Positions 1 through 64,000 of a DNA stretch of 64,000 bases are shown here, piece by piece. Source of the stretch: Marsupella aquatica (Eukaryota > Plantae > Marchantiophyta). A model generated the notes under the pieces. The model saw only the letters and a program-made list of their open reading frames with translations. It was not told where the DNA came from and did not search any database. Where the stretch lies: positions 5,273,241-5,337,240 of the forward strand of contig OZ316899.1 of NCBI GenBank assembly GCA_973895155.1, in the 5' to 3' direction. The translations under genes and the position numbers were made by a program. Each line of letters opens with the position of its first letter. The first letter of the stretch is position 1.

Positions 1-6
1 GTCATC

Positions 7-2811
7 TTGAGTTCGTTGACTGGCAAAGAGGTAGTGGGCAAAAGATATCAAAGCGCTCTAGCGAGAGCAATGTGTGCGAAGAGAGGGCCAATCTTTGCTG
101 CAAGTAAGATTAGGAGCCTTTTGGATGGTGATGAAAACCTGAGGTTTCCTTTGGGACAGCGGAAACAGAGGTCTGATCGTCTTCTAAAGAGATTAGAGGT
201 GAAGTAGCCTGGTTTTGGGAGGTGTTTACTAGAGCTCTCCAAACAAGGATGGCATTGCTCGAAAAAGGATTTCCAAGAATGAATATGACGTCCACATAGT
301 TCATTGGCTCGAGGATACTGAGGTAAATCGATCCCATTGCTCATTCATTTAGTCATTGGGATTCATGTTGTTAACTTTATGCTCAATTTGGTCAAATTTC
401 TTACGAAAGTTTATGATACGAGTACGATCTTTTGTTTCTCTTTTAATTAGTAGTAACAGAACTTTGTTCACATGATGTTGAATTGACGTTTTTGCCCTGG
501 TATGTATTTTCACATTGTCATATAGGTGGAATACTTCTTCAAGTTCTGAGATTGGTTGGAGAGTGAAGGGAAACGATACACAATTGGCTTGAGATCCTTT
601 CAAGCAATGAAGCCTTATTTCATTTGAACTATGAAGGATAGGAACGTTTGTTGCTGTAAGCAACATGTAGAAATGCAATTGATTTGTAAAGCCTTTTTCA
701 AGCAAAGGCAGACTTTGCATCCTACCGACTGTAGTTGTAGTTGTGGTGTTTGTATCCCTCAAGTTGTGATGCTTGGCCCTGTTGAAAGAGATGGAGCACC
801 TCCTGTTATAGATTTACCTATAGAAGAGCCTGTAACATGCAAAGCCCACAAATGCTCACTACCTTCTACGAGAGCCTGGTGTGCTGGTACTTTATGCATG
901 AAAACATAAATTGATGATCGTTGGTACCAAAGAAAGTGCTTGGTGGGCCTTTGTGAAGATTGTGGGCCTGACAGGTTGGATTTGTGTCCATGGGAAGAGA
1001 GGTTTGATCCTGCAGCATGTGTTACCTGGGAAACATATGAGTACGTGGTGCTTGATACTCTACCACAGCCACACAGAAGGAAGAAGAAAGCACATGTTAC
1101 TGATGATGGGCAGCCAGCAAAACCTAAGAAGAGGCTCCGGCTGGTGAAGAAAACCACATCAATGCAAGTTTTCTTGGAGAAGGTATACAGTACTGTAGGG
1201 GCTTTCATTAAACATGATTTCTATGCAAGATGGCAAGGAGAACAATACCAGAATTGCTTGAAGACGTTTCAGAAGGGTACAATCATTTCCTCCATAGATT
1301 TTGCCAAGAATTACACCTTTACAGTACATTGTTGAGGTGCAGAGTCTTCATTGGGACAATCGACAGATTACAATTCTTGTGCTGATCACATACCAACATC
1401 AGCACGATAAGGAGGAAGATGACCCCATTGTTTTTTACTCAAATGGTAAGAGAATTGCAAGGTTCATTGAAGCTGATTACCATTTCTTCATTTCTGACGA
1501 CAATAGTCATGACACCTTCTTTGTCCAGCATTGCTTGGACTTTCATTGGGAGTGGATGCAAGAGCAGGGTTTCCTTGTAAACAACCACATCATGTGGTCT
1601 GATGGGTGTGCGGCTCAATTCAAGGCTTGTCGGCCATTTTCGTATGTGGCCAAGTATTACCACAAATATAGAGCAAGGATGATGTGGTGTTTTCATGCCT
1701 CGGGGCATGGGAAAGGTGTACAGGTATATTTTTTCACTCTAACTAATTGGCAAGCCTAAGTTGTTTTATTTGTGCACTCTTCATTTATGCTTGATGTTTT
1801 TACATTTGCCCATGCATTTTGCATTAAGTTCTTGAGTTTGGTGATCTTACCATAATTTGTTTGGTACTGTCCTGCCCTTGTTTGATTGCACAGGATGGTC
1901 TTGGAGGTGGTGTGAAGAGTGCTCTTCAAAAGGAACAATTACGAACAGAAGGAGGGCATGCAATGGAGGGTGCAAAGGATGTTGTGGCATTCTTGAAGGA
2001 ACGCTTTTGCTTGGGGAGGGAAAGGGAGTATGATAAGAAACAAGGAGTTAGACGTTTCTTTTGGGAGATAGGAGTGCAGGAAGTTCAGAGAAGTCAGACA
2101 AGTGAATGCTTGCCTATCAAGGGTATTAGGCAAATGCACTGCTTCTTGGGATACAGCAAAGAGAATCCAATGATGCTGAAATGCCGTGAATTAGCATGTT
2201 TTTGTGAGGAATGTGTGGTGGATGCAGAGAATCATAGCACTTGTGAGAATCAAGCATGGGTCCTACCATGGGATGTCGACCATGTCTTTCCACTGCAGCC
2301 AGGAGAGATTGCTACCGTGATATGAGACATGCATGATGGCCTTGATGTAGACAATTCTGACTATGATAATTACCTTGGAGATCTAGTTGAAGTTGGTGAC
2401 TACTTTGCTATTTTAGCTGAGGAAGGGAATGTCTGGCATGCAGAATTTTACATTTTGTTGTGCACAAAGTTGGCTGCCGTTGTTGAAGCAGACTTCACTG
2501 ATGAGTATGGTGCAAAATTCTTGAAGGGTGATAGGGTGTTGGCCGGCACTTGGTATCAACAGTATGGCACCTCACGGAATTATAGCTTTGTTAGATTTCA
2601 GAAGTCTAGCCTGAGTTATGTGGATGTGTCCTCTGTGGTACACATCAAGTTTGGACTTGTACCAACAAAGGTTGTGAGCGGGTCACCAGGATTCCAACTA
2701 TCATCTACCACCTTGGATGCAATTTTGTCTTCAACACAAAGGTATTTAAAGGATTTTTCCATAGACCCTGTTTCCCACATTCGATCAGTTAGATTGTTTC
2801 CAGTAAGGTGA
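7..2811 (+). pseudogene. Sola2-like DDD transposase, spliced and decayed
   Basis: Motifs: IGLRSFQAMKPYFI..KDRNVCCCKQH; SIDFAKNY..EVQSLHW; FFISDDNSHD; WSDGCAAQFK; SGHGKGVQ|DGLGG; CRELACFCEEC. GT-AG introns at 323-525 and 1724-1893. Frameshift near 1330 and in-frame TGA stops (e.g. 2323). Confidence 0.8.
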
Positions 2812-3079
2812 TTGACTGGTTTCTAAGTATAGTGATCTATCATAGATTGCATGATCGGGTGCATGATGGGGCATTTAATCGCAAGTGGTTTTGTGTGGTG
2901 CAGGGCAAATCCTCCAGTGAGTACTGTGAATTTGTATAGCTAGTTTGCATCATTCTACTATAAGTAAGTTTACCTAAACCTTAATTAAGCCCATTCCTCT
3001 TTTAACTTCCTTTGTTAATATAATTGCATCAATGCTAAACTTTGTTCATGACACTATGTTTATTGTTACCTACTTGATA

Positions 3080-3480
3080 ATACTACTCAATACTTCATAG
3101 TATGAGCCAATACCACTCAATAATACTCAATACCATTTGAAAACTTCCAATACTATTCGGTATTACTAATACTTTTTTAGTACTCAATACATCCCAATAT
3201 GATATACCTTAAAGTACCATAATACCTAGTGTTTGGTAATACTAATACCATAGCTCTCAATACCTGTCATTATATAATACCAATTAATACTTTATAATAC
3301 CCAATACCGCTTATTGGCCAATAATATGGTATAATACCCAATACCCAATAGCTTATAGTAGATAATACCAATAATCTGTAGTACATGGTATTGTATAATA
3401 CTAATACCAAATACCTAGTATATTACATAATACCAATACTTTACAATACCTTCATAATTAGGTAATACTTGTTCGGCAAT
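3080..3480. repeat. Degenerate AT-rich array of (C/T)AATAC motifs
   Basis: Dozens of caatac/taatac units at short irregular spacing, mostly in one orientation. Confidence 0.8.
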
Positions 3481-4894
3481 ATGCAACATTTTTGCATGAT
3501 TATAACTCTATCATATAACTCTGGCTCGATTTAATGACTTTTGTTTCTCCTATCATGCAGGTCTGATCACAACCTTCAGGATTTCAGATGGAGTACTTCT
3601 ATGCAATTTGTTTGTAGCATAAGTCTCACAGTCTAGTTACAGAGGTGTATATGTTGTATAAAAAGAGACAAAAAAACTATGAGAGTTGATCAGTAATATA
3701 GTCATACAGGTAGTCATATAGTGCGCTTTAGACCATGGTGTCACCAGCATATATTCCACTAAGTGGCACCTTGTTCAGAATATAGCTACAGTGAGCTTTA
3801 AGAACCATGGTGTCACGAGCATTCCACTGAGTGGCAATTGTTCCAATGTAGCTCGAACCTTGAATTATTAAATGCAGTCCCTTTATTATCAAACAAAATG
3901 GATTGTGTACATAACTTGACTCTATGATGATCTTCAGAGCATGTACTTGGTTCACCTCACATGCATTGGTTCCTTTGTAAACAAGCAACTGGAATTTGAC
4001 AATTGTTAAGAACTCAAGGTATCCTACACGATCAAGTTCAATAGAATGTTGGCCTGCCAAATTAAAACTAAGGCCGAGTGTGAAATTTTCTTGCACTAAA
4101 TGATACGTATGTACAGTGCTTTTAGACCCAGAGATAGTGTGTGGTTGCAAGCCTGAACCTAATATGAAGCAGGCCTAAATTCCATATATTTATGTCCATC
4201 TCTTGATTCCCAAGGCTACTAAGCTTTCAGATTAAGAGTTCAAATTGTTCATTGAGATTGCTGAAGGGTCTATGAAGACAGGCAGTTTGCAAATATAATT
4301 TGTGCTTGGAGGCCTGAATGCCAGGTATATACTGAAAGGTCTGGGGAAAGATCAGGATACTACAAAGACAAGGCCGGAAGCTTAGTCCACGAGGCATTAA
4401 GTTTCAGATTCTGAACAAAGGAAGAAGTCAACATAAATTGTGGCAAAACACTCAGAAGTATGTCGCTCAAATTGCCGTGCTTTATATATACAAAATTTGT
4501 ACCATCATATGTACAGACATGTGCAGGTTACAAAATTGATGGATTCACATCTAATCCATCTAATCCATCTCACTGACCTATAAAGACAAATGGAGCGAGG
4601 CAAGTGAGGTAAGAACATCCTATTCCGTGTCCAAAAATTGCTCTGAAAATTGCCAAACAAGTATTGCAAGTCTACAACTCCCATTGCTACACTTCAAAGA
4701 TGCTGCAATCTATGCCTCGCCTAACTCTTGCCTACGTAACTCCAAAACAATGTCCTCCAGTTGCTTCAAAAGGGGAGATCCCTGTGGTACTGAACATTCT
4801 TGGCCCACAATCAACCGCGGAGGCGTCCCAGGATCCCCAGGTACTGGTCTCAATGAGAGGGGCAAGGGGAGGGGAGGATACGTCCCCAACACAT

Positions 4895-5350
4895 TCAAAA
4901 CCTCCACAGAGAGTTCCCCTTCTTTAACCCGCGAGCCACTTCACACCTACGACCCTGCAAGGCTATGGCCTGGACATAATCCCATTGCTCCTGCTCATTA
5001 CAACCTCTGAATTCTGAAGGTTCTAAGCCTAACCAAACTGAGGCACTATCCCATATGGTAGCCTTAAGCGGTTTTGCGTGCCTGTACACCGCATCAACAA
5101 TGACAACCTCAAAACGATACTTGTCAACACCCTTCAACCCATGCCCACACAAATCAGGGTGCAACTCCTTTGATAGCGAGCACAAACGGCCGTTTCCTTC
5201 TCGGTGTGGGCATGCCTTGTATGTAAATCTGCGAGGATAAGGGAATGTTGACGAGCAATTCACAATACTCATGATAGCATCAGAAAATGAACCAGTATCC
5301 CTGGTTCTCATGTAACGCTCCACCATTGTCATAGCCATAGCCATAGCCAT
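4895..5350 (-). CDS. RPA1 C-terminal-like OB-fold/zinc-ribbon protein (putative ssDNA-binding)
   Basis: YKACP..C..CGH..KYRFEVVIVD..LKATIWDSASVWLGLEPSEF resembles the RPA70 DBD-C pattern (YxACP..C..RYxLxvxixD..xtxF..a..llGxsaxel). The likely ATG at 5350 lies in a (GCCATA)n repeat encoding MAMAMAM. Confidence 0.6.
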   Translation of the reverse strand: MAMAMAMTMVERYMRTRDTGSFSDAIMSIVNCSSTFPYPRRFTYKACPHREGNGRLCSLSKELHPDLCGHGLKGVDKYRFEVVIVDAVYRHAKPLKATIWDSASVWLGLEPSEFRGCNEQEQWDYVQAIALQGRRCEVARGLKKGNSLWRF

Positions 5351-5574
5351 TGTCCCAAGCTCCTCTCGACTGCCGCAATCTGCAAGAGTCCTGCAGAAAT
5401 GAATCGAACTAACACTTGAATTAAGCAATTCACGCTAGAAGAAAGGATTGCAAATCATTTGTCGTTTCAAATACTGATTGTGAAGAAAGGATGGCAAGCA
5501 CTTCACTGTAAACTAGTAGCATGTGTAACCACTATAGACATCATACTTCCTGACCACGAAAAACTACAAGTAAC

Positions 5575-5960
5575 TAATACCAAGACCAATACCGCCAAGT
5601 ATTGGGGACCAATACCCCAAGTATAGATTGGTGACCAATACCGCTGAGTATTGGTAGACAATACCTCAGAGTATTGTCGACCAATACTCTCAAGTATTGT
5701 CGACCAATACCCTCAAGTATTGTCGACCAATACCCTCAAGTATTAGAATCCAATACCGTCGAGTATTGGTGACTAATACCTTCGAGTATTGACCAATCCT
5801 ACTTAATACCTACCCAATACCGTTGAGTACTGGTGACCAATACCACCAAGTAATTGGAGTAATACTGCCAAGTATTGGCAAATAATACTTTTGAGTATTG
5901 GTAACCAGTAATACCACTGAGTATTGAGTCAAGTATTAAGGAATAATACTCCAAAGCATC
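5575..5960. repeat. ~23-bp tandem array with internal inverted motifs CCAATAC-N5/6-AGTATTG
   Basis: Near-perfect CCAATACCCTCAAGTATTGTCGA units at ~5680-5745, with degenerate copies on both sides. Confidence 0.9.
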
Positions 5961-6124
5961 CTACTCAACTAAAGTAGTAACACTTGGTTGAAAAGTTGGC
6001 CATCTAGCAAGCCGCTGACCTTGGCATTGTTTCAAACACACCTGCAAGGATAACACTCCACTTGGGAAAGCTATTAATGGCACTACAAAGTCGATCAGTA
6101 GTCTAGATTAATCAACCTCACCTA

Positions 6125-8627
6125 TTACAGTTTCTTAGCACCAGCACGACCTCTTCCTCGTCCTCTGGTTCCTGATACTGATTTAAGATTTGACTTTATA
6201 TTAACATCTACTCCCGATCCTTGACTGATGGTAGTTTCCCTCAATTTCTTCCTAACTGCAAAGGACTCTGTGCTCTTCTCTGTTCGCTGTCTCTTACTCC
6301 CCTTTGTAGGAGTCGTACTATCAGGATGAGAACCAGTTGACAAATTCTGCACAACTAAACCAAGTTCTGGGGTAGATTCAACATTGCCCTTCTCGACCTT
6401 CAGAATTGCCAGGTCCTCCTCACCCATCACCTTCCGGGCTGCATTGTGAAACTCATTGCCAGTCTTAGCGGTTACTTCAAGTGGGTTCTCTATGGCAACT
6501 CTAAGCAGACCATGATCTACATGCGCAGCTCTTCCAACAGTTTCATGGTACAGTGTTGATTTCTTCACACTTTCCTGCAACACAATACATGCCAGATTTA
6601 GTTTTGAGCAGCTATGAAGCCATCTACCCACTAATACTTACAAACTTCTTAGCCAAATCACAAACTCACAACAAAACAAACTGACCAGGTTTGGTGCTAT
6701 ACCTGTGAATAAAACTTTGTCACTTTCTTGTGCTTGGCTGCTTGATTCTTCCTCCTAGATTCAATATTGAAGCCATGGTTGCTATACAAATCAATTAGGT
6801 CCTTCTCGAAAGAGGTGGACTGTTCTTGCAAACCCCACTCATCCGCTAACTTCACTACCTCTGCATGGTCCATTTGAGGTGAACCCCAACACTCAAGCCA
6901 TCCTGGATGAAACACTTCAGAACAAGCTTCGCACTTAGGGGCTCTACTCTCATCCCTTTGGAGCAAGGGAAACAAACAACTTGGATGGTAACAATGGCCA
7001 CAAGGTGTTGGAACCCAATTATTACAAAAGAAGCCAAGAGAGCAAACTGGGCATTCTGTGATGAGGAAACAATTTTCTTCCGACTGTAGGGGACACAGAA
7101 CAGTAACAGGGCTTACATAAACTGCGCCTTTACTCATGTGATGTTTAAGTCTAGAGCACTCTGCATTTACCGCATCATACGATTTGGTAAGCTTGTCTGC
7201 AGTATCTGACAAGGTTTGCGCATTGCTAACTCCAAAGTACTCTTCATCATCCAACCTACTCAACTCCATCATCTTTGATTGGATCTGAGGGAGTAAAAGT
7301 TCATGCTACACCTCTTGCAACGATAAGGAATCTTGCAAATGATTTGTTTCATTGCAACACGCTAAAAATCTGGCTCGATAATCCTCATAGATTGCCTACA
7401 AAAGTCCCAACCCAACTGGTTCAGATGTTATGTACAATAATTACTTATGAAGAACACAGAATGAAACACGATACAAAAACAAGATTCAAGACATTGAAGC
7501 CAGTACTTCAAAACACATAAGGAATTTGATTGAAGTATAGTTACCTGATCAGAACCTCCTTCTGGGTCATCGTCATCAGGATCTTCCAGCTTAGCTTGGA
7601 GCAAGGCAATATCATCAGAAAGTTGGTTCTTCTCTGCCACCTTTGCCTCCATAGCACTATGTATCTTATCCATTTCCGCCAAGTACTTAGCCTTACGAGT
7701 TTGTAATTCACGCAACACCACTCCAAGATCTTTGAGCTCAAGGTAAACAGTATCCATCCGTGCTTTTCACGTGGCTGCAACATTTTGAGCCTTCTCTGCC
7801 TTTGGGCCAAGCTCTCAAAGACAGCGCTCCACAACCCCTAGCCGGGATTCCAAAACTACATGCTTTCCTAAAACAAGTGTGCCAGTAGTGACACCATGAC
7901 ATTGTACCTTTGGCAGCTCTTCAAACGTGACCTCTTGCGAGGTAGAATCTTTGCCTCCTGAAAAGTCCTGATCTGGTTGCTTGGATTGGGATGCACCGTG
8001 CTTGCTCAGTTGCTCAATATTTACTTGCACAGGATCCGATGCTAAGGCTGGAGGTGCCTGAATGCTTGATATCGCACCATGCAAATGTTTCACATCATTG
8101 TTACCTCCTACATCCGGGGGTACATCCGACTCCTTTGTTTCGCAGTCCTTCAATGGATTGTGAAGGACCCTAAGGCAATCTTCTTGAACTCCACTCCTTT
8201 TTGTTGACCCACACTTTGATAACTTGCTTACACCATTCAAACTTAAGCCTGGAGGCGGGGTATACATGTGCTCAATCCGCCTCCATGGTGGCGAATCAAG
8301 CTGCGGAGGAGTTTTGCGCACAAACCTCAGTCTTAGTTGCCCTCTATGCTTGTCCACACCACAAGCTGCCCAGTTCACTGCCTTCTTCAAGATGCGCTCA
8401 TAGTATAGTCCCCTGGCAACCTCCAAAGTGTACTGCTGGAATTTCTCGATCCCATCTAATGCACAAATCAGATTGTGGATGTCCTCTGCAGGAATCCCCA
8501 CAATCCCTTCCTTCTTATAACCATTCTTCTTGTCCTTCACTCCAAAATGCGCCTCCAACGCTGCAGCTGGCACATCTTTGGCAGTGAGGTCTTTTGGGAT
8601 CTTCCCCTCATTAGGCAAGCCAATCAC
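6125..8627 (-). pseudogene. Spliced accessory gene: transposon-associated helical (PMD/Transposase_32-like) N-terminus, coiled coil, RING finger, basic RGRGRGR tail
   Basis: Segments ~8627-7815, ~7800-7545, 7395-6703 and 6574-6125. GT-AG phase-0 introns at 7544-7396 and 6702-6575. RING: CPVC..PCGHCYHPSC..CEAC. One in-frame TAG near 7306, plus a frame break near 7815. Confidence 0.7.
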
Positions 8628-8914
8628 ATGGTGGAAGTAGTCAAGGTCCTTTGCACAGTCGTCAATGGTCCACCCTCATTCAGGATGCTTCTCAGGAGAA
8701 ATGGCCAACTCGGACGGACCAGGTTTGTCACGACACTGTGAGTCCCCGAGCGGTGGTATAGTCATCTGGCTAAGCGGCTGCTCCGGTCTGCCAGGATCAA
8801 TGAAACTAATGACAACTAACGAGCATCAGAGAGAAATGTATGCTTTCCACCTCTTGCCCCGGTTCAAATGTTGCCTAATGCAACTAGCAACTGCGGGATG
8901 ATTGTATAAACATG

Positions 8915-9400
8915 ACGGAGACTCTCACAAAGTTCAATCCCCTGATGTTGAACAAATGATAAGGGCATGATTGAGCGCCATACTAGATCCAAACCTGAGC
9001 TTCATCCCCTTGTGTCAAAAGATTTATAGGGCAAGAGCATTTAAGTATACCTGTTTGTTTGGCTCTAACTCCCGCACCTCCCGGCTCCAATGTTGTCCTA
9101 GCTCGAACGCCTAAAATGCAAGTTCTAGCAGCATTTCCACAACTGAATTAGTGTACATGGCGGAGACTCCATCTCAGGACTTTTAATCCCCTGACGTTCA
9201 ACATATTATAAGGGCAAGAGCACCATACTATACAGACCTAAGCTTAATCCTCTTGCCTCAAAAGATTATAATGATAGGACCAAAATATACCAGTCCTGTC
9301 TAAGCTTAGGGGTCGTTCAGCTCAAGCGCCCAGTGCAGCGTCCACACCTCCTAGCTCTAATGTTGTTTTCCCCATGCAACGCCCGCACCTCCTAGCTCTA
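8915..9400. repeat. Degenerate direct duplication (~245-bp period) plus CACCTCCTAGCTCTAATG repeats, upstream of the RING gene
   Basis: AATCCCCTGA..ATAAGGGCA..CCATACTA..AAAAGAT occurs at ~8935-9025 and ~9185-9270. Confidence 0.65.
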
Positions 9401-9980
9401 ATGAGGTCTTCAAACAACAAAGATCATGTCAATTGTAATATCAATGGCTAAGGCGCCAACAATGTCAAATCCTGGAGGGGCAAACAAAATTTTATAACTA
9501 TAGTATCCGCAAATCAAAAGCAACCAAATCAAAGCCTGCGCAAATAAAGTTACTCTGGCAATCGAATAACTCAATCCGATGTTGTCTGATTGTCCGTCAA
9601 TCATTAGCGCTCACCAATTACTGATCACACACCTGCAAGCTCCAATCGATCACACAAGCTTGGAAGCACCATTGAATGCACAACAAGCCTACATTCTTTG
9701 CAGAATTGCGGCAGCACATCGTTCGCCTTGCTCAACTTTGGAGGCAAACATTCAGCCGTGACCAACAATCTCCCGCATTGCTCTATGAACCTAGGGTCCT
9801 AATCTTTCTTGCAAACTAAGGGCGGTCAAGATCATACAATGCTCGCCCTAAACCTCCCACCATCGATCTTCATAATCCAATGATGGATTAGAGGTAGTAC
9901 AATTTCAAATTCCTTCCCACCATAACCTGGACAAAGTCTAGTAAAGTAGTTGCGCTGACGTTGCCCTCATCATTGTACTT

Positions 9981-10043
9981 TGACGAGTCAATACTCTGGT
10001 ATGACGAGTCAATACTCTGGTATGACGAGTCAATACTCTGGTA
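9981..10043. repeat. Three perfect 21-bp tandem copies, subterminal in the Sola element
   Basis: TGACGAGTCAATACTCTGGTA x3. Confidence 0.95.
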
Positions 10044-10199
10044 GTTACAACTTACTGAGTGGACTACTTTTGAATTTGAATTTTTTCAAACTCACTTCCC
10101 TTCTTTAAGGTACTACTGTACGCTTCAAAACGGTATTACAAATAGGTATTGAGATGGGTATTAAATTTGCTCAACTTAGACCCACTCTATCTTGCTTTG

Positions 10200-11800
10200 A
10201 GCCAACTGCTATGTGTCAACCATAGCTTACCGGCCTCCAAGTTCCTAGTGATTTCCATACCCAAAGCTGACCCTAGGTTCTTCATCTTAAACTCTGCACT
10301 AAGCAGTGCCTTAAGCTTAACAATCTCAGACCTATCATTGGCCGCAATAAACATGTCATCCACATAAAGTACTAAAACAATGAACCCAAAGACAACATTT
10401 CTTCACCAATTTCAAATATACACAAAGGTCAAACACACTCTTGTGAAAACCTTGTGACCAAATTCAATCGTCAAACCGCTTGTTCCACTGTCTTGGTGAC
10501 TGCTTCAACCCATACAAGGATTTCAACAATCTACAAACCAATCCCTTCTATCCTCTCTTCACAAAAACTAGCGGTTGTCTCATGAAGATCACCTCTTCCA
10601 AGGTGCCATAGAGAAAAGTTATGACAACATCCATCTGATCTAGCAGCAGACCAAACATTACAACAAGTACACACAATAGTCGTATTGTAGAGTATTTAGC
10701 AACTAGTGAGAAGATCTCATTGTAATCCACACCTTTCTCTTGTGTGAATCCCTTGGCTACCAACCTAGCCTTGTAGATCTTTGATCCACCTTCTGTTGAA
10801 TTATCTTTCAGCTTGTAAATCCACTTGATGTCTATCATTTGCTGACTCTTAGGCAGCTTAACAAGCTCCCAAGTTTTGTTGTCCTTTAGTGACTACATTT
10901 CTGTTTGCATTGCTGTAGTCCACTCTTGCTTCTTCTTTGGAGCACTTGCTTCATGAAATGAATAAGGTTCCCCTTCTTCCAAAATCAATGCATCACCCTC
11001 ATCATCAGTTGCAAAATCATCCTCTTGCAATTGAGATGAATCAACCCACTGTCCATACCTAGGAGGAGCGCGTACAGTGCAACCAGATGTTCTTCTAATC
11101 AATGACTCCGGTTGAATTGCGTCTACTGGTACAATTTGAAGCTCAGCAACATCCAATTGCTGCTCACCAGCATCAACAAACTCCTCTTGTTGCTCTTGCA
11201 CAGGAACCACCTCCAATCTTGGAGCACCTCCTTCTCTCCGATCATGCACTTCATGATCAATCTCCCTCTCAATGAGATCCAGGATATGAGATTTTCCCTT
11301 GTCAGTACGGGAGACTTGAGTATTCTCCTCCTCCTTCAATAATTTGGATTCATTGAAGGAACATCCCTACTGACAACGAGCGTACAGGCAATAGGATCCC
11401 ATAGCCTATAGGCCTTCACACCACTTTGATACCCAAGAAAAATACATTTCTTGGACGTAGGATCCAACTTGGTCCTATTCTATTTTGGTGTGAGAGCATA
11501 TGCATCACTTCCAAAAACTATCAAGCCATGATAGTCTGCTTGCCGCTTATAACGCATTTCAAACGATGTTTTGAAATTGATTGCACTAGATGAAGAAAGG
11601 TTTACCAAATAAGCTGCAGTATTGACAGTTTCTGCCCAAAATTCCTGTGGTAAACCTGATTGGCTCAACATACTCCGTGATTGCTCCAATTGTTTGATTG
11701 AACCTCTCAATGACACCATTCTGCTACGGAGTATAAACTATGGTGAGATGGTGAGTTATCCCCTGTTCTGCACAGTACTCTTCAAATTCGATTGAAGTGT
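10200..11800 (-). mobile_element. Ty1/copia pol fragment (integrase end to RT), decayed
   Basis: SGLPQEFWAETVNTAAYLVN; IDIKWIYKLK..YKARLVAKGFTQEKGVDYNEIFS..QMDV; YGLKQSPRQW; LLYVDDM. Confidence 0.9.
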
Positions 11801-12165
11801 AGTGGTGGACCTAGCCACCAACGCCCTCACCAATCCTAGCACTCATGCCTAAGTGCCCCTGGTGCCTGAACGCCTCCAAGGAATACCTTGAGCAAGCACC
11901 CTAGTGCCCTTGCACCACCAGCAGCCCCTCCCATACAAAGCCGCACTTGCTCTCCAACACGACCGCTACTCAACGGTCCTCACTGTCTGCACAAGCAACC
12001 AAGCACCTCGGTAAGTAACCCTTTAGGATCTAGAACTCGCCAAGTCTAGCATCCTAACTCAAGCTCAACAGACATTGGTAAATAGGTCAGCGATAGGTCC
12101 TCCCGATGCCATAAGCCGGAACCAGAACCCACGCCCACTGTTCATCCAGGACAACTCCTTCCTAG
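11801..12165. mobile_element. Truncated copy of the AGT...ACT-ended LTR family
   Basis: Starts AGTGGTGGACC and is colinear with 43294-43670 and with 49952-50103/54182-54317. Ends abruptly against gypsy RT. Confidence 0.85.
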
Positions 12166-15100
12166 GTAGTCTTAACATATGTTAACCATCAACCTTTGGA
12201 ACATAGCTGGCGCATTACACAATCCGAAAGGCATCCGGTTAAACACATAAATTCCCCACTCCGTAATAAAAGCGGTTTTGATCTGATCCTCTTGCCTGAT
12301 TCTGATTTGATTATATCCAGAGTAGCCATCCATGAAAGAATACAACTCATGGCTAGCTACAGTGTCTAGCACCATATCAGTAAAAGGCAACGGAAAATGA
12401 TCCTTCAAAGTGGCATCATTTAACTTCCTGTAATCTTGGCAAACCTTATCTTTGGCTTCCCATCAGGTCCTGCCTTCTTGGGTACAATGACAATAGGAGA
12501 CACCCAGTCCGAATGGAGAACTGGCGTAATGAAGCCGGCCTCCACCAACTTGTCAATTTCTGCCTTTACCAACAATGAGTACTTTGGGTTCATCCTCCTC
12601 ATTGGTTGCCAAAATGATTTGGCTCCCAACATAAGATCAATCCGATGCTCTCCCAACTTTGGGTCCACTCCTTGTAAATCAAGGTGACTCCAAGCAAAAA
12701 CATCTTGGTTTTCCACAAGTAACTCACTGATCTCCTTTTCGATTTTAGGAGCAAGATCCCTACCTAGATTTACTTCCCGACCCTCACCCAACTTGAGCTT
12801 CCTGTATTGCTTTGATCGAATCATGTTGATTTGCTTCTTTAGAGTTGGATCTAGGTCTGCCTCCAACCTGGCCAACCTCATTCCTCCATATACTGGAATT
12901 TTGGGCTCCATGGTTGTTTCTATCACCTCCGTTGTTGTCTCCCCACATGAAGAAGTAGCTTCTTCAATGATGGTGTTGATCTCTATTGGAGTAGATCCGT
13001 TCGACTTTAGCTTCCCTTTTAGCCTTAGCATTTTATCCTTTAGCTTCATCCTCTACCTCCCATGACATGGTAATAGGTGGAGTTCCGAATGTAAACTGTT
13101 TTGTGCCCCAGTTTTCCACAACTTTTGCAAGGTACAACCAGGGTCGTCCTATCAACACCCTAAATGAGGTAGGGTTCACCGGCTTCATCACAATGTAATT
13201 AATGCTGAATGCAATACCACCAATCTCCGTGCGTATTCCTTGAAGAATACCTGTGGGAACTACCTGGTAGCCGTTAGCCATATTCAATACTCTACCAGTC
13301 AATTTTGGTTTGAATCCCCAAGCCGCCGCTATTGAATCAATGAGTATGCATACCCTAGACCCTCCATCGATTGGTACATGCATAACCTTTTCTTTATTGA
13401 TGATGACTGGTAAGCAAGGGGCTCCCCTATCCTCCTGAATCATCATGACATTCGTACAAGTGGCTACTCTAGGAAGCCTCGGCTTCCCGGCAATGGCTTT
13501 TTTCAATTGCTTCCAAAAATACGGGCTATTTTTTAATAATTGACCCACAGTAGCCGTGACGCGTGATTCCAACACATCCTTTGCCAAGTTGTATGGCACC
13601 AGCTGTTTCCCTGTGTCATCCTCCTGGGGTAATTTACTCGCTCTAAGAGGATTCTCCTGAGTTGGTAATGATTCTGGTTCCTTTGGTTCTAGAGGTGTGC
13701 TTGGTGAAGTCAGTGGTGACACACTTCTGTCCTCCACTATTTCCATTGAAGCGGAAACAATTTCCTCCTTCATTTGCTTGACAGCTCTCTTAATATCCTT
13801 CTGGAGTGCAACCTCATTCTTGTCCTTTTCCAGCTCTACCAACTGCTCCTTCACACTAGCCGTGACTGCCGGAAAAAATAAACTGGGATGCGTTCGATCA
13901 AAATCACTATCCTGGGAAGGACTGGGATCACCAGGTACGACTTGCGGGTCCTCAATGACAAGGGCTTTGCCGCTAGAACCAGAAGACGTGGAATCAAACG
14001 CATCTTCCTTCCACGGCTTCTTTTTCTTGGTAATCCCCTCCCACCTTTGCTTCCTTCTGGTGGATCTAGTGGACACACGGTAACAATCAGCATCAACTTC
14101 TTCTTTGGAATAAGTGGATAGGGCGTCTGCTTCATCATCAGAAGGTGAAAATTCCCCTCGTGCTTCTTCACGCCATCCTAAGTCAATATGATTTACCTGG
14201 GCTCCTCCTGGCATAGTTCCTGCTGGCAGTACCTTTGGTGCGGGTTTGACAGGTACATCAGCCATCCCGGCTAACCAAATAGGGCATTGGGTAAGTATAT
14301 GCTGTTCTCCTTTGCAACCCATACAAAGCTTGACTGGCTGACCATCCGCCTGCTTCCTTGCATTGGTGCACTCCCGGGAGAAGTGACATGGTTGACCACA
14401 GTTATAGCATGCTGCAAATCTCTGAACATTTGGTTGTGGAGGTGTAGTTGGATTTTGAATGATGCGTGGATACATCTCCCCTGCATTGGTTCTCAATGCT
14501 CCCCACAAAGAGGTGGGTCGGTTAGCCAAATCTCGGGCTCCAGCCTCACTGATGCCAAACACACTATCCACGGCATCTCCAAGTATCTACTCCACCTCCA
14601 ACTCTCCTATCGTTCCCTCGGTTATCAATCGAACATTCTTTGTACCACGCTTTGGACAGACATCCTTGTGATGTCCGGTGGTATAACAGTGAGCGCACCA
14701 TACTGAGGTGTCATCGGCTGCCTCCCTCTTCTTCGGCTGGGAGTTGGCTAATAACGTTTTTAACTGCTTTGTGATCGCTGTCAATTGATCCGGAGATGCT
14801 TTCTTAGGATCCAACTTGGTTTTCACCTTTTTTGCAACCTTCTCTTTCTTCTTGATTTTCTTTTTTTACTCTTTTCATCATCCTCTGGACTGGAAGATGT
14901 TTCACTCTTACTGGTATCACTCTCAGAGCTACAACTCTCCTCCTTGGCTTTCTTGGATCGCTTCTTCTTGGCCTTTTTCTTGCCTGATTCCTCTTCTGAA
15001 GATGAATTGTCAAACTTGTAGTGTTTTTTTCGGCTCGTGATATCAGCATTGATGTATAGTTGAATATCATGAATCACCTCTGCCAAAGACTCCGGATTCC

Positions 15101-15522
15101 CCTTCCGAATTGCAAAACTCATCTTCTGTAGTAGGGCATTAACCAACCACTGCAATTGCATTTCGTCTGATGCATTGGTCTTGGTTTGTCGCACCAATTT
15201 GTGGAATCGCTGCAAAAATTTCCAAAAAGACTTGTTCTCCTTGAATTGAAGCCGTCCTAGCTTCAACATTGCCAATTCAGACGTCCCAATGGGACGGAAT
15301 TCCTTGACAAACAGCTGCTTGAAGGTGACCCATTCATTCTGTTCCCCTGGTTTCAAATTGGAGTACCATGGTTGAGCCTCACCTTTAAACAACCCGGGTA
15401 AGATCTGCATCTTGATAGCAAACTCTCCATTAGCAGTTGTAGTCCCATCAAACTCCTCAAGCCAGTCATCCGGGTCCTCCTCATGCTTACCATGAAATGC
15501 CTTGTAATGGATTTGTGATCTC

Positions 15523-18460
15523 TGTCAGACCCTTGCTTATGAGCTAATAAGCTTTATTGTACTAAAAGCTTGCACTTGATAGCTCTTTATCACCAGGAAC
15601 TATGGGAAATCTAGGTCTCCCTTTCCCAAAGAGAAGACTTCTGGACTCACAACAATCATATGAGCAACATGCTAGACCACAAGGGCCTCAAGATTTCAGA
15701 TGAGTGCACATCAACAATTTCTTTCCCAGAAACGCGCTGAAATTTCATAAGAATTTCAAAGGAAGTACATGGGTAGGTTGTCACTACCTACTTGCTATAC
15801 TTTAGCTTCTTCAACTCCTACTACTTAACACTATGGTCCTTTCAAGCCTCAAGGCATACACTTGAGTTCTAGTACCCCTAGAACATCTACCTTAGTTCCC
15901 CTAAGGTCTCTTAGTGCTACTCCTTGATTCTCCATACTTGGACCCACACAAAGTAACTCACACCAACTTAAGTACTCCTTGCTTGGCTCCAACTCATCAC
16001 AAAGTCCAAAACCACCCCAAAGGCCAGCAAGTGACTCATCACTAAAAAAGACCAGCCCACCTTTCAAGGGGGTCAAAGATCCTTACTTATCCTCCTAACT
16101 ATCTCACTAACTCATTTGTTTGTCTTACCTAACTAATGAGCTAGTTGGTGGCCTTTTGAAAGCCTAAATCAACTCCTTGATTTTAGCCCTTCATTCAGGT
16201 CCACCTCACCTCCTGACTTGGCTGTCCTATCCCTCCAAATCAGGGACTAAGTCAGCCTCCAAAGTACAGTCATCCCTATCTACCAAATAGCTCTAAAAAT
16301 AGTAGAGGGATCAACTTCCAATGGCCCTCCAAGTTCCTCCAAGGTCTCCATGTAATTCAGGTCCTTAGGTACCGGCCCTCCATGTTGGCTTTAAGGACTC
16401 CACTCCTTACCCTCCTTATTCCTGGACTCCAGAACCAGCCTAGGTCCCCTTGACATGAAAGAGCCCTTCTCCAGGCCTCACCCATCCGATTAGGGCCTTG
16501 CGAATGACCCAAGCATGGTACCTCCTTACTGTACTGGTTAGTGGCTTGGTAATCTGGTTGTCCTCTCTGAAATGCTTGAGGTACACCTTGGTGAAAGCCC
16601 TCAGATTTGAACTTCTGCCCCTCTTGTCCACCTTTGAGCAAGCTAGGTATTGGAACCCCGTGAGACTACAAACGTAAAGGCCCAGTACTCCTGTGAAATA
16701 TAAGCCCTGGTCTTGACAGTAAGTGCATGGGTGAACGGAGAGAAAGAACTCATGGAAATAGGAGAATGAATGCTTCCCATCTATGGTAGAGTCAACTGCC
16801 TGATTCAGTTTGGAGCAAGGAGAGAACTAAGCTAGGACTTAGAGAACTGAACTTGTTTGAAGGGATCGTGGCTTATTTGAAGGAAGTCTGGCTGGTGCTT
16901 CTGTTCATACCAGCCCTCCATTCTCACAAAAATATCTCCCTTCCATGTGTTCTTCTCTCGATTGTCGGTTGACCTTGGTAGCATTCAATTTGTGAGTCCA
17001 AAGAGCAGCCATTCTAATTTCAGAAATATCTCTATGGACTTGATACTAATCCTGCATTCAATTCTTGAGTCCAAAGAGTAGCCATTCTAATTTCAGAAAT
17101 ATCTCTATGGACTTGATCCTGCATTCAATTCTTGAATCCAAAGAGCAACCATTCTAATTTCAGAAATATCTCTATGGACTTGATCCTGCATTCAATTCCT
17201 GAAGTTAAGGGCCACAGCTCAGATTTCTTGTCAATCACCCTAGCTGAGGAAATGGTCTTCTAGCTGTCCACTGTTGCCACCTCGAAGTTCCCCTATAGAA
17301 GGTGCAAGTTGATTTCGCCTGAAGAGCCCCCTTGTTAGCAGTCGATGACTTCTCCTTTCTGTAAAATATTCTCTCTGATTCAGAAATTTCAATCTTCTCT
17401 GTTAATTTCCCTTCCAGCCTTTGCTTTCCCTTCGATCTCCTCCTTTAATTCGTGCTCCAGAATTTCCTCTTCTAGTTCAGGTCTTCTGATTCTCCTTGAG
17501 CCCAACATTCCAGCCCAGTTCTTCTTACTTGATTTGGTGGAGTATTGGCTTTCCATTCAGCTGCAGCGTTGAGCTCCATTCTCCCTTCAATTTCACTTTG
17601 ATTTTTGCTCTATTGAATTCTGGGCTCGACACCTGGCCTTAGCTAGCTCTTTTACATTGTAACCCTGCCCTTTAGAGATGTAAATGAGTCCACCACGTTT
17701 CTCTACGCAGTTGAATTACCCCTTTGTATGCACAAAGAACATTCCTCCCTTTAAGTCTCCCTTGAAGTGCTACTTATGGCATTTAACATTAGCCATCTTC
17801 GCCTATAGCTCAAAACTCACTCATTTAAAAAACAATATTATGAACATACTCCTGGCTTTCCTAGCCCTAGGGCTAACTAAAACAATTCTTAGAATTGATA
17901 TATAACTAAAGTTGACTTTTCTATAATTGTTCAAAGTCTGCAATCCGTCATAATTCATAGCTACTTTTACAGAATTCGGACCAATCCCAAAAAGTATCTA
18001 TAAGTCCAAAACTAGGTTTAGTAATTCTAAGGGATAGTGTTAGGTATAGTAACACCATGGCTAGCCTTCAAAATACATTTTTTGCTCTATGGCTATTTTC
18101 CCTAGGTCCTGCAAGTTGGCTATTTTAAGTTTTGTTCCACTGTAAATAGCTTCTAATTGAACGGTCGAAATGACTTGCACTTTTACAAGGGTTCTCCAGG
18201 GCCTGCCTAGAACCTTCAGAAAAAATCCCAGCCTAAATTACAAACTCTAAGGATCTGATTACCTATCTAATCCACTAATCCACTGTTAAGTTAACCGTGG
18301 TTTAAACTAATTAAACTTTCTTACTCTGCTTTACTGAAGAGAGTTTACTTCAGTTTCACTTCTACTTCCCACTCATTTACAGGCATAATATGCTTACTTA
18401 GAACAAAAAAGAAAAAATCTAACCTAAAACTAATTTAACCCACTAATTGAGCGGCTCACA
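15523..18460. mobile_element. Solo LTR (2938 bp) inserted in gag
   Basis: TGTCAGAC...GGCTCACA ends, flanked by ATCTC / ATCGC (5-bp TSD with one mismatch). The gag frame is restored on removal. Confidence 0.85.
16981..17199. repeat. ~67-bp tandem repeat (3+ copies) inside the solo LTR
   Basis: GCATTCAATTCTTGAGTCCAAAGAG..CAGAAATATCTCTATGGACTTGAT units begin at 16981, 17054, 17121 and 17188. Confidence 0.9.
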
Positions 18461-18770
18461 ATCGCTGACTGAGCCATGGTGCTGCTCACCCACCAAATTG
18501 TGGATCCGGCTCACCCATCTCTTGCACTGGTGAACTGGGTTGGGTACTGGGCGCGTTACTACTCAACAGATCCCCTTCCTCGTTCTCCAGTTCCACTCCA
18601 AAAGCACTTCGTGACCCGCCGTTGCCGATTGCACTCTTCACCCTCTTGGTCTCCTTCCACCTCGCAATTTGCTGCAACCGCGCTTCTTCCCTCAGTGTTG
18701 CTCGCTCTTCCCATGGTGTGAATTCGTTCATCACCTAACACTGCGCAACAAACAATTCACAAGTAAGAAT

Positions 18771-18790
18771 GCCCCCTCCATCTAGCGCCA
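18771..18790 (-). promoter_or_regulatory. Primer-binding site of the gypsy element
   Basis: The minus strand reads ...GCCACA tttt TGGCGCTAGATGGAGGGGGC directly before gag, resembling Tat-type PBS sequences. Confidence 0.8.
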
Positions 18791-18794
18791 AAAA

Positions 18795-21700
18795 TGTGGC
18801 GCGTTTTCCAAGACCTCTAACCCCAAGAACTACCCTCAACTGATCATAAACCACTCGTTTATGTCCGTCCTCTTGCCGTATGGCAGCAATTTGGCTTGGA
18901 AACGCGATCCTCTCCTTCGATCCACACTTACCGGACCGGTTCTTTCATTGGGCTTGTGAATTGTGCACAACTGAGACACCTAATTCCTCTTTAACTTCTT
19001 CAGGTATATTTGTATTCCGCCCCCGGAATGTACCTCTACGGCTTAATTTCTTAAGCCGGCTGAAGGTCTTTTTCAGACGAACTCAACCCACACTTCACCG
19101 ACTAAACACTCTCAATCCTCACTTTTCTCTCAGAGTTTGATTGGGCAGTCTCCAATCAAGACAATGCAATTGTACTTTTCTCAACAGTTCACCCTATCTG
19201 ACTTAAATCGATCAAGCAACAGATATCACAACACTCAACTTCTTGGATGGCAAGAATCTGCAAACAGTGCAACGAGGCCAACTCAATTCAAACAGTTGCT
19301 CAGAAATCCAAGGGAACTGGTAGTTTACTGATATCCTGCGGTCTAGATTTAGCCGAGAGCTTCCTGTGCTCACAACAATACAGATTTTACACTAAAGCCT
19401 TGACTAAGAAAACAACCCCTCCCAACCACGCTGCCCGGGTTTTTATCCTTGCAGCGTGACTGAAAGAAGTGCGGAAAGCCTACCCCTACAATCCCGCCTT
19501 GCCACCGCGATAATCCTCTTTATTGAACAAAAAACAAAACTAATCTGCCTAAGCCGAAAACCCGATGGATCCGGACCTCTAACACAATCAAACTATTCAA
19601 GCCGATAGAGCGCTACTTGCCCTGTCCACATCCTACAACGGTCGCGCCCTCCTGGCCCAAGCCCTTCTCCTTCCGCCACGTCCTCCTTCCAACTGACGAC
19701 TGGCCCACCTTAATTGTTAGATGACCGATGGTAATCCTGAGCCGTCCGACTCTGCACCTTCCCCTGTACTCGGCTTTGGCTGACTACCCTCGACCACATT
19801 AACTACGGCTTTGGGTTCGGCCTTGGCTTCATTCTCCTTGGCAACGGTCTGGAGAGCTTTTGCCTTAACTTCCTCAATCCAAGCCTGCTCCCCGATGCGC
19901 TCCGTCTTGATAACCCACGGCTTCATGTTCTGGGCGTCCATAGAAGCAGTACCATCGTCTGAACCTGTCACTGCAACTCCAAGTTGATCCGCAGTACTTA
20001 CCTCTACCACAGCTGCCTTCAAGGCCACAGTACCGCAAATGTGAGCAACCATGCTCTCGACTTCCTCCGGAGTGGCTTTAAGGGGTTTAACTTTATTATC
20101 GCCCGGCCCCATGAACGTCTTTGCCAAATCTGCCACTAACTGCATGGCTTTGCCCCCAGTCAGGCTTGACAATAGTGAGCTCGGCTTTGGCATCACTGTA
20201 TTTCCGCCTACCATACTACTGACGGGCAGCCTTTCAGTTGGTGACCCATATCCCGCTTTGGCATACTTCTTCATTTTCTCCGTTTGATTGTCAGCACGTC
20301 TCTGCAACCCGATCATCTTATCCTTGGCCTCCTCCAACTCCTGAGATACGTCTTCAACTTCATTGTTAAGCTGTAATATCTCAGCCTTGGCCGCCTTCAG
20401 CTCCTCATTTAAGATCTGCACGATCTCCAACTCTTGCTTATTTGCGACTGCCTTCAAGGAGTTATTGATGGTTTCCAGCTTCATGACCTCTTCCTTCCAT
20501 GCCTTCTTTGTCTTCTCTATATCCCCCTGAAGCTCCTTGCGTATTTGCTGGGCTCGGCTTAGGTGATCATTGGCCATTGTACTCAGGGCATCCTCATGTT
20601 TCTCCTGCATGGCATCCAGCCGATCAAGTAGCTTTTCATGCTTCCCTTGGGTTGCGGCCAAGGCCTTCTCGCTCTAAGTGGTCTGGTCTTTAGCCGCCTT
20701 CCTAAGCCTATCGACTTGTTGATTAAGACCCTGTACCTTCTCCCTCACATCAGCTAACTCCAGCTGCACCTTTGTCAATTTCTCTTTAATCTGCTGGTTA
20801 TCCCATTGGTAGTTTTCCAATTGGTTGTTCGCCATCTCTAATTCCTGCTGCTTAGCCAAGAGATCCTGTTGTGCTTGTTGATTCACCCTTGATTTAGCCA
20901 CCTCTGTTTGCATGCCGCAAAGCCGAGCGATCACTTCCTCCTTCTTCAATCACTCTAATGTCATTGCCTCCTCCAGTCTCGTCTGATCAGCCACTTCTTT
21001 TCTAAGAAATGGCCCGGATTCCAAGTCGTTGCCGAAGATTTCTAAGGCTAAGAGTCCACACAAGTCTCCATACTCCTTAGCTAGATTTCTTGCGTAGTTT
21101 GACCTCCCAGGTGATACTGGCATCTGCCATCGGGGTTGTCTCTCCCAAGCCTCTTCCCTCAGCTGATCAAAGTCAGTGAGAGGTTTGGCCTGCTTCTCAC
21201 TAAGCCGTCTTATTTCTTCTGGCCACTCTCCTCCTGGTAGCTGGCATTCCTATTCTGCATTCCGAGCCCCCCACTCCTTAATCCTCTCTTGTAGCCCGAC
21301 TTCAGCTTCCTTCATCTTGTCAAATTCTAATGACGTCACATCTGGTGGAGGAGATTCTAGTGTTTTCTGGTCCTCCGGCTTGCCATAGAAGATTGCGGGA
21401 AATCTTCTACAAAACCTTCCCATCGTTCTAACTCCTGGCACCGGCCTCTCCCCGTGATTGACATAATCATCATCGTAGTCATCCACATTAACCTGACTAC
21501 CTAGCATGCCGGCCTCTTCTCCAAAGCCCCCGATCTCTTCCTCCGAATATTGTTGGGCTGCTACTGGTTGATTTTCCTCCACATGTCCCTCCACTTGGGC
21601 TCTGTTAGAAGCTCTTAATACCGCCCTCTCCTAGCTTTGGCTTACCTCCTCATCTGTCTTCGAATCCATTCGCTCGTCATATTTCTTTCTCTCTTCGGCA

Positions 21701-22760
21701 GTCATCTTCCTCTCGACCAATTGGATGCCTGCATATGGATTATTACGAGTAGGCCGGTGCAACGGATTTCTCACCACATCATATGTTACTACCTCTGGCA
21801 ACACTGGTGCAAAAGACTGGCTTCTTGCATATCGGCAAAGTAATTGCAGATGGTACCCTAGTCTGGATACCGCTCCTTCCCCAATGCTCTGCTTCTCTCA
21901 TTTAATGCTTTCTTCAACTGCATTAAGAGATAGCTATTGTAGTCTCGGCTTGCATCGATATTCTCCACCAAAAACACCTGGGCTTTGCCGATTTCTGCTC
22001 TCGGCAAGGTACAATGCAATGTGACTCTCAGGAAATCAATCAGCTGCCCTATATGCGGGTTGGTACATTGATTCCTGAAAAACCCATTCTTAGTGGAAGG
22101 CCCTAGAAATGACCTAAACTGGTCATCCGGCAACGTCTTCCTCTGCTCCACCCAAGTCTTCCTTCCTGTTGGTAAAGCAAAGACGGCTTTGATAAGCGCA
22201 GGTGTTAGTTCGAACACCTTTCCATACAGCAACGTTGTGTTGGGAGAAGCCTCCCAGCATCCCACGAAGTCCAACAGATCCTCATCTGGTATGTCTACCA
22301 TCCTCCAGGACAACCTAACAAAGCCCTCCAACCCAGTGTTCATTCATATATCCTGCATATTTATTATCCTGAACGGCACTGAAGACCTCATCCTCATCTC
22401 TGGCGAACTGTAATTGTAAATCGGCAGGTAACCTGTTCGCCCACCCTGTCATGGTTTTATCCTCTACAGCCCGATCTCTAACTGGCCCGGCTTCTGTCTT
22501 GATTGGTCTCTCTGACCTAGTTCACTTTGTCGGAGTTGCGGATGCCCAACTTCCCTTGCGCTTCATCTCTTCAGCGCTTGAATACTCCCCAATAATAGCT
22601 TCCTTTGTCCACTTTGCAGTGTGACCCTTCAATTCCCAAAGTGGCTGCCCTACGTTCTTGATTTCCTCCCTAATCCCCACAACCTTATTCTCCCAAATCA
22701 GCAATTTGTCAAGCTCCGCACTGGTGGGTGTCCACAAGAACCCGCCGAAAACCAGCCGGA
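18795..22760 (-). mobile_element. 5' LTR of the gypsy element (>=3.9 kb; its 5' end is not seen), containing a gene
   Basis: CA end at 18795 next to the PBS. Homologous to 22765-25265, which ends at the same ...CCACA. Confidence 0.7.
19717..22737 (-). pseudogene. LTR-embedded gene: PMD/Transposase_32-like domain plus long coiled coil, with several stops
   Basis: ORF pieces 22737-22522, 22343-21858 (GLEGFVRLSW..LIKAVFALPTG..KNGF), 21594-21250, 20949-20674 and 20661-19717 (heptad-rich). Confidence 0.75.
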
Positions 22761-22764
22761 ACGA

Positions 22765-24375
22765 GTGATCCAGTTGCTGTGGCGGTTAATTGACATACCA
22801 AACAAAGATCTATTAGACTTTGTAGGATGCTGGGAGGCTTCTTCTAACACGACGCTGATGTATGGGAAGGTGGTGGAATTAATGCCAGCACTAATTGAAG
22901 CCGTCTTTGCTCTTCCACAAGGGAATAAAACTAAGGTGAAGCAACAAAAGACATTGTCGGATAACCAATTCCGATCATTTCCAGGGCCCTCTACTAAGAA
23001 TGGGTTCTTTAGAAATCAATGCACTAATCCACATGTGGGGCAGTTGATTGATTTCTTAAGAGTCACGCTACACTGTACATTGCCGAGAGCAGAGATTGGC
23101 AAGGCCAGGTATTTTTGGTGGAGAATATCGATTCAAGCCGAGACTACAACGGCTATCTCTTAATGCAGTTGAAGAAAGCATTAAATGAAGAGAAGCAGAG
23201 CATTGGGGAAGGAGCGGTATCCAGACTAGGGTACCATGTGCAATTACTTTGCCGAACAACCAATTGGAAAATTGGACAACCAGCAGCTCAAGGAAAAATT
23301 GACGAAGGTACAGCTGGAGTTAGCCAATTCAAAGGAAGAAGTACAGGGTCTAAATCGGCAAGTCGAGAGGCTCAGAAAGACGGCTAAGGACCAGGCCACC
23401 CAGAGCGAGAAGGCCTTGGCTGAAGCCCAAAGGAAGTATGACAAGCTACTCGACCGGTTGGAGGCCATGCGGGAGAAGCATGAGGACACAATTTGTACAA
23501 CAGCCAATGATCACCTAAGCCGAGTCCAACAGATACGTAAGGAGCTTCAGGAGGAGATAACCAAGACAAAGCAGGCATGGACGGATGAGGTCACGAAGCT
23601 GGAAACCATCAACAATTCCCAGAGAGCCGCTCTGGATAAGAAGGAGTTTGAGATCGTACAGATCTTAAACGAGGAACTAAAGACGGCCAAGGATGAGGCG
23701 CATCGGCTTAACAAGGAAGTTGAGGACTTATCTCAGGAGCTGGAGGAGGCCAAGGACAAGATGATCGGGTTGCAGAGGCGGGCAGATATTCAAACGGAGA
23801 AATTACAAAAGTATGCCAAAGCAAGACGTGGATCACCGACTGGACGGTCTCCTGCTAGTGGCGTGGTAGCCGAGAATACTGACATGCCAAAACCGACATC
23901 AATATTGTCAAGGGTAACTGAGGGTAAGGCAATGCAGTTGGTTGTGGATCTGGCCAAGACATTCATTGGGCCAGCAGGTACTTATGGGGTGCCTCTCAAG
24001 GCCACTCCAAAAGAGGTCAAAAGTATGGTTGCTCACATTTGTGGGACTATTTCTACAAAGACAGTCGTAGTTGAGATAAGTAATGCCGATGAACTTGGAG
24101 CTGCAGTAACAGGTTCAGACACAGGTACTGCTACCATGGACTACCGGAATGTGAAGCGGTGGAAGATTGAGACAGAACGTATCGGAGAGCAGGCTTGGAT
24201 GGAGGAAGTGAAGGCCAACGCTATCCAAGCCGTTTCCCAGGAGGATGCTGCCAATGCCAAGGCCGAGGCTGTTAAACCAGGACCCGAAGCCGGGGAAGCC
24301 GAAGGGATCAAGCCGGAGCCAATTGCAGGAGGAGGTGCAGAGTTGGAAGATTCGGACTTACCGCCGGTCATCTGA
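22765..24375 (+). pseudogene. Paralog of the LTR-embedded gene (5'-truncated, frameshifted, middle deleted)
   Basis: DIPNKDLLDFVGCWEAS..KNGFFRNQCTNPH joined to a 379-aa coiled-coil ORF ending DLPPVI (GLPSVI in the left copy). Confidence 0.8.
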
Positions 24376-25265
24376 CAATTAAGGAGGGCCAGTCGTCGGT
24401 TGGAAGGAGGATGTGGCGGTAGGAGAAGGGCTTGGGTCAGAAGGGCACGACCGTTGGAGGATGGGACAGGGCAAGTAGCGCCTTGTCGGCTTAGGTAGTA
24501 TTAGGTGTTCGGTTCCTGCAGGGTTTTGGGTTAGTCAAGTTGTGTTTAGTGATTGTTAATTAGCAGGTTTATTGCGGTGGAAGGCCGTGATTTGTGGTTT
24601 TGATTTCCGCCAATTCCCTTGGATGCGCTGCAAGGATAAAAACCTGGGCAGCGTGGCTTGAGGGGCTTTTCTCTAGTCAAGACTCTAGTGTAAATCAGTA
24701 TTACTAGCATAGGAAGCTCTCGGCTACATCTAGACCGCGGATTATCAGTAAACCACAAGTTCCCATGGATTTTTGTGCAATTGTTTGAATTGAGTTGGCC
24801 TTGTTGCCTAGTTTGCAGATTCTTGCCAATCATGGTGTTGTGTGTTATGATATTTGTTGCTTGATCGATTTGAGTCAGTTAGAGTGATACTGTGAGCTAA
24901 TACGATTGCATTGTCTTGATTGAAGACTGCCAAACCAATCTCTAAGAGAAAGGTGAGGATTGAGAGTGTTTTGTTGGTTAAAGTGTGGGTTGAGTCAGTC
25001 TGAGAAAAACCTTCATCCAGCTTAAGAGATTAAGCCGTAGGGGTATATTCTGGGGCGGGATACAAACATACCCGACGAAGTCAATTAAGGAATTAGGCGT
25101 CTCAGCAATACACAATTCACAAGCCCAGTGAAAGAATCGGTCCAGCATAGTGTGGATTGAAGAAGTAGACCGCGTTTCCAAGCCGAATAGTAGCCAAACC
25201 ACCATAAGCCGACCATAAGTAGTGGTTCATAGTCGGTTGCGGATGGTGTTGGGAAATGCACCACA
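22765..25265 (+). mobile_element. Second, inverted and internally deleted copy of the gene-bearing LTR
   Basis: Reverse-complement homology to 18795-22330. Ends GGGAAATGCACCACA versus GGAAAACGCGCCACA in the left copy. No PBS follows. Confidence 0.8.
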
Positions 25266-25565
25266 ATACCTTCTAGCCACGATAACAAAATTTAGTCCCC
25301 TCTGATGTCTGCTTTGCAACTCACCAAGTAGTTTCCACCAAGCAGCAACCAGCTAGTAACGAGCAATAATCCTCCACCACAATTAAGTAGCTCGCAATCC
25401 GCCAATGCCCAGCACTCAACGATCCCCCAATGCACATAAATCCACGATCCCCAATGCACAGCAATGACCAATCCCCCAATGCGCAGCAATCAGCAACCCG
25501 TCAAGCAGCAATCCTCTATCAATTGGCAAATTCGCAATGCGCAAACCCCCATTACCATATACGCT

Positions 25566-25886
25566 CTATGGATAGAGCTCAGCCCAGGTGAAACTTGAGT
25601 GAGAAATGGGCGGATAGAGTTTTGCCCAGGTGAAACTTGAGTGAGAAATGGGCGAATAGAGTTTCGCCCAGGTGAAACTTCAATGAGAAATGGGCGGATA
25701 GGGCTCCGCCCGAGTGAAACAAGTGCAAGTGAGAAATGGGCGGATAGAGCTCCGCCCAAGTGAAACAAGTGCAAGTGAGAAATGGGCGGATAGAGCTCCG
25801 CCCAAGTGAAACAAGTGCAAGTGAGAAATGGGCGGATAGAGCTCCGCCCAAGTGAAACAAGTGCAAGTGAGAAATGGGCGGCCCAA
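25566..25886. repeat. 42-46-bp tandem minisatellite with a hairpin in each unit
   Basis: GTGAGAAATGGGCGGATAGAGCTCCGCCCAAGTGAAACAAGTGCAA, about 7 copies. GGGCGGA/TCCGCCC forms the stem. Confidence 0.95.
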
Positions 25887-26039
25887 GCTTTATGTGAGCG
25901 GGAAGTCAAATGGACAGTACAACTCTTGCATTGGCCACACTTCTCTCCTCAAGGGATTCAAATTGGCAGAGAACTCCGCGCGTTTGGAGTCCTCATAATG
26001 TCCTGGCCCCACCAATGTTGTTATTAAGTCTTAAGTACA

Positions 26040-29000
26040 TTTTGTCTCAAAGTGAGTTCAAAACATCTTTGGCGGCTCAAGATCCTTGTCATCTCAACCA
26101 TTCATGTGCCAAGGATTGCAAGGACTGCCATCCCATAATCCCAGTCCTTTTTGCACATTTTAGTACCCCTCAATCATGCTTTCCACCTTATCAAACAAAT
26201 ACAGATGGTGGCCAGACCCCTACTAATGCAGTCCAGCTTACCAGCATCAGCCTGGGGCCATGCGGTTATACATGCAGCCACCCTCCTTAGAATGAGACCA
26301 TCATCATTTAATTCCCAAACCCCCCACTTCCTGGCATATGGATTGCCACCTGATATCACACATCTACGGACTTTTGGCTGCCTGGTACTTGTCCCAATTT
26401 TAGGTCCTAAACAAACTAAAATGGGACCTCAAAGACAACGAGGCATCATAAGATACTTGGAACCCTCAACAACAGACGTTTTCAAAGCATGGTTCCAAGA
26501 CTGCCATTTCTTTGAAGAAGAATTTCCCACTCTTATGGAAGACCCAAACAAAAGCGGAGAGATAAAAGTAAAGGACTTACAGTGGTTGTCTACACATCCT
26601 TTTACCGACGACCACCAAACTAAAGAAGCAGATCAAGGAGTACAATATGTCCTCCACTTACAATAGATGGTTATGAAACTTCCGGATGCCTTCAACGATG
26701 CAGCCACAGTCACTCGCTCACATTTAGAGGCAGCAAACATACCAGCTTGAATTTCTTGGAAGTCTACACCAGCAACTGAAGCTGCACCAAGGGCAAAGCG
26801 AGGTCGCCCCCTGGGATCCAGGGACTCTCACCCTAGAGTGTTGCGTACAGTCCTTCCATCTCCCCCTGTTATACCTGCTACAGTACCACCTTTACCAGGG
26901 CAGGCCAATAACGAGGAGATCACAATTAATTATGTGCATACCGGGAAGATAATGCAGCGTGATACAATACAGGTTGATGATAACTTTGCATTCAATATCT
27001 CTGAGGAGATCACAAATGATACTCCAGATCCTCTAACAATTGCTGAGGCCAATCTCGACCAGACTGGCCACAATGGGAGCTAGCTATAAACTCAGAACTG
27101 GACTCCCTAATGCAACGAAAAGTTTTTGGACTGATTATACCTGCACCTGCAGGAACCTATCTCACGGGTTATAGATTCATCTTTGTCAGGAAACGCAATG
27201 CAAAAGGAGAAGTGATCAGACATAAAGCCCGCTTAGTAGCAAAGGGCTACACCTAGATCTCCGGTCGGGACTTTGATCAAACTTACTCTCTCGTGATGGA
27301 TTCGATCACATACAGATATCTCATCGCATATGCTCTCCTGCACAAACTCATCATGCATATTTTAGACGTGATCACTGCCTATCTGTATGGTATACTTGAT
27401 ACCACAATATACATGAAGGCACCCCCAGAACTAATTAAGAGGTTAACGTTCCACATTGAGGGGGAGAAAACCGGTAGGAAAAACCCAGGTCTGCAACTTG
27501 GAGTACTCCAAAATTGCCCTATAGGAGATTTGAATTCACTGACAATTGAGCTTGGACCTTCTGCACCAACCCAGCCAGATGTGCTGCACACATTCAATCA
27601 GAGGAAATGGATGCCTCTCTCACTGCTTTCTCCTGCTACACAAACAAAGAGAGTTAAAAGAGAACTTGCAATTCAGGTACTTTGTTCCATGTATGGTTTA
27701 AAACAGAGTGGACGGACATGGTACAAACGATTCAAAGCTGAAATGCTTACATTGAATTTCATTATTGACGACATTGTTCCTTGTCTATTTCTTAAACAGG
27801 AGGGAGACAACTTTGTTACTATCGTGATTTATGTGGACGACATAAACATTTTTGGCACAACAACAATAACAGCTCAAACAATTGAGATCCTTAAGAAAAC
27901 CTTTGAGATGCGGGATGTTGGAAAGCCCACCTATTGTTTGGGCTTACAATTCAATTACTTACCAAATGGCATACTCATTAACCAATCTACCTACACTGAG
28001 AAGGTACTTAGGCAATTCAACATGGACTCTACTCACCCAGTTAGCACTCCTATGGATTTGAGATCCTCAGATTGTGATAAGGATACATTCAAGAAATGGA
28101 CTGAACCAGAAACGATTCTTGGCCCAAAAAAGCCTTACCTCTTTGCAATAGGGGCTCTTATGTACCTTGCTACATAGTCCTGTCTTGACATCTTGTTTGC
28201 AGTGAACCTCCTTGCCCGCCATAGCGCAAAGCCGACCATACCTCATTGGAATGAAGTCAAGCGCGTTTTTTGTTACCTGCAAGGAACCACCAATAGGGGG
28301 CTATTCTTTCCCAAGTAGTCAGAAAACCTATTGGTGGGATACGCAGATGCAGGGTACCTTTCAGACCCAGACGATGCAAAATCCCAAACGGGATATGTTT
28401 TTCTCCAAGGCGGCACTGCAACTCATGGAAAAGCTACATATAGACATTGACAGGTACTTCCTCTAACCACGCGGAGATTATTGCGCTCTATGAAGCCACC
28501 AGGGAATGCATTTGGTTACAACACTTGATAGAACATATTCAAATACACACTAGTAGACCCCAATTTGATCAACCGACGATCATATATCAAGATAATTGAC
28601 CCTGTGTAGATCAGATAGTGCAGGGATTCATCAAAGGGGACAAAATTAAACATATACCGCCCAAATTCTTCTATACCCATGAGCAGCATGGCAAACAGGT
28701 CAATGTGCAGTGGATTCCTAGCAAAGAAAATAGGGCAGATTTGTTTACAAAACCCCTACTGCCATCCCTCCACCAAGAGCATACATATGGCATAGGAATG
28801 AGGATCATGGCATCGATGCTGCAAGACACCTATGGATAAATCAAACTTACTCAAGCTCAAAGAATACTTACTAACCGGAAGAAGTCGGATCCCTTATGGC
28901 TGAAGCACTCTGTTGAGCACTACCGAGGAAATTTTGAAACGTAATGGCCCCGCACCGACCTTGACTTTGCTCCATCGACCTATCTCAAGCTCCACCATTC

Positions 29001-29687
29001 CGTGCAATTCCCCTAACCAAATGAGAACTCGAAGTTCACCAAGTATACACAGGACATGCATCACTCAATCGACCCTGCAGGAGCAAACTCACGAAAGACG
29101 ACCAACAAATGAACATGCCCATGCAGAGTGTGTCGTCTTCAGCAGCACAATTAGGGTCGGCGCCCAATAGCACATCGTCTCCTAGCAAAATACAGACCGT
29201 TGTTTGTATTTTGACATTTTTTTTACATATCATAGTATAGATGTTAGTATATACCTTTCAGCGTAAATTTTTCTTTGGATTCCTTAGACATGATAAAGAC
29301 TTAACCTATTATTGGCCCTAAACCATGTAATAGTAGTGGAACTCTTTCCATGATTGAAGCATGGTTTTAATGAGACCATACTAAACTTGGGCCATATAAT
29401 AGGATTATAACAAAAGGGTTAGCTTTCCCTAAATTTTGTGGTTGTTTGGAAAATCCTTCTCATCCAACCAAGGGGGAGTGTTAGAAGGGATAAACCCTAA
29501 CCCTGATTACCTAGACTCACCCTAGTATACACCCTAGTATATAGGGAGTTGAGGCGGTTACATAACCACCATACCATGTAATATATAGGGAGTTGTTTGC
29601 ACTCCCACAATCAGTGAGAAGGAAGTGAGCTTGACGGTGCATTGTATGTCTAGAGTATACATAACAAAAACTAAAATATTTCTAACT
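26040..29687 (+). mobile_element. Ty1/copia element, Bianca-like; 3' part with PPT and short 3' LTR
   Basis: PPT AAGGGGGAG ending at 29478. LTR runs TGTTAGAA (29479) to TTCTAAC(T) (~29687). Pol motifs are listed in the next feature. Confidence 0.85.
26151..28839 (+). pseudogene. Copia integrase-RT-RNase H, decayed
   Basis: TKMGPQRQRGIIRYLEP and IKGDKIKHIPPKFFYTHE are Bianca-type signatures. Also HKARLVAKG, YGLKQSGRTW, YVDDINIFG, ADLFTK. Confidence 0.9.
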
Positions 29688-31458
29688 TTCAAACCACATG
29701 TTAATTTGAGCCTAAACTTTCAAGAGTGATTCTACTATGTAAGGGCTACCTCCTGAAAAAGTATAAGACTTTTCTAATTACTTAAACTATTTAGCTAAAA
29801 TTGCATCGATCCACTAATCTTAACTAATGGTAAACTCAATTTTGTTGAAGTAGAGCCTTAGAACCTAGTTGTCAACAAATGTTTTCAAGCTTGAGGATCT
29901 CTGGCTGGCTCTTAAAGTATTCTGAATGACCTTTGGTATCTCTCTTTGTTGCAAATGAGCCACCAATGTTGGGGTAGTGCTTCAATGCGTCCTCCGTTGT
30001 AAACATTCTCCATAATCATCATGTCATTGTCCAAACTAAATCTCACAATCCCAAGTGTCGAGTGTAACTCCTTCAACGCGTTTACCCATAATTACTTTCA
30101 AGGTGTGAAGACATAAACACATACAAACATAGAGCTTGCTCTAAATGTCACTCGAACACTCTTAAATATAACTCCCAAAAATATTTCTAGTTTTCTAATT
30201 TGCTATCCTATTACATCATTGAAGTCAAGTCAACTATGTGTATGTGTATCATAGGTTCTATAAAGTCTTTACCCTACCATTTCCTTCATGTAAACCCAGA
30301 GTGTATGTTGTGCACTTGTGTATGCTGGTTGTGACATTGCATTCTCGTATGCGGGCTGGCAAGGCTGGGCCAGGTGCAATACTCCTTGACACACAAGGTA
30401 CGGGTTGGGGGTAGCGGCCGCGAGTTCGGGTTGTCAGACGCATTTTGGACTCCGAATCAAAGGCAGACCACCACAACGGCTTAGAAGTCCCTAAGTTGAG
30501 ACTGATCAAGGAATCAAACGCGAGTATGTTTCGGTGGAAAGATATAAAAAATATACCTAAAGGGTATATACCTATAGATAGGCACAATTAGCACTAGTCC
30601 ACATTAATAAATGTGTATTGCAGTCTCTCCTTGCCCGAACCCTCAATACTAACAAAGTTTATGTTCCATTTGGTAGTAAATGCACTTAGTGACCAACTTA
30701 TTGGTGTGACACTGTCATGATTGGACCAAAGCCACAAATGTGCAAATCCTCTTGGGCTTGATCCCCACCACTAAGTCTACACATAATTATAATGTGATCT
30801 CAGGCATACCACTGTTGGCTTTGCACCCCTAATGCTTAATATGTTACCTACTCCTATTCTAAGTGCCACAAATTACTCAACTCCCTTTGTTTGCTAATAA
30901 TTGTGCAGGTTTGATGGCTTCTTACTCTGTACAACCTCTACATACAAGCATATTACACTCTAAGGGACGTGCCGCTCACGTCACAAATTAATAATCTGTT
31001 GAAAATTCTCAGATTCTCTAGGAAACCTTTTAAATTAAAGGTCAGGCAGTTGGCTTCCCCTCATCAGTCCCTTATAACATGTTGTGATTTTCAATGTGAT
31101 ACTTATGCCGATATTTTACTGACGGAGCTGTGAGAACTAGGGTTTGGGGTTTTTGGGTGTTCCGGAGGGTGAGGCGTTCAATCTTTGTGGATTGTGTTAT
31201 GTTTGTGATGATTATCAAGATAATGGCAAGGATAATGACGACTTTGAATGGATTTGACCATCAGAATGATGGTCCACGGACAAGCTATCTAAACTTTGCT
31301 TACTCTGACGCGCATGAAAGCTGAAGCTGTAGCTTCAAGCTTTTTTTCCAAAGATTCTAACATCTGAATGACGGGAATGTATCTGGGAGCAGACAAGAAG
31401 TCCGACCGTGCTTGTGCCGTGGGCTGAATCTCTGGGTAGGGCAAAATTGCGTCACAGT

Positions 31459-32788
31459 TGTCAACAACTTGCATGAGAACTAATGAGTTATTTGCCACTA
31501 AATATCTTATAATACTGTCCTTTAATGTCAACCAGGTCCTATTGGGGGGTCCTCCTTGGGCATTTATTGCTATCATGTCAAAATACTCACACTCATAGGC
31601 AGTTTGGTTTCAGCCACCAAAAATGTAGATTTTGCTGGAAACTACCTTCAACTCACACACTCTCAACTCTCATCCTTCTCCCATAAAACCCAAATATTCA
31701 TAGCTGTCACCTATGAACCATCTTCCTTCCCTACCCTAATAAATGACCTTAGTACTCACTTAAAATTCTTTCATCCCCAAGTCTAACCAATGAGTCTTGA
31801 CTCGCCTCAAGCTCCTGCCCAAGATCTTCAACCACACATCTCTAGCTTGTGACCAACTCAATGTCTAAGCTTTCTCTTATCACTAACAAAACACTATTAA
31901 TAACACGACTTCAAAATCCACAATCTTCCACCTCTCAACTTCAACATAACAAATGCCAAGGCCTTAGATCTTCATCCACTTCTCCATTGGAGCACAATCA
32001 ACAACCTAGCTTCCTTCAACATAGGTGCATGTACACATCAAGGTGTGGTTTCAAAGTAAAAGCATTTTACTACACACACAATGAGGTTCATACATGGCAC
32101 AAACTCCCCATCCAAGCACTACTCCTCAAGCTAGAGCAAGTATGTGCAAGAACACAATGGAAGAATGGACATTGGCCTCAAGGAAAACTTCACTTCTTAT
32201 ACAATTCCTACTAGGCTACTACCCCACAAAGTCCAAAATGGTGGTGTGCACCAAGGCCCAAGTCCACAAAGACCAAGGACCAAGGACCAGGTAGCCCACC
32301 AAGGACCAAGGACCAGGTAGTAGATAGCCCACCAAGGACCCAAGTAGCTCGGTCAATTGGTGAAGTCTTTGCCACCTACCTACATAGTTAACTTTTAACT
32401 ATGGTAATTTCATGTTTTTACCTTTTCTCTAATATCTTGGAAATCTGAAAATATAATGGCTTGAATTATTTTCCTATCCATTGCTATAAGATATTTTCCC
32501 TATATTTTGGCATCAAAATTTATTTATAACTATAACTCCTCAACCCTAAGCCAAATTATTATTTTTAGAACGTATATTTTCTTGCCCAAGTAAGGTCTAG
32601 TTTTGGGTCGAAGGATTCCTGAAATGGTGTCATCATTTCAAAAATATATTTTTTAAGTCCAAAAACTCATAAGAGGCCATATAAACCTTCTCTAACTACT
32701 ATCTTAACTCTTTATCTACCTTGGACTAAGGGAGAAAGCACTCCACTACTATAAATTTATTGTTTTTTGGTTTTTTAGAGGTCTCACA
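31459..32788. mobile_element. Solo LTR (1330 bp) in the LINE 5' region
   Basis: TGTCAAC...GTCTCACA with perfect 5-bp TSD ACAGT (31454-31458 and 32789-32793). Confidence 0.85.
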
Positions 32789-33329
32789 ACAGTCGGAAGG
32801 AGTCGCGGGGTTAATCTCTCTAGCCATTATGCTGAAAGCGCTTTCATCTTTATTGGCGTTCAAACAATGTTACGACATCTTTGATTTGGTAGTGCGGACA
32901 CTGCCACACTAGTGTACTGCATTGCATGCGATCACTAGTACTGGTTTATGTTGCATATTCTGAGGCGCTGCTCTTGTGGCTTCTCACTTTTTGCCTCCAA
33001 TTCCTGGGGTGACTCCACAATCCCTACGGCTCACTCGGTGATTCTTGCAAAATTGGCTTGCTGGTGACTCCCTAGACCTCCTTTGGGGATCTGGGTGCTG
33101 GTCTTGTGCTGGTGGACATTCTCCTCTCTGGTGACCAGGATTCCAGGTGAGATACTGTCCACATCTTGTGCTACTAATTTAGGCCTCCCTTTCACAAGTT
33201 CATGCATAGGTGACTGGGAATCGCCTGCTTTGTCTTCAAAGTGCGTGCTCATTGTATCCCGGGTACTGGACTGGTGCCCCCTGCCATTTACCTTTCTTCT
33301 ATTTTATCTTGATCAACTTGATATCTATG

Positions 33330-35482
33330 TTGATATATCGGAGGAACACTTTGGGACACGAAGGACGTGGGGCTCTCATGGCGGGACCTGCCTTTCTACG
33401 CGACGGGGCTGCACAGAGGATGCGGCACAGAGGGATGTGGAAGGAGGTGCTGGCCATTGGCATCATGTGGATTCTGGTGGCCCTCGCGAGCGCAAGTTTT
33501 CTGCTCCTAGCAGGGGTCGTTATGTCAGCAATTTTTTGGGATAGGATGCCCGATCCAATTTGATAAGAAACCAATGTCCACTTGATAGGGAGGCAACCAC
33601 TGCTCTTCCCTCTGATCAACCATTGCAGAGTTGGTTCGGTTTGAAACCTTCTGGTGATAATGTTGATGGATTCGCAAGATGGGAAGCTCATCGTGCCCTT
33701 GACACTGTTTCTATGGATGTTTTGGAAGGTTGCAAGCAACCCCTCCTACAGTGAAACCTTTCAAGATGACATTGGTGAACGATTTGGTAGGGAAGACATG
33801 AATGTGGATGGAGTGTCTGAGCAGGATTGCAGTGATCATAGCCAATTTCACTCTGCTGGTCCTGCAACTTTGGGTGCAACGGGAGAGGGTGCGCAATCCT
33901 CAGCTGAGGCAAGGGCGGAGGAAGTTGACGCTTGCATTCCGCTTTTGAGAAGGATCTCAGATCTCACAATACAAAATTGGCCCTCCCAGCTTCACACTAC
34001 AATTACTTGGTCCCTTGAAGAGGCGGCTGAGACTGTTTGGGGGCTATTCAACTGCTCCATGATGTGTTATTTCACTGATCGTGCACCTATGCTTCCGACG
34101 TTTAAATTCTGGGTGGAGAAGACTTTTGTTAACAAAAGGAAGTGGCCAGTAACACAAGTGAAATTTGTGGGAAAGAGCTTCTACATGGTGGCCTTCAAAA
34201 ATCCTGAGCACTGGGACCTGGCTTTAGCAGAGGCACCCTAGTTTCTGGAACAGAAGTATGTTTTTACCTTCCCCTGGGACCATCCTTTGATATCATGAAT
34301 GAGTCCTACACTCTCTTACCTGTTTGGATTGAAATCCCTTTTTGCGCACTGCTATTGGAACCCTGTCGTTGGAAGCTGGCTGCTTCTCTGGGAGATATTT
34401 TGCATTACATTCAGGGCAATGATTTAAGCTCCTACCCCCATGATTGTGTTTGTATACTCTGGGACACTCAGCAGGAGGTCCCGCGCAGTTTTGAAGTCCA
34501 AATTCAGGCTGATCTCTCCATCTGGCAACCAGTCATTTTCAAAAATATACCCTTTCATTGTTTTATCTGTAATCGCAAAGGCCACTTGGCCAGGAATTGT
34601 TGATCACACGAGGAGCAGGCACATGAGGCCCCCCTAGCCACTCCTCCTCTTAATACTGATCAAGGTGAGGTTGTCCCTGCGGAAATAGTTACTGTTGTAG
34701 ACATGCCTCCCCCTCTTGAGTCTGAAACCATGACGGCTCCTTCTCCTCCCGGGGGCATCCTCGGAACTACGACTGCTGCTGAGCATGATCCTGGAGGGAG
34801 CTCTTTATTTGGCGTTGCACCGGTGCTGGCTATTGATTCCTGGCCAGTGGTGATTGCATCGGCGGTGGATGAATTTGCTGAATTGGGTCCCCAAAACCCT
34901 CTGGTTAACTCTGTTTCTGTGGAGAACGAGGTTCCTAGGATTTTTCAAGATCTACAGGCTATGAATGACGAGCCTAAGCTTTTGTTGGCAGCACCTGAGA
35001 TTACTCTGATGCCTTCTAGGGAACTTGAGCCCCCTTTGGCACTTTCGCCTGCCGAAGGGACTCAATTGGTTGCTGTTGGGGAGGGATCTGAGGAAATGGT
35101 GGACGACCCCTCTGGCTCTGAAATACCTTTTGATATGGAGCTATTTGAATATGAGGGATTTATATCCCGCTCTGCTCAAAAGAAACACCGAGCTAGGAAA
35201 CTGGCACGCAGATCCCCACCTGAGGAGAAAAAGAAGGATAAAGGCAAAAAGAAAGCCAAGAATCAACGATCCTTACTTTTCTCCCCTGATTCTACTGTGC
35301 AGGATGCTGAGGGCTGGGTGACTCCAGGACGGAAGCTGACTCGGTCGGTCCATCACTCCATCGCTGCGCTCCCTGTCCTGTGGTGGAGGTGCAGCCTATT
35401 GCTGAACGGGATCCCCCGCCTATCCTTACGGGCGGGGCGGTGGGGGTGGTTGGCGGGAATGCTGCTCCCATTGACCTGCTGA
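33330..35482 (+). pseudogene. LINE ORF1 (DUF4283-like region plus CCHC knuckle)
   Basis: VKFVGKSFYMVAF..ALAEAP(W)F..PVWIEIP..CFICNRKGHLARNC, with several stops and frameshifts. Start position is approximate. Confidence 0.85.
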
Positions 35483-35558
35483 ATGTTGAGGCATAATTTT
35501 GACTATTTGTTGCTTCTCCTAAAGCTGCTTTGCTGGCCCCTTGGAGAAGTGGAGCGAT

Positions 35559-38500
35559 ATGACACTCCTCAATTTTGCATCGTGGAATGTCTGCGGCTTA
35601 TGTAATCCGGATAGAAAGCATGTGGTGTTGAAATGGGCTTCTTCAATCCGACCTCCGCTTGACACCCTGGCTTTGCAGGAAGTAAAGGCTGATGAATTTG
35701 ATTGGATAATGCACTGAAGACCATCCTACCCGATTATCAGCATTGTTACTCCGCCCCCGTTGACGGCAGGGGAGGCACAACTATTTTACTGCACCCGTCA
35801 CTTAAGGTACTATCATCGGGTATGCTGGACCTGGGCAAAGCTGTTTGGGCCAAGCTGGAACACACCGAGGGAACCTTTGGGCTGATCAGTGTGTACGCGC
35901 CCAACTCTCCAGGAGAACGAGCTATTCTCTGGAATGATTTGAAAAACAAATTGCCTCAGGGGCGATGGGTGTTCACTGGAGATTTTAACATGATTGAGCT
36001 CCGATGAAATTTCACCTGGCTTGACCCCGTTGATCCGCGAGAGGAATTGGAATTTTGGAGGTTTCTGAAGGTTTGACTTGACCTGCAAGAGGCACTGTCT
36101 ATTCTTGGTCAGGTATCGAGATCCTTGGTGCCGGATACGTAATGGCGTGTTGACTCAATCTTGCCTTGATAGGTTCTATTTCAGTGAGAAAGGCCAGTGG
36201 ACGGAGGAACTGGTGGAACTCAAACATGATGGCACTATCGGACCATGACCCTGTGCTGATCTCTTTTCGCATTGCCCCCTTGCTCACGTCTGCTTCTGAT
36301 CAACGACGCACTTCTTACTTCAAAGCTAACCCTGCTGTGGTCAGGAACTCAGTCTGCAAACTTGGGATTTTTGGAGGCTGCCTGGATTGGGGATGCCGCT
36401 CCCCTTGCTGAACCTCATCTGCGTTTTTCTTTGGCGTATCAGCATCTCCGCCAATGCTACATGATGCTACAATCTTCACCACTGACCAAGGCTGCAGAGG
36501 CTGCACTACTGCGTGACAAACTTTGACTTCTGAAGGTAACCATTATGGAGGATTACTCCACTGACAATATCACAGAGTTTATGGATACTAAAGATAATGT
36601 ATGTTCAATGGGACTTGAAGATGCTCACCACTGTCACCAGCTATCTAGGATTAAATGGCTGGGCCAAGGCGACGAACCCTCTAAGTTCTATTTCTCCATT
36701 GTTAAGGCCAAACGGCTCAGAGAAAAGATGGAATATCTTGTGGTTGATGGTGGCACGGAATTAAGGGAGGAGCAACTCATTGTTGGAGAGGTACAACATT
36801 TTTGTGAGGAGCTATACTCACTGCCATTACTAGAAGGAGAAGAATTGAGGAAGCAAAGAACAGCACACAGGACTCTGAGTAGGAACACACATTTTGCCCC
36901 TACTGCGGCTGAGGTTAGAATGCTTGAAGAGCTGCCTTCTATACGTGAACTGCACGACACTTTGTTACTTCTTCCCAGTGACAAAGCTCCTGGTATTGAT
37001 GGCATGACTGCGGAGACCTCCAGGGCTTGCTGGGAATTCATGAAGACTGACTTTCATGACATGATCTGTGATTTTTGGAGGACAGGACATCTGGCTTTCA
37101 ACATCAAAGATGGGGTTATTCGTTTTATTCCTAAGAAAACTGATAAGCGAAGACTGGGGGACTGGAGAGCATTAACCATGTTAACCATTGTATACAAGCT
37201 CTTGGCTAAGCTGCTAGCCCTTCATCTAAAAATGTTACTACCTAAGCTGATCTGTCCACAATAGACAGGCTTTATCCCTGGGCGGCACATTCTGGAAAAC
37301 ATCTCTCACCTGGCTGGTTAAAGACTGGATTAACTTCACTAGGACCCCGGCTCTTTTCTTGAAACTGGATTTTGAGAAGGCCTTTGACAGAGTGGATCAC
37401 TCTTACATATGGGAAACTATGAACCTGTTAGGCCTCGGCTCACATTTTATTTTTCTAGTAAAGTCTCTGATCAGCAATGCCTGCTCTAAGGCTCTCGTCA
37501 ATGGCATATGGACTGAGGATGTGAAGATGGCCAGGGGTGTGAGACAAGGCTGCCCTCTCTCACCTCTTCTCTTTGTCATATCTACACAGCCCTTGATGGA
37601 TTTTCTTACATCGGAGATTAATGCTGGTAGATTACAGGGTTTGCAGATTTCCAGCTCTCTACACATATGTCTTAGACTTTTTCCAGATGACTTAGGGTTG
37701 TTCATCCCGGCCTCAGCGGCCGCCTTTGAGCAAGCCAGGAGTGCTCTCACTTGCTACAAAGATGCCACAGGTGCTAAATTGAACTTAAACAAGTCAGTTG
37801 TTATTCCCCTTGTTGTGGAGGTGATCCCGAGCTGGCTACTGGATGTCTGATTAGTGAAAGAGGAGTGGTACAGAAATATTTGGGTGCTCCCTTTGGCTTG
37901 GATCTTACTGAAGCACAGTTGCATGACTTTTGCCTCGACCGGATTGGAGCCAGACTCTCATCTCGGTCTACCCGTTTTCTATCTTTCACTGAAAGGGTGC
38001 TCTTGATCAAACATGTTTTACTTGCCATTCCTGTATATCACATGATGTTTCTGCGATCCTCTGCTTCTCTGGCAAAGAAGTTGATTGCACTCAGTCGTGT
38101 TTTTCTTTGGGGGATTAACAAACAGGGGGGGAAGCGAATTCCACTGGTGGCTTGGGAGAAGCTGGCACGACCTAAGGTGGATGGTGGCCTGGGATTGAAG
38201 GACTTCCGTAGTCATTCTGACGCTCTACTAAGTAAATGGTTTACTGGGACGCTTGATAGACCGGAATCGGAATGGCCAGGATGTATGCGGAGAATCTAAA
38301 GCTAACTAAATGGCGCAACTATAAGACGGTACGCAGGAACAACTACTCAAAGAAGGATAAGGTCCTGCTCAGTACTCCTCGCTCATTTGGGAAGCTCTGT
38401 TATACTGGCCAGCTTTGGTGTGCCTGGACCTTGGTACGGGAGAACCTGGTCCTTTGTCTTGGCACTGCGGCCATCCCCAGACACTAGGGGATTGAAGATG

Positions 38501-39459
38501 TTTTGCGCTGTCTATTGGATTTTTACACTCTCCCTGAGGACAACATTTTGGGTGTAGTTGAGATCTGTGGAAGGCTTGGTGTCAGGAAAGTCAATGATTT
38601 GTGGTCTGCTCTGAATAATCAGTGGATGGATATGAATGAGAAGATGCTCAGACTGAGGGGTCTACCCGAAGACGATAGGAGATTTTCTCTATCCTTTATT
38701 GCCACTCTTCACAGATCTATCTGCAAAGAAACAGTTGGGGACTCAGGGGCAAGACTATGGAGATGGATCGATAAGGACAGTGTGCCCCTGACTAAATCTG
38801 GGCTTCCCAATCTCAGGGTGTTTGAGTTGCTTAGACCCAAGGGATCTGATTTCTGCAGGCTTACCAGGATCTGGAATGTGAACTTGCTTGAGATTGAATA
38901 GTGTAAGGTCTGCCAGGTTATATGGACTGCAGATCTCTCCACTCGTGCCAGAACCTTCTTATGGCGCATCCTTGCCCAGGGTTTATTTTCTGGCTCTAAA
39001 GCTCTGAGGATTGGGAAGTCTGATGGGGTATGTACACTCTGCTCCGGTGCGGTGGAGACTATCCCGCACATTTTCTTTGACTGCCGCCATGCGGGGGCTT
39101 GCTGGCTGGTAATGCAGGGCTGGCTGAATGGGAGATTATTTAACCGGGCCCTTGGGTTGGTGCATCTCCTGTTGTCGATGTAGGGGAAGACCCCTCTACA
39201 TACGTTACAGGTTTTCTTGATGTACCAAACTTTGTGGTCCCTGTGGCTTGCCAAGAATGGCCAGACGTTTGATCGGACCAGACACTGCATTTTTTACCAG
39301 ATTAATATCTGCACAGAGACTATTGATCACCTGTTGGTTGTGGCTGCTTTGTCTTGTTCTGGCCATAAGATTGGGCGGCTTTCCCAGGCTAGGACTATGG
39401 TGGAGGCAGAGCAACGTAGGCTACTTAGGGGTAGGGTACAGAAACTAACATCCCAATGA
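35559..39459 (+). pseudogene. LINE ORF2 (endonuclease, RT, zf-RVT)
   Basis: SWNVCGL..LQEVK..VYAP..GDFN..SDH; KAPGIDG; KLDFEKAFDRV; GVRQGCPLSP; KYLG; GGLGL; CTLC..ETIPHIFFDC. Confidence 0.92.
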
Positions 39460-40075
39460 CCAGTGAATCTGACAGGATCATGACGGTGAATGATCTTCAC
39501 TAAATGTAGTGACCCATTTAGATACTTCGATGCTCTGTTGTTCATCTGATGATTTAATTATGTGTTGATTCGGCTGAACACTGTAGCATGGAGTATTAGG
39601 ATCATTGCTTAGCTCCTGAACTGGCTCGGGATTGGTCTTGTGGTGTTGTTCCCCTCTAGTATGCAGGGATACATCTGTTGTTGTCCTTTTTGGCCTTGTG
39701 GCCCTTTTGCCTTGGGCCTGCTGGTTCCCTCATCCATGGGGTTCACGCGGAATAAAGATGAAATAAAAATAAAAATAAAAATGTGATACTTATGCCATTG
39801 TATATTCTGACTTTACTTTAATTTGTTGTTACAAGCCCGTCCTCACATGTCTACAATCAAGATATTTGATGGGACATCTATTGAAAAATTTGGTCAACAG
39901 GGACCATTGAGACATTGGATATATATTTTAAATGATTTGTACTGTACAATATTCAGGGTACATATATATAGGCTATTCAAATATGGCAAGAATATTCAAC
40001 AAAACCACTTTAAAACAAAATGAAACTTATGTGCTGAAGGAAAAGGTGACTATAGGATGGGTATGACCAACACAC

Positions 40076-40520
40076 CTGTGATTTATAAAACGGGCAATGT
40101 TTGACATGTACATTCCATCCAAAACAATGGAATGCTCATTGGCAACCTTTGGATGATCCAAGTTGAAAAGGTAACTACAATTGAGAACAATAAATGAAAA
40201 TAAATTAGAAATTACAAACTTTGAAATTATACCTGCAACTCATATCAAATAATATAACTCAAGAAAAGTAATTATATAAATTGGTTGCAAATGTAATAAT
40301 ATGTCCATCTAGATACTTGTTAACACTCTTAACAAACTTTTAGGATGATCTTTGAAAAGTCTTCAAGAAAATGAAACATGGTCTTTTCTAATTATCTAAC
40401 AACTAATTTACCTCAATTGATTTTCATCATACTGTCCTGCTCGCTCATCAGCTTCAGCTTGTGTCAACACTTCTCCAACATACTCCACCACAAAACGCCC
40501 CCTGCTAGGATCTCTCTCAT
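40076..40520 (-). pseudogene. Two spliced exons of a SUV39/SUVR-type SET-domain methyltransferase (gene fragment)
   Basis: Exon ~40520-40412 reads RGRFVVEYVGEVLTQAEADERAGQYDENQL. GT-AG intron at 40411-40175. Exon 40174-40076 reads (S)YLFNLDHPKVANEHSIVLDGMYMSNIARFINH(S)|gt. Both exons are too short to appear in the ORF track. Confidence 0.8.
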
Positions 40521-41210
40521 TAGTCAAATATTTATCTCAACACGAGATAGACTTTAGATTGACCAGTAGATAAGCTAAATCTGACACTTCTGTTGATAAG
40601 TATAGAGGTATTTAACAATGCAAGGAAAACAGACCAAAAAATCCCAAATAGTTGAATATTGTGGACAGAGAAGGAATTTCACTTGGACAACAAATTGTCT
40701 TTTGACAATATACTCCAAACTTTGACACCCTGCCTGTCTCAACCCACTCCCAAACCACTCTACAATTTAAGTTTTACAGACATAGGTTTGGGGATGTGAA
40801 AAATTCCCAAGGCAAGTTGTGCCAATTGCCACCAAAACCTGATATCTGTTGGAATCTAAGAAAGCCATAGCTCATGAGTATGCAAGGTGTGGGATGTTGA
40901 ATCTCCAATATGATACGATTTCAACCTCTCTCCATGTATTCCTATAGGTTGTGGAATAATTAAAGTCCTTCAGGCCAAGTCCGCCATCATCCTTGGGCCT
41001 GCACAGTTTATCCCACGCCACCAGGGGTATCCTCTTACTCCCTGTCCTGTTAGTACCCCAAAGAAAATTCCTGCTTAATGCGATTAATTTTCTAGCCAGT
41101 GCAGCCGGGGAGCGCAAAAACATCATGTGATAAATGGGTATAGCCTGCAAGACATGTTTAACAAGCAAGAGGTGACCAGTAAAAGAAAGAAATTGTGAGG
41201 ACCACGTAGA

Positions 41211-41411
41211 CCCTGGGCCCTCAGTCTTAACTAATACGTGGAGGACGTGCAAACGCTCGAAGGGTAGTTTTTATTCATTTGAACTAATAATTATAATTAT
41301 TACCGGTAATAAGGGTACTTTTAATGTCAAAATGGAAATAACAAGGGGTAAACACGAAAAGGGCCCGATCGCAGGGGGGTCCCTTCTTTTACATAGAGTG
41401 AGGGCCCAGGG
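41211..41411. mobile_element. MITE, 201 bp
   Basis: TIR CCCTGGGCCCTCA(G/C)TCT and 8-bp TSD CACGTAGA. Removal restores LINE ISARLSTWSSQFLSF. Confidence 0.92.
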
Positions 41412-43293
41412 CACGTAGACAGGCGTGCGCTAATCCTGTCCAAGCAGAAGCCATGAAACTGTGCTTTTGACAGTCCAGTGCCCAATGGGGCTCCCAAGTA
41501 TTTCTGCACTATCCCTACTTCACTGATAACACACCCAGTCTCTCTAAGCCATCTAGGAATGTCATCCAATCCCAAAGGGATGACAATGGATTTTTTAAGA
41601 TTGAGTTTTGCTCTAGTAGCACATTCATAAGTGTTCAATGTGCTTTTAGCCTGTTCAAATGCTAGCTCAGTTACCGGGATGAACAGACCCATATCATCCG
41701 CAAAGAGTCAAAAAGAAATATTCAGATTCGGAGTAATCTGAAAGCCTTGTAATCTACCTGCCTTGATTTCCGCATTACAAAAATCCATTAGCGGTTGAGT
41801 CAAAATTGCAAAAAGTAACGGAGAGAGAGGGCATCCCTGTCTCACCCCCCGGCTCAACTGAATATCTTCAATCCAGATCCCATTTACTAAAGCCTTAGAG
41901 TACGCATTGCTTAGTAATGACTTGACCAAAAAGATGAAATGAGATCCAATGCCCAGTAAGTGCATTGTTTCCCAGATGTAGGTATGGTCTACCTTATCAA
42001 AAGCTTTCTCAAAATCTAACTTCAGGAATAGAGCCGGTGTATTTGTAACGTTAATCCAATCATTCATCAGCCGGGTAATGGAGATGTTCTCTAGAATGTC
42101 TGCCTGGAATTAACCCCATTTGTTGTGGGCAGGTCAGTTTAGAGAGCAACGGTTTTAATCGCTGAGCCAAGAGCTTGGCAATGATCTTGTAAATGATTGT
42201 CAACATCGTGAGAGGTCGCCAGTCCCCCAGCCTTCGTTTATCAGTCTTTTTAGGGATGAAACGGATGACTCCCTCCTTTATCTTGAATGCCAGATGTCCC
42301 GTATGCCAAAAGTCCGATACCATGCCATGCAAGTCATCCTTCAGAAATTCCCAGCATGCACAAATACCCTCCGCGGTCATCCCATCAATCCCCGGAGCCT
42401 TGTCACAAGGTAAAGTAGCAAGGTACTGTGCAGCTCCTGTATCGAGGGAAGAGCCTCTAGTCTTCTGATTTCACTAGCCGTCAGTGCAAACCAAGTATGT
42501 TCACACAGTATACGTCGGGCAGTCAGCATGGCCGATACCTCCTCCGCAGAGAGCATCGGTGGTGCATATAACTCCTCGCACTGTCTCTGCACCTCCTGAA
42601 TTACTGCCTGTTCTTCTCGGATTTCTCTTCCTCCTTCCACCACTAGGTAAGCCATGTTTTCTCTCTACCGCTTTGCCTTGACAGTAGAAAAGAAAAACTT
42701 TGAAGTTTCTTCACCTTGGCCAAGCCATCTGATCCGAGATAGATGTCGATTATGATGTGCCTCCTGAATCTCCATTTCACATACGTTATCTTCCGTGTCC
42801 ATGAAATTCACAGTGCAGGAGGATGAGTGATCCTCAACAATAGCTAATTTCAGCATGCGTAGCCTATCCTTCATTAGCCGCATCTCTTCCTCCCGAGGTA
42901 GGGGTGCAGCTTGTAAATCCATATAACATTTCCTTAGCCTTTGAAATGCTAGTGCAAATCTCAAGTGTGGATCGCTCGGGGGATTGTCTTCCAACCAGGC
43001 CCCAGAAGAAGTTCTACATTTCTTTGCTTCTGTAGGACCACAGGATTGGCCTTAAAATATGTAGCCCGCCTTTGGTCAGCTCCATCCAAAATTGGTAAGG
43101 TAAATCTAAGGGTAAGGATCACTGGATCATGATCAGAGAGAGCTGATGTCCCATCGTGTATAAGTGCCAAAACTTCCCCAGTCCAGCTCCCCTTCTCGCT
43201 GATGTAAAATCGGTCTAGTCGTGACTGTATTAGTCTGCCATGTCTCACCCTTCTCCAAGTAAATTTGGATCCCCTAACTTGGCCCAAAATGCC

Positions 43294-44786
43294 AATGGTG
43301 GACCTCGCCACCAGCGCCCTCACCAATCCCAGCACTTGCGCCTAAGTGCCCTTGGTGCCCGAATGCCTCCACGGAATACCTCGAGCAAGCATCCAAGTGC
43401 CTCTAGCACCTCCTGCGGCCACTCCCATACAAAACCGCACTTGCTCACCTACACGACCGCTACTCAACGGTCCTCACTGTCTGCACAAACAACCAAGCAA
43501 CTCAATAAGTAACCCCTTCGGATCTAGAACTCGCCCAGTCCAGCATCCTAACTCAAGCTCAATAGACGTTGGTAAATAGGTCAGCGATAGGTCCTCCCGA
43601 TGCCATAAGCCGGAACCAGAACCCACGCCCACTGTCCGTCCAGGACAGCTCCTTCCTTGGGCGCGGCCCAGGTTCCCCCTCATACCTATCCATCACCAAC
43701 TGACCGCCCTAACCCCAAGACATGCTCGTGGCCCAATTAGTGTAGCTGGTCCTAAAGCTTGTCCCAAGCTTGTCTCAACACGCCGGGACCAGAACGGCCT
43801 CGACTCTAACAACCGCTCCCGATTCGCCCCACTGATGGTCTAGGGACCGAGCGCCCTTGGGACTCAGCCTCCATACCTACTTGGCCTTGCCTCCCCAATG
43901 CAAGCTCCCTAGTGAGGCTGAACGTGGCTTGGCTACTATTCGGCAGGATTTGGCAAACGGACGAGCTAACACCCACAAACCACGAGAACCCATGGCACCC
44001 CCGGACCCATCTGAGATCAGGAGGGCGTAGCCCTCCTCAAGAGATTTCCAACGCACCCAAGAAGTCCTCCAACGGACTTCCCGTTGGGAAGATATCGCCA
44101 TTTCCGTTTGGCGGTTTCCCTTAGTGTCGCGACCGCCGTGGCTCACGACTTCGGCTTGGCCTTTGCCCCCAGGGAGACATCACTCCTCTCATATATGCTT
44201 CTAGAGACCTGACACCCCCGGACCAACTTTGGTCCCTAAACGTTTGGCCCCCAACCCGGATCCCATCGCGCATAATGGGCGCGCCACCAACTGGCAACGC
44301 CCATAACTTTCTTGATAGGCATCCGCAAGCGGAGTGCCTTAGTGCGTTGTGACCGGGCCAACCCAGTGCTCATGCCTAGGCCCTCAGGTCTGATTACCGC
44401 TCGGGACCCCCGACCGGCCCAACCCGGATCGGGCCACAACTTGCGCCCCAAGCGTCCGTTGCCAATGGCATCAACTCCATTGGCCTTGGGCCCAAGCGGA
44501 GCTCACTCCCAAGCCCTCAGAACTCAAAGCCCATCCGACGGTCCGGACGGCCATCCTTGAGCCCGGCCCATTTGCCCTTGACCCGACCAGCCATAGGCTA
44601 GTCCAAGTCCTTAGTGTGTGTCCCCAGCTTGGCCCCTTGCCTCGCTAGTGCCACGTCTCATTGCCCACAAGTCTCCCCGTGCTAAGTCCTCCTCGGATGG
44701 CCTATCCGGGCCTGGACCATAAGGGAGCTCGGCGTCGGACTCAGCAACGCCGGAGCTAAGTGTTAAGGTAGTCGAGTTCCGCGACT
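43294..44786. mobile_element. Solo-LTR-like element (1493 bp) with A(G/A)T...ACT ends
   Basis: Perfect 5-bp TSD ATGCC (43289-43293 and 44787-44791). Removal restores LINE DVLGILGQ. Confidence 0.88.
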
Positions 44787-47700
44787 ATGCCCAACACATC
44801 TTGTAAATCTAATCTGGTTGTGAGGAATCGCCAGAATTCTTTCTCACGTCCACAGATCAAGGGAGACGGACCAGTTGAGTTGCCCCATATTTCTGTCATA
44901 TTAAAATCGCCTCCCATGATCCATCGATCCTGAGGAAGAGCATTCCGAAGATCATCCCATAGTAGCATCCTTTCACCAGTAGAGGAAGGAGCATATACAC
45001 AAAATAATCCAAAATTACCTTCTGTATGTTCCACTTGGATCCAGACCGCTCGGCCTTTATCCAGCGTGCCTGAAGTTAGCACCTTGAACATGGAATGGAG
45101 TAGAATGGTTGTGCCGCCTCTGCCCTCATTCGGGAGAGAGTAAAAATGCTGATATGTAGGTAAAAAAATCCTGAGAGCGATGTCCAATCTGAAGCTGTCA
45201 TCCTTAACTTCTTGGAGCATCAAAGCATCGAGAGGAGGTTGGATAGATGAAACCCATTTGGATACCACAATTTTTCGATTTGGGTCGCACAGGCCACAAA
45301 CGTTCCAAGTGGCCACCTTGAATGTTGTCATGTAGATTCAAGTCGCGCAAACCACCTCCATGCTCCACCTAGAGGCTAAGTGCTACCACTCACAAGTCAG
45401 ACCTTCTCTTGAAGGGGGCCCACCATTGGCTCAACAGGTACACGCTGCGGCGTCTCTTCAGGTGATTTGATCAAAAGGTTAGGATCCGGTGACCGAATCG
45501 ATACTACCTTACCCGGGGAATCAACGTTGTGCATCACACCATCTGGTGGAATGGGGGAGGCCTCAGTTGCGCCAGAGATCTCTGGGGTATCAGTCACCGG
45601 GTGCTGTAATTCTCTTCTTGCTCGCCGACCGGGGGTGCACCAGTTGTCCTCCTCCTGCAAGTGATGATTAGCAACAAATTGTAAGGCACGTTGATTCTTG
45701 GCCTTCTTTTTCCCCTTTTTCTTTTCGTTTGGTGGGGATCGCTTAGCCAATTTCCTTGCCCGGTCCTTTTTAACCGTTATGTGAGAGATGAATCCTTCAT
45801 ACTCCGACACCTCCATGTCAGAGGGCTTCTCTGTGGCAGACAACCCGTCTCCTTCTTCCATTTCCTCTAAGGTTTCCAATTCCGGACGTGGTAAATCAGG
45901 CTTTTCATTTGGCACAGCCACAATGAGAGGAGTATCAACAGCCCCAAGTCCCGTCTGATCATCTGAATTGGTCAGCTTCTTATTCAAGACCGCCGAGGCG
46001 TAATGCATAGATTGAAGGTCCTGCATGACCCCCGAGATAGCGACCGCACCAGCCCAAAGATGAAGAGCAACTACTCCCGCCCTTCCTTCATCCGTGCATT
46101 CATCTACCTCCCGCACAATTTCCACCGAGGGGGGCGCAGCAATACCCCCCTCCACACTCCCAAATAAAACAAATTCCCCGATACCATTCGCCGGTGTAGG
46201 CACACTATTCACCATCAGCGGATCACTAGTAATAGTAGGTGGCGCAACTCCAACTTGCTCCACCACGGAACCAAGTGTCTCACCCAGAGCAATGGATCTA
46301 GTCGGTACCGCCTCGGCAGCCACCGGTGGGGCCGGATCCGGAAGATCGATGGGTACAGCATTCGTCGGGTCAACAATCTCATGTAATCTGCAATCCCGAG
46401 CAAGATGACCTTTTTTGTTGCACTTAAAGCAGTGGAAAGGGATATTTTTTAAGATAATAGGCTGCCAAATTGAGAGGTCCGCCTTAATCTGAACCTTCAC
46501 ACTCTATGGTAGCTCCCTCTGAGTGTCCCATAGTATACAAACCCGATCGTGTGGATAAGAACTCAAATCATCCCCTTGGATGTAATGCAATATATCTCCC
46601 AGGGAGGCTGCCAGCTTGCGACGGCAAGGTTCAAGAATAAGAGCCCTGAACGGGATCTCAATCCACACTGGCAGCAATGTAAAGGATTCGTTCCAAATGT
46701 TGAAGGAGGGATCCCAGGGAAAAGTAAACACATATTTCCGGTCCAAAAACCAAGGGGCACCCGCCAATGCAAGGTCACGCTGCTCCGGATTTTTGAAAGC
46801 CACCAAGTAGAAATTCTTTCCCACAAATTTGATTTGTGTCATCGGCCAGTGCATCTCTTTGACAAAGGTTTTCTCCACCCAGAATTTGAAGGTGGGTAAC
46901 ATTGGAGCCCTGTCAGTAAAGTAATACATAATGGCACAATTAAAGAGCTTCGTGACGCTAACCGCAGCTTCCTCCAGGGACCATTTGATAGTCGTGTGCA
47001 ATTTAGATGGCCAGTCTTGAACAGAGAGGTCAGCAATGCGCCTAAGCAGAGGGACACAGGCCTCCGCTGCCAGCTTATTGGCCTCCACTGGGTTCCCTGG
47101 ATCCAAAGCAGCATGCCTTACCAGAGTCCGCAAAGTAGAGGCAGACCATTGCATTGCATTTGCGTTCCTGTCAGCAGATTCTCCAGCAATAGTTGGCTCA
47201 TCCTCCATTCTTTCTCCAATGTCATCATGGAAAGTCGCACCAGCGTGGTGTGGCCTACGACCTTCTACATCGTCCATCACTAATCCCTCCTTCTCCTTGT
47301 CCCCGCGAGAGAAGCCATCAGAGTTATCTCCAGAAGGTCAAAGCCCAAACCAGCTCTGGACCGCCACAGCAGGCATGATTGAATAGGCTTCTTGGTTACC
47401 CACGGGTCAAAGCTCACGGTTCCCTCCGGAGCGCGCATCTTGTCCAAAAAATTGATGTTCCATCTCACGACGGGATGTATCATTGGAAGTGGACGCCGGA
47501 AAAGAACATTGAGGTGGTCCGACTGAACAGTAGGGTTTGCCCAGTATCCAACACCTCCCTCGGCATTGCGCCGGGAGGTCTTTTCTCTCAAAAAAGCCGG
47601 TCCAGCTCCACGGCCCTGATAGCCATAGTTTGGGCGAGTGTGCTCCATAAGGTACCAAATGTAGCCCTGTCTAGAGGAAAACAACAATTCCCATCGTTCC

Positions 47701-48408
47701 AAAGGCAGAATGATGCACTTTACAGGTGCAAGTTCTGATCAAAGATAGAGGACTGGCTAAAGTAGTAAATTTCAGCACTCCACCGGCATCCCAAGTTCTC
47801 ACTAATGATGGAAATCAGATAGCGTTCAAGAAGAAAGATCTCACCTCCCTGCCAGAAGCTCCCCCTGATGATGATCCCAGGTGCACACCCAAGTGCCGTG
47901 TATGCCAGGGATAAGTCAGCACTTCAATCGAAAGCAGGTGACCCTCCAAACCAGAAGCTTATTTTAGCAGATTCCCTAAACCAGTCGTTGGTACCAAGAT
48001 TAGATTACTCCACACATAGCTTCTTTCACAACGCCCAGATGCTTCATCCGCATAAGCCTTTTTCACTCCCTTGACCACAACCACCAGCCACCTTAGGGTT
48101 GACCAAAACCGCGGCCATGGGCCAAGCACAGGGCCCTATTCCTGCGGAAAAGTCCTCCGGATACCAAAAACTCACAAAAAAAAGCCCGGTTGATAGTAGA
48201 AACACCTCCGTCTAGGAGATAAGCAAGATTAGTACCTTTAAATCATCCAGTCCTTCAGAAAACCCCAACAAAGATCCACACTCTAGTGCTTGTCAGCTCC
48301 GTCAGTACTCCGCTTCAGCTCCCACTAAATCAGAGACCTTACTTACGCCTAGCCAGGAAGTTGAGAGCAAGAGCGGAGTGGAGTGGGTATTAGAGAGAGC
48401 CTGTAGAC

Positions 48409-49951
48409 TTGCAGGAAGCGATCATACAACAAAAAATACTTTTAAGAGAAGGAAAGCGAGTCAAATCACAGGAAGGAAACGATGAAGAAGAATCAAATGG
48501 TATGGATGAGAAACTATTAACGAGTAACAAGGAGAAACAGAAGGTGGAGGAATTGGAACCAGAGGCTGAGATAGACGACTTGATCGAAGGAGAAAATGTA
48601 GATGCGGAGATTGTGGCAGTCAGCAAAGACACACCACCCAACGTCAAAACAACGATTTCCAAGAAGTTAGGGTTGAGGCAAGCCAAAACGATTAAGGGTA
48701 AAGTGTGGAGTCAAGTAATCAAATCAGAGGAAGAGGAAACTGAAGAGGAATCTATAGAGGAAGAAGAGGAGTTGGTTGCAAAGTGTGGAAACAAAAAGCA
48801 AGTAAAGAAAGATCGCAACACGGGGAAGCATGTACTCAAGTTCAAAGGGATGGAACCACACATACTGGAGAACATGAGGAGCAATAGTCATAAACAGTTC
48901 TTGAGGAATCAAGGACTCGAAGAGTTTGTATATTTGGAATGGGCAACGACCACCGATCTGGAATCAAAAGAACGCTGCGAGAACTATTCAAGTTGCCAAC
49001 CAGAGGAGCCGAAATCAAGAAAAGGATCAGGAAAACATGGCAGCCGGCTTCGTTTCCCCAACACAAAGAAGTAGATGATACCAGAGGCTACCAGATGCGA
49101 CAGTGCACCGATGATAAGATCAAGGAAAGATTAGAGTTTGTGACTCATGCTTTACACTGGAAGCGCCCAAGGTCGGATCCACGGTTCATGATAAAGATCG
49201 TGGAGGAGGGCGATGGTAAATAGAAGAATTGGGTGTCATTTTTCCATGAGGGCTTTCATTCAACACTTAAACGAGCGAAGAAACTTATCGTGCAACCAGA
49301 AGCTATCTACCAGCAAAAATCGAGTCACATTTTCAGGTTCTAATCGGGGAGCAGTTAAAGAGGACGACCACACGAGTACAAAGGAGTAAACCTCAGCTAA
49401 TGATGGAGAAACCAGGCACAACTGATGATCAAAAGTGCAAGAGTGCAGCTACAGAAGAGGAAACAACCAAGGGAGGAGGAGGATCCCAAATGAAGCAGCC
49501 TGGGAACGGGAAGAAGCGAATCATTGAAGCAGCCAAACATAAATCAACGGAGGAAAACCAAGGGGAGAAGGAAGAAACCTGGGATAAATTCTTCAGTGAT
49601 AGAAACCGGAGAGTAAAAAGTGCAAACTTGGACATAAGCAGTTCTGAGGCCATAGATGATACCGACATTAGATACGCCATAGAAACTTGCTCCACGCCTG
49701 AGGTACAGACGGTACAAAGTGTAATTGGGATTGAGAAGCTGAGAGAAGAGATCAAAAACATTAGAAGAAGCAGCATCTTCACCACCATGACAGGACAGAT
49801 CATTTGGCAGGTAGCAATCTACCAAGGGATGAGCAACGCACTGGACCAACATTTCTGGAACGATAGAGAACAGGAATTCATTGCAGCAAATGCAAAAGCA
49901 GAAGAGCTAGAGAAGAAAACATCAGAGAATCAGCAGATTATGGAGAAGCTG
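48409..49951 (+). pseudogene. K/E-rich region plus PMD/Transposase_32-like domain and coiled coil; fragment, probably from another gypsy-associated cassette
   Basis: FLRNQGLEEFVYLEW..ELFKLPTRG..RGYQMRQC..RLEFVTHALHW. Cut on the right by the AGT-LTR at 49952. Confidence 0.65.
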
Positions 49952-50454
49952 AGTGGTGGACCTTGCCACCTAGCGCCCTCACCAATCCCAGCACTCACGC
50001 CTAAGTGCCCTTGGTGCCCGAACTCCTCCACAGAATACCTGGAGCAAGTAACCTAGTGCCCCTTGCACCGCCAGCGGCCCCTCCCATATGAAGCCGCACT
50101 TGCTGTGACGGGTACCCCGTCACGGGAAGTCACACATAACTGGTTGCAAAGGCCGATACCTTGTTAATAGTCAATGTAAATAAGCCATTTTTTAATTTTT
50201 AGTTAATTCCGTCATTATAGGTTGATGATGCCCCAGGTGACTTTATATTCTTTCTCTCATAATAGTTCTAAGATTTGCGGCGACCTAAGTGGGCAAATAT
50301 TTTGGGACCTTGAAACTAGCCAGGACCAGCCCCATAGGACTTACCGTTTTGCTTCAAGAGCTATTGTTGAGACCCCCATTGCAAAGTCAGGAGAGGGGGG
50401 GGTTTTTTTTTAAATAAATCCCTCCTCAGGAGGGCGAGTCCCATTAGTGGCCGT

Positions 50455-50790
50455 CCGAGAGAAAGAGGGGCTGCCTCGCGAGCCCATAGGGCTGCGTGCC
50501 CGGGCGATTAATGGGGCTCCGCGAGCTGAAGGGGCTGCCTCGCGAGCCCATAGGGCTGCGTGCCCGGGCAATTAATGAGGCTCCGCGAGCTGAAGGAGCG
50601 CAAGCGAGCGGGGGGGGGGAGTTAAAGGGCCTCCCGCGAGCTGGGAGGATCACGCGAGCGGGGGGGAGTTAAAGGGCCTCCCGCGAGCTGGGAGGATCAC
50701 GCGAGCGGGGGGGAGTTAAAGGGCCTCCCGCGAGCTGGGAGGATCACGCGAGCGGGGGGGAGTTGAAGGGCCTCCCGCGAGCCGGGAGGA
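50455..50790. repeat. GC-rich tandem repeats upstream of the LTR gene
   Basis: Two ~64-bp units (AGGGGCTGCCTCGCGAGCCCATAGGGCTGCGTGCCCGGG..) followed by about four 47-48-bp units (GCGAGCGGGGGGGAGTTAAAGGGCCTCCCGCGAGCTGGGAGGATCAC). Confidence 0.9.
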
Positions 50791-51213
50791 ATGGCCGCGC
50801 GCCCTGCATAGGGCCGCGCGCAGGAGGACGCAAGGGTAAGGCCCGAGAAATGGGCCGGGGCGCATGGCGAAGGCGCCAGGAGTTTTTTCGGTTCTATTTT
50901 TTTTTCCTTCCTTTTTCTTTCCCTCTTCCTTTTGCACGACCCTCTCATTGCCGAAAGCAAAAACGGGGTTCTTCTCTCTCTTGCCGGAAGCTCTCTCCAG
51001 ATTCTAATTATTTTTGAAGCTCTCTCTTTCATGGTGGATTAGTGGGGCTTGCTGGCGTCATTCTTCCAGGCATTAGTGGCGGCCGCACGGAGTAGTGACG
51101 GGAAATTGAGAGAATTTAAGTGATCGGGCTACGGGGGCTGTTTCGGGCCAGGGAATTGACATTGCCACGGGTGACGGGATTGGTGATTGAGAAATTGATT
51201 TCGGGATGCATGG

Positions 51214-53070
51214 ATGCTAGATCAACCAGAGTTTAGTGCGTCACGCATTCGGAGATACAAGGCTGCTTACCGTGACTACGTGGAGACTCGGATTACACGG
51301 GAAAGGGAAGAGAGAGAAGTTATGATGAGCACGGGATTGGCAGCGGGTTCCTCACCGGTGGGTAGGAAGATTTTTCGTCGAATTTATCCCAAGACCTCCA
51401 CCAAGGTGATGGAGGATTGTCGGAACATTTTCCAAGCCACCGGGCTTACAGAATTCATGAAGGTGGAGATTACCATCCCTTCAGGGAAGAGCTGGGACAT
51501 TGAGGCCGGGATGGAGTTCCGAACGGAGGGAATCTACTTTGAATGTCTCAAACGTGTAGTGCCCCATGTGGAGTTGGCTAAGCTATTGTTTCTTGAGAAT
51601 CAGAAATTCTCATTCACACCTCGGAATATCAGGGGAGAACTCACGTTGAAAATGGTGGCCACTTGGGTGACCAATCCTACCTCCACCACCGCCATCCCTC
51701 TTTCTGCTGTCAAGGATGTTGAGTATAAGGGCTTCCTGGCCAAGGTGCATCAACGGGTTCTTGGCAACGTGCAATCCGGAGTGCTGAATGAGGAGCATTT
51801 CGTGGTAGCTATGGACATCAAGAACTACCCAGCCCATGTGTACGGATGGTGGTGCTACGGATTGAAGAAGCTATTGGCCGCTGAGCCCGGGAGTGTGAAA
51901 CCAGGTGGGGCTGTACATTTGATGGGGTCATTTGTATTGGCCAGGGCAGAAGGGTTGATTGGTTCTCCGGGGCATGAAGACACGGGATCATCTCTCACCA
52001 CGGAGATCCGGAGTATTGCCACTACCGTTTTAGGGAAGCTCACGGAGGAATCATTGTCTGCTGGTGGGGAGGATAATAGAGAAGAAGAGAACCAGGAGGA
52101 TGATTGCACATTGGAGTGGCTTGAATCACTCGTGGGAGATCCGAAACAGCCTCTGGAATACAACATTCCGGATGTTTACTTGGCAGAGCTACGGGATTTC
52201 AGAGAGGGAGTCCACGAGGGACTCAAGCTAGTCCACGCATTGAGGGAGTCTCTCAAGCACGCCACAGTCAAAGTAGAGACGTTAGAGCAGAGCATCCTGT
52301 CACTGAAGGAGGTGATCAAGACCAAGGAGCAGACCATTCATGAGAAGGTCAGGCACATCAATGCAGCTCACGTAGAGATCACCAACTTGAAGGGAGCTTT
52401 GTCCACCAAGGCCAAGGAAGCAGAAGAAGTAGGAGCGTTGAGGCAAGCATTGGCCAAAGAGAAGCAAAATTCTGGAGAAGTGATGGAGTGGAGGAACCAG
52501 GTGGGAGCACTACGGAGTCAGGTGGCAGCCTTTGAGACACGAGCGAAGAGAAGTGAGGCCCTGAGTCTAGGGAAACGGAAGAGTCCCGGCACACCTGGCT
52601 CCACACTTTCCCCGGATGTGATCTCCCAAGCTATCGAGATGGTGGTGAAGGAGGTTAGTGGGAAGTATGGACCCTTGTTGGATGGAGCCAAGAAGAGTCA
52701 GGAGAAGAGTAAGAGCTTGGAGAAGAAGCTCCGGGAGGTACGGAAATCGTTACGGGAGGCTCAGGTCAGTACGGGGATGCCACCCAGGTCTGTCACCCCC
52801 GGGACTCCCATGGCCACGGGGCAAGTTCTACCGTTGGAGTTGCGGTCCGGAGAAGAGGCTACCCTCTGGAAGGACACAATTGGTGAGGGGTACATCAAGG
52901 CGTGGCAGGCCTTGGCTGCTTTGAGGAAGCGCGGGAGCAGCAGCACTAAGAGTACTCCGTCGAAGAAGAAGAAAAGTACGGTGGCACTCACTCCCGTGAG
53001 TGATGAGGAGGAGGACCACTCACGGGGCACAAGTCCGGGCACCGAGAGCGAAGAAGAAGAGGAGGATTAG
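51214..53070 (+). CDS. 618-aa LTR-encoded protein: helical transposon-associated N-terminal domain, coiled coil, basic NLS-like and acidic tail
   Basis: Uninterrupted ORF. IFQATGLTEFMKV..ELAKLLFLEN; heptad-rich region ~aa 335-515; PSKKKK; ESEEEED. Confidence 0.85.
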   Translation: MLDQPEFSASRIRRYKAAYRDYVETRITREREEREVMMSTGLAAGSSPVGRKIFRRIYPKTSTKVMEDCRNIFQATGLTEFMKVEITIPSGKSWDIEAGMEFRTEGIYFECLKRVVPHVELAKLLFLENQKFSFTPRNIRGELTLKMVATWVTNPTSTTAIPLSAVKDVEYKGFLAKVHQRVLGNVQSGVLNEEHFVVAMDIKNYPAHVYGWWCYGLKKLLAAEPGSVKPGGAVHLMGSFVLARAEGLIGSPGHEDTGSSLTTEIRSIATTVLGKLTEESLSAGGEDNREEENQEDDCTLEWLESLVGDPKQPLEYNIPDVYLAELRDFREGVHEGLKLVHALRESLKHATVKVETLEQSILSLKEVIKTKEQTIHEKVRHINAAHVEITNLKGALSTKAKEAEEVGALRQALAKEKQNSGEVMEWRNQVGALRSQVAAFETRAKRSEALSLGKRKSPGTPGSTLSPDVISQAIEMVVKEVSGKYGPLLDGAKKSQEKSKSLEKKLREVRKSLREAQVSTGMPPRSVTPGTPMATGQVLPLELRSGEEATLWKDTIGEGYIKAWQALAALRKRGSSSTKSTPSKKKKSTVALTPVSDEEEDHSRGTSPGTESEEEEED

Positions 53071-54989
53071 ATAGGCGTACGGACGTGGGTGTACGGCCTC
53101 CAGATTTCCAACATTTTAGTGGGGGGTCACTCATGGGCTTGTTGGGATGAGCTCGCGGAGCTGATTCCAACAAGAGGCGGCGCTCCTCAAACGGAGCCAG
53201 GATGAGCAAGTTATGGCCTGGAGAACTTATGTTTTTGCGGTACGGAAACGGCCATAACTCAGGCGTCTGAAGTCCGTTGAGGGAGCGACTTAGTGATTCG
53301 GAAGCAGGAAAAGAAGAGCTATCCAGGGGTGAGCTCAGGTGTGCACTTGGAAGGGCACCTAGTTTCGGCCATTTTGGGGTGCCTCTCACTTTCAGGGTTC
53401 ACGTGTACTGTTGGGGCGCCGTCGAAGGCACCGTCGGCCCCCTTGTTTTGGGTTTAGGGTTTTAGCAGCATGTGTGTGCCGCATGCTCCTCTTCAGTTTA
53501 AGGATTTCTCTTAGTGCAAGGTTTTAGCGGCGCCGCTAGGGTAGCCGCCACCGTTGTGACCCTGTGAGGGGTGCTTTGGTGTGATTTTTCAGTATTTAGG
53601 GGGATAGCCCCGAAGTAGTTAGGGGGACTCAGTGTGAAGTTAGCAAGGAGGGATAGAGTGGAGCCTGAGGAGTTTGAAAGCGTGTTCAGAGTAGTGAGGG
53701 GGAGCCATACTCATTGTCCGGAGAGGCAGGAGTTGAGTAGACGGCAGGAGGCCGGGTTACTCATGCAATGTGTATCGTTTTTCCCAAGAGATATGGATCT
53801 GTACATTTGACTTGATGGGCTTTTGTTGTGTGTTCCTTCTCCCTTTTTCGCTTTCCGAATTGTGTTCTCCCGTTCTATGATTTGAAGAAACTTGCTTGGT
53901 TTGAGTCGGCCTTGTGAGTAGGGGTGGTGACAGCACTCTTTGGGTGACTCCGAGTGAAGGTGTAGTGGGGTAGTCGGCAGGACTTGATCAAAAGCTGTGG
54001 GGTGAGGGTAGTCGGTAGACTTGATCAAAACCTACATTTCCGGGAGCGGAAACCAAAATACTCATCCTGGTGTGAAAAGAATCCAAATAGCGTCCCTCCA
54101 CGACCCCGTAATACGATACCAACGGTTTAAGCGAAGAAAAGTGCGGTTTGCACGTATTAACCGTTGGAGAGGCAAGTGACACTTGCTCTCTAACACGACC
54201 GCTACTCAACGGTCCTCCCTATTTGCACAAGCAACCAAACACCTCGGTAAGTAACCCTTCAGGATCTAGAACTCGCCAAGTCTAGCATCCTAACTCAAGC
54301 TCAACAGACGTTGGTAACACAACTACATTTTACGGCTGATTAACGGACTTTTAGAAGACGTTAATCATGATGTATATGGCCAGCGGAGGAAAGACCTCAT
54401 TCACAACGTTAATTACCACGTTTGGGGAGACGCTCTTTACCACGTCCAGAACATTAATCTTAACGTCGTACAATAGGAGGTATATGGTTTTACAACGTGT
54501 CAGACTACGTAAAATATACCCAGCGCTCGTGTTTAAGTTTACCCATAAACGTCGTGTCAGGCTACGTAATGAAACATTAACCACGTCTAGTACGTCGTAA
54601 TGTGCAATGCACTAAACGTCATTGTATTTTAGCGTCGTCCGTGGCCGGTAAATTACGACCTTTTTTGAGACGTATGGGTAAGTTGACATAGTAGGGGACG
54701 ATGTATCGTGCTCTTGTTGTGCGACGTACGTTGGCTTATGTAGGGCTCAACGATGTACTATGGTGGTTAAAGGTCTTATAAAGGAGAACGTATATAGGAG
54801 TACATACGTCCTATTACACATTGCACTGTCTGGGTGGGGTCCTTGTTAGGGTTCAGCTCACACACAATATAACCATGTGTTTTTACATATTGTAACTCGG
54901 AATGAGGTGCCACCACAAATGGGTGGCCTGAATCAAAATGGCAAAAAATATGTACATAATGCATGGAGGACCTCCAGCTACTGAAATAC

Positions 54990-57151
54990 CTACAACCTAA
55001 TGCCATTGAGAATGGGGCCTATCGCGTCCTGATCCTCCGCCTCGTCGCCAACGCAATTGATACTGCTGGGCATCCTGCTCTGAGGCACTGCTACTGCCTT
55101 CTGGTTCGGTGCAACCAAGGGTGGAGCCTTGCCTCTAGGTTTTGGCACTATCTGTCTGGTGCTACGTGTTACCCTAGTGGACCGCCTCTCACCACTCCTT
55201 CTCCTTCTCCTCTCTCTATCTCTATCTCTCCCTCTCTCTCTCTATCTCTATCTCCCTCCTCCCTCTGTCTCTCCCTTCCTTGCCCTCTGGCCCTATGAGT
55301 CTCCAGTGCAGGGAAAAGGTCACAAGAAGTGGAGCCCTGCTGGTACTGGGTCCTCCTCCTGGGTACCCTCCTCCAGGGCTACAGTGTTAGGCTCCTCATC
55401 CTCCTCAATGGGTCGTTCTACTAAACCCTCTGGTGCAGTCCAATCCACCTGTGCACAAGATACAATTTCAGTCTAGGTTTGCATAAGATACAGTTTCAGT
55501 CTAGGTCTATGGAATGGTACTGAACAAGCTAGCACACTTATCGGGTGGTCTTCCGGAATAGAGTCAAGCTTTGCCCATAGGGCTGCCGGGCCATATCGCT
55601 TAGAGTATAGCCGCTCTTGCTCACTCGGCTCGGCATCTCGACCATACTTCCGCTTTTGCAGCAAAGGGAAGTTACGTTGTTCAGGGCGATGTTATTTACC
55701 TATCATCATACAACGTTACTAATACATACGTCGTCCATTAAGACGTTCAGGGGGACCCCATAGTATTAACATCGACAGGACGACGTTAATACAGTGCTAA
55801 CGTAGTTCGAGGTACTACTAAGAAAATGTTGTAAGAGGGAAGGTAATGTGCGGCCGGACGACGTTAATACTAAAAAACGACATAAAGCACAGGATTACAT
55901 TGCAGCAGCACACGAACTGGCGAATGCAAACTTCAATGAGTATAGAGTGAGTCACTGCACTTACATAGGTTGCAAGAAATCCTCCCCATCCTCCCTGCCC
56001 CCAAAAATTAGTCACCTTCTTGCCACTCGCTTTTCGAACAGCAGTGGCCTTGTCTCCCATATGCACTCGCTTGCCAACTGGGGTGTCTGGGGCTGCTTCC
56101 AATTCGGAGACAATCAATTTGAAGTCCTCTTCACTCATCCCATTAGGTTTCTTGTAATCTCCTGTCCTCAAGCATCTCAGTTTTCGGACCTTGGCTCTCC
56201 ACCTGAAACGCTGATCAGCTAGGTGATTCACGATCTTCTTCCTAATGTGGCGGTAGTCAATCTCTTGCCCATTTTGAATCCAGTCTGCACGTCATTCAGG
56301 AGCAATTGGAACTTCTTCTGGTTATGCACAAGCTCCTTCCAAGTAGTCCAACCGGGACAGTGTTTAGCTATGCACGTCTGCACTTTGTTTGTGAGTGCTT
56401 TCTCATCCATGACATCCGGCCTAGCATCAAAAGCGGCAAGGGTGATGGTGGGAAGGTGCTCCCTATTGGCAGAAGCAGCTGCAGCTTGCTGAGAAGGACG
56501 TTGCCACTCTGGAGGAAACGATCGTGAGTGGTCTTCTCTCCTCTCTGCTCCTGTATGTCAATCTCCCCTATGTCTCTTGCTAGAAGTGCCTGCATTGTGG
56601 TCATTGGATCCTGTCCCCTTTTGCCTTCTCCTTTCAGTGCTGCTGTTTGACAAAGAACGAGATTGCCTCCTCCTCCTCCTATGTTGCCGATGGTCCCTCC
56701 TATCATCTTCTGGCCTGTATCTCTCATGTGGGATTGTCACTTGACTCTTGATAGGAGTTCGAGCTGCTGCTTGAGAATCTAGTTGAATCCCAGTGAAGGC
56801 AGGATCATCCCAACCATCGTCTGGTAGACTCGGGAACAAAGGCAGCATATCAATCAATGCCCCATCAAGCTCGGGCGCGGATTCAGGCACTTCAATCGCG
56901 GCCCCCTCCTCAATCTCGGCCCCCTCCTCGTCGGCAGGAGTGTTGGCCTCAATACTCTCCAGGTATTCTATAAACCTGGACTCCTTTGTTCCTTGTCCTC
57001 CCATGAATTGCCAGCTGTGGTTGAATGCTTGAACTAGTGAATGTGTCGAACATAGGGCTCGATGCACCTTCTCCAACTCCTCTGGATCCTCCAGACCCAC
57101 CTTCAGTGCATCAAAGTTCACACTACAGGGAAGATAGCCTGGATACGACAT
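54990..57151 (-). pseudogene. Spliced CACTA accessory gene (TnpA/Transposase_24-like), decayed
   Basis: RFRWRAKVRK..KKPNGMSEEDFKLIV..NFWGQGGWGGF resembles the Ptta/En/Spm family. Several exon-like pieces; 3' end approximate. Confidence 0.55.
55195..55285. repeat. (CT)n-rich microsatellite
   Basis: ctctctatctctatctctccctctctctc... Confidence 0.85.
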
Positions 57152-57554
57152 GGCAGACTATTCTGTGAGCAATTATGTGAGGTAGAGGAGGCAAGGAGAG
57201 GGAAGGACTAGAGGTGGGGAATGTTGAATGTGAGTCACATTCAAACACTCCCTCGATACTCCCCCGATGTTTCCCAAAGGAAATGACCGGGGATGCCTAA
57301 CCTTGCGGATCCACCATTTTCTTGATTGTACTTAACGACGTTAATCTAGATAAACGTCGTCCTTCGTGTTTTAAAGGTCATTGTTTGCGGGTCCATTGAC
57401 AACATTAAATGTTAGGGTTTCTTTGAAAAATGACGTTAAGGCCTTGTAACGTACTGTATGGCATTGTACTTTAGGGTTAGGGTTTGTGTGGTAGGTTTAG
57501 GGTTTGGATCCTTCGCTATGCATTAATCAAAGACGATTCAATTTGTTGCAAGGC

Positions 57555-58100
57555 ATGGTGATCTATGCATCGGACTCTCTGTCTGATGAGAGAGATGATG
57601 GGGATACGAGTCTTGGCTCCAGATACCGGCATCGTGATAGGGGTAGAGACTATTTGTCGGATAGGAGGAGGGATCATTCGCTGGTTAGGAGGAGGGACTA
57701 TATGCCGGATAGGTGGAGGGATGACTCACTGGATAGGAGGGATTATTTGCCGTAGAGGAGGGATTATTCACCAGAGAGCAGGGGTCGTGAGTCATTGCCC
57801 CGGAGGACGACTAGTGGATCTCGATGTCATCACCGTCCTAGTCATGAGGACGGAAGGAGAGAGAGGAGCCACCATCATCGGTCACACCGTCGCCGGCGAT
57901 CATGTGAGCCCCAGGCATACAGCTCACCTTCGCCAGTGGAGGAGGGGTTTGGAGCGGCCATGGCTGCTCTTCATGGTATTGGACCAGTCCGCAAGATGCC
58001 TTGCCCTTGTAGATGATGCAAGGGCGTTGTATCTCACGAGAGCACTACCATCGTTAGCCACTTAGGGATCCATGGTCATTATGTTCCACCGACACTAGAG
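57555..58100 (+). pseudogene. CACTA exon 1: RD/RS-rich region plus transposase-associated zinc ribbon
   Basis: One frame: MVIYASD..RRRD repeats..KMPCPCR*CKGVVSHESTTIVSHLGIHGHY..LE|gtaagt. Stops at 57753 (TAG) and 58014 (TGA). Confidence 0.7.
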
Positions 58101-58228
58101 GTAAGTTTTATCCTTTTGCACAACCATTTTGAGTAACTTTAACTTTTACTAGGTTGGGGTAGGTTGGCTTCTTGAGCAATGTTCATGTTTCTCGCTTTCT
58201 GAAATTTTGTTGCATACATGTGGAACAG

Positions 58229-59041
58229 ATTCTTATTGTACGGTCTCCCCCTAAGGACCACATGAGAGAGGTTGCAAGTCGAGCGCTCTCTGCACTGGTC
58301 CCCCCATCGGCACTAGATGCCACCTTACGGGCAATAGACCGTGTATTTGATAGGGTGAGGGTGGCACGGGTGCACCCTATTGAGAGGGGAGTAGTGGTCA
58401 GTACTAGACCACGGTCGTTGGAGTCTTGTCCACCTAGGATGAGGCCACCCCATTGCCCTTTTCTTGATGCATCTAGTGCCCGGGAACCGAGAGAGTTACG
58501 TGGGAGAGCCTTGGACATCATAAAGGACTCATTCCCTACCCAATTTGGGCTCCCATTGGACCTTCCAATCAGGGAACCTATCATAGTCTGGGGTCGCCCT
58601 TGGGTCCTCCTTCCCTCCACATTGGGCCCTAACGTAGGATTAGGATTATTTGCACTTATAGATATTGTGGTCCCTGATGGTTGTGAGCCCAAGGACTTGC
58701 CTCAGCTCTTTCCATTCTATGGGCCAAAGTATTCTGCACAGCGATGGCGCATCTTGTCTCGACAATGTCCAACCTTTGGTCGATATGGCATGTCTGTCAA
58801 GCTAGACCCTAGGTATGCACAGATGGATGGTTATCCACCCCACACTGGAAACTTGGCAGGTTACATCAATAGCACTGTGGGTTGTCGGCATTTAGGTTTT
58901 AGGCCAAACGCTGAGTGGCACGAGTACCATGACCAGACCCACCCTCGTTTGCCACAGGCTTGTACTCATTACATCTTGACCCATGCTAGCCGCACCATTC
59001 GAGCAGGGGAAGAGATTTTTGTAGATTATGATTGGCATTGA
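58229..59041 (+). CDS. SET-domain exon inside the CACTA element
   Basis: Acceptor CAG| at 58228, phase 0. PSTLGPNVGLGLFA..FYG..DG..GNLAGYINS..PNAEW..ASRTIRAGEEIFVDYDWH; open frame to the stop. Confidence 0.8.
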   Translation: MLIVRSPPKDHMREVASRALSALVPPSALDATLRAIDRVFDRVRVARVHPIERGVVVSTRPRSLESCPPRMRPPHCPFLDASSAREPRELRGRALDIIKDSFPTQFGLPLDLPIREPIIVWGRPWVLLPSTLGPNVGLGLFALIDIVVPDGCEPKDLPQLFPFYGPKYSAQRWRILSRQCPTFGRYGMSVKLDPRYAQMDGYPPHTGNLAGYINSTVGCRHLGFRPNAEWHEYHDQTHPRLPQACTHYILTHASRTIRAGEEIFVDYDWH

Positions 59042-59157
59042 GGATGGACATGATATATTCAGAATATATGGACCCATTGTTGCATATTGCATTAAATCAT
59101 ATTTTATTATTTGTTTGATTATAATGTTGTATTAAATAATGATTTTAACAATTGTAG

Positions 59158-59504
59158 GATGGTGCATACATTACCCCTACACCTCACCCATCCATGATGA
59201 CAATGTCAGCGCGTGACTTTCACCTACGGGCCACTCTGCACTTTTCTGATGAGGAAGATGTTGAGGGGGATAGTGACCATGAGGAGTACCATGATGCATA
59301 TGATGGAGACTTTGATGAGGACGATGGAGATGAGGGGGATGCACCCATTCTTGAAGAGGAAGCTTTTGCCCACCTTGTGGACGTTCACTTTGGACCACAT
59401 GCACCTCATGGCAAGAGGCCTACCATGGAAGTAGACCAGGAAGATTGGGACCAGTTGGAAATGGAAGCCAGAACTCCACTCTTCCTGGATTCTCCATCAT
59501 CACG
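59158..59504 (+). CDS. CACTA transposase (TnpD-like) exon: acidic tract plus EARTPLF motif
   Basis: TGTAG|GAT phase-0 acceptor and CG|gtaagt donor. The rest of the gene is displaced by the gypsy insertion in the next intron. Confidence 0.6.
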
Positions 59505-60450
59505 GTAAGTCTCATGATTGAATAGTATCATGTGTCGACCATTACTTACCACATGTCACGTCGTCGGCTGCGGCCTTAACTCAGACTTCAGCTTAGACGG
59601 GCACATCCCTCGTAAATCTGAGGGTTCGGGCAGGAAGGGAAGCACGTAATGCACCTTATTCTCGTAAACTAGCGCTAAGTACGCATACTGCTAAATACGG
59701 ACACCTCCTAGGTATGGTTTGTGTTCCGCCGCCGGAATGTACCTTAGTCGATAGCAGGATCGACCCTGGCTTAAGGGCTTCTAAGCCTTTGTGCTGTCCG
59801 CCTTCGATCCGGATTCGATGATACAGGTCCTCAACCCGTGCTTGCAACCACTTACCTGCAGGCTACACCCTGTGCACGTCTCGGGTAGTGCATTCGGCCT
59901 GGCGCTGCCACCCATATACGAGAAACCCACACACATACACGCGCACATGCATACAATCTCGATTTACACGAAGGAAAATGATGGGAAAGGATTTTACTAC
60001 AAAGGAAACATATGCGTACACTTAGTTGACCCGACAGCCCCGGAATGAACAGGTTCAAGGCCGAGGGTGCACACTACAACGGAGCCCGGCTCCGCACTCG
60101 CCCGGCGAGCTTAGTCCTACCCCCTCCCCTTGGTACTCTTTCATTCCCAGAGGTCGGGACTCCCCGCACATACCGCAGACGTCCAACTCTGCAACTAAAA
60201 ACCCCCTTTGCCTCTATCGAGGGGTGCACTAAATACTAAGGGACGAGCGACGGGGTGTCCTCTCGCCGAAGATTCGCCAACTAAGGTCCTAACTAAGCTG
60301 ACAGTCAGGCCGGAAAACGGCTGTGTCTTATTAGAAGATCCTAATCTACGCAGGCTGGACAGCATGGCAGCGCTGCTGTACCTGAGGCAGGTGCCTGTCC
60401 CAAGAGCCTGACTAAGCCAGTCCTAATCCTAATCTATTCCTACTCCGCTG

Positions 60451-62824
60451 CTAATGCCTGGCACGCTTGCCAGAGCCGCTCGAATGGGAGCGGCCATCCC
60501 GCTGCCTTCGAAGCCTGTCATTGTCCGCCTTGAGGAGCTGGACCTGGTCTAGCAGAGATTCGTTCTCTCGCCTTGTCGCGTCCGTCTCCTCTGCTGCCTC
60601 CTGACATGCCTCCTCTAGCTGCTGGGCGTCGCTCGTCAGTTTACCCGCCAGCTGGTCCTGCTTCTCGGCCTCGGTTTGGGGCCATGCCACCTCGGCCTGC
60701 AGCGTGGCTATCTCCGCCGTGTCCCGCTGGGCTCGTTCCTCGGCCTCCTCCAGGTCTTTCTGCCAGGTGACGGTTTGATTCTTCAAACTGTCAATCTGGT
60801 TCCGGAGTCGTGTAATCTCGGCCTCGTTCCCAGCTTTGGCCTGTTTGGCTAGGGCGGTAAGAGCGTGCGCCTTGCTAACAACTCATCGGCGGCTGCAACC
60901 TTGGGTCGTAGTTGCAGAAGCTCAGCCTCTTGAGCCGCAACTTCATTCTTTAGGTACACTGACTCCACCCGGTACCGCTCTATCCTCTGAAGGGCCTCTG
61001 ACTGGGCCCGACCTGCCTTTACTACGGCAACCAACTCCTGATTGAAGAAACAGGCTACCTTCCGGGCCATGAACTCCCTGGTATCCCGGGCAATTTGATG
61101 AGAGAAATCTCCCAGAAGCCCGTTCAGAAATGTACCCGGTACGAAGAGTTCCGGGTGGTCCAGGTTGTGCCTGTCCGGAGTTGGGCACGGGCAGACGTCA
61201 ACACGCGCGGGGGCCGGGGCAGTGACGTCCATCCCTGGGGACGTAACGTTGGAAGGGGCTGGAGTGTCCTCCTGCAGCAATGTCCGGTTCTCCGGAATAG
61301 CCACCGGTGGGTCTTTGGGAGACCCGGGCTCGGGTAAGACCTCCGTCGTACCGACTTCTGTACTTAGCCCGGCTTGTTGGGTCGCATCAACGGTTGCGAC
61401 AACCGACCCATCCGATACCTCCTCGGTTACGACTACAGCTACTTGTGGAGGTGGGGTGGGTGAAGCTGGCGTGTCCGCTGGACTTCGGGCCTCGGGTTGG
61501 GGCCGTCTCTCCAAGGCCGGGAAAACCCACCTAGCTGGGACCAGCTTTGTAACGTTGACACGGGGAAGGGGATGAGGCAGGTCTTCATCACGAACCCGTT
61601 GTCCACTGCTCCCTCTGAGGGAAAACTTGAAGATTGGTACTTGGCTCCCTTGCCCCCGGGAGCCCGTGATTCGACTCGATGGTCACCTTCGGGTAACCCG
61701 AAGATCATCTTGAGCCGAGTATGTTGACGCGCGTCGTCATAATTCCTGACGAACTCCGTCATGTCCTCCCCGTAGTACCTGCAAGTGTTCCAGGGGAGGG
61801 AGGCGAGGTGCTCGAATCCCTGAGTCTTCAGATACACCGCATGCTTGGGATGGAGGACGTTTTTGTGAACGTTTTCCCCCATGCGGTGCATCGTCACCTT
61901 GGCTACGGCTACCGTGGCCAACGGTAACCCGGATGCAGTGGTGGATTCCTTCCTCTTCTTCCCCCGTGACTGGCTCAGGGTAGGTGACACTTCCCCATCC
62001 TCCCGATCGGGCCTGGGTAGTGCCACTGCCGTTAGTAACGGGCCCGGGGTGGCCATGGTCACCATGTTGTCTGCCGGGGCCGCTCCTGGGGTCAGAGCAG
62101 GGGGTGGGGACGATATAGTGTCGGCCCCTTGAGCGCTTGTTCCTCTGGGCCGCCTGGTCAAGGGTGGGGTAGCCTCGTCGTCATCGCTAAGATCCACAAC
62201 GTTGATGACGGAGCGTACTTGTGCTGGCTGGGCGATCGGTGGTGGGGTTTGGCTAGGCTGCGGCTGAGGCTGAAGCTGAAGCTGAGCCTAAGGTTGAGCC
62301 TGAGGTTGAGCCTGAGGTTGCATGGGTACGGGTACGGGTTCGACTGAGTTGGTCATGTTGGTTGATGGCCGAGTTCCCATGAAGCTCTGTAGGTGCTGGT
62401 AGAAGTTCTCCGAAGCGAGTGCAGACGACCTTGTCGAACGGGTAGTGTTGGACTCGCTGTTGATGATAGCCCGAACCTGAGCAGGGATGTGGTCGAAGTG
62501 ATGTCGTTGCAAGTCGATCGTACCCGGGATATTGAAGACCTCGTCCGGAAGCCGAAGCAATGCTTCCCAGAAACCGATATATTTGTCTCCGTTGAAGAAG
62601 TACCCAGATACCTCTGCTGGTCGGTAAAGCTTGCTCTGAGACGGGTAGTCAAAGTTAAGGATGTAGTGGTGTCGTCTTGCTAGGCGGAGGGCTCGCTCGT
62701 ACTCGCGTTCGATTTCGTATCGGCACGGGTTGGCGTGTTTCAATGAGTCGGCCAAGTGCCTTCCGGTAGATAGGAACTGCATCCAGAATCGAATGGCCGA
62801 GCTGGAGAGGATCGTGTGCGACAT
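60451..62824 (-). pseudogene. LTR-embedded gene (~790 codons originally): N-terminal domain, QP repeat, PMD/Transposase_32-like domain, Pro-rich linker, coiled coil, basic end
   Basis: Pieces 62824-62288, 62197-61439 (YLKTQGFEHLASLPW..EFVRNY..MIFGLPEG..DNGF), 61514-60849 and 60786-60451 (..GKRARH). Confidence 0.75.
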
Positions 62825-62925
62825 TCAGAGGAGATAGTAGTGGCGACTTAGAGCGAACAAGAGAGCTGGGGTTGAAGCTGGCGCGTGGACTGATGGACTG
62901 GTGCACTACAAAGGGTTGGCTCCCC

Positions 62926-62932
62926 TTTTATA
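62926..62932 (-). promoter_or_regulatory. Candidate TATA box in the LTR, ~100 bp upstream of the embedded ORF
   Basis: GGTATAAAAGGGG on the minus strand. Confidence 0.5.
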
Positions 62933-63287
62933 CCTTGAGGGCTCGATCCCCCGACGTCTCCTTGACACCCATAGGCTGAACCGCTCACTCTTGTGGTGTA
63001 CCGGCCACTCCGCCAGTCTGAGTCAGCGCGTGTCAGTGGCCGCTTCTTAAGTACGTTATACGGACCCGAGGGAGGGGCCCCTCCACGCTCGTAACCCGGG
63101 TGTGCGAATAGCGACCCGCCGCCAGTCCGAACCTGAATTCCCCCTTATTGCCTAATGATGTCCTACCCATAATGATTACCTAAATACTATCGTTATGCTA
63201 ATAATAGCGGCCTAAGACACTCGTAACGCGCGTGCTAAGCGCAGTTAGACCGAATCACTCATTAACCGCCGTACTGGTGGCGTCACA

Positions 63288-63300
63288 TAGCTCCCTGCTT
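63288..63300 (-). promoter_or_regulatory. Polypurine tract
   Basis: AAGCAGGGAGCTA immediately before TGTGACG, ~80 bp after the integrase stop. Confidence 0.7.
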
Positions 63301-63380
63301 AATTGTGAAGCGTCCTCGCGAACATCACTCTCGGCGTCGTCATCTTGATGGTGGTACTTTTTTACACGATCGTAGCTGAT

Positions 63381-64000
63381 TCACGTGGGGAGTAAATCAC
63401 CGACATACGTTGCAAGCTCCAAAGATCCGTTACGGTAGATCTGATTGACAAGGAAGGGCCCTAACCACCGGGTATGAAGCTTCCCTGGAAACTGCATGTA
63501 CCTACTATCGTACAGAAGGACTAGATCGCCTGCCACGACGTCGACCCTCCGTAGTCCTTTGTCGTGCTGCTTCTTCGAAGTTGCCTGTTTCTTCACGGCG
63601 TGTCGAGCTGCTAGTAGCCGTGCTTCTTCCAAGGCTTCAATCTGATAAGCTCGGTCTGATGAACTTTCAGATTCAGGTAAGCGATCCCGAATGCTGACCC
63701 GTGGAGTGTGTACTTCAAACTCGACGGGCACCAACAAATGTTGGCCAAACACAAGAAAGTACGGGCTATGACTCGTAGTAGTTTTGTAAGCTAGATTATA
63801 CGAGTACACCGCTGCGTACAACTTATCATCCCAATCCGTTTTGTGCGCAGCTACAATTTTGTTGAGGATCTTCCCAATGATACCATTTGCTCTCTCCACC
63901 ATCCCGTTGGCTTTAGGATGATACGGGGTAGTCTTGCGGTGCTTGACTAGGTAACGCTCCGTAAGCTGGGCTACGGTATCATTGAGGAAGTGGGTTCCAC
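63381..64000 (-). CDS. Gypsy integrase, C-terminal part (non-chromovirus type)
   Basis: GTHFLN..TTPYHPKANGMVERAN..W..YN..GDLVLLYDSR..PGKLHTRWLGPF. Runs off the window. Confidence 0.95.
   Translation of the reverse strand, partial: GTHFLNDTVAQLTERYLVKHRKTTPYHPKANGMVERANGIIGKILNKIVAAHKTDWDDKLYAAVYSYNLAYKTTTSHSPYFLVFGQHLLVPVEFEVHTPRVSIRDRLPESESSSDRAYQIEALEEARLLAARHAVKKQATSKKQHDKGLRRVDVVAGDLVLLYDSRYMQFPGKLHTRWLGPFLVNQIYRNGSLELATYVGDLLPT

Follow-up and report, generated by a model that had tools for sequence, protein, structure and literature searches.

The DNA analysed here, a 64,000-nucleotide stretch of Marsupella aquatica contig OZ316899.1 referred to below as the window, holds six segments (s1 to s6) in which a first-pass annotation had seen one helical domain, always followed by a coiled coil and exchanged between gypsy LTR elements and a DNA transposon. 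Segments s2 to s6 and the features that surround them are as follows:

12172..15524, minus strand: remnant with gag, CCHC, protease-like and RT parts, downstream of the s2 LTR and PBS-like site
16981-17203 and 50466-50790: tandem arrays adjoining family elements
18775-18790: PBS-like site after the s2 LTR, recognised from its sequence
18795..19107, minus strand: inferred LTR behind s2, with purine tract and TG...CA
19009-19028, minus strand: hairpin of the s2 element, folding with z -3.0
19717..20673, minus strand: C-terminal coiled coil of the s2 ORF, with sub-threshold Pfam matches of coiled-coil type (heptad rank 2 of 115)
21861-22343, minus strand: s2, VANC/PMD-fold-like domain in a broken 3' extra ORF (homolog-only HMM, E 1e-38)
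22708-23258, plus strand: s3, frameshifted inverted sister of s2 (HMM E 6e-28 and 1.6e-6)
23230..25266, plus strand: coiled coil of s3, then its 3' non-coding stretch and an inferred LTR at 24967-25266
48832-49328, plus strand: s4, the same domain across three frames (HMM E 3e-10, 3e-25 and 5.5e-4)
51214-53070, plus strand: s5, intact ORF of about 620 aa, probable distant member plus coiled coil
54038..54057, plus strand: s5 hairpin, located 968 nt past the s5 stop; its motif also occurs in the s2 and s6 elements
59718-59737, minus strand: hairpin of the s6 element
60451..62824, minus strand: broken s6 extra ORF, the coiled coil running to 60451
61577-61909, minus strand: s6, VANC/PMD-fold-like domain in the broken extra ORF (HMM E 2e-24)
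62288-62824, minus strand: conserved N-terminal domain of s6, matching 4 of 45 proteins at E<=4e-4
63381..63998, minus strand: integrase C-terminal part on the same strand as s6; it precedes the s6 ORF by 557 nt

Segments s2, s3, s4 and s6 (at 21.9, 22.8, 48.9 and 61.6 kb) are one genuine domain family of about 200 amino acids. They were found among 1,559 window ORFs (E 1e-38, 6e-28, 3e-25 and 2e-24, respectively) by a profile built exclusively from outside homologs, of which there were 35 for all family counts after four of the 39 profile matches (P0001, P0006, P0019 and P0033) had been removed as repeat artefacts; the best reversed-ORF control gave E 0.19. The same profile matched the N-terminal frame of s4 (E 3e-10), which was absent from the original query, and each of four profiles from separate homolog subsets recovered s2, s3, s4 and s6 at E<=1.2e-5, with no match at E<=1 to s1 or s5 by any of the four. 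Since s2 and s3 represent a single element family in inverted orientation (77-84% DNA identity), they are counted once. A quick tree puts the three window lineages in separate subgroups, and the extra gene therefore seems to have been retained over long divergence; four of the five family copies in the window are broken, and basic residues are conserved at three columns in 74-83% of the alignment rows. Read literally, the pattern originally described is borne out in s2, s4 and s6 for the blocks GLxxF..W, LPxG, NG/RG-F/Y and C, and in s2 and s6 for the E/D-F block, while s3 lacks the first block and s1 retains only LPxxG, NGY and NWA. Neither s1 nor s5 gave a significant HMMER match.

The intact ORF of s5 is probably a distant member of the family, judging from its profile scores and the LTR hairpin that it shares. 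None of the blocks of the weaker pattern claimed for it was found by regular expression, but its glocal profile score (z 4.3-4.9) was not equalled in either of two sets of shuffles (200 and 300) and ranks fourth among 44 long ORFs. This signal comes from the first half only, the second half scoring z 1.1; a global hhalign comparison gave P 0.0019 with a probability of 5.8%, and the HMMER value with the 35-homolog profile (E 7.8) is not significant. No gag-pol was seen alongside s5.

The domain belongs to an additional ORF that lies in sense orientation close to the 3' end of Ty3/gypsy-type elements, and the coiled coil follows it. In s6 it runs sense with pol, between the integrase-like ORF (rve_3 E 0.0096, below cut-off) and a hairpin plus LTR-like end, and this weak integrase match provides the one direct linkage to pol, only the 3' side surviving in s2 to s5. 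Homology between the s2 and s3 copies stops at the inferred s2 LTR (18795..19107), and the remnant at 12172..15524 matches Retrotrans_gag (E 1e-11), zf-CCHC (E 9e-4) and RVT_1 (E 5e-12) and appears to be a tandem copy of the s2 element's family; we take the RT in the window to have a non-chromovirus look. With s6 behind an integrase-like ORF and s2 before an LTR, a PBS-like site, gag and RT, the host of the family is not MuDR. About 1 kb that s2 has between domain and coiled coil is absent from s3, and the s4 ORF is interrupted at about 49945 by a repeat that recurs at 11801 and 43296. On a crude heptad score, ranks 1-4 of 115 go to the ORFs behind s3, s2, s5 and s6, with s1 sixth and s4 eighth, so that the coiled coil claimed to follow every copy is there in the window; for the family at large it is putative, as only 2 of the 35 homolog ORFs, many of them fragments, exceed 1.3.

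A structure was modelled for an outside homolog, P0007, which is 33% identical to s2, and not for a family protein of the window. The model (pLDDT 77, pTM 0.71) is mostly helical with a single beta-hairpin. Against 48,161 solved chains, VIA-align gave as its best match the VANC21-DNA structure 9lnk_A at Z 8.3, close to the stated background best Z of 7-8, the next match being at Z 3.5; 211 residues (model range 22-249) were aligned with an rmsd of 4.7 and 11% identity. VANC21, a target expected ahead of the search, was also retrieved by Foldseek (TM 0.38, probability 0.33, E 1.7), where the other matches among the 49 listed reached at most 0.15 TM and 0.04 probability. By protein language-model search, s2 lies near a DUF1985 cluster (0.91; DUF1985 on 68% of members) and near another cluster, 20% of whose members carry PMD (0.90). 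The family core is therefore predicted from the homolog model to have the VANC21/DUF1985/PMD fold. Further searches gave no match to PDB sequences with either of two alignments at E<=10, to a viral fold library at E<=0.001, to Pfam PMD (PF10536) in 31 window ORFs at E<=1 or 39 search hits at E<=0.1, or to DUF1985 (PF09331) in the same 31 ORFs and 39 hits. Transposase_32 (PF20167) was matched by 1 of 35 homologs (E 0.059; score 13.7 bits, cut-off 45). The proposed PMD-like nature of the gypsy copies is supported at the level of the fold and not as Pfam membership in PF10536 or PF20167; the model of s1 was unusable (pLDDT 37).

This predicted fold bears on whether the extra gene could be env-like, with the VANC match a chance arrangement of helices. 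The sense position of s6 between pol and the 3' LTR, the coiled coil and the Foldseek E of 1.7 would all suit such a gene; however, the VANC21 match spans 211 residues and exceeds the runner-up by 4.8 Z, and 18 of 19 sequences are without a membrane helix (maximum 19-residue hydropathy below 1.6, one being borderline at 1.65). An env-like gene is very improbable and this reading is largely refuted.

VANC21 (DUF1985, PF09331; PDB 9lnk and 9lnj) comes from Arabidopsis VANDAL elements of the MuDR type, and the family shares its predicted fold over 211 residues. It has a coiled coil too, predicted to dimerise VANC21 (PMC13547354), and VANC, too, is encoded as an accessory gene by a mobile element that has tandem arrays close by. 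The two differ in host (MuDR versus a retrotransposon here), are 11% identical and share no Pfam DUF1985 match, and VANC is called dicot-specific (PMC13547354), whereas the present family is from liverworts and its DNA binding is putative. By way of VANC, for whose DUF1985 domain a structural resemblance to PMD-C is reported (PMC13547354), the same fold extends to PMD (PF10536), comprising PMD-A of Tat/Ogre elements and the PMD-C of host MAIN/MAIL1. According to PMC4408406, PMD-A of Tat lineages IV and V is also a gypsy extra ORF of domain plus coiled coil, and PMD ORFs lie 3' antisense (lineages III and V) or 5' sense (IV), unlike the 3' sense position here; s6 further differs from reported PMD ORFs by its additional conserved N-terminal domain. 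The 3' sense position is shared with Transposase_32 (PF20167) and Athila-type extra ORFs, from which the family differs in having no membrane helix, and the first 67 residues of one homolog align to the start of the Transposase_32 Pfam model, far below cut-off.

Taken together, we favour, and consider fairly likely, the reading that s2, s3, s4, s6 and probably s5 are a 3' extra gene of Ty3/gypsy-type elements with a predicted VANC21/DUF1985/PMD-fold core that probably acts as a DNA-binding regulator. Its protein would dimerise through the coiled coil and, as such a regulator, would keep its own element family transcribed. By analogy with VANC and MAIL1, it would recognise short motifs within non-coding parts of the element and relieve the silencing of cognate elements in trans, a two-part proposal to which we give a little less than an even chance; VANC binds short motifs within non-coding tandem repeats (PMC5735166), and the tandem arrays at 16981-17203 and 50466-50790 are in line with this proposal. 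A fold shared with VANC21 does not by itself show function, and the protein might instead tether integration complexes to chromatin, bind the LTR hairpin RNA or serve as a structural scaffold. A conserved hairpin 671-968 nt behind four of the extra ORFs would suit such a role: its pattern, derived from s2 and s6, has 3 matches in the window against 0.07 expected, although of four hairpin windows folded only that of s2 beats shuffles, and an Rfam search returned no match. In the available parts of PMC4408406 and PMC5418596 no function is demonstrated for gypsy-encoded PMD, and a related globular-plus-long-helix ATLANTYS protein resembles the axis protein ASY2 (PMC13547354). Against this, the one relative with a solved structure is an anti-silencing factor bound to DNA, and host PMD-C proteins associate with DNA motifs according to published work, so that a different job is the less likely alternative to DNA-binding regulation.

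Whether the domain also occurs in a DNA transposon depends on s1, which lies among the following features:

910..2811, plus strand: broken transposase-like gene
3078-3469 and 9989-10163: further RGTATTR arrays (26 and 6 motifs)
5575..5950: array closing the s1/RING gene on its 3' side, with 29 RGTATTR motifs (TRF period 23)
6697..7766, minus strand: two ORFs behind s1, a short one resembling a coiled coil and a RING-like one
7818-8672, minus strand: s1, conserved domain of about 120 aa with two relatives at 67-74%

The transposase-like gene is presumably Sola-like by its motifs, has no Pfam match at E<=1, and the RING-like ORF matches zf-RING_2 at E 0.0045, below cut-off. An ORF at 4898-5431 had been likened by eye to RPA70-C, which was rejected, as no such Pfam or PDB match was found. 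It has been proposed that all six segments are one module, s1 lacking its N-terminal third and having moved between gypsy elements and this DNA transposon. In support, LP..G, NG(F/Y) and NW occur in order in s1 with spacings of 30 and 50 residues against 28 and 48 in s2, hhalign places the three motifs in register with the family, and s1 precedes a coiled-coil-like ORF and is flanked by motif arrays that it has in common with the transposase-like gene. RGTATTR has 89 matches in the window against 26.6 expected, and 4 of the 6 exact window matches to the VANC21 motif YAGTATTAY fall in these s1-flanking arrays. On the other side, s1 is not listed at E<=10 in the 35-homolog profile search, hhalign against the family gives a probability of 2% (P 0.025), 10 of 389 column shuffles reach its score (P about 0.03) and the reversed alignment scores nearly as high (16.6 versus 17.3); its glocal z is 2.7 (5 of 300 shuffles as high) and that of its relatives 1.5. 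The N-terminal half is missing, and both relatives, which start 35-42 columns before s1, have no first-half match. Its language-model neighbours are unnamed clusters of 84-119 aa from Mucoromycota, Ascomycota and cyanobacteria, not PMD or DUF1985, and a fold search with the unusable model returned long-helix matches (best Z 4.6), VANC21 not being among the best 50 listed. When metagenome contigs were scanned with the s1 family and with one subfamily, no relative turned up, and no TIR was found, the candidate ends having no inverted match of 16 nt or more. Contigs of two organisms cover most of 5300-10150 (29-30 of 30 bins), and none of them bridges the transposase-like and RING genes. We consider it doubtful that s1 is a truncated member, and the six-segment module is likewise unlikely; the exchange between class I and class II elements, for which s1 is the sole class II case, is consequently unproven.

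The wider distribution points to liverworts: all 11 species-named homologs are from Calypogeia fissa. A word-based search with s2 among longer proteins gave 0 of 446 candidates, and one with the family alignment found only three proteins, all already-known members, and therefore gave no Pfam-labelled bridge to PMD. The sharing of PMD by gypsy and Mutator elements has been published for angiosperms (PMC5418596), PMD is called angiosperm-only in PMC8616336, and in the accessible portion of PMC4408406 PMD ORFs are reported only in seed plants and moss Tat-like elements are without extra ORFs. The direction of descent between host MAIN/MAIL1 and retrotransposon genes is regarded as fully open in PMC5418596, and VANC was recently proposed to descend from captured MAIN-like genes (PMC13547354). 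A bolder and improbable reading would place a VANC/PMD-fold anti-silencing module at the base of land plants, in both liverwort gypsy elements and a non-Mutator DNA transposon (there truncated, with coiled coil and RING), VANC and MAIN/MAIL1 descending from a mobile, motif-binding ancestor. On this reading, a likeness to the VANC21 target motif would persist in the non-coding arrays of the DNA transposon.

Current views of MAIN/MAIL1 and VANC origins rest on seed-plant sequences. A diverse liverwort family with a VANC21-like predicted fold would make the element-borne form older, towards the land-plant common ancestor, and if the predicted fold is true the protein type would be much older than flowering plants. 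Intact ORFs make it possible to test for anti-silencing factors encoded by gypsy elements themselves, and liverworts include a tractable model plant for this purpose.

In sense orientation at the 3′ end of the liverwort gypsy elements lie extra ORFs that form a real family unnamed in Pfam, embedded here among nested and broken plant transposons, recognisable by gypsy-type gag and RT, copia RT, and LINE RT and endonuclease. Six segments had been proposed in the first-pass annotation to carry one module of this kind.

Segments compared
s1, 7818-8672 (-), with coiled-coil-like and RING-like ORFs behind it, 6697-7766 (-)
s2, 21861-22343 (-)
s3, 22708-23258 (+)
s4, 48832-49328 (+)
s5, 51214-53070 (+)
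s6, 61577-61909 (-)

Within the window, tblastn links s2 strongly to s3 and, at E 3e-4 and 0.19, to s4 and s6, and links neither s1 nor s5 to any of these four. A profile of s2, s3, s4 and s6 gave 39 matches among 1.84 billion representatives, of which four were discarded as repeat artefacts, and the 35 homologs kept can be aligned across about 200 residues. When only these outside homologs were used as the profile, s2, s3, s4 and s6 were recovered from the 1,559 window ORFs at E 1e-38 to 2e-24, together with s3 and s4 frames absent from the original query, and the same four segments came back with every one of four further profiles, each built from a separate subset of the homologs. The single module holds for these four, is probable for s5 and is unproven for s1. 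Database entries were looked up for 27 of the 35 homologs, and all 11 that are named to species are from the liverwort Calypogeia fissa, which fits a liverwort host. The s2 and s3 copies belong to one element and are inverted relative to each other, with about 1 kb deleted from s3; because s2/s3, s4 and s6 fall into different subgroups of a quick tree, three independent lineages have the domain in common. At 18834-25242 these two copies of a gypsy 3′ end, diverged to 77-84% identity, are arranged head to head, and a pair of LINE copies (33972-38205 and 40963-47019) is also mutually inverted.

The clearest element is that of s6, in which an integrase-like ORF, a 557 nt gap, the extra ORF, a hairpin and an LTR-like end follow one another. 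The extra ORF, on the same strand as the integrase-like ORF, begins with a conserved, unnamed domain of ~115 aa (62288-62824, -), a second one beside the shared domain, that also occurs in P0004, P0040, P0038 and P0029; a low-complexity linker leads from it to the shared domain, and a coiled coil follows. Behind s2 and s3 comes a purine tract and then a repeat of about 300 nt, bounded by TG...CA and containing the hairpin. In the s2 copy this repeat is followed by a PBS-like site and by gag and RT, interpreted as a tandem copy; s4 is interrupted by another repeat. The hairpin, which has no Rfam match, is conserved in four elements, within their inferred LTRs, and three of these have another hairpin immediately upstream.

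TTCCG-N4-CGGAA hairpins
19009-19028 (-)
about 25046-25065 (+)
54038-54057 (+)
59718-59737 (-)

None of the extra-ORF proteins has a clear membrane helix, and an env role is therefore unlikely.

Segment s5 is probably a distant member of the family. HMMER with the family profile does not detect it (E 7.8 among 1,559 window ORFs), and a glocal test gives z 4.3-4.9 with the signal confined to the first half of the domain. A 20-nt hairpin pattern based on the elements of s2 and s6 has a third match 968 nt behind s5, with 0.07 expected by chance across the window; no gag-pol adjoins s5. Elsewhere, an ORF at 58163-59041 (+) matches a SET domain in Pfam above the cut-off (E 3e-5), sits among ORFs (55818-59508) that are CACTA-like by eye, and is possibly a transposon-borne histone methyltransferase. 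Fragments resembling a second SET-domain gene are seen by eye in translation at about 40350-40600 (-).

The module had also been called PMD/Transposase_32-like. Across 31 window ORFs and the 39 profile-search matches, Pfam gave no PMD or DUF1985 match and a single Transposase_32 match below cut-off (E 0.059), and what stands is a VANC/PMD fold predicted from the model of a homolog. This homolog, P0007 (33% identical to s2), was folded with 37 sequences to pLDDT 77. Among 48,161 solved chains its best match is DNA-bound VANC21 (rmsd 4.7, 211 residues) at Z 8.3, not far above the 7-8 that the tool gives as its best background score; the second-ranked row reaches Z 3.5. The match was reproduced when the alignment was repeated on Foldseek's list; Foldseek alone gives VANC21 E 1.7 and TM 0.38, and the other rows listed reach at most 0.15. 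What gives the match weight is the length that it covers, its lead over the next row and the fact that VANC21 was the expected target. The DUF1985 domain of VANC and the PMD of MAIN/MAIL1 are described as sharing structure (PMC13547354; bioRxiv 2024.09.27.615353).

VANC21 is reported to bind a 9-base motif within its own element's non-coding tandem repeats and to cause methylation loss there (PMC5735166), and MAIL1 and MAIL2 to act against Polycomb and associate with motifs in promoters (bioRxiv 2024.09.27.615353). By analogy, the liverwort protein would likely dimerise via its coiled coil, bind motifs in non-coding DNA of its own element family and keep that family transcribed; the main alternative is that the VANC/PMD fold is the same and the job different.

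The s1 segment has two close relatives, and its three motifs keep the register of the domain's second half when aligned to it. The score is marginal, being reached by 10 of 389 shuffles and almost equalled by the reversed alignment, the relatives score z 1.5 against the domain family, the domain's first third is missing, and the predicted model is of unusable quality. Its nearest Atlas neighbours, unlike those of s2, are small, unnamed clusters from fungi (Mucoromycota, 0.93, and Ascomycota) and cyanobacteria, with proteins of 84-119 aa. The s1 domain may be an independent, small mobile domain. With s1 unproven, the proposed exchange between class I and class II elements is not shown for this window. 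Three arrays hold 61 of the window's 89 RGTATTR matches.

RGTATTR arrays
3078-3469, 26 copies, end of a transposase-like gene (910-2811)
5575-5950, 29 copies, one side of the s1 gene
9989-10163, 6 copies, other side of the s1 gene

Because arrays stand at both genes, their sequences tie the s1 gene and the transposase-like gene to one DNA-transposon-like family, which by motifs may be Sola. No terminal inverted repeat was found around these genes, and no contig of the two coded organisms spans from one to the other. Four of the window's six exact VANC21 target motifs (YAGTATTAY; 1.3 expected in all) lie inside the arrays, which may be a chance likeness of AT-rich transposase-binding repeats. 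Beside the s1/RING unit, the ORF 4895-5434 (-), covered by contigs from both coded organisms, resembles by eye the RPA70 C-terminal OB fold, a likeness found in neither Pfam nor PDB.

Angiosperm gypsy and Mutator elements with a PMD are already published (PMC5418596), and in Tat lineages IV and V the PMD has been described together with a coiled coil (PMC4408406). The available text of the latter gives moss Tat-like, lineage I and II elements as lacking extra ORFs and the first extra ORF as appearing in gymnosperms; Phygy and Selgy are described as short elements with the interior filled by pol (PMC6317226), and PMD has been called angiosperm-only (PMC8616336). The available portions of PMC7156037, PMC7264820, PMC11963269 and PMC12885004 hold nothing further on known PMD or extra-ORF occurrence. 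Searches whose scope left most subscription journals outside found no literature joining "plant mobile domain" with bryophyte, or VANC, anti-silencing, retrotransposon and Marchantia. With its predicted VANC/PMD fold, the liverwort extra-ORF family would extend the age of VANC/PMD-type proteins.

Follow-up and report, generated by a model that had tools for sequence, protein, structure and literature searches.

What does a transposon encode when the first exon of its transposase gene is followed by two acceptors of the same phase, one opening a SET-domain exon and the other an exon of the transposase itself? The question is raised by positions 57555 to 59504 of the 64,000-nucleotide stretch of Marsupella aquatica DNA analyzed here (the window). 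The En/Spm transposon produces TnpA and TnpD from one unit via alternative splicing, and transposons with epigenetic enzymes of their own are rare. Such self-encoded enzymes show which host silencing steps matter to an element and may seed new host regulators; early-diverging land plants have transposons with unusual marks. We consider it likely that the sequence belongs to the 5' portion of a liverwort CACTA element (En/Spm, TNP2-type), of which the window has a dead copy, and that the family unit encodes two proteins sharing exon 1. Comparison of related loci supports the prediction that the family codes, in addition to its transposase, for an accessory protein made of the zinc module and SET.

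Exon structure of the window copy

Exon 1 (57555..58100, plus strand) reads directly as 182 codons from the ATG at 57555 up to 58100. An Arg/Asp-rich low-complexity region, which includes an in-frame 24/48-nt tandem array (57636-57783), precedes a zinc motif of the form CxCxxC-x13-H (58002-58076), and the exon closes with a phase-0 donor (GAG/gtaagt) at 58101. Two in-frame stops interrupt it, TAG at 57753-57755 and TGA at 58014-58016, the latter falling within the zinc motif (C-P-C-R-stop-C-K-G...S-H-L-G-I-H-G). Exon 1 is separated from the SET exon by a 128-nt intron (58101..58228, plus strand) with GT...AG borders in phase 0 and a GC content of 0.37, lower than the 0.54 and 0.51 of its two neighboring exons. 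From the phase-0 acceptor aacag at its end, the SET exon (58229..59041, plus strand) runs through 270 intact codons to its own TGA (59039-59041). The SET motifs GLGLFA, GYINS and GEEIFVDY lie at 58637-58654, 58859-58873 and 59006-59029, respectively. An AT-rich spacer (59042..59157, plus strand; GC 0.23) with two ATTAAA motifs separates the SET stop from the next acceptor, ttgtag in phase 0, and no donor-like site was found within this spacer. The acidic transposase exon (59158..59504, plus strand) ends in ...EARTPLFLDSPSSR, a conserved ...ARTPL(F/Y)...SR motif closing it, and the phase-2 donor cg/gtaagt follows past 59504.

The earlier note on this DNA had described a phase-0 donor at 58100 with phase-0 acceptors at 58229 and 59158, an exon 1 holding an Arg/Asp-rich part, a zinc motif and two stops, three SET motifs in the exon from 58229, and a TnpD-like motif in the acidic exon from 59158; all of these were recovered by direct reading. 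The borders also appear in copies from the same genome, whose similarity ends exactly at 59041 (the SET stop) and restarts at 59153-59155 (the next acceptor). Joints among the four DNA-like contig runs at the locus represent deletion variants and variable spacers, and none of them links 58100 to 58229 or to 59158.

These borders bear on whether SET and transposase form one fusion polypeptide. Some annotation models do link SET pieces with the transposase (P0098 and P0112), and the ORF P0057 reads from SET into the acidic tail with no stop. However, a stop codon closes the SET exon in every locus examined and is followed by the AT-rich spacer without a donor, and the joined models excise half of the SET domain, as is typical of ab initio prediction. 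A fusion is highly improbable on this evidence.

The window copy is dead, since two stops interrupt exon 1 and an LTR element follows exon 3, and neither product is possible from it. The insertion is an LTR retrotransposon (59553..64000, strand not assigned), a distinct and much higher-copy repeat recognized by a jump in depth and by loose ends. It starts at about 59553, 49 nt past the acidic exon and within the intron, and extends to the window end. Summed contig depth rises about 10- to 50-fold at 59553, and loose ends cluster there in two runs. No CACTA transposase exon beyond the acidic exon was found in the window, the unit being cut at about 59553 by this element.

Upstream of exon 1 lies a decayed divergent gene (55818..57151, minus strand), preserved as the pieces 57151-56558, 56410-56228 and 56231-55818 and related to a 387-aa divergent gene of the metagenome locus L002. 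A tblastn search of the L002 protein against the window aligned 56291-56046 at 37% identity over 82 aa, and the gene is also found upstream in L005, L015 and L016. No Pfam family matches it significantly, and it is not a Transposase_24 gene.

The region between the divergent genes (57330..57510, plus strand) contains short CpG-containing motifs (ACGTCGT / GACGTTA type), and the telobox-like motif TTAGGGTT occurs in it four times (57412, 57471, 57477 and 57497). The whole window has 11 copies of TTAGGGTT against 2.5 expected, 4 of the 11 being inside this region, and pairs of the motif are located directly upstream of exon 1 in L002 and L007 too. Arrays of the ACGTCGT/GACGTTA type occupy 54300-54700, 55680-55870 and 57330-57450 and occur nowhere else in the window, with analogous short-motif arrays in L002, L017 and L018. 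A search of seven contigs for a pair of CACTA/G terminal inverted repeats found none, probably because one end or both are missing from them. For the window copy, whose 3' end lies beyond the window, neither such repeats nor a 3-bp target-site duplication were seen.

The zinc module of exon 1

The distance from the first zinc Cys to the donor is exactly 33 codons in six lineages (the window, L002, L006, L007, L015 and L016). For four intact relatives of exon 1, Transpos_assoc (PF13963) was the top Pfam match, with sub-threshold scores of 21.2, 19.8, 16.3 and 14.4 bits versus a cut-off of 27.7 (E 3.4e-4 to 0.044) and coverage of profile positions 29-63 of 74 only. Exon 1 of the window, searched against Pfam as three pieces around its stops, gave no PF13963 match. 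A structural model of the natural zinc-SET protein P0059 predicts a confidently folded zinc module (pLDDT 88-95) that would fold independently and be connected to SET by a disordered linker. As part of our preferred explanation, the zinc module is probably a divergent relative of the 'Transposase-associated' domain.

The SET exon product and its predicted fold

The Pfam SET profile (PF00856) matches the window ORF at 24.8 bits, above the gathering cut-off of 22.4 (E 3.1e-5), and the core alone at 25.8 bits. An exhaustive search yielded 81 relatives of this ORF at E <= 1e-3, and 38 of the 41 family members match Pfam SET independently at E <= 0.01 (best 6.5e-9), which places the SET ORF beyond chance. 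The SET fold spans approximately residues 98-270 (58520-59038) and is preceded by a family-specific N-terminal extension, for which AF2 gives two confident helices (residues 9-42, pLDDT >90). The AF2 model of the entire exon product has a pLDDT of 86. Its best Foldseek match is LegAS4 (4.7e-7); there were 264 PDB matches at E <= 0.001 and, among the matches listed, all are SET lysine methyltransferases. VIA-align comparisons to SET enzymes gave Z scores from 12.6 to 11.5 with rmsd values of 2.1-3.2 Å, the top alignment (Z 12.6) having an rmsd of 2.6 Å over 124 residues. A search of the family profile against the PDB also identified LegAS4 (E 2.5e-5), with the whole SET core covered. Both the profile score and the modeled fold agree with the proposal in the earlier note that this exon encodes a SET domain. 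No match to the DNA methylase domain PF01555 was found by Pfam in the window ORF or in full-length P0059, P0062 and P0063. A second protein search, based on profiles, added little.

Residues for catalysis

The GxG AdoMet-binding motif is kept as G137-L-G139, with G139 invariant and G137 at least 90% conserved across the family. Within GEEIFVDY, E262 is invariant and Y267, the catalytic Tyr, is at least 90% conserved; its aligned counterpart in LegAS4 is the C-terminal QLLINY motif, with the conserved C-terminal Tyr that has been described as the catalytic base (PMC10653858). Asn214 is kept in about 90% or more of the family. Nearly all members (about 90% or more) have Ser215 where the NHS motif would have its His, and the window reads NS. 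With only 3 residues left in the ORF after Y267, the protein has no post-SET or C-flanking segment and no post-SET cysteines. A post-SET segment or C-flank is not universal among SET enzymes. Residue by residue, this matches the early observation that the Tyr is retained, NH is changed to NS (N214-S215) and the post-SET cysteines are missing.

These features could also describe a pseudo-enzyme, in which SET serves as a binding or scaffolding module (a reader of lysine or histone tails, or a decoy for host SET complexes) with no methyltransferase activity. The change of the NHS His to Ser in about 90% or more of members, with N214 and S215 nearly invariant, is consistent with this alternative, as are the end of the protein at Y267+3 with no post-SET or C-flank and the poor SAM binding of LegAS4 SET on its own, separated from the ankyrin domain (PMC10653858). 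However, the residues required for chemistry (GxG, Asn214, Glu262 and Tyr267) are the most conserved ones, and LegAS4/RomA, which also lacks the His because its aligned motif reads INFS with Phe in that position, is an active H3K14 methyltransferase (PMC10653858). The modeled N-terminal extension could, in addition, substitute for a flanking domain. We regard a pseudo-enzyme as possible but doubtful; the conserved residues suggest that the SET product is most likely an AdoMet-dependent lysine methyltransferase. Given the Ser in place of His, the missing post-SET segment and the poor SAM binding of LegAS4, activity may need a partner or be lost.

Conservation of the unit across liverworts

If the SET exon serves the element, it should recur in other family members. 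Related loci were compared from Calypogeia fissa (L001 and L015), Riccia sorocarpa (L004 and L005; PMC11923412) and metagenome contigs (L002, L016, L017 and L018), among others. A divergent gene, a zinc exon, a SET exon ending in a stop, an acidic exon, Transposase_21 and DUF4218 succeed one another in about 10 diverged elements. Loci with this gene order are L001, L002, L004, L005, L007-L014 and L015-L018; the short contigs L003 and L006 retain the zinc-SET-acidic part. Wherever a relative has sufficient flanking sequence, the SET exon is found, invariably after the zinc exon and before the acidic/Transposase_21 exons. Similarly, Transposase_21 (PF02992) lies downstream in every relative with flank (L001, L002, L004, L005, L007-L010 and L015-L018), with E values in L002 of 4.9e-31 for Transposase_21 and 3.1e-31 for DUF4218. 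Homologues of the acidic exon occupy the same position in L001, L002, L006, L007, L015 and L016. In L003 this exon lies behind a cag acceptor downstream of the SET stop, and in the Riccia locus L004 the ARTPL(F/Y)...SR motif is contiguous with the Transposase_21 ORF. Transposon-linked members are scattered throughout the family tree. A metagenome search with a 13-sequence alignment returned one locus only.

The SET exon is under purifying selection. The two unsaturated pairs gave dN/dS values of 0.25 (L001/L015) and 0.26 (L002/L006), and in the remaining pairs dS was saturated or at least 1.5, with dN of 0.3-0.8. SET and transposase identity matrices are correlated across 9 loci (Mantel r 0.86, p 0.0004), a result that leans on one close pair; the tp2 part of this test was excluded because the best L015 match belonged to a second, neighboring element. 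Taken with the recurrence of the exon, these values uphold two expectations of the earlier note, that other family members carry the SET exon and that it does not evolve neutrally.

Selection of this kind bears directly on the idea that the element picked up the SET ORF passively, as a piece of a host gene (transduplication, Pack-type), and has no use for it. DNA transposons of plants often take up pieces of host genes, and Calypogeia has a host-located relative (P0081 at L019) with no transposase within 10 kb. Nevertheless, the exon has remained open and under purifying selection although SET identity among elements is only 31-60%, its position and splice phases are the same in two liverwort classes, and no close host donor emerged from the exhaustive search, which gave this SET family only. 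Passive capture is close to refuted and, in our estimate, hardly credible, as the deep divergence argues against recent descent from a single fragment. The relative P0081 hints at exchange between the gene sets of transposon and host.

The splice sites and reading frames indicate how the SET exon is joined to the rest of the unit. A phase-0 cag acceptor precedes it in 7 loci. Two lineages read from the zinc motif into SET as a single ORF without interruption (L003/P0059, 423 aa, and L005/P0062), and two further proteins, P0080 and P0095, have both in one open frame. Two Riccia sorocarpa annotation models also unite SET with the zinc region; P0063 does so through splicing at the conserved donor and P0062 within a single exon. 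The proposal that the SET protein shares its N-terminus with the transposase thus gains support from the conserved phase-0 donor and acceptor, the single zinc-SET ORFs and the two Riccia models.

Alternatively, the SET ORF could be an independent gene nested in intron 1, with its own promoter and start codon and no exon in common with the transposase. A Met 12 codons into the SET exon is conserved within the clade of the window (MREVA / MRALA / MRAKA), and gene callers give stand-alone 260-aa proteins from that Met. This Met is not conserved outside the clade, however, and the 7 phase-0 acceptors stand just upstream of the conserved N-terminus, the position of the phase-0 donor is fixed, and zinc motif and SET occur in a single ORF in two lineages. 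We consider a nested gene unlikely and favor an exon of the transposase unit. Since the SET exon shares the zinc start of the transposase, it seems that the family produces a modifier of proteins or chromatin of its own.

A proposed model for two products

With the anatomy, its conservation, the purifying selection and the fold established, the comparative anatomy suggests a splice choice between 58229 and 59158. Joining of exon 1 to the distal acceptor at 59158 would give a message that contains the acidic exon and continues with the TNP2 transposase (Transposase_21 and DUF4218). Use of the proximal acceptor at 58229, or absence of the intron as in two lineages, would instead lead translation into the SET exon and to its own stop. 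The SET-side product would be a protein of ~450 aa consisting of the zinc module, a flexible linker and the SET domain. The lack of a donor in the SET exon implies either an alternative 3' splice site, with a long 3' UTR, or an alternative terminal exon; in the latter case, polyadenylation would take place within the AT-rich spacer.

The SET protein has been under selection for as long as the elements have diverged, so it presumably serves the element. Regarding its target and its benefit to the element, we infer that the shared zinc module may bring the methyltransferase to its substrate; a partner protein and the element's own chromatin are both candidates. In a more specific version, which we hold to be rather unlikely, the zinc module would recognize element DNA (the CpG-motif arrays or termini) and SET would write a histone mark on the element's own copies, shaping their silencing state. 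In that case, the conserved telobox-like motifs directly upstream of exon 1 could also tie the element to host TRB/Polycomb. If true, this would be a sequence-targeted, transposon-encoded chromatin writer that liverwort CACTA elements have retained from a time preceding the Marchantiopsida/Jungermanniopsida split. VANC, from the VANDAL group of MuDR elements, is a transposon accessory protein thought to act on the epigenetic state of its own element. The liverwort SET protein would resemble it as a transposon-encoded accessory protein, with a hypothetical anti-silencing role by analogy; unlike the SET protein, VANC is not a SET-type enzyme and belongs to another superfamily.

Comparison with known systems

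The liverwort unit resembles En/Spm in giving two proteins from one unit, apparently by splice-site choice as judged from the sequence, and in its TNP2-type transposase (Transposase_21, DUF4218), N-terminal CxCxxC zinc motif and short-motif arrays. In contrast to En/Spm, its second product is a SET-domain protein rather than a TnpA-type DNA-binding protein, and it has an extra divergent gene with no significant match among Pfam families.

SET genes are already known in HarbingerS, oomycete MuDR and red-algal Plavaka elements; here, SET lies inside a land-plant CACTA transposase gene. In the red alga Bostrychia moritziana, the accessory gene PAG2 of Plavaka (EnSpm/CACTA superfamily) encodes a SET domain (PF00856) and is a separate gene that also has a DNA methylase domain, PF01555 (bioRxiv 10.1101/2025.02.11.637652). 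Both are thus CACTA-superfamily elements carrying SET coding sequence, whereas the liverwort SET occupies an exon of the transposase gene itself and is joined to a zinc module, with no methylase domain and in a land-plant host. HarbingerS and Phytophthora MuDR families are likewise DNA transposons with a SET histone-lysine-methyltransferase gene (Kojima & Jurka, 2014, cited in PMC12730594). Unlike the liverwort element, they belong to other superfamilies and other hosts (oomycetes and others), and the available part of the source describes no transposase-shared exon. In the literature searched, no CACTA element of a land plant was found whose transposase gene contains a SET exon. The liverwort family has a SET enzyme built into the transposase gene, with a shared zinc module, and kept across deeply diverged liverworts. 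If active, it would offer a simple system for DNA-transposon manipulation of histone or protein methylation in early-diverging land plants, and a compact SET domain whose cofactor motif departs from NHS and reads INS.

Finally, among proteins with solved structures, LegAS4/RomA (PDB 5czy, 8sr6 and 8swi) come nearest in sequence to the family profile. Effector and transposon protein both have IN(F/S)S...NAE(F/W)VE instead of NHSCxPN, and both are compact SET domains serving a genetic parasite. LegAS4 differs in needing a post-SET segment and ankyrin repeats for activity, both of which the transposon protein lacks, and identity is ~20%. By structure, LegAS4 (VIA-align Z 11.7) ties with Set1, SETD8, EZH2, MLL, ASH1L and SET7/9 (Z 11.5-12.6), so that no SET subfamily can be assigned on this basis. 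Giant-virus SETs match at similar scores, and these matches therefore do not decide between a viral, bacterial or host origin. Two clusters obtained with P0019, one of Streptophyta SET proteins to which it belongs and one of bacterial 'type III effector' SET proteins, provide no more than leads.

The SET exon lies within a CACTA transposase locus

The anatomy proposed in the earlier note, a SET exon set within a CACTA transposase locus, is confirmed in the window. Exon 1 (57555-58100, + strand) runs in frame for 182 codons from the ATG at 57555 to GAG/gtaagt, the predicted phase-0 donor at 58100. The opening 75 codons form an Arg/Asp-rich stretch with an in-frame 24/48-nt tandem array; towards the 3' end lies a zinc motif, C-P-C-R-stop-C-K-G-x11-H-L-G-I-H-G. 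Direct reading shows both of the in-frame stops that had been reported, TAG at 57753 and TGA at 58014, and this copy of the element is dead. Downstream of a 128-nt intron of lower GC (+), the acceptor aacag/ at 58228/58229 opens, as had been claimed, a SET exon (58229-59041, +). Its 270-codon stop-free frame ends in ...GEEIFVDYDWH, followed by TGA at 59041, and the 270-aa ORF passes the Pfam SET threshold (24.8 bits vs 22.4). After the stop comes a 116-nt spacer of 23% GC, and then the second acceptor, ttgtag/, in the same phase as the first. It opens the acidic exon (59158-59504, +), which closes with ...EARTPLFLDSPSSR just before the donor cg/gtaagt.

For the intact exon-1 sequences of four elements, the best Pfam match is Transpos_assoc (PF13963), at scores below threshold (14-21 bits vs 27.7); the window's exon 1, interrupted by its stops, was searched as three separate pieces.

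Gene order is conserved among relatives

A word-index protein search returned 29 relatives of the SET ORF and an exhaustive library search 81, two of the relatives being from the leafy liverwort Calypogeia fissa. Genomic context was collected for twelve relative proteins. Given a few kb of flank, the order is constant: a divergent gene on the - strand, the zinc exon, the SET ORF with its own stop, the acidic exon, and exons encoding Transposase_21/DUF4218. This arrangement was found in metagenome contigs L002, L016, L017, and L018, in L007-L014 (eight runs of one series), in C. fissa L001 and L015, and in L004 and L005 from assembly GCA_046195345.1 of the complex thalloid liverwort Riccia sorocarpa (PMC11923412). 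The short contigs L003 and L006 contain the zinc motif, SET, and acidic exon and end before the transposase. The SET exon, whose absence from other family members the earlier note had named as evidence against its reading, is present in all relatives with a few kb of flank. The sole exception in context is P0081, a 503-aa single ORF of C. fissa (L019, 10001-11512) that combines a Cys/His-rich N-terminus with the family SET (30% identity, Pfam SET 24.1 bits). Its neighbors are host-type genes (mL59-like, FtsH), no transposase lies within 10 kb, and its branch in the tree is long; P0081 may be a domesticated copy or an ancestral host gene.

Calypogeia contig L015 also carries a second CACTA transposase at 17384-20510, 2.5 kb downstream of the first element, with one exon 88% identical to the L018 element. 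No SET match was found directly upstream of it; the element is a truncated copy or else a relative that is nested or lacks SET. A further SET copy, separate and distant, lies at 4546-5223 of the same contig.

The SET exon is under constraint and diverges with the transposase

The earlier note had named neutral evolution of the SET exon as evidence against its reading, and this was not seen: NG86 dN/dS is 0.25 for L001/L015 (dS 0.22) and 0.26 for L002/L006 (dS 0.21), one member of each pair being decayed. For the remaining pairs dS is at least 1.5, saturated or nearly so, with dN of 0.3-0.8. Apart from two close pairs, SET identity between elements is 31-63%. Identity matrices for SET and for the DUF4218-bearing transposase exon are correlated across nine loci (Mantel r 0.86, p 0.0004), a result that depends in good part on one close pair. 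Transposon-linked members are present in all major clades of a 41-member maximum-likelihood tree of the family, and the window copy falls in a 7-row clade with Calypogeia P0009 (support 100/99). Among other copies in the source genome, similarity to the window stops exactly at the SET stop (59041) and returns at 59153-59155; the zinc region is conserved and the low-complexity part is not. The 12 best-supported SET-exon differences between the window and these copies fall at third codon positions in six cases and at the second in one, a sample too small to weigh. Overall, the reading is supported for both architecture and selection.

Acceptor choice could give two products

Six loci (window, L002, L006, L007, L015, L016) share an exon-1 donor, GAG/gta or AAG/gtg, placed exactly 33 codons past the first Cys of the zinc motif. 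A phase-0 cag/ acceptor lies close upstream of the conserved SET-exon start in the window, L001, L002, L004, L006, L007, and L016. Every SET exon is terminated by a stop codon, followed by a spacer (85-327 nt, AT-rich, non-conserved, mostly without a donor) and the acidic-exon acceptor. Loci that cover the whole acidic exon (window, L001, L002, L007, L015, L016) show it ending in the same ...PL(Y/F)...SR motif, with a donor-split Arg codon. In Riccia L004 this motif is contiguous with the Transposase_21 ORF, which indicates that the N-terminal region of the transposase itself is encoded by the acidic exon.

En/Spm produces TnpA and TnpD through alternative splicing. In the mechanism proposed, a single transcription unit could here likewise yield two products by acceptor choice: joining exon 1 to the distal acceptor would give the transposase, and joining it to the proximal acceptor would give a zinc module-linker-SET protein terminating at the SET stop. 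Since the SET exon lacks a donor, its acceptor would act as an alternative 3' splice site, leaving a long 3' UTR, or the exon would be an alternative terminal one. Intronless lineages would make the zinc module-linker-SET protein without splicing. Zinc motif and SET share one uninterrupted ORF in L003 (P0059, 423 aa) and L005 (P0062), and likewise in proteins P0080 and P0095; L003 also has an acidic exon behind a cag acceptor and is therefore genomic or unspliced, not cDNA. Two predicted Riccia gene models place the zinc region and SET together in a single protein: in P0063 the two are spliced together from the conserved donor, and in P0062 they lie within one exon. A model of P0059, a natural zinc-SET protein, has the zinc module (residues 66-110, pLDDT 88-95) connected to the SET domain by a 100-residue disordered linker.

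In P0057 (304 aa), the SET ORF lacks both the Tyr motif and a stop after GEEIF and continues into an acidic tail resembling the transposase's acidic exon; it is possibly a read-through or fusion variant.

SET genes have been reported in Helitrons. They are also reported for HarbingerS and Phytophthora MuDR families (PMC12730594), and in the red alga Bostrychia, Plavaka elements (CACTA superfamily) carry PAG2, a gene combining DNA methylase and SET (bioRxiv 10.1101/2025.02.11.637652). No account of a SET exon in a CACTA element from a land plant turned up in the full-text literature searched, a body of text that excludes Repbase reports.

The SET domain most resembles Legionella effectors at the profile level

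AlphaFold2, run with a 34-sequence alignment, gave a model of pLDDT 86 (>90 over residues 90-270). Foldseek matched it to 264 PDB chains at E <= 0.001, all SET lysine methyltransferases among the matches listed, the best being LegAS4 (4.7e-7). VIA-align superpositions (rmsd 2.1-3.2 A, 116-134 residues) gave Z scores of 12.6 for Set1, 12.5 for SETD8, 12.4 for EZH2, 12.2 for MLL1 and ASH1L, 12.1 for SET7/9, and 11.7 for LegAS4; given this tie, no SET subfamily follows. Giant-virus SETs match at a similar level. A 41-member profile aligned over the whole core only with the Legionella effectors LegAS4 and 8sr6 (E 2.5e-5), and with EZH and MLL over the last 30 residues only. At the site occupied by NHSCxPN in most SET enzymes, the transposon family and LegAS4 share IN(S/F)S...NAE(W/F)VE.

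Conserved family positions comprise GxG, LFP(F/Y)xGxxY, IDGxPxRxxNxAGYINS, PNAEW, and GxE(I/L)xxxY. Asn214, Glu262, and Tyr267 are retained, and Ser replaces His throughout. LegAS4/RomA is an H3K14 methyltransferase in which a short post-SET segment touches the H3 peptide and the ankyrin domain is required both to bind H3 and to bind SAM well (PMC10653858). The transposon protein, in contrast, has neither part. It does have a family-specific N-terminal extension of two confidently modelled helices (residues 9-42). Given the conserved residues and this extension on one side, and the His-to-Ser change and missing LegAS4-type parts on the other, catalysis is plausible but not assured.

Flanking features of the window copy

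A decayed divergent gene lies in pieces from 57151 down to ~55818 (- strand), related to a 387-aa gene at the same place in other elements. It is kept upstream of the zinc exon in several of these (L002: 756-1916, -); its N-terminus is acidic, its middle part rich in Lys/Ser, and its C-terminal region conserved. It matched no Pfam family and is distinct from Transposase_24. The gene may have a TnpA-like role. CpG-containing short motifs occur between it and exon 1; the window's only other clusters of them are at 54300-54700 and 55680-55870.

Telobox-like TTAGGGTT motifs occur four times at 57412-57504, each on the + strand and 50-140 nt ahead of the exon-1 ATG. In the whole window there are 11 copies against 2.5 expected, a count reached in 0 of 100 shuffles, and pairs also lie close upstream of exon 1 in the diverged L002 (2278-2307) and L007 (905-919). 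A conserved element of the promoter or 5' UTR is one possible reading of these motifs. Teloboxes of flowering plants are binding sites for TRB proteins, which are linked to Polycomb.

From 59553, 49 nt past the acidic exon, a different, very high-copy repeat occupies the window through 64000. Summed contig depth rises 10- to 50-fold at 59553, and loose ends accumulate there (four public runs). No CACTA transposase exon was found between this point and the window end, so the transposase part of this copy is not visible. The repeat contains long - strand ORFs at 60451-60786, 60849-61514, 61439-62197, and 62288-62824; the ORF at 63381-63902 resembles, on reading, the final part of a retrotransposon integrase and gave no match to Pfam rve. 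Introns of the L002 transposase gene contain palindromic repeats of the TTACCACCTTCNGAAGGTGGTAA type at 4309-4401, 5248-5409, and 6569-6724, which are related to the subterminal TTACGACC motif.

Follow-up and report, generated by a model that had tools for sequence, protein, structure and literature searches.

This locus raises the question of whether a retrotransposon can carry a protein-coding gene within its 3' LTR. LTRs are usually regarded as non-coding sequence, and a solo LTR as an inert remnant. In the window, which here means the whole 64,000-nucleotide stretch of Marsupella aquatica DNA that was analysed, an earlier note had placed an accessory gene inside the 3' LTR of an element on the minus strand, which we call element A. 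By a modest balance of probability, we conclude that this element ends in a 3.7-kb Ty3/gypsy 3' LTR that carries a sense accessory gene, likely in U3 and with its own promoter, and that its product, for which relatives predict a Transposase_32/VANC-like DNA-binding fold, would counter silencing.

The 3' end of element A

The features of element A and of a relative of its LTR are as follows.

63381-64000, minus strand: 3' part of the integrase of element A (Ty3/gypsy), with a premature stop at 63381-63383; weak rve_3 match, 206 matches, contigs
63288-63325, minus strand: conserved pre-PPT motif, polypurine tract (PPT) and 3-base spacer; same motif in related loci
59554-63287, minus strand: 3' LTR of element A (LTR A), TGTGACG...CGTGACA; sequence, contig mapping, comparison with a relative
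62925-62932, minus strand: TATA box TATAAAAG at LTR position 356, then a pyrimidine-rich stretch; sequence
60451-62824, minus strand: accessory gene within LTR A, broken in this copy; reading frames, coiled-coil matches below cut-offs
59554-60450, minus strand: non-coding 3' block of LTR A, 897 bp; sequence
30204-30711, plus strand: sequence related to the LTR A 3' end but diverged, terminus TGTGACA; alignment score 272, best of 50 shuffles 83.5

On the minus strand, AAGCAGGGAGCTA occupies 63300-63288, and the LTR begins with TGTGACG at 63287 and terminates with CGTGACA at 59554, for a total of 3734 bp; internal deletions make it shorter than other copies of the same family. The order given in the earlier note, which ran from the PPT through TGTGACG, a TATA box about 355 bp in, the gene and about 900 bp of non-coding sequence to CGTGACA, was borne out, with the TATA box at position 356 and 897 bases behind the gene. 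The integrase stop listed there is present but premature, as the contigs mapped to 63381-63383 have a different letter, and the frame behind it continues across the PPT into LTR A. Named matches among the 206 for the integrase include Calypogeia fissa (59-72%), Marchantia (49%) and Physcomitrium (44%). The integrase comes last in pol and is followed by the PPT and a TG...CA LTR, as expected of a Ty3/gypsy LTR retrotransposon. Element A continues past the window end at 64000, and neither its RT-RH nor its 5' LTR lies within the window. The pre-PPT motif has a single match within the window, occurs in nine related loci (L002 and L004-L011) and is also recognizable by eye in L003; the PPT itself is imperfect in the window copy.

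The 5' edge of the LTR lies at 63287, where contigs depart into unrelated flanks in all four sequencing runs. The loose contig ends at this position (n = 10, 18, 16 and 17) had a median of 55-71 letters and an agreement of 0.37-0.42, which indicates that the flanks are unrelated. The zoomed depth profile showed no clean step at 63287 and a peak over the PPT junction, which probably comes from other families. Among the contigs of the four runs, no single contig joins a flank to the accessory gene. Summed contig depth over the gene was 3.1-4.8 times that over the integrase in all four runs, which is a hint only and not a copy number, and depth across the gene end showed no consistent step among the runs. 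The 3' edge at 59554 is supported less directly. Contig depth, 0.5-7 thousand in the flank, reaches 23-153 thousand once this position is passed, and the last 460 bases of LTR A have a relative at 30204-30668, in which the GTGACA terminus lies 79 bases from the shared block by hand count, compared with 78 in LTR A.

The accessory gene extends from an ATG at 62824 to a final stop at 60451. The coding region of about 2.4 kb that had been described is thus present, but in this copy it is split into four pieces. A stop lies near 62290, the frame shifts near 61680-61570 and again near 60870, and stretches that other copies have are missing near 61715 and 61569. The predicted order is an N-terminal domain, a low-complexity linker, a Transposase_32-like remnant, a coiled coil and a basic tail. 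The remnant, at about 61850-61570, matches the domain of relatives weakly (hhalign E 0.049), and an hmmsearch with the relatives' domain profile did not list gene A among its matches. A word-based protein search with the first 461 codons, with X at the stop, gave no match.

Other copies in the window and related loci

Three further copies of the arrangement lie elsewhere in the window.

50104-54181, plus strand: solo LTR B, 4078 bp, TGTGACG...AGTGACA; target duplication, empty sites
51199-53070, plus strand: intact 623-codon frame within solo LTR B; reading frame
18795-22790, minus strand: copy C1, with a broken accessory gene, a 922-bp block and the end GCGCCACA; sequence, frames
22790-25265, plus strand: copy C2, of the C1 family, inverted and 5'-truncated, with the end GCACCACA; sequence comparison

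We regard B as a gene-bearing solo LTR because its TG...CA unit is enclosed over the whole 4078 bp by a 5-bp target duplication (CTTGC), the repeat into which it inserted has two empty copies (11925-11975 and 43420-43470), and its 623-codon frame is intact. The B protein consists of a globular N-terminal part, a coiled coil and a basic/acidic tail; a word-based protein search with it gave no match, and a HMMER search gave 13 matches, none of them named. C1 ends with GCGCCACA, followed by the PBS-like TGGCGCTAGATGGAGGGGG and gag, and is likely a 5' LTR that lost its start. The flank that adjoins the GCACCACA end of C2 is not a PBS. Both copies are cut at the 5' side and meet head to head near 22790, and their LTR starts are therefore missing. 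Since C1 and C2, with their ends at 18795 and 25265, are 77-84% alike and form one family, the four gene-bearing LTRs of the earlier note stand as four copies but amount to only three families. As had been stated, families A, B and C show no DNA likeness beyond shuffles. The distance from the stop to the LTR end, previously given as about 0.9-1.1 kb, was reproduced as 897 bases in A, 1111 in B, 922 in C1 and 890 in C2. Most copies of the accessory gene in the window are broken. Taken together, the unrelated flanks at 63287, the depth hint, and solo LTR B with its target duplication, empty sites and intact gene uphold the placement of the gene inside the 3' LTR, and we hold this conclusion with high confidence.

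Among 39 metagenome loci scanned, eight of the nine that hold the accessory domain (L004-L011) have it start behind the same PPT/TG junction. In L003, a homologous and intact accessory gene precedes the PPT, and the LTR is 1 kb long. The gene-in-LTR layout is therefore widespread but not universal, which limits the lineage-wide architecture proposed in the earlier note. In L003, where the block behind the stop is the whole LTR, the stop-to-end distance is 1115 bases, compared with 890-1111 in the window. In L004 and L007, the 1370 and 869 bases that follow the 3' TG extend past the gene start, yet they contain no match to the 5'-LTR tail that precedes the PBS (search scores 23 for L004 and 25 for L007, against a self score of 330 in L004). 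An IMG/VR scan yielded one weak, unrelated locus. A tree of 16 of the 38 loci did not recover the elements with this layout as one clade (61/88). It omitted the frame-shifted L027 and L031 and the long branches L033 and L035, which a first tree had contained, and also the near-duplicates L008, L025 and P0003; both trees contain only matches from this analysis. The place of L003 stays unfixed in both, so the trees give no direction of layout change.

The PBS TGGCGCCGCTGCCGGGGA, which we take to be of the tRNA-Asp type, is present in L003, L004 and L007; the PBS of C1 differs, and none was seen for A. For Athila elements, PMC6317226 gives 72% with a tRNA-Asp PBS. The relatives have, as Athila does, PR-RT-RH-INT and a sense accessory protein that may resemble Transposase_32 (PMC11728184), and B, in the window, has a 5-bp target duplication. 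Visual inspection of the pol frames in L003, L004 and L007 showed no extra RNase H or chromodomain. Reviews describe plant accessory ORFs as internal to the element, on either side of gag-pol (PMC7264820, PMC6317226, PMC11963269). In contrast to Athila, the accessory ORF lies inside the LTR in A, B and eight loci, and between pol and the 3' LTR only in L003. Retrosat2/RIRE3 (ORF0), Ogre and Retand/Grande also combine an extra ORF with LTRs of more than 3 kb (PMC3485330), and Ogre and Retand have PMD or Transposase_28 domains. However, ORF0 is described upstream of gag-pol and the Retand ORFs are antisense between pol and the 3' LTR, unlike the LTR-internal gene. Phygy/Selgy elements are short, lack an extra ORF, and have a 4-bp target duplication and a tRNA-Trp or tRNA-Ala PBS; the 5-bp duplication of B and the extra ORF do not fit this group. 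Our literature search found no plant retrotransposon with an LTR-internal gene and no anti-silencing protein from a plant LTR retrotransposon; it did not cover Steinbauerova 2011, Repbase or the VANC21 structure paper, as possible precedents.

Predicted fold and function of the accessory protein

Clues to the function of the protein come mainly from the domain of L006, a relative and not a window protein. By Atlas language-model features, this domain scored 0.92 to Transposase_32 (23 of 30 matches, 161-164 shared features), and the B protein scored 0.81-0.82 to Transposase_32-type proteins, which is a lead only. A structural model of the L006 domain (pLDDT 85.5) aligned with the DNA-bound VANC21 chain 9lnk_A over 199 of 231 residues (rmsd 4.7, 13% identity) at Z 6.5, a value to be read with caution because it falls short of 8 (or of 13, where folds are helical); the next row among 48,161 chains had Z 2.1. 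Foldseek with this model gave no match, also on a second look, and neither did a PDB sequence search. Pfam detected no Transposase_32 (PF20167), ATHILA ORF1 (PF03078) or PMD in the accessory proteins, and only coiled coils below cut-off. For B, profile comparisons with the relatives' domain gave no match, and its model had a pLDDT of 38.6.

VANC21 is the anti-silencing factor of VANDAL21, a Mutator-like DNA transposon of dicots. The short motifs to which VANC binds are concentrated in the non-coding regions of the element that encodes it (PMC5735166), and VANC is described with a likeness to MAIN/PMD and a coiled coil (PMC13547354, bioRxiv 2024.09.27.615353). CG-containing 6-mers exceeded all 60 shuffles in the non-coding LTR of six of ten sequences (B, L004, L006, L007, L009 and L011), and no enriched motif exceeded shuffles in A, C1, C2 or L003. 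The enriched 6-mers are also frequent in pol of several sequences. The CpG ratio in pol was 0.07 in L003 despite its intact gene and 0.91 in the gene-less L012.

The Transposase_32/VANC21 likeness of the relative's domain suggests an anti-silencing role, with a weak link to the window proteins, and we consider this role of the accessory protein less likely than not. Somewhat short of an even chance is the possibility that the layout stands but the protein acts otherwise, in nuclear import, in a particle, in chromatin tethering, or as a decaying passenger. Such a role would fit the mixed outcome for motifs and CpG ratios, the broken state of most copies in the window, and the description of plant accessory ORFs as having no known function (PMC7264820, PMC11728184); moreover, a shared fold is no proof of function. 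However, open frames of 623-853 codons remain intact in B, L003, L006, L009 and L011 although the LTR DNA has diverged, and the one structure that clearly resembles the modelled domain is that of an anti-silencing factor bound to DNA.

Promoters and the position of the gene in the LTR

LTR A has a single canonical TATA box, which stands in front of the gene; with its pyrimidine patch, TATAAAAG lies about 110 bases upstream of the ATG, and this site at position 356 is likely the accessory-gene promoter. L006 and L005 have TATA boxes at LTR positions 459 and 339, and in L007 TATAAAAG occurs 154 bases short of the LTR terminus. No TATA box was found ahead of the gene in B, L004, L009 or L011, and the 3' blocks of the four window copies contain no canonical one; B has none anywhere. 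A non-coding leader of 450-770 bases is kept in all copies. From the sequence, the 897-bp 3' block of LTR A likely carries the genomic-RNA promoter, R and U5, and we consider it probable that the gene lies in U3, with two promoters per LTR. MMTV sag and primate lentivirus nef are likewise sense coding frames in the 5' part of retroviral LTRs (PMC2664473), which we counted in favour of U3. However, vertebrate retroviral LTRs are about 1.3 kb or less and the proteins are unrelated, whereas these plant LTRs of 3.7-4.1 kb hold 600-850 codons.

Of the two expression routes in the earlier note, we prefer the one with two promoters, in which the gene would occupy U3; the other, an R/U5 of 3 kb, we regard as unlikely. 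With a long R/U5, U3 would be the first ~385 bases, genomic RNA would start before the gene, and gag-pol would be reached by splicing or re-initiation. The position of the sole canonical TATA box of A and of those in L006 and L005 agrees with such a single promoter, as do the 3' blocks without a TATA box and the splice donors predicted in the long LTR of Diaspora (PMC1142308). However, the match of the block to the stop-to-end distance of L003 would be left unexplained, and TATAAAAG in L007 lies close to the LTR end. A long R/U5 would also need minus strong-stop DNA of more than 3 kb, which counts against it.

Less likely still, the gene would lie in U3 without its own promoter and, like nef, be expressed through a spliced subgenomic RNA from the 3' LTR alone, and solo LTRs would be silent. 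In A and B the gene is preceded by pyrimidine-rich tracts with a terminal AG, the barley element Bagy2 is reported to splice to a 3' ORF (PMC7264820), and four sequences lack a TATA box ahead of the gene, which would suit this route. The TATA boxes of A, L005 and L006, the pyrimidine patch before the ATG in A and the retained leader argue against it.

A PPT relic behind the stop exceeded shuffles in one of seven sequences. B has a PPT-like site 59 bases behind its stop, which 4 of 100 shuffles reached and which we counted in favour of U3; none was found in A, C1, C2 or L009, and L006 and L011 did not exceed shuffles. A purine run with TGTGGCG behind the C2 stop, the layout of L003, LTR-sharing tandems described as common in plants (PMC11899658) and a depth behind the gene of 1.4-1.5 times that over it in two of four runs would fit a true LTR of only the 0.9-kb block, with the gene as an ordinary internal 3' ORF, the upstream PPT/TG as a decoy and C1 as a tandem sharing an LTR, but this is very improbable, being refuted for B by its target duplication and nearly refuted for A by the flanks at 63287. 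In the other two runs, the depth behind the gene was 0.6 times that over it, and the PPT profile matched nothing downstream of the stop in any of A, C1 and C2, which also speaks against this reading.

Returning to the gene in U3 with two promoters, element A likely belongs to an Athila-like Ty3/gypsy lineage in which an internal 3' accessory gene was probably annexed into U3. In the ancestral state, the gene would have been internal and followed by the PPT and a 1-kb LTR, the layout of L003. A switch to a PPT upstream of the gene would have drawn it into U3, and the old LTR would persist as the 0.9-1.1-kb block behind the stop, which would supply the genomic-RNA start, R and U5. The first promoter would give an accessory mRNA ending at the shared poly(A) site, and because this mRNA would have its own promoter and the same poly(A) site, gag-pol would need neither splicing nor re-initiation. 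The predicted protein would bind short family-specific motifs in its own LTR and keep them unmethylated, with a predicted gene dose of two copies per full element and one per solo LTR.

Here, LTRs of 3.7-4.1 kb hold a gene of 600-850 codons in several families and hosts. Gene finders will label such genes as host genes, and LTR finders may miss such LTRs. Compared with the other loci, L003 may show the states before and after the annexation of a gene by an LTR, and the predicted VANC21-like fold points to a function that can be tested for accessory proteins of the Athila ORF1/Transposase_32 type, which have long lacked an explanation. Because the gene is inside the end repeat, even solo LTRs retain it. 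More speculatively, and with considerable doubt, a bryophyte-wide Ty3/gypsy lineage may have moved a VANC-like anti-silencing gene into U3 by a PPT switch, making each LTR a self-contained cassette. If true, every LTR, solo ones included, would combine a promoter, a protein and the target motifs that keep its own family unmethylated, and the host's removal of retrotransposons by recombination would therefore leave a counter-defence gene behind.

Element A and the edges of its LTR

The window consists of nested plant transposons: LINEs, fragments of copia and gypsy elements, and genes resembling those of DNA transposons. Element A, a Ty3/gypsy element on the minus strand, encodes an integrase (63381-64000) with 206 protein matches; among the 120 listed, those with names come from Calypogeia fissa (59-72%), Marchantia polymorpha (49%) and Physcomitrium patens (44%). 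These matches make a liverwort or another bryophyte the likely host. Every coordinate in the earlier note was found in the sequence. The integrase stop lies where that note placed it, ahead of the polypurine tract (PPT), but is premature in this copy; likewise, the coding region of about 2.4 kb was correctly located within the LTR but is broken into four pieces, and comparison with other copies indicates sequence lost near 61715 and 61569. This copy of A is dead.

Features of the 3' LTR of element A
63287-59554, minus strand: 3' LTR, 3734 bp
LTR position 356, minus strand: TATAAAAG
LTR position 464, minus strand: ATG of the accessory gene
60451, minus strand: last stop of the accessory gene, then 897 non-coding bases

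We aligned contigs from four sequencing runs to 63210-63389, which covers the 5' edge of this LTR. Among the rows listed, loose ends behind 63287 involve the most, or nearly the most, contigs in each run (10 of 166, 18 of 580, 16 of 310 and 17 of 315). These ends, with a median length of 55-71 and agreement of 0.37-0.42, are unrelated flanks, which is the pattern expected for 5' and solo LTRs. That they join at 63287 in all four runs bears out the proposal that the accessory gene lies behind a true LTR start. Summed contig depth, in thousands, was 0.5-7 for the flank, 16-270 for the gene, 23-153 for the block behind it and 3-68 for the integrase, with gene-to-integrase ratios of 3.1-4.8 in the four runs; relative to the gene, the block behind it had a ratio of 1.4-1.5 in two runs but 0.57-0.62 in the other two; such depth is not copy number, and the ratios are a hint on the span of the LTR. 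No contig covering both flank and gene was found. A diverged relative of the non-coding tail of A, at 30204-30668, aligned with a score of 272 (best of 50 shuffles, 83.5) and ends in GTGACA at 30711, by hand count 79 bases from the shared block compared with 78 in A.

Ahead of the PPT, a 20-base motif, GTTCGCGRGGAC...CACA (63325-63305, minus strand), occurs once in the window and also precedes a TG in nine related metagenome loci (L002 and L004-L011); it is conserved though the integrases of these elements are only about 50% alike. The flank that received A (58163-59510, plus strand) is repeated in the sequencing runs; it has a frame with a SET domain (PF00856, E 3.3e-5) that is probably cargo of a DNA transposon.

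Other gene-bearing copies in the window

B, from a second family (50104-54181, plus strand), has CTTGC at both sides, and its host repeat has two B-free copies, at 11925-11975 and 43420-43470, in agreement with the solo LTR that had been recognized at 50104. With an open frame of 623 codons, B proves directly a gene-bearing TG...CA unit, of which a solo LTR is the simplest reading. CGCGAG-rich tandem repeats (50443-50790) lie between its start and its gene. A repeat starting TGGTGGACC has the same start point at three places (11803-12166, 43296-43660 and 49952-54317) and sits once each in a gypsy pol, a LINE and an accessory gene. The repeat that received B cuts a broken gene (48394-49951, plus strand) that has the same accessory domain and a coiled-coil end; we looked for LTR ends of this gene and found none.

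The third family is represented by C1 (18795..22790, minus strand) and C2 (22790..25265, plus strand), which have gene and tail in common and are 77-84% alike. C1 ends with a PBS-like (primer binding site) sequence and then gag; C2 ends at another flank, unlike C1. All four LTRs reported to bear the gene do contain it and represent three families; C1 and C2 lack 5' ends. Between them, these families place the gene in the 3' LTR of A, in the solo LTR B and in what is probably a 5' LTR, C1. Both C copies are truncated within the gene at a head-to-head junction (22775-22800), an inverted rearrangement between the two. The gag behind C1 is split by a 2938-bp TGTGAG...CTGACA insertion (15523-18460, minus strand; flanks GCGAT/GAGAT, 4/5 alike). 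It is probably a further solo LTR, long and decayed, and has remnants of E/K-rich coding sequence near 17570-17330. Amid DNA-transposon-like genes, a frame at 7815-8675 (minus strand) resembles the accessory domain by eye and has no match to the accessory-domain profile.

Related loci and the position of the gene

A metagenome scan with the integrase alignment yielded 38 loci, which are collapsed assemblies of repeats. An accessory-domain profile made from L003, L004, L006, L009 and L011 matched nine of 39 loci. Five of them supplied the profile and match by construction; the other four are L005, L007, L008 (a 97% copy of L011) and L010. The gene starts behind PPT/TG in eight of the nine, with the ATG at 454-769 in the four loci measured. 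In neither L004 nor L007 does the LTR tail ahead of the PBS turn up behind the 3' TG, as far as beyond the gene start, so the LTRs of both include the gene start. The lineage-wide layout proposed earlier extends to those eight loci but not to L003, a circular assembly with the order integrase, PPT-like tract without TG, gene, junction motif, 990-bp LTR and PBS. Similar G-rich tracts ending GAGCTA (L003:3755-3770 and 6537-6573) lie one each side of the L003 gene; of the two, the first lacks the upstream motif and TG that accompany the second.

The integrase tree included 16 of the 38 loci and left out the frame-shifted L027 and L031, the long branches L033 and L035, and the near-duplicates L008, L025 and P0003. 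The gene-bearing elements, together with A and the Calypogeia, Marchantia and Physcomitrium proteins, stand apart from seven domain-less loci (100/100), but the split between gene-in-LTR elements and L003 received only 61/88. The gag-pol behind C1 is nearest L004 and L007 (68-69% in RT).

U3 is by definition the region between the PPT and R. We consider it fairly probable that the gene lies in U3 and that each LTR has two promoters. An L003-like element may have started using a PPT that precedes its accessory gene; gene and promoter would then have become U3 and been copied into both LTRs, with the old LTR persisting behind the gene stop. From stop to LTR end, L003 measures 1115 and the window copies 890-1111; L007 has TATAAAAG 154 bases ahead of its LTR end, and a PPT-like site lies 59 bases past the stop of B (reached by 4 of 100 shuffles). 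Counting against such annexation, we found no TATA box in the tails of A, B, C1 and C2 and no PPT relic behind the stop in A, C1, C2 and L009, nor does the tree indicate which way the change between the L003 type and gene-in-LTR went. A long R/U5 is an unlikely alternative to the gene in U3, and expression of the accessory gene by splicing only is somewhat less likely again.

The accessory protein and comparison with known elements

The L006 domain scored 0.92 to Transposase_32 clusters (23 of 30 matches). Its model, built from 5 sequences (pLDDT 85.5), has one clear neighbour in 48,161 chains, DNA-bound VANC21, the anti-silencing factor of VANDAL21 (chain 9lnk_A; a modest Z of 6.5, rmsd 4.7, 199 residues aligned at 13% identity; the next chain has Z 2.1). 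The VANC21 link had been sought in advance of this structure result, and a Foldseek search with the model missed VANC21. Within the window, the accessory-domain profile matched C1 (E 2.7e-3), C2 (E 1.2e-3) and the frame at 48972-49196 in the broken gene (E 6.3e-6), with a best E of 3 for the reversed control; A matched weakly via two motifs in the correct order, and B gave no match.

According to PMC5735166, VANC binds short motifs massed in non-coding DNA of its own element. Of the 10 LTR sets, 6 had CG-containing 6-mers in excess of every one of 60 shuffles; A is not among these 6. The CpG ratio in pol was 0.80-1.06 in the six gene-in-LTR loci measured (A integrase, 0.97), 0.24-0.55 in seven of eight domain-less loci (L012, 0.91), 0.07 in L003, whose frames are still open, and 0.47 in the gag-pol behind C1, a weak comparison in that hosts and ages differ between loci. 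An anti-silencing role for the accessory protein is our best guess, and a tentative one. The LTRs of L004, L007, L009 and L011 show strong enrichment of words with CCGG, which are frequent in pol too; in L007, ATCCGG occurs 37 times in 2053 bases (shuffled mean 2.0).

Published descriptions place the accessory ORFs of plant elements in the internal region (PMC7264820, PMC6317226, PMC11963269, PMC3485330, PMC11728184), whereas the accessory gene of A and B is inside the LTR, an arrangement likewise known in MMTV and lentiviruses (PMC2664473). In our literature search, no plant retrotransposon was reported to carry a gene within its LTR, and precedent may exist elsewhere. The lineage is presumably of Athila type, and the PBS of L003, L004 and L007 presumably of the tRNA-Asp type. 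Taken together, the gene-in-LTR observation is real: an Athila-like Ty3/gypsy lineage, probably of bryophytes, has its accessory gene inside the LTR.
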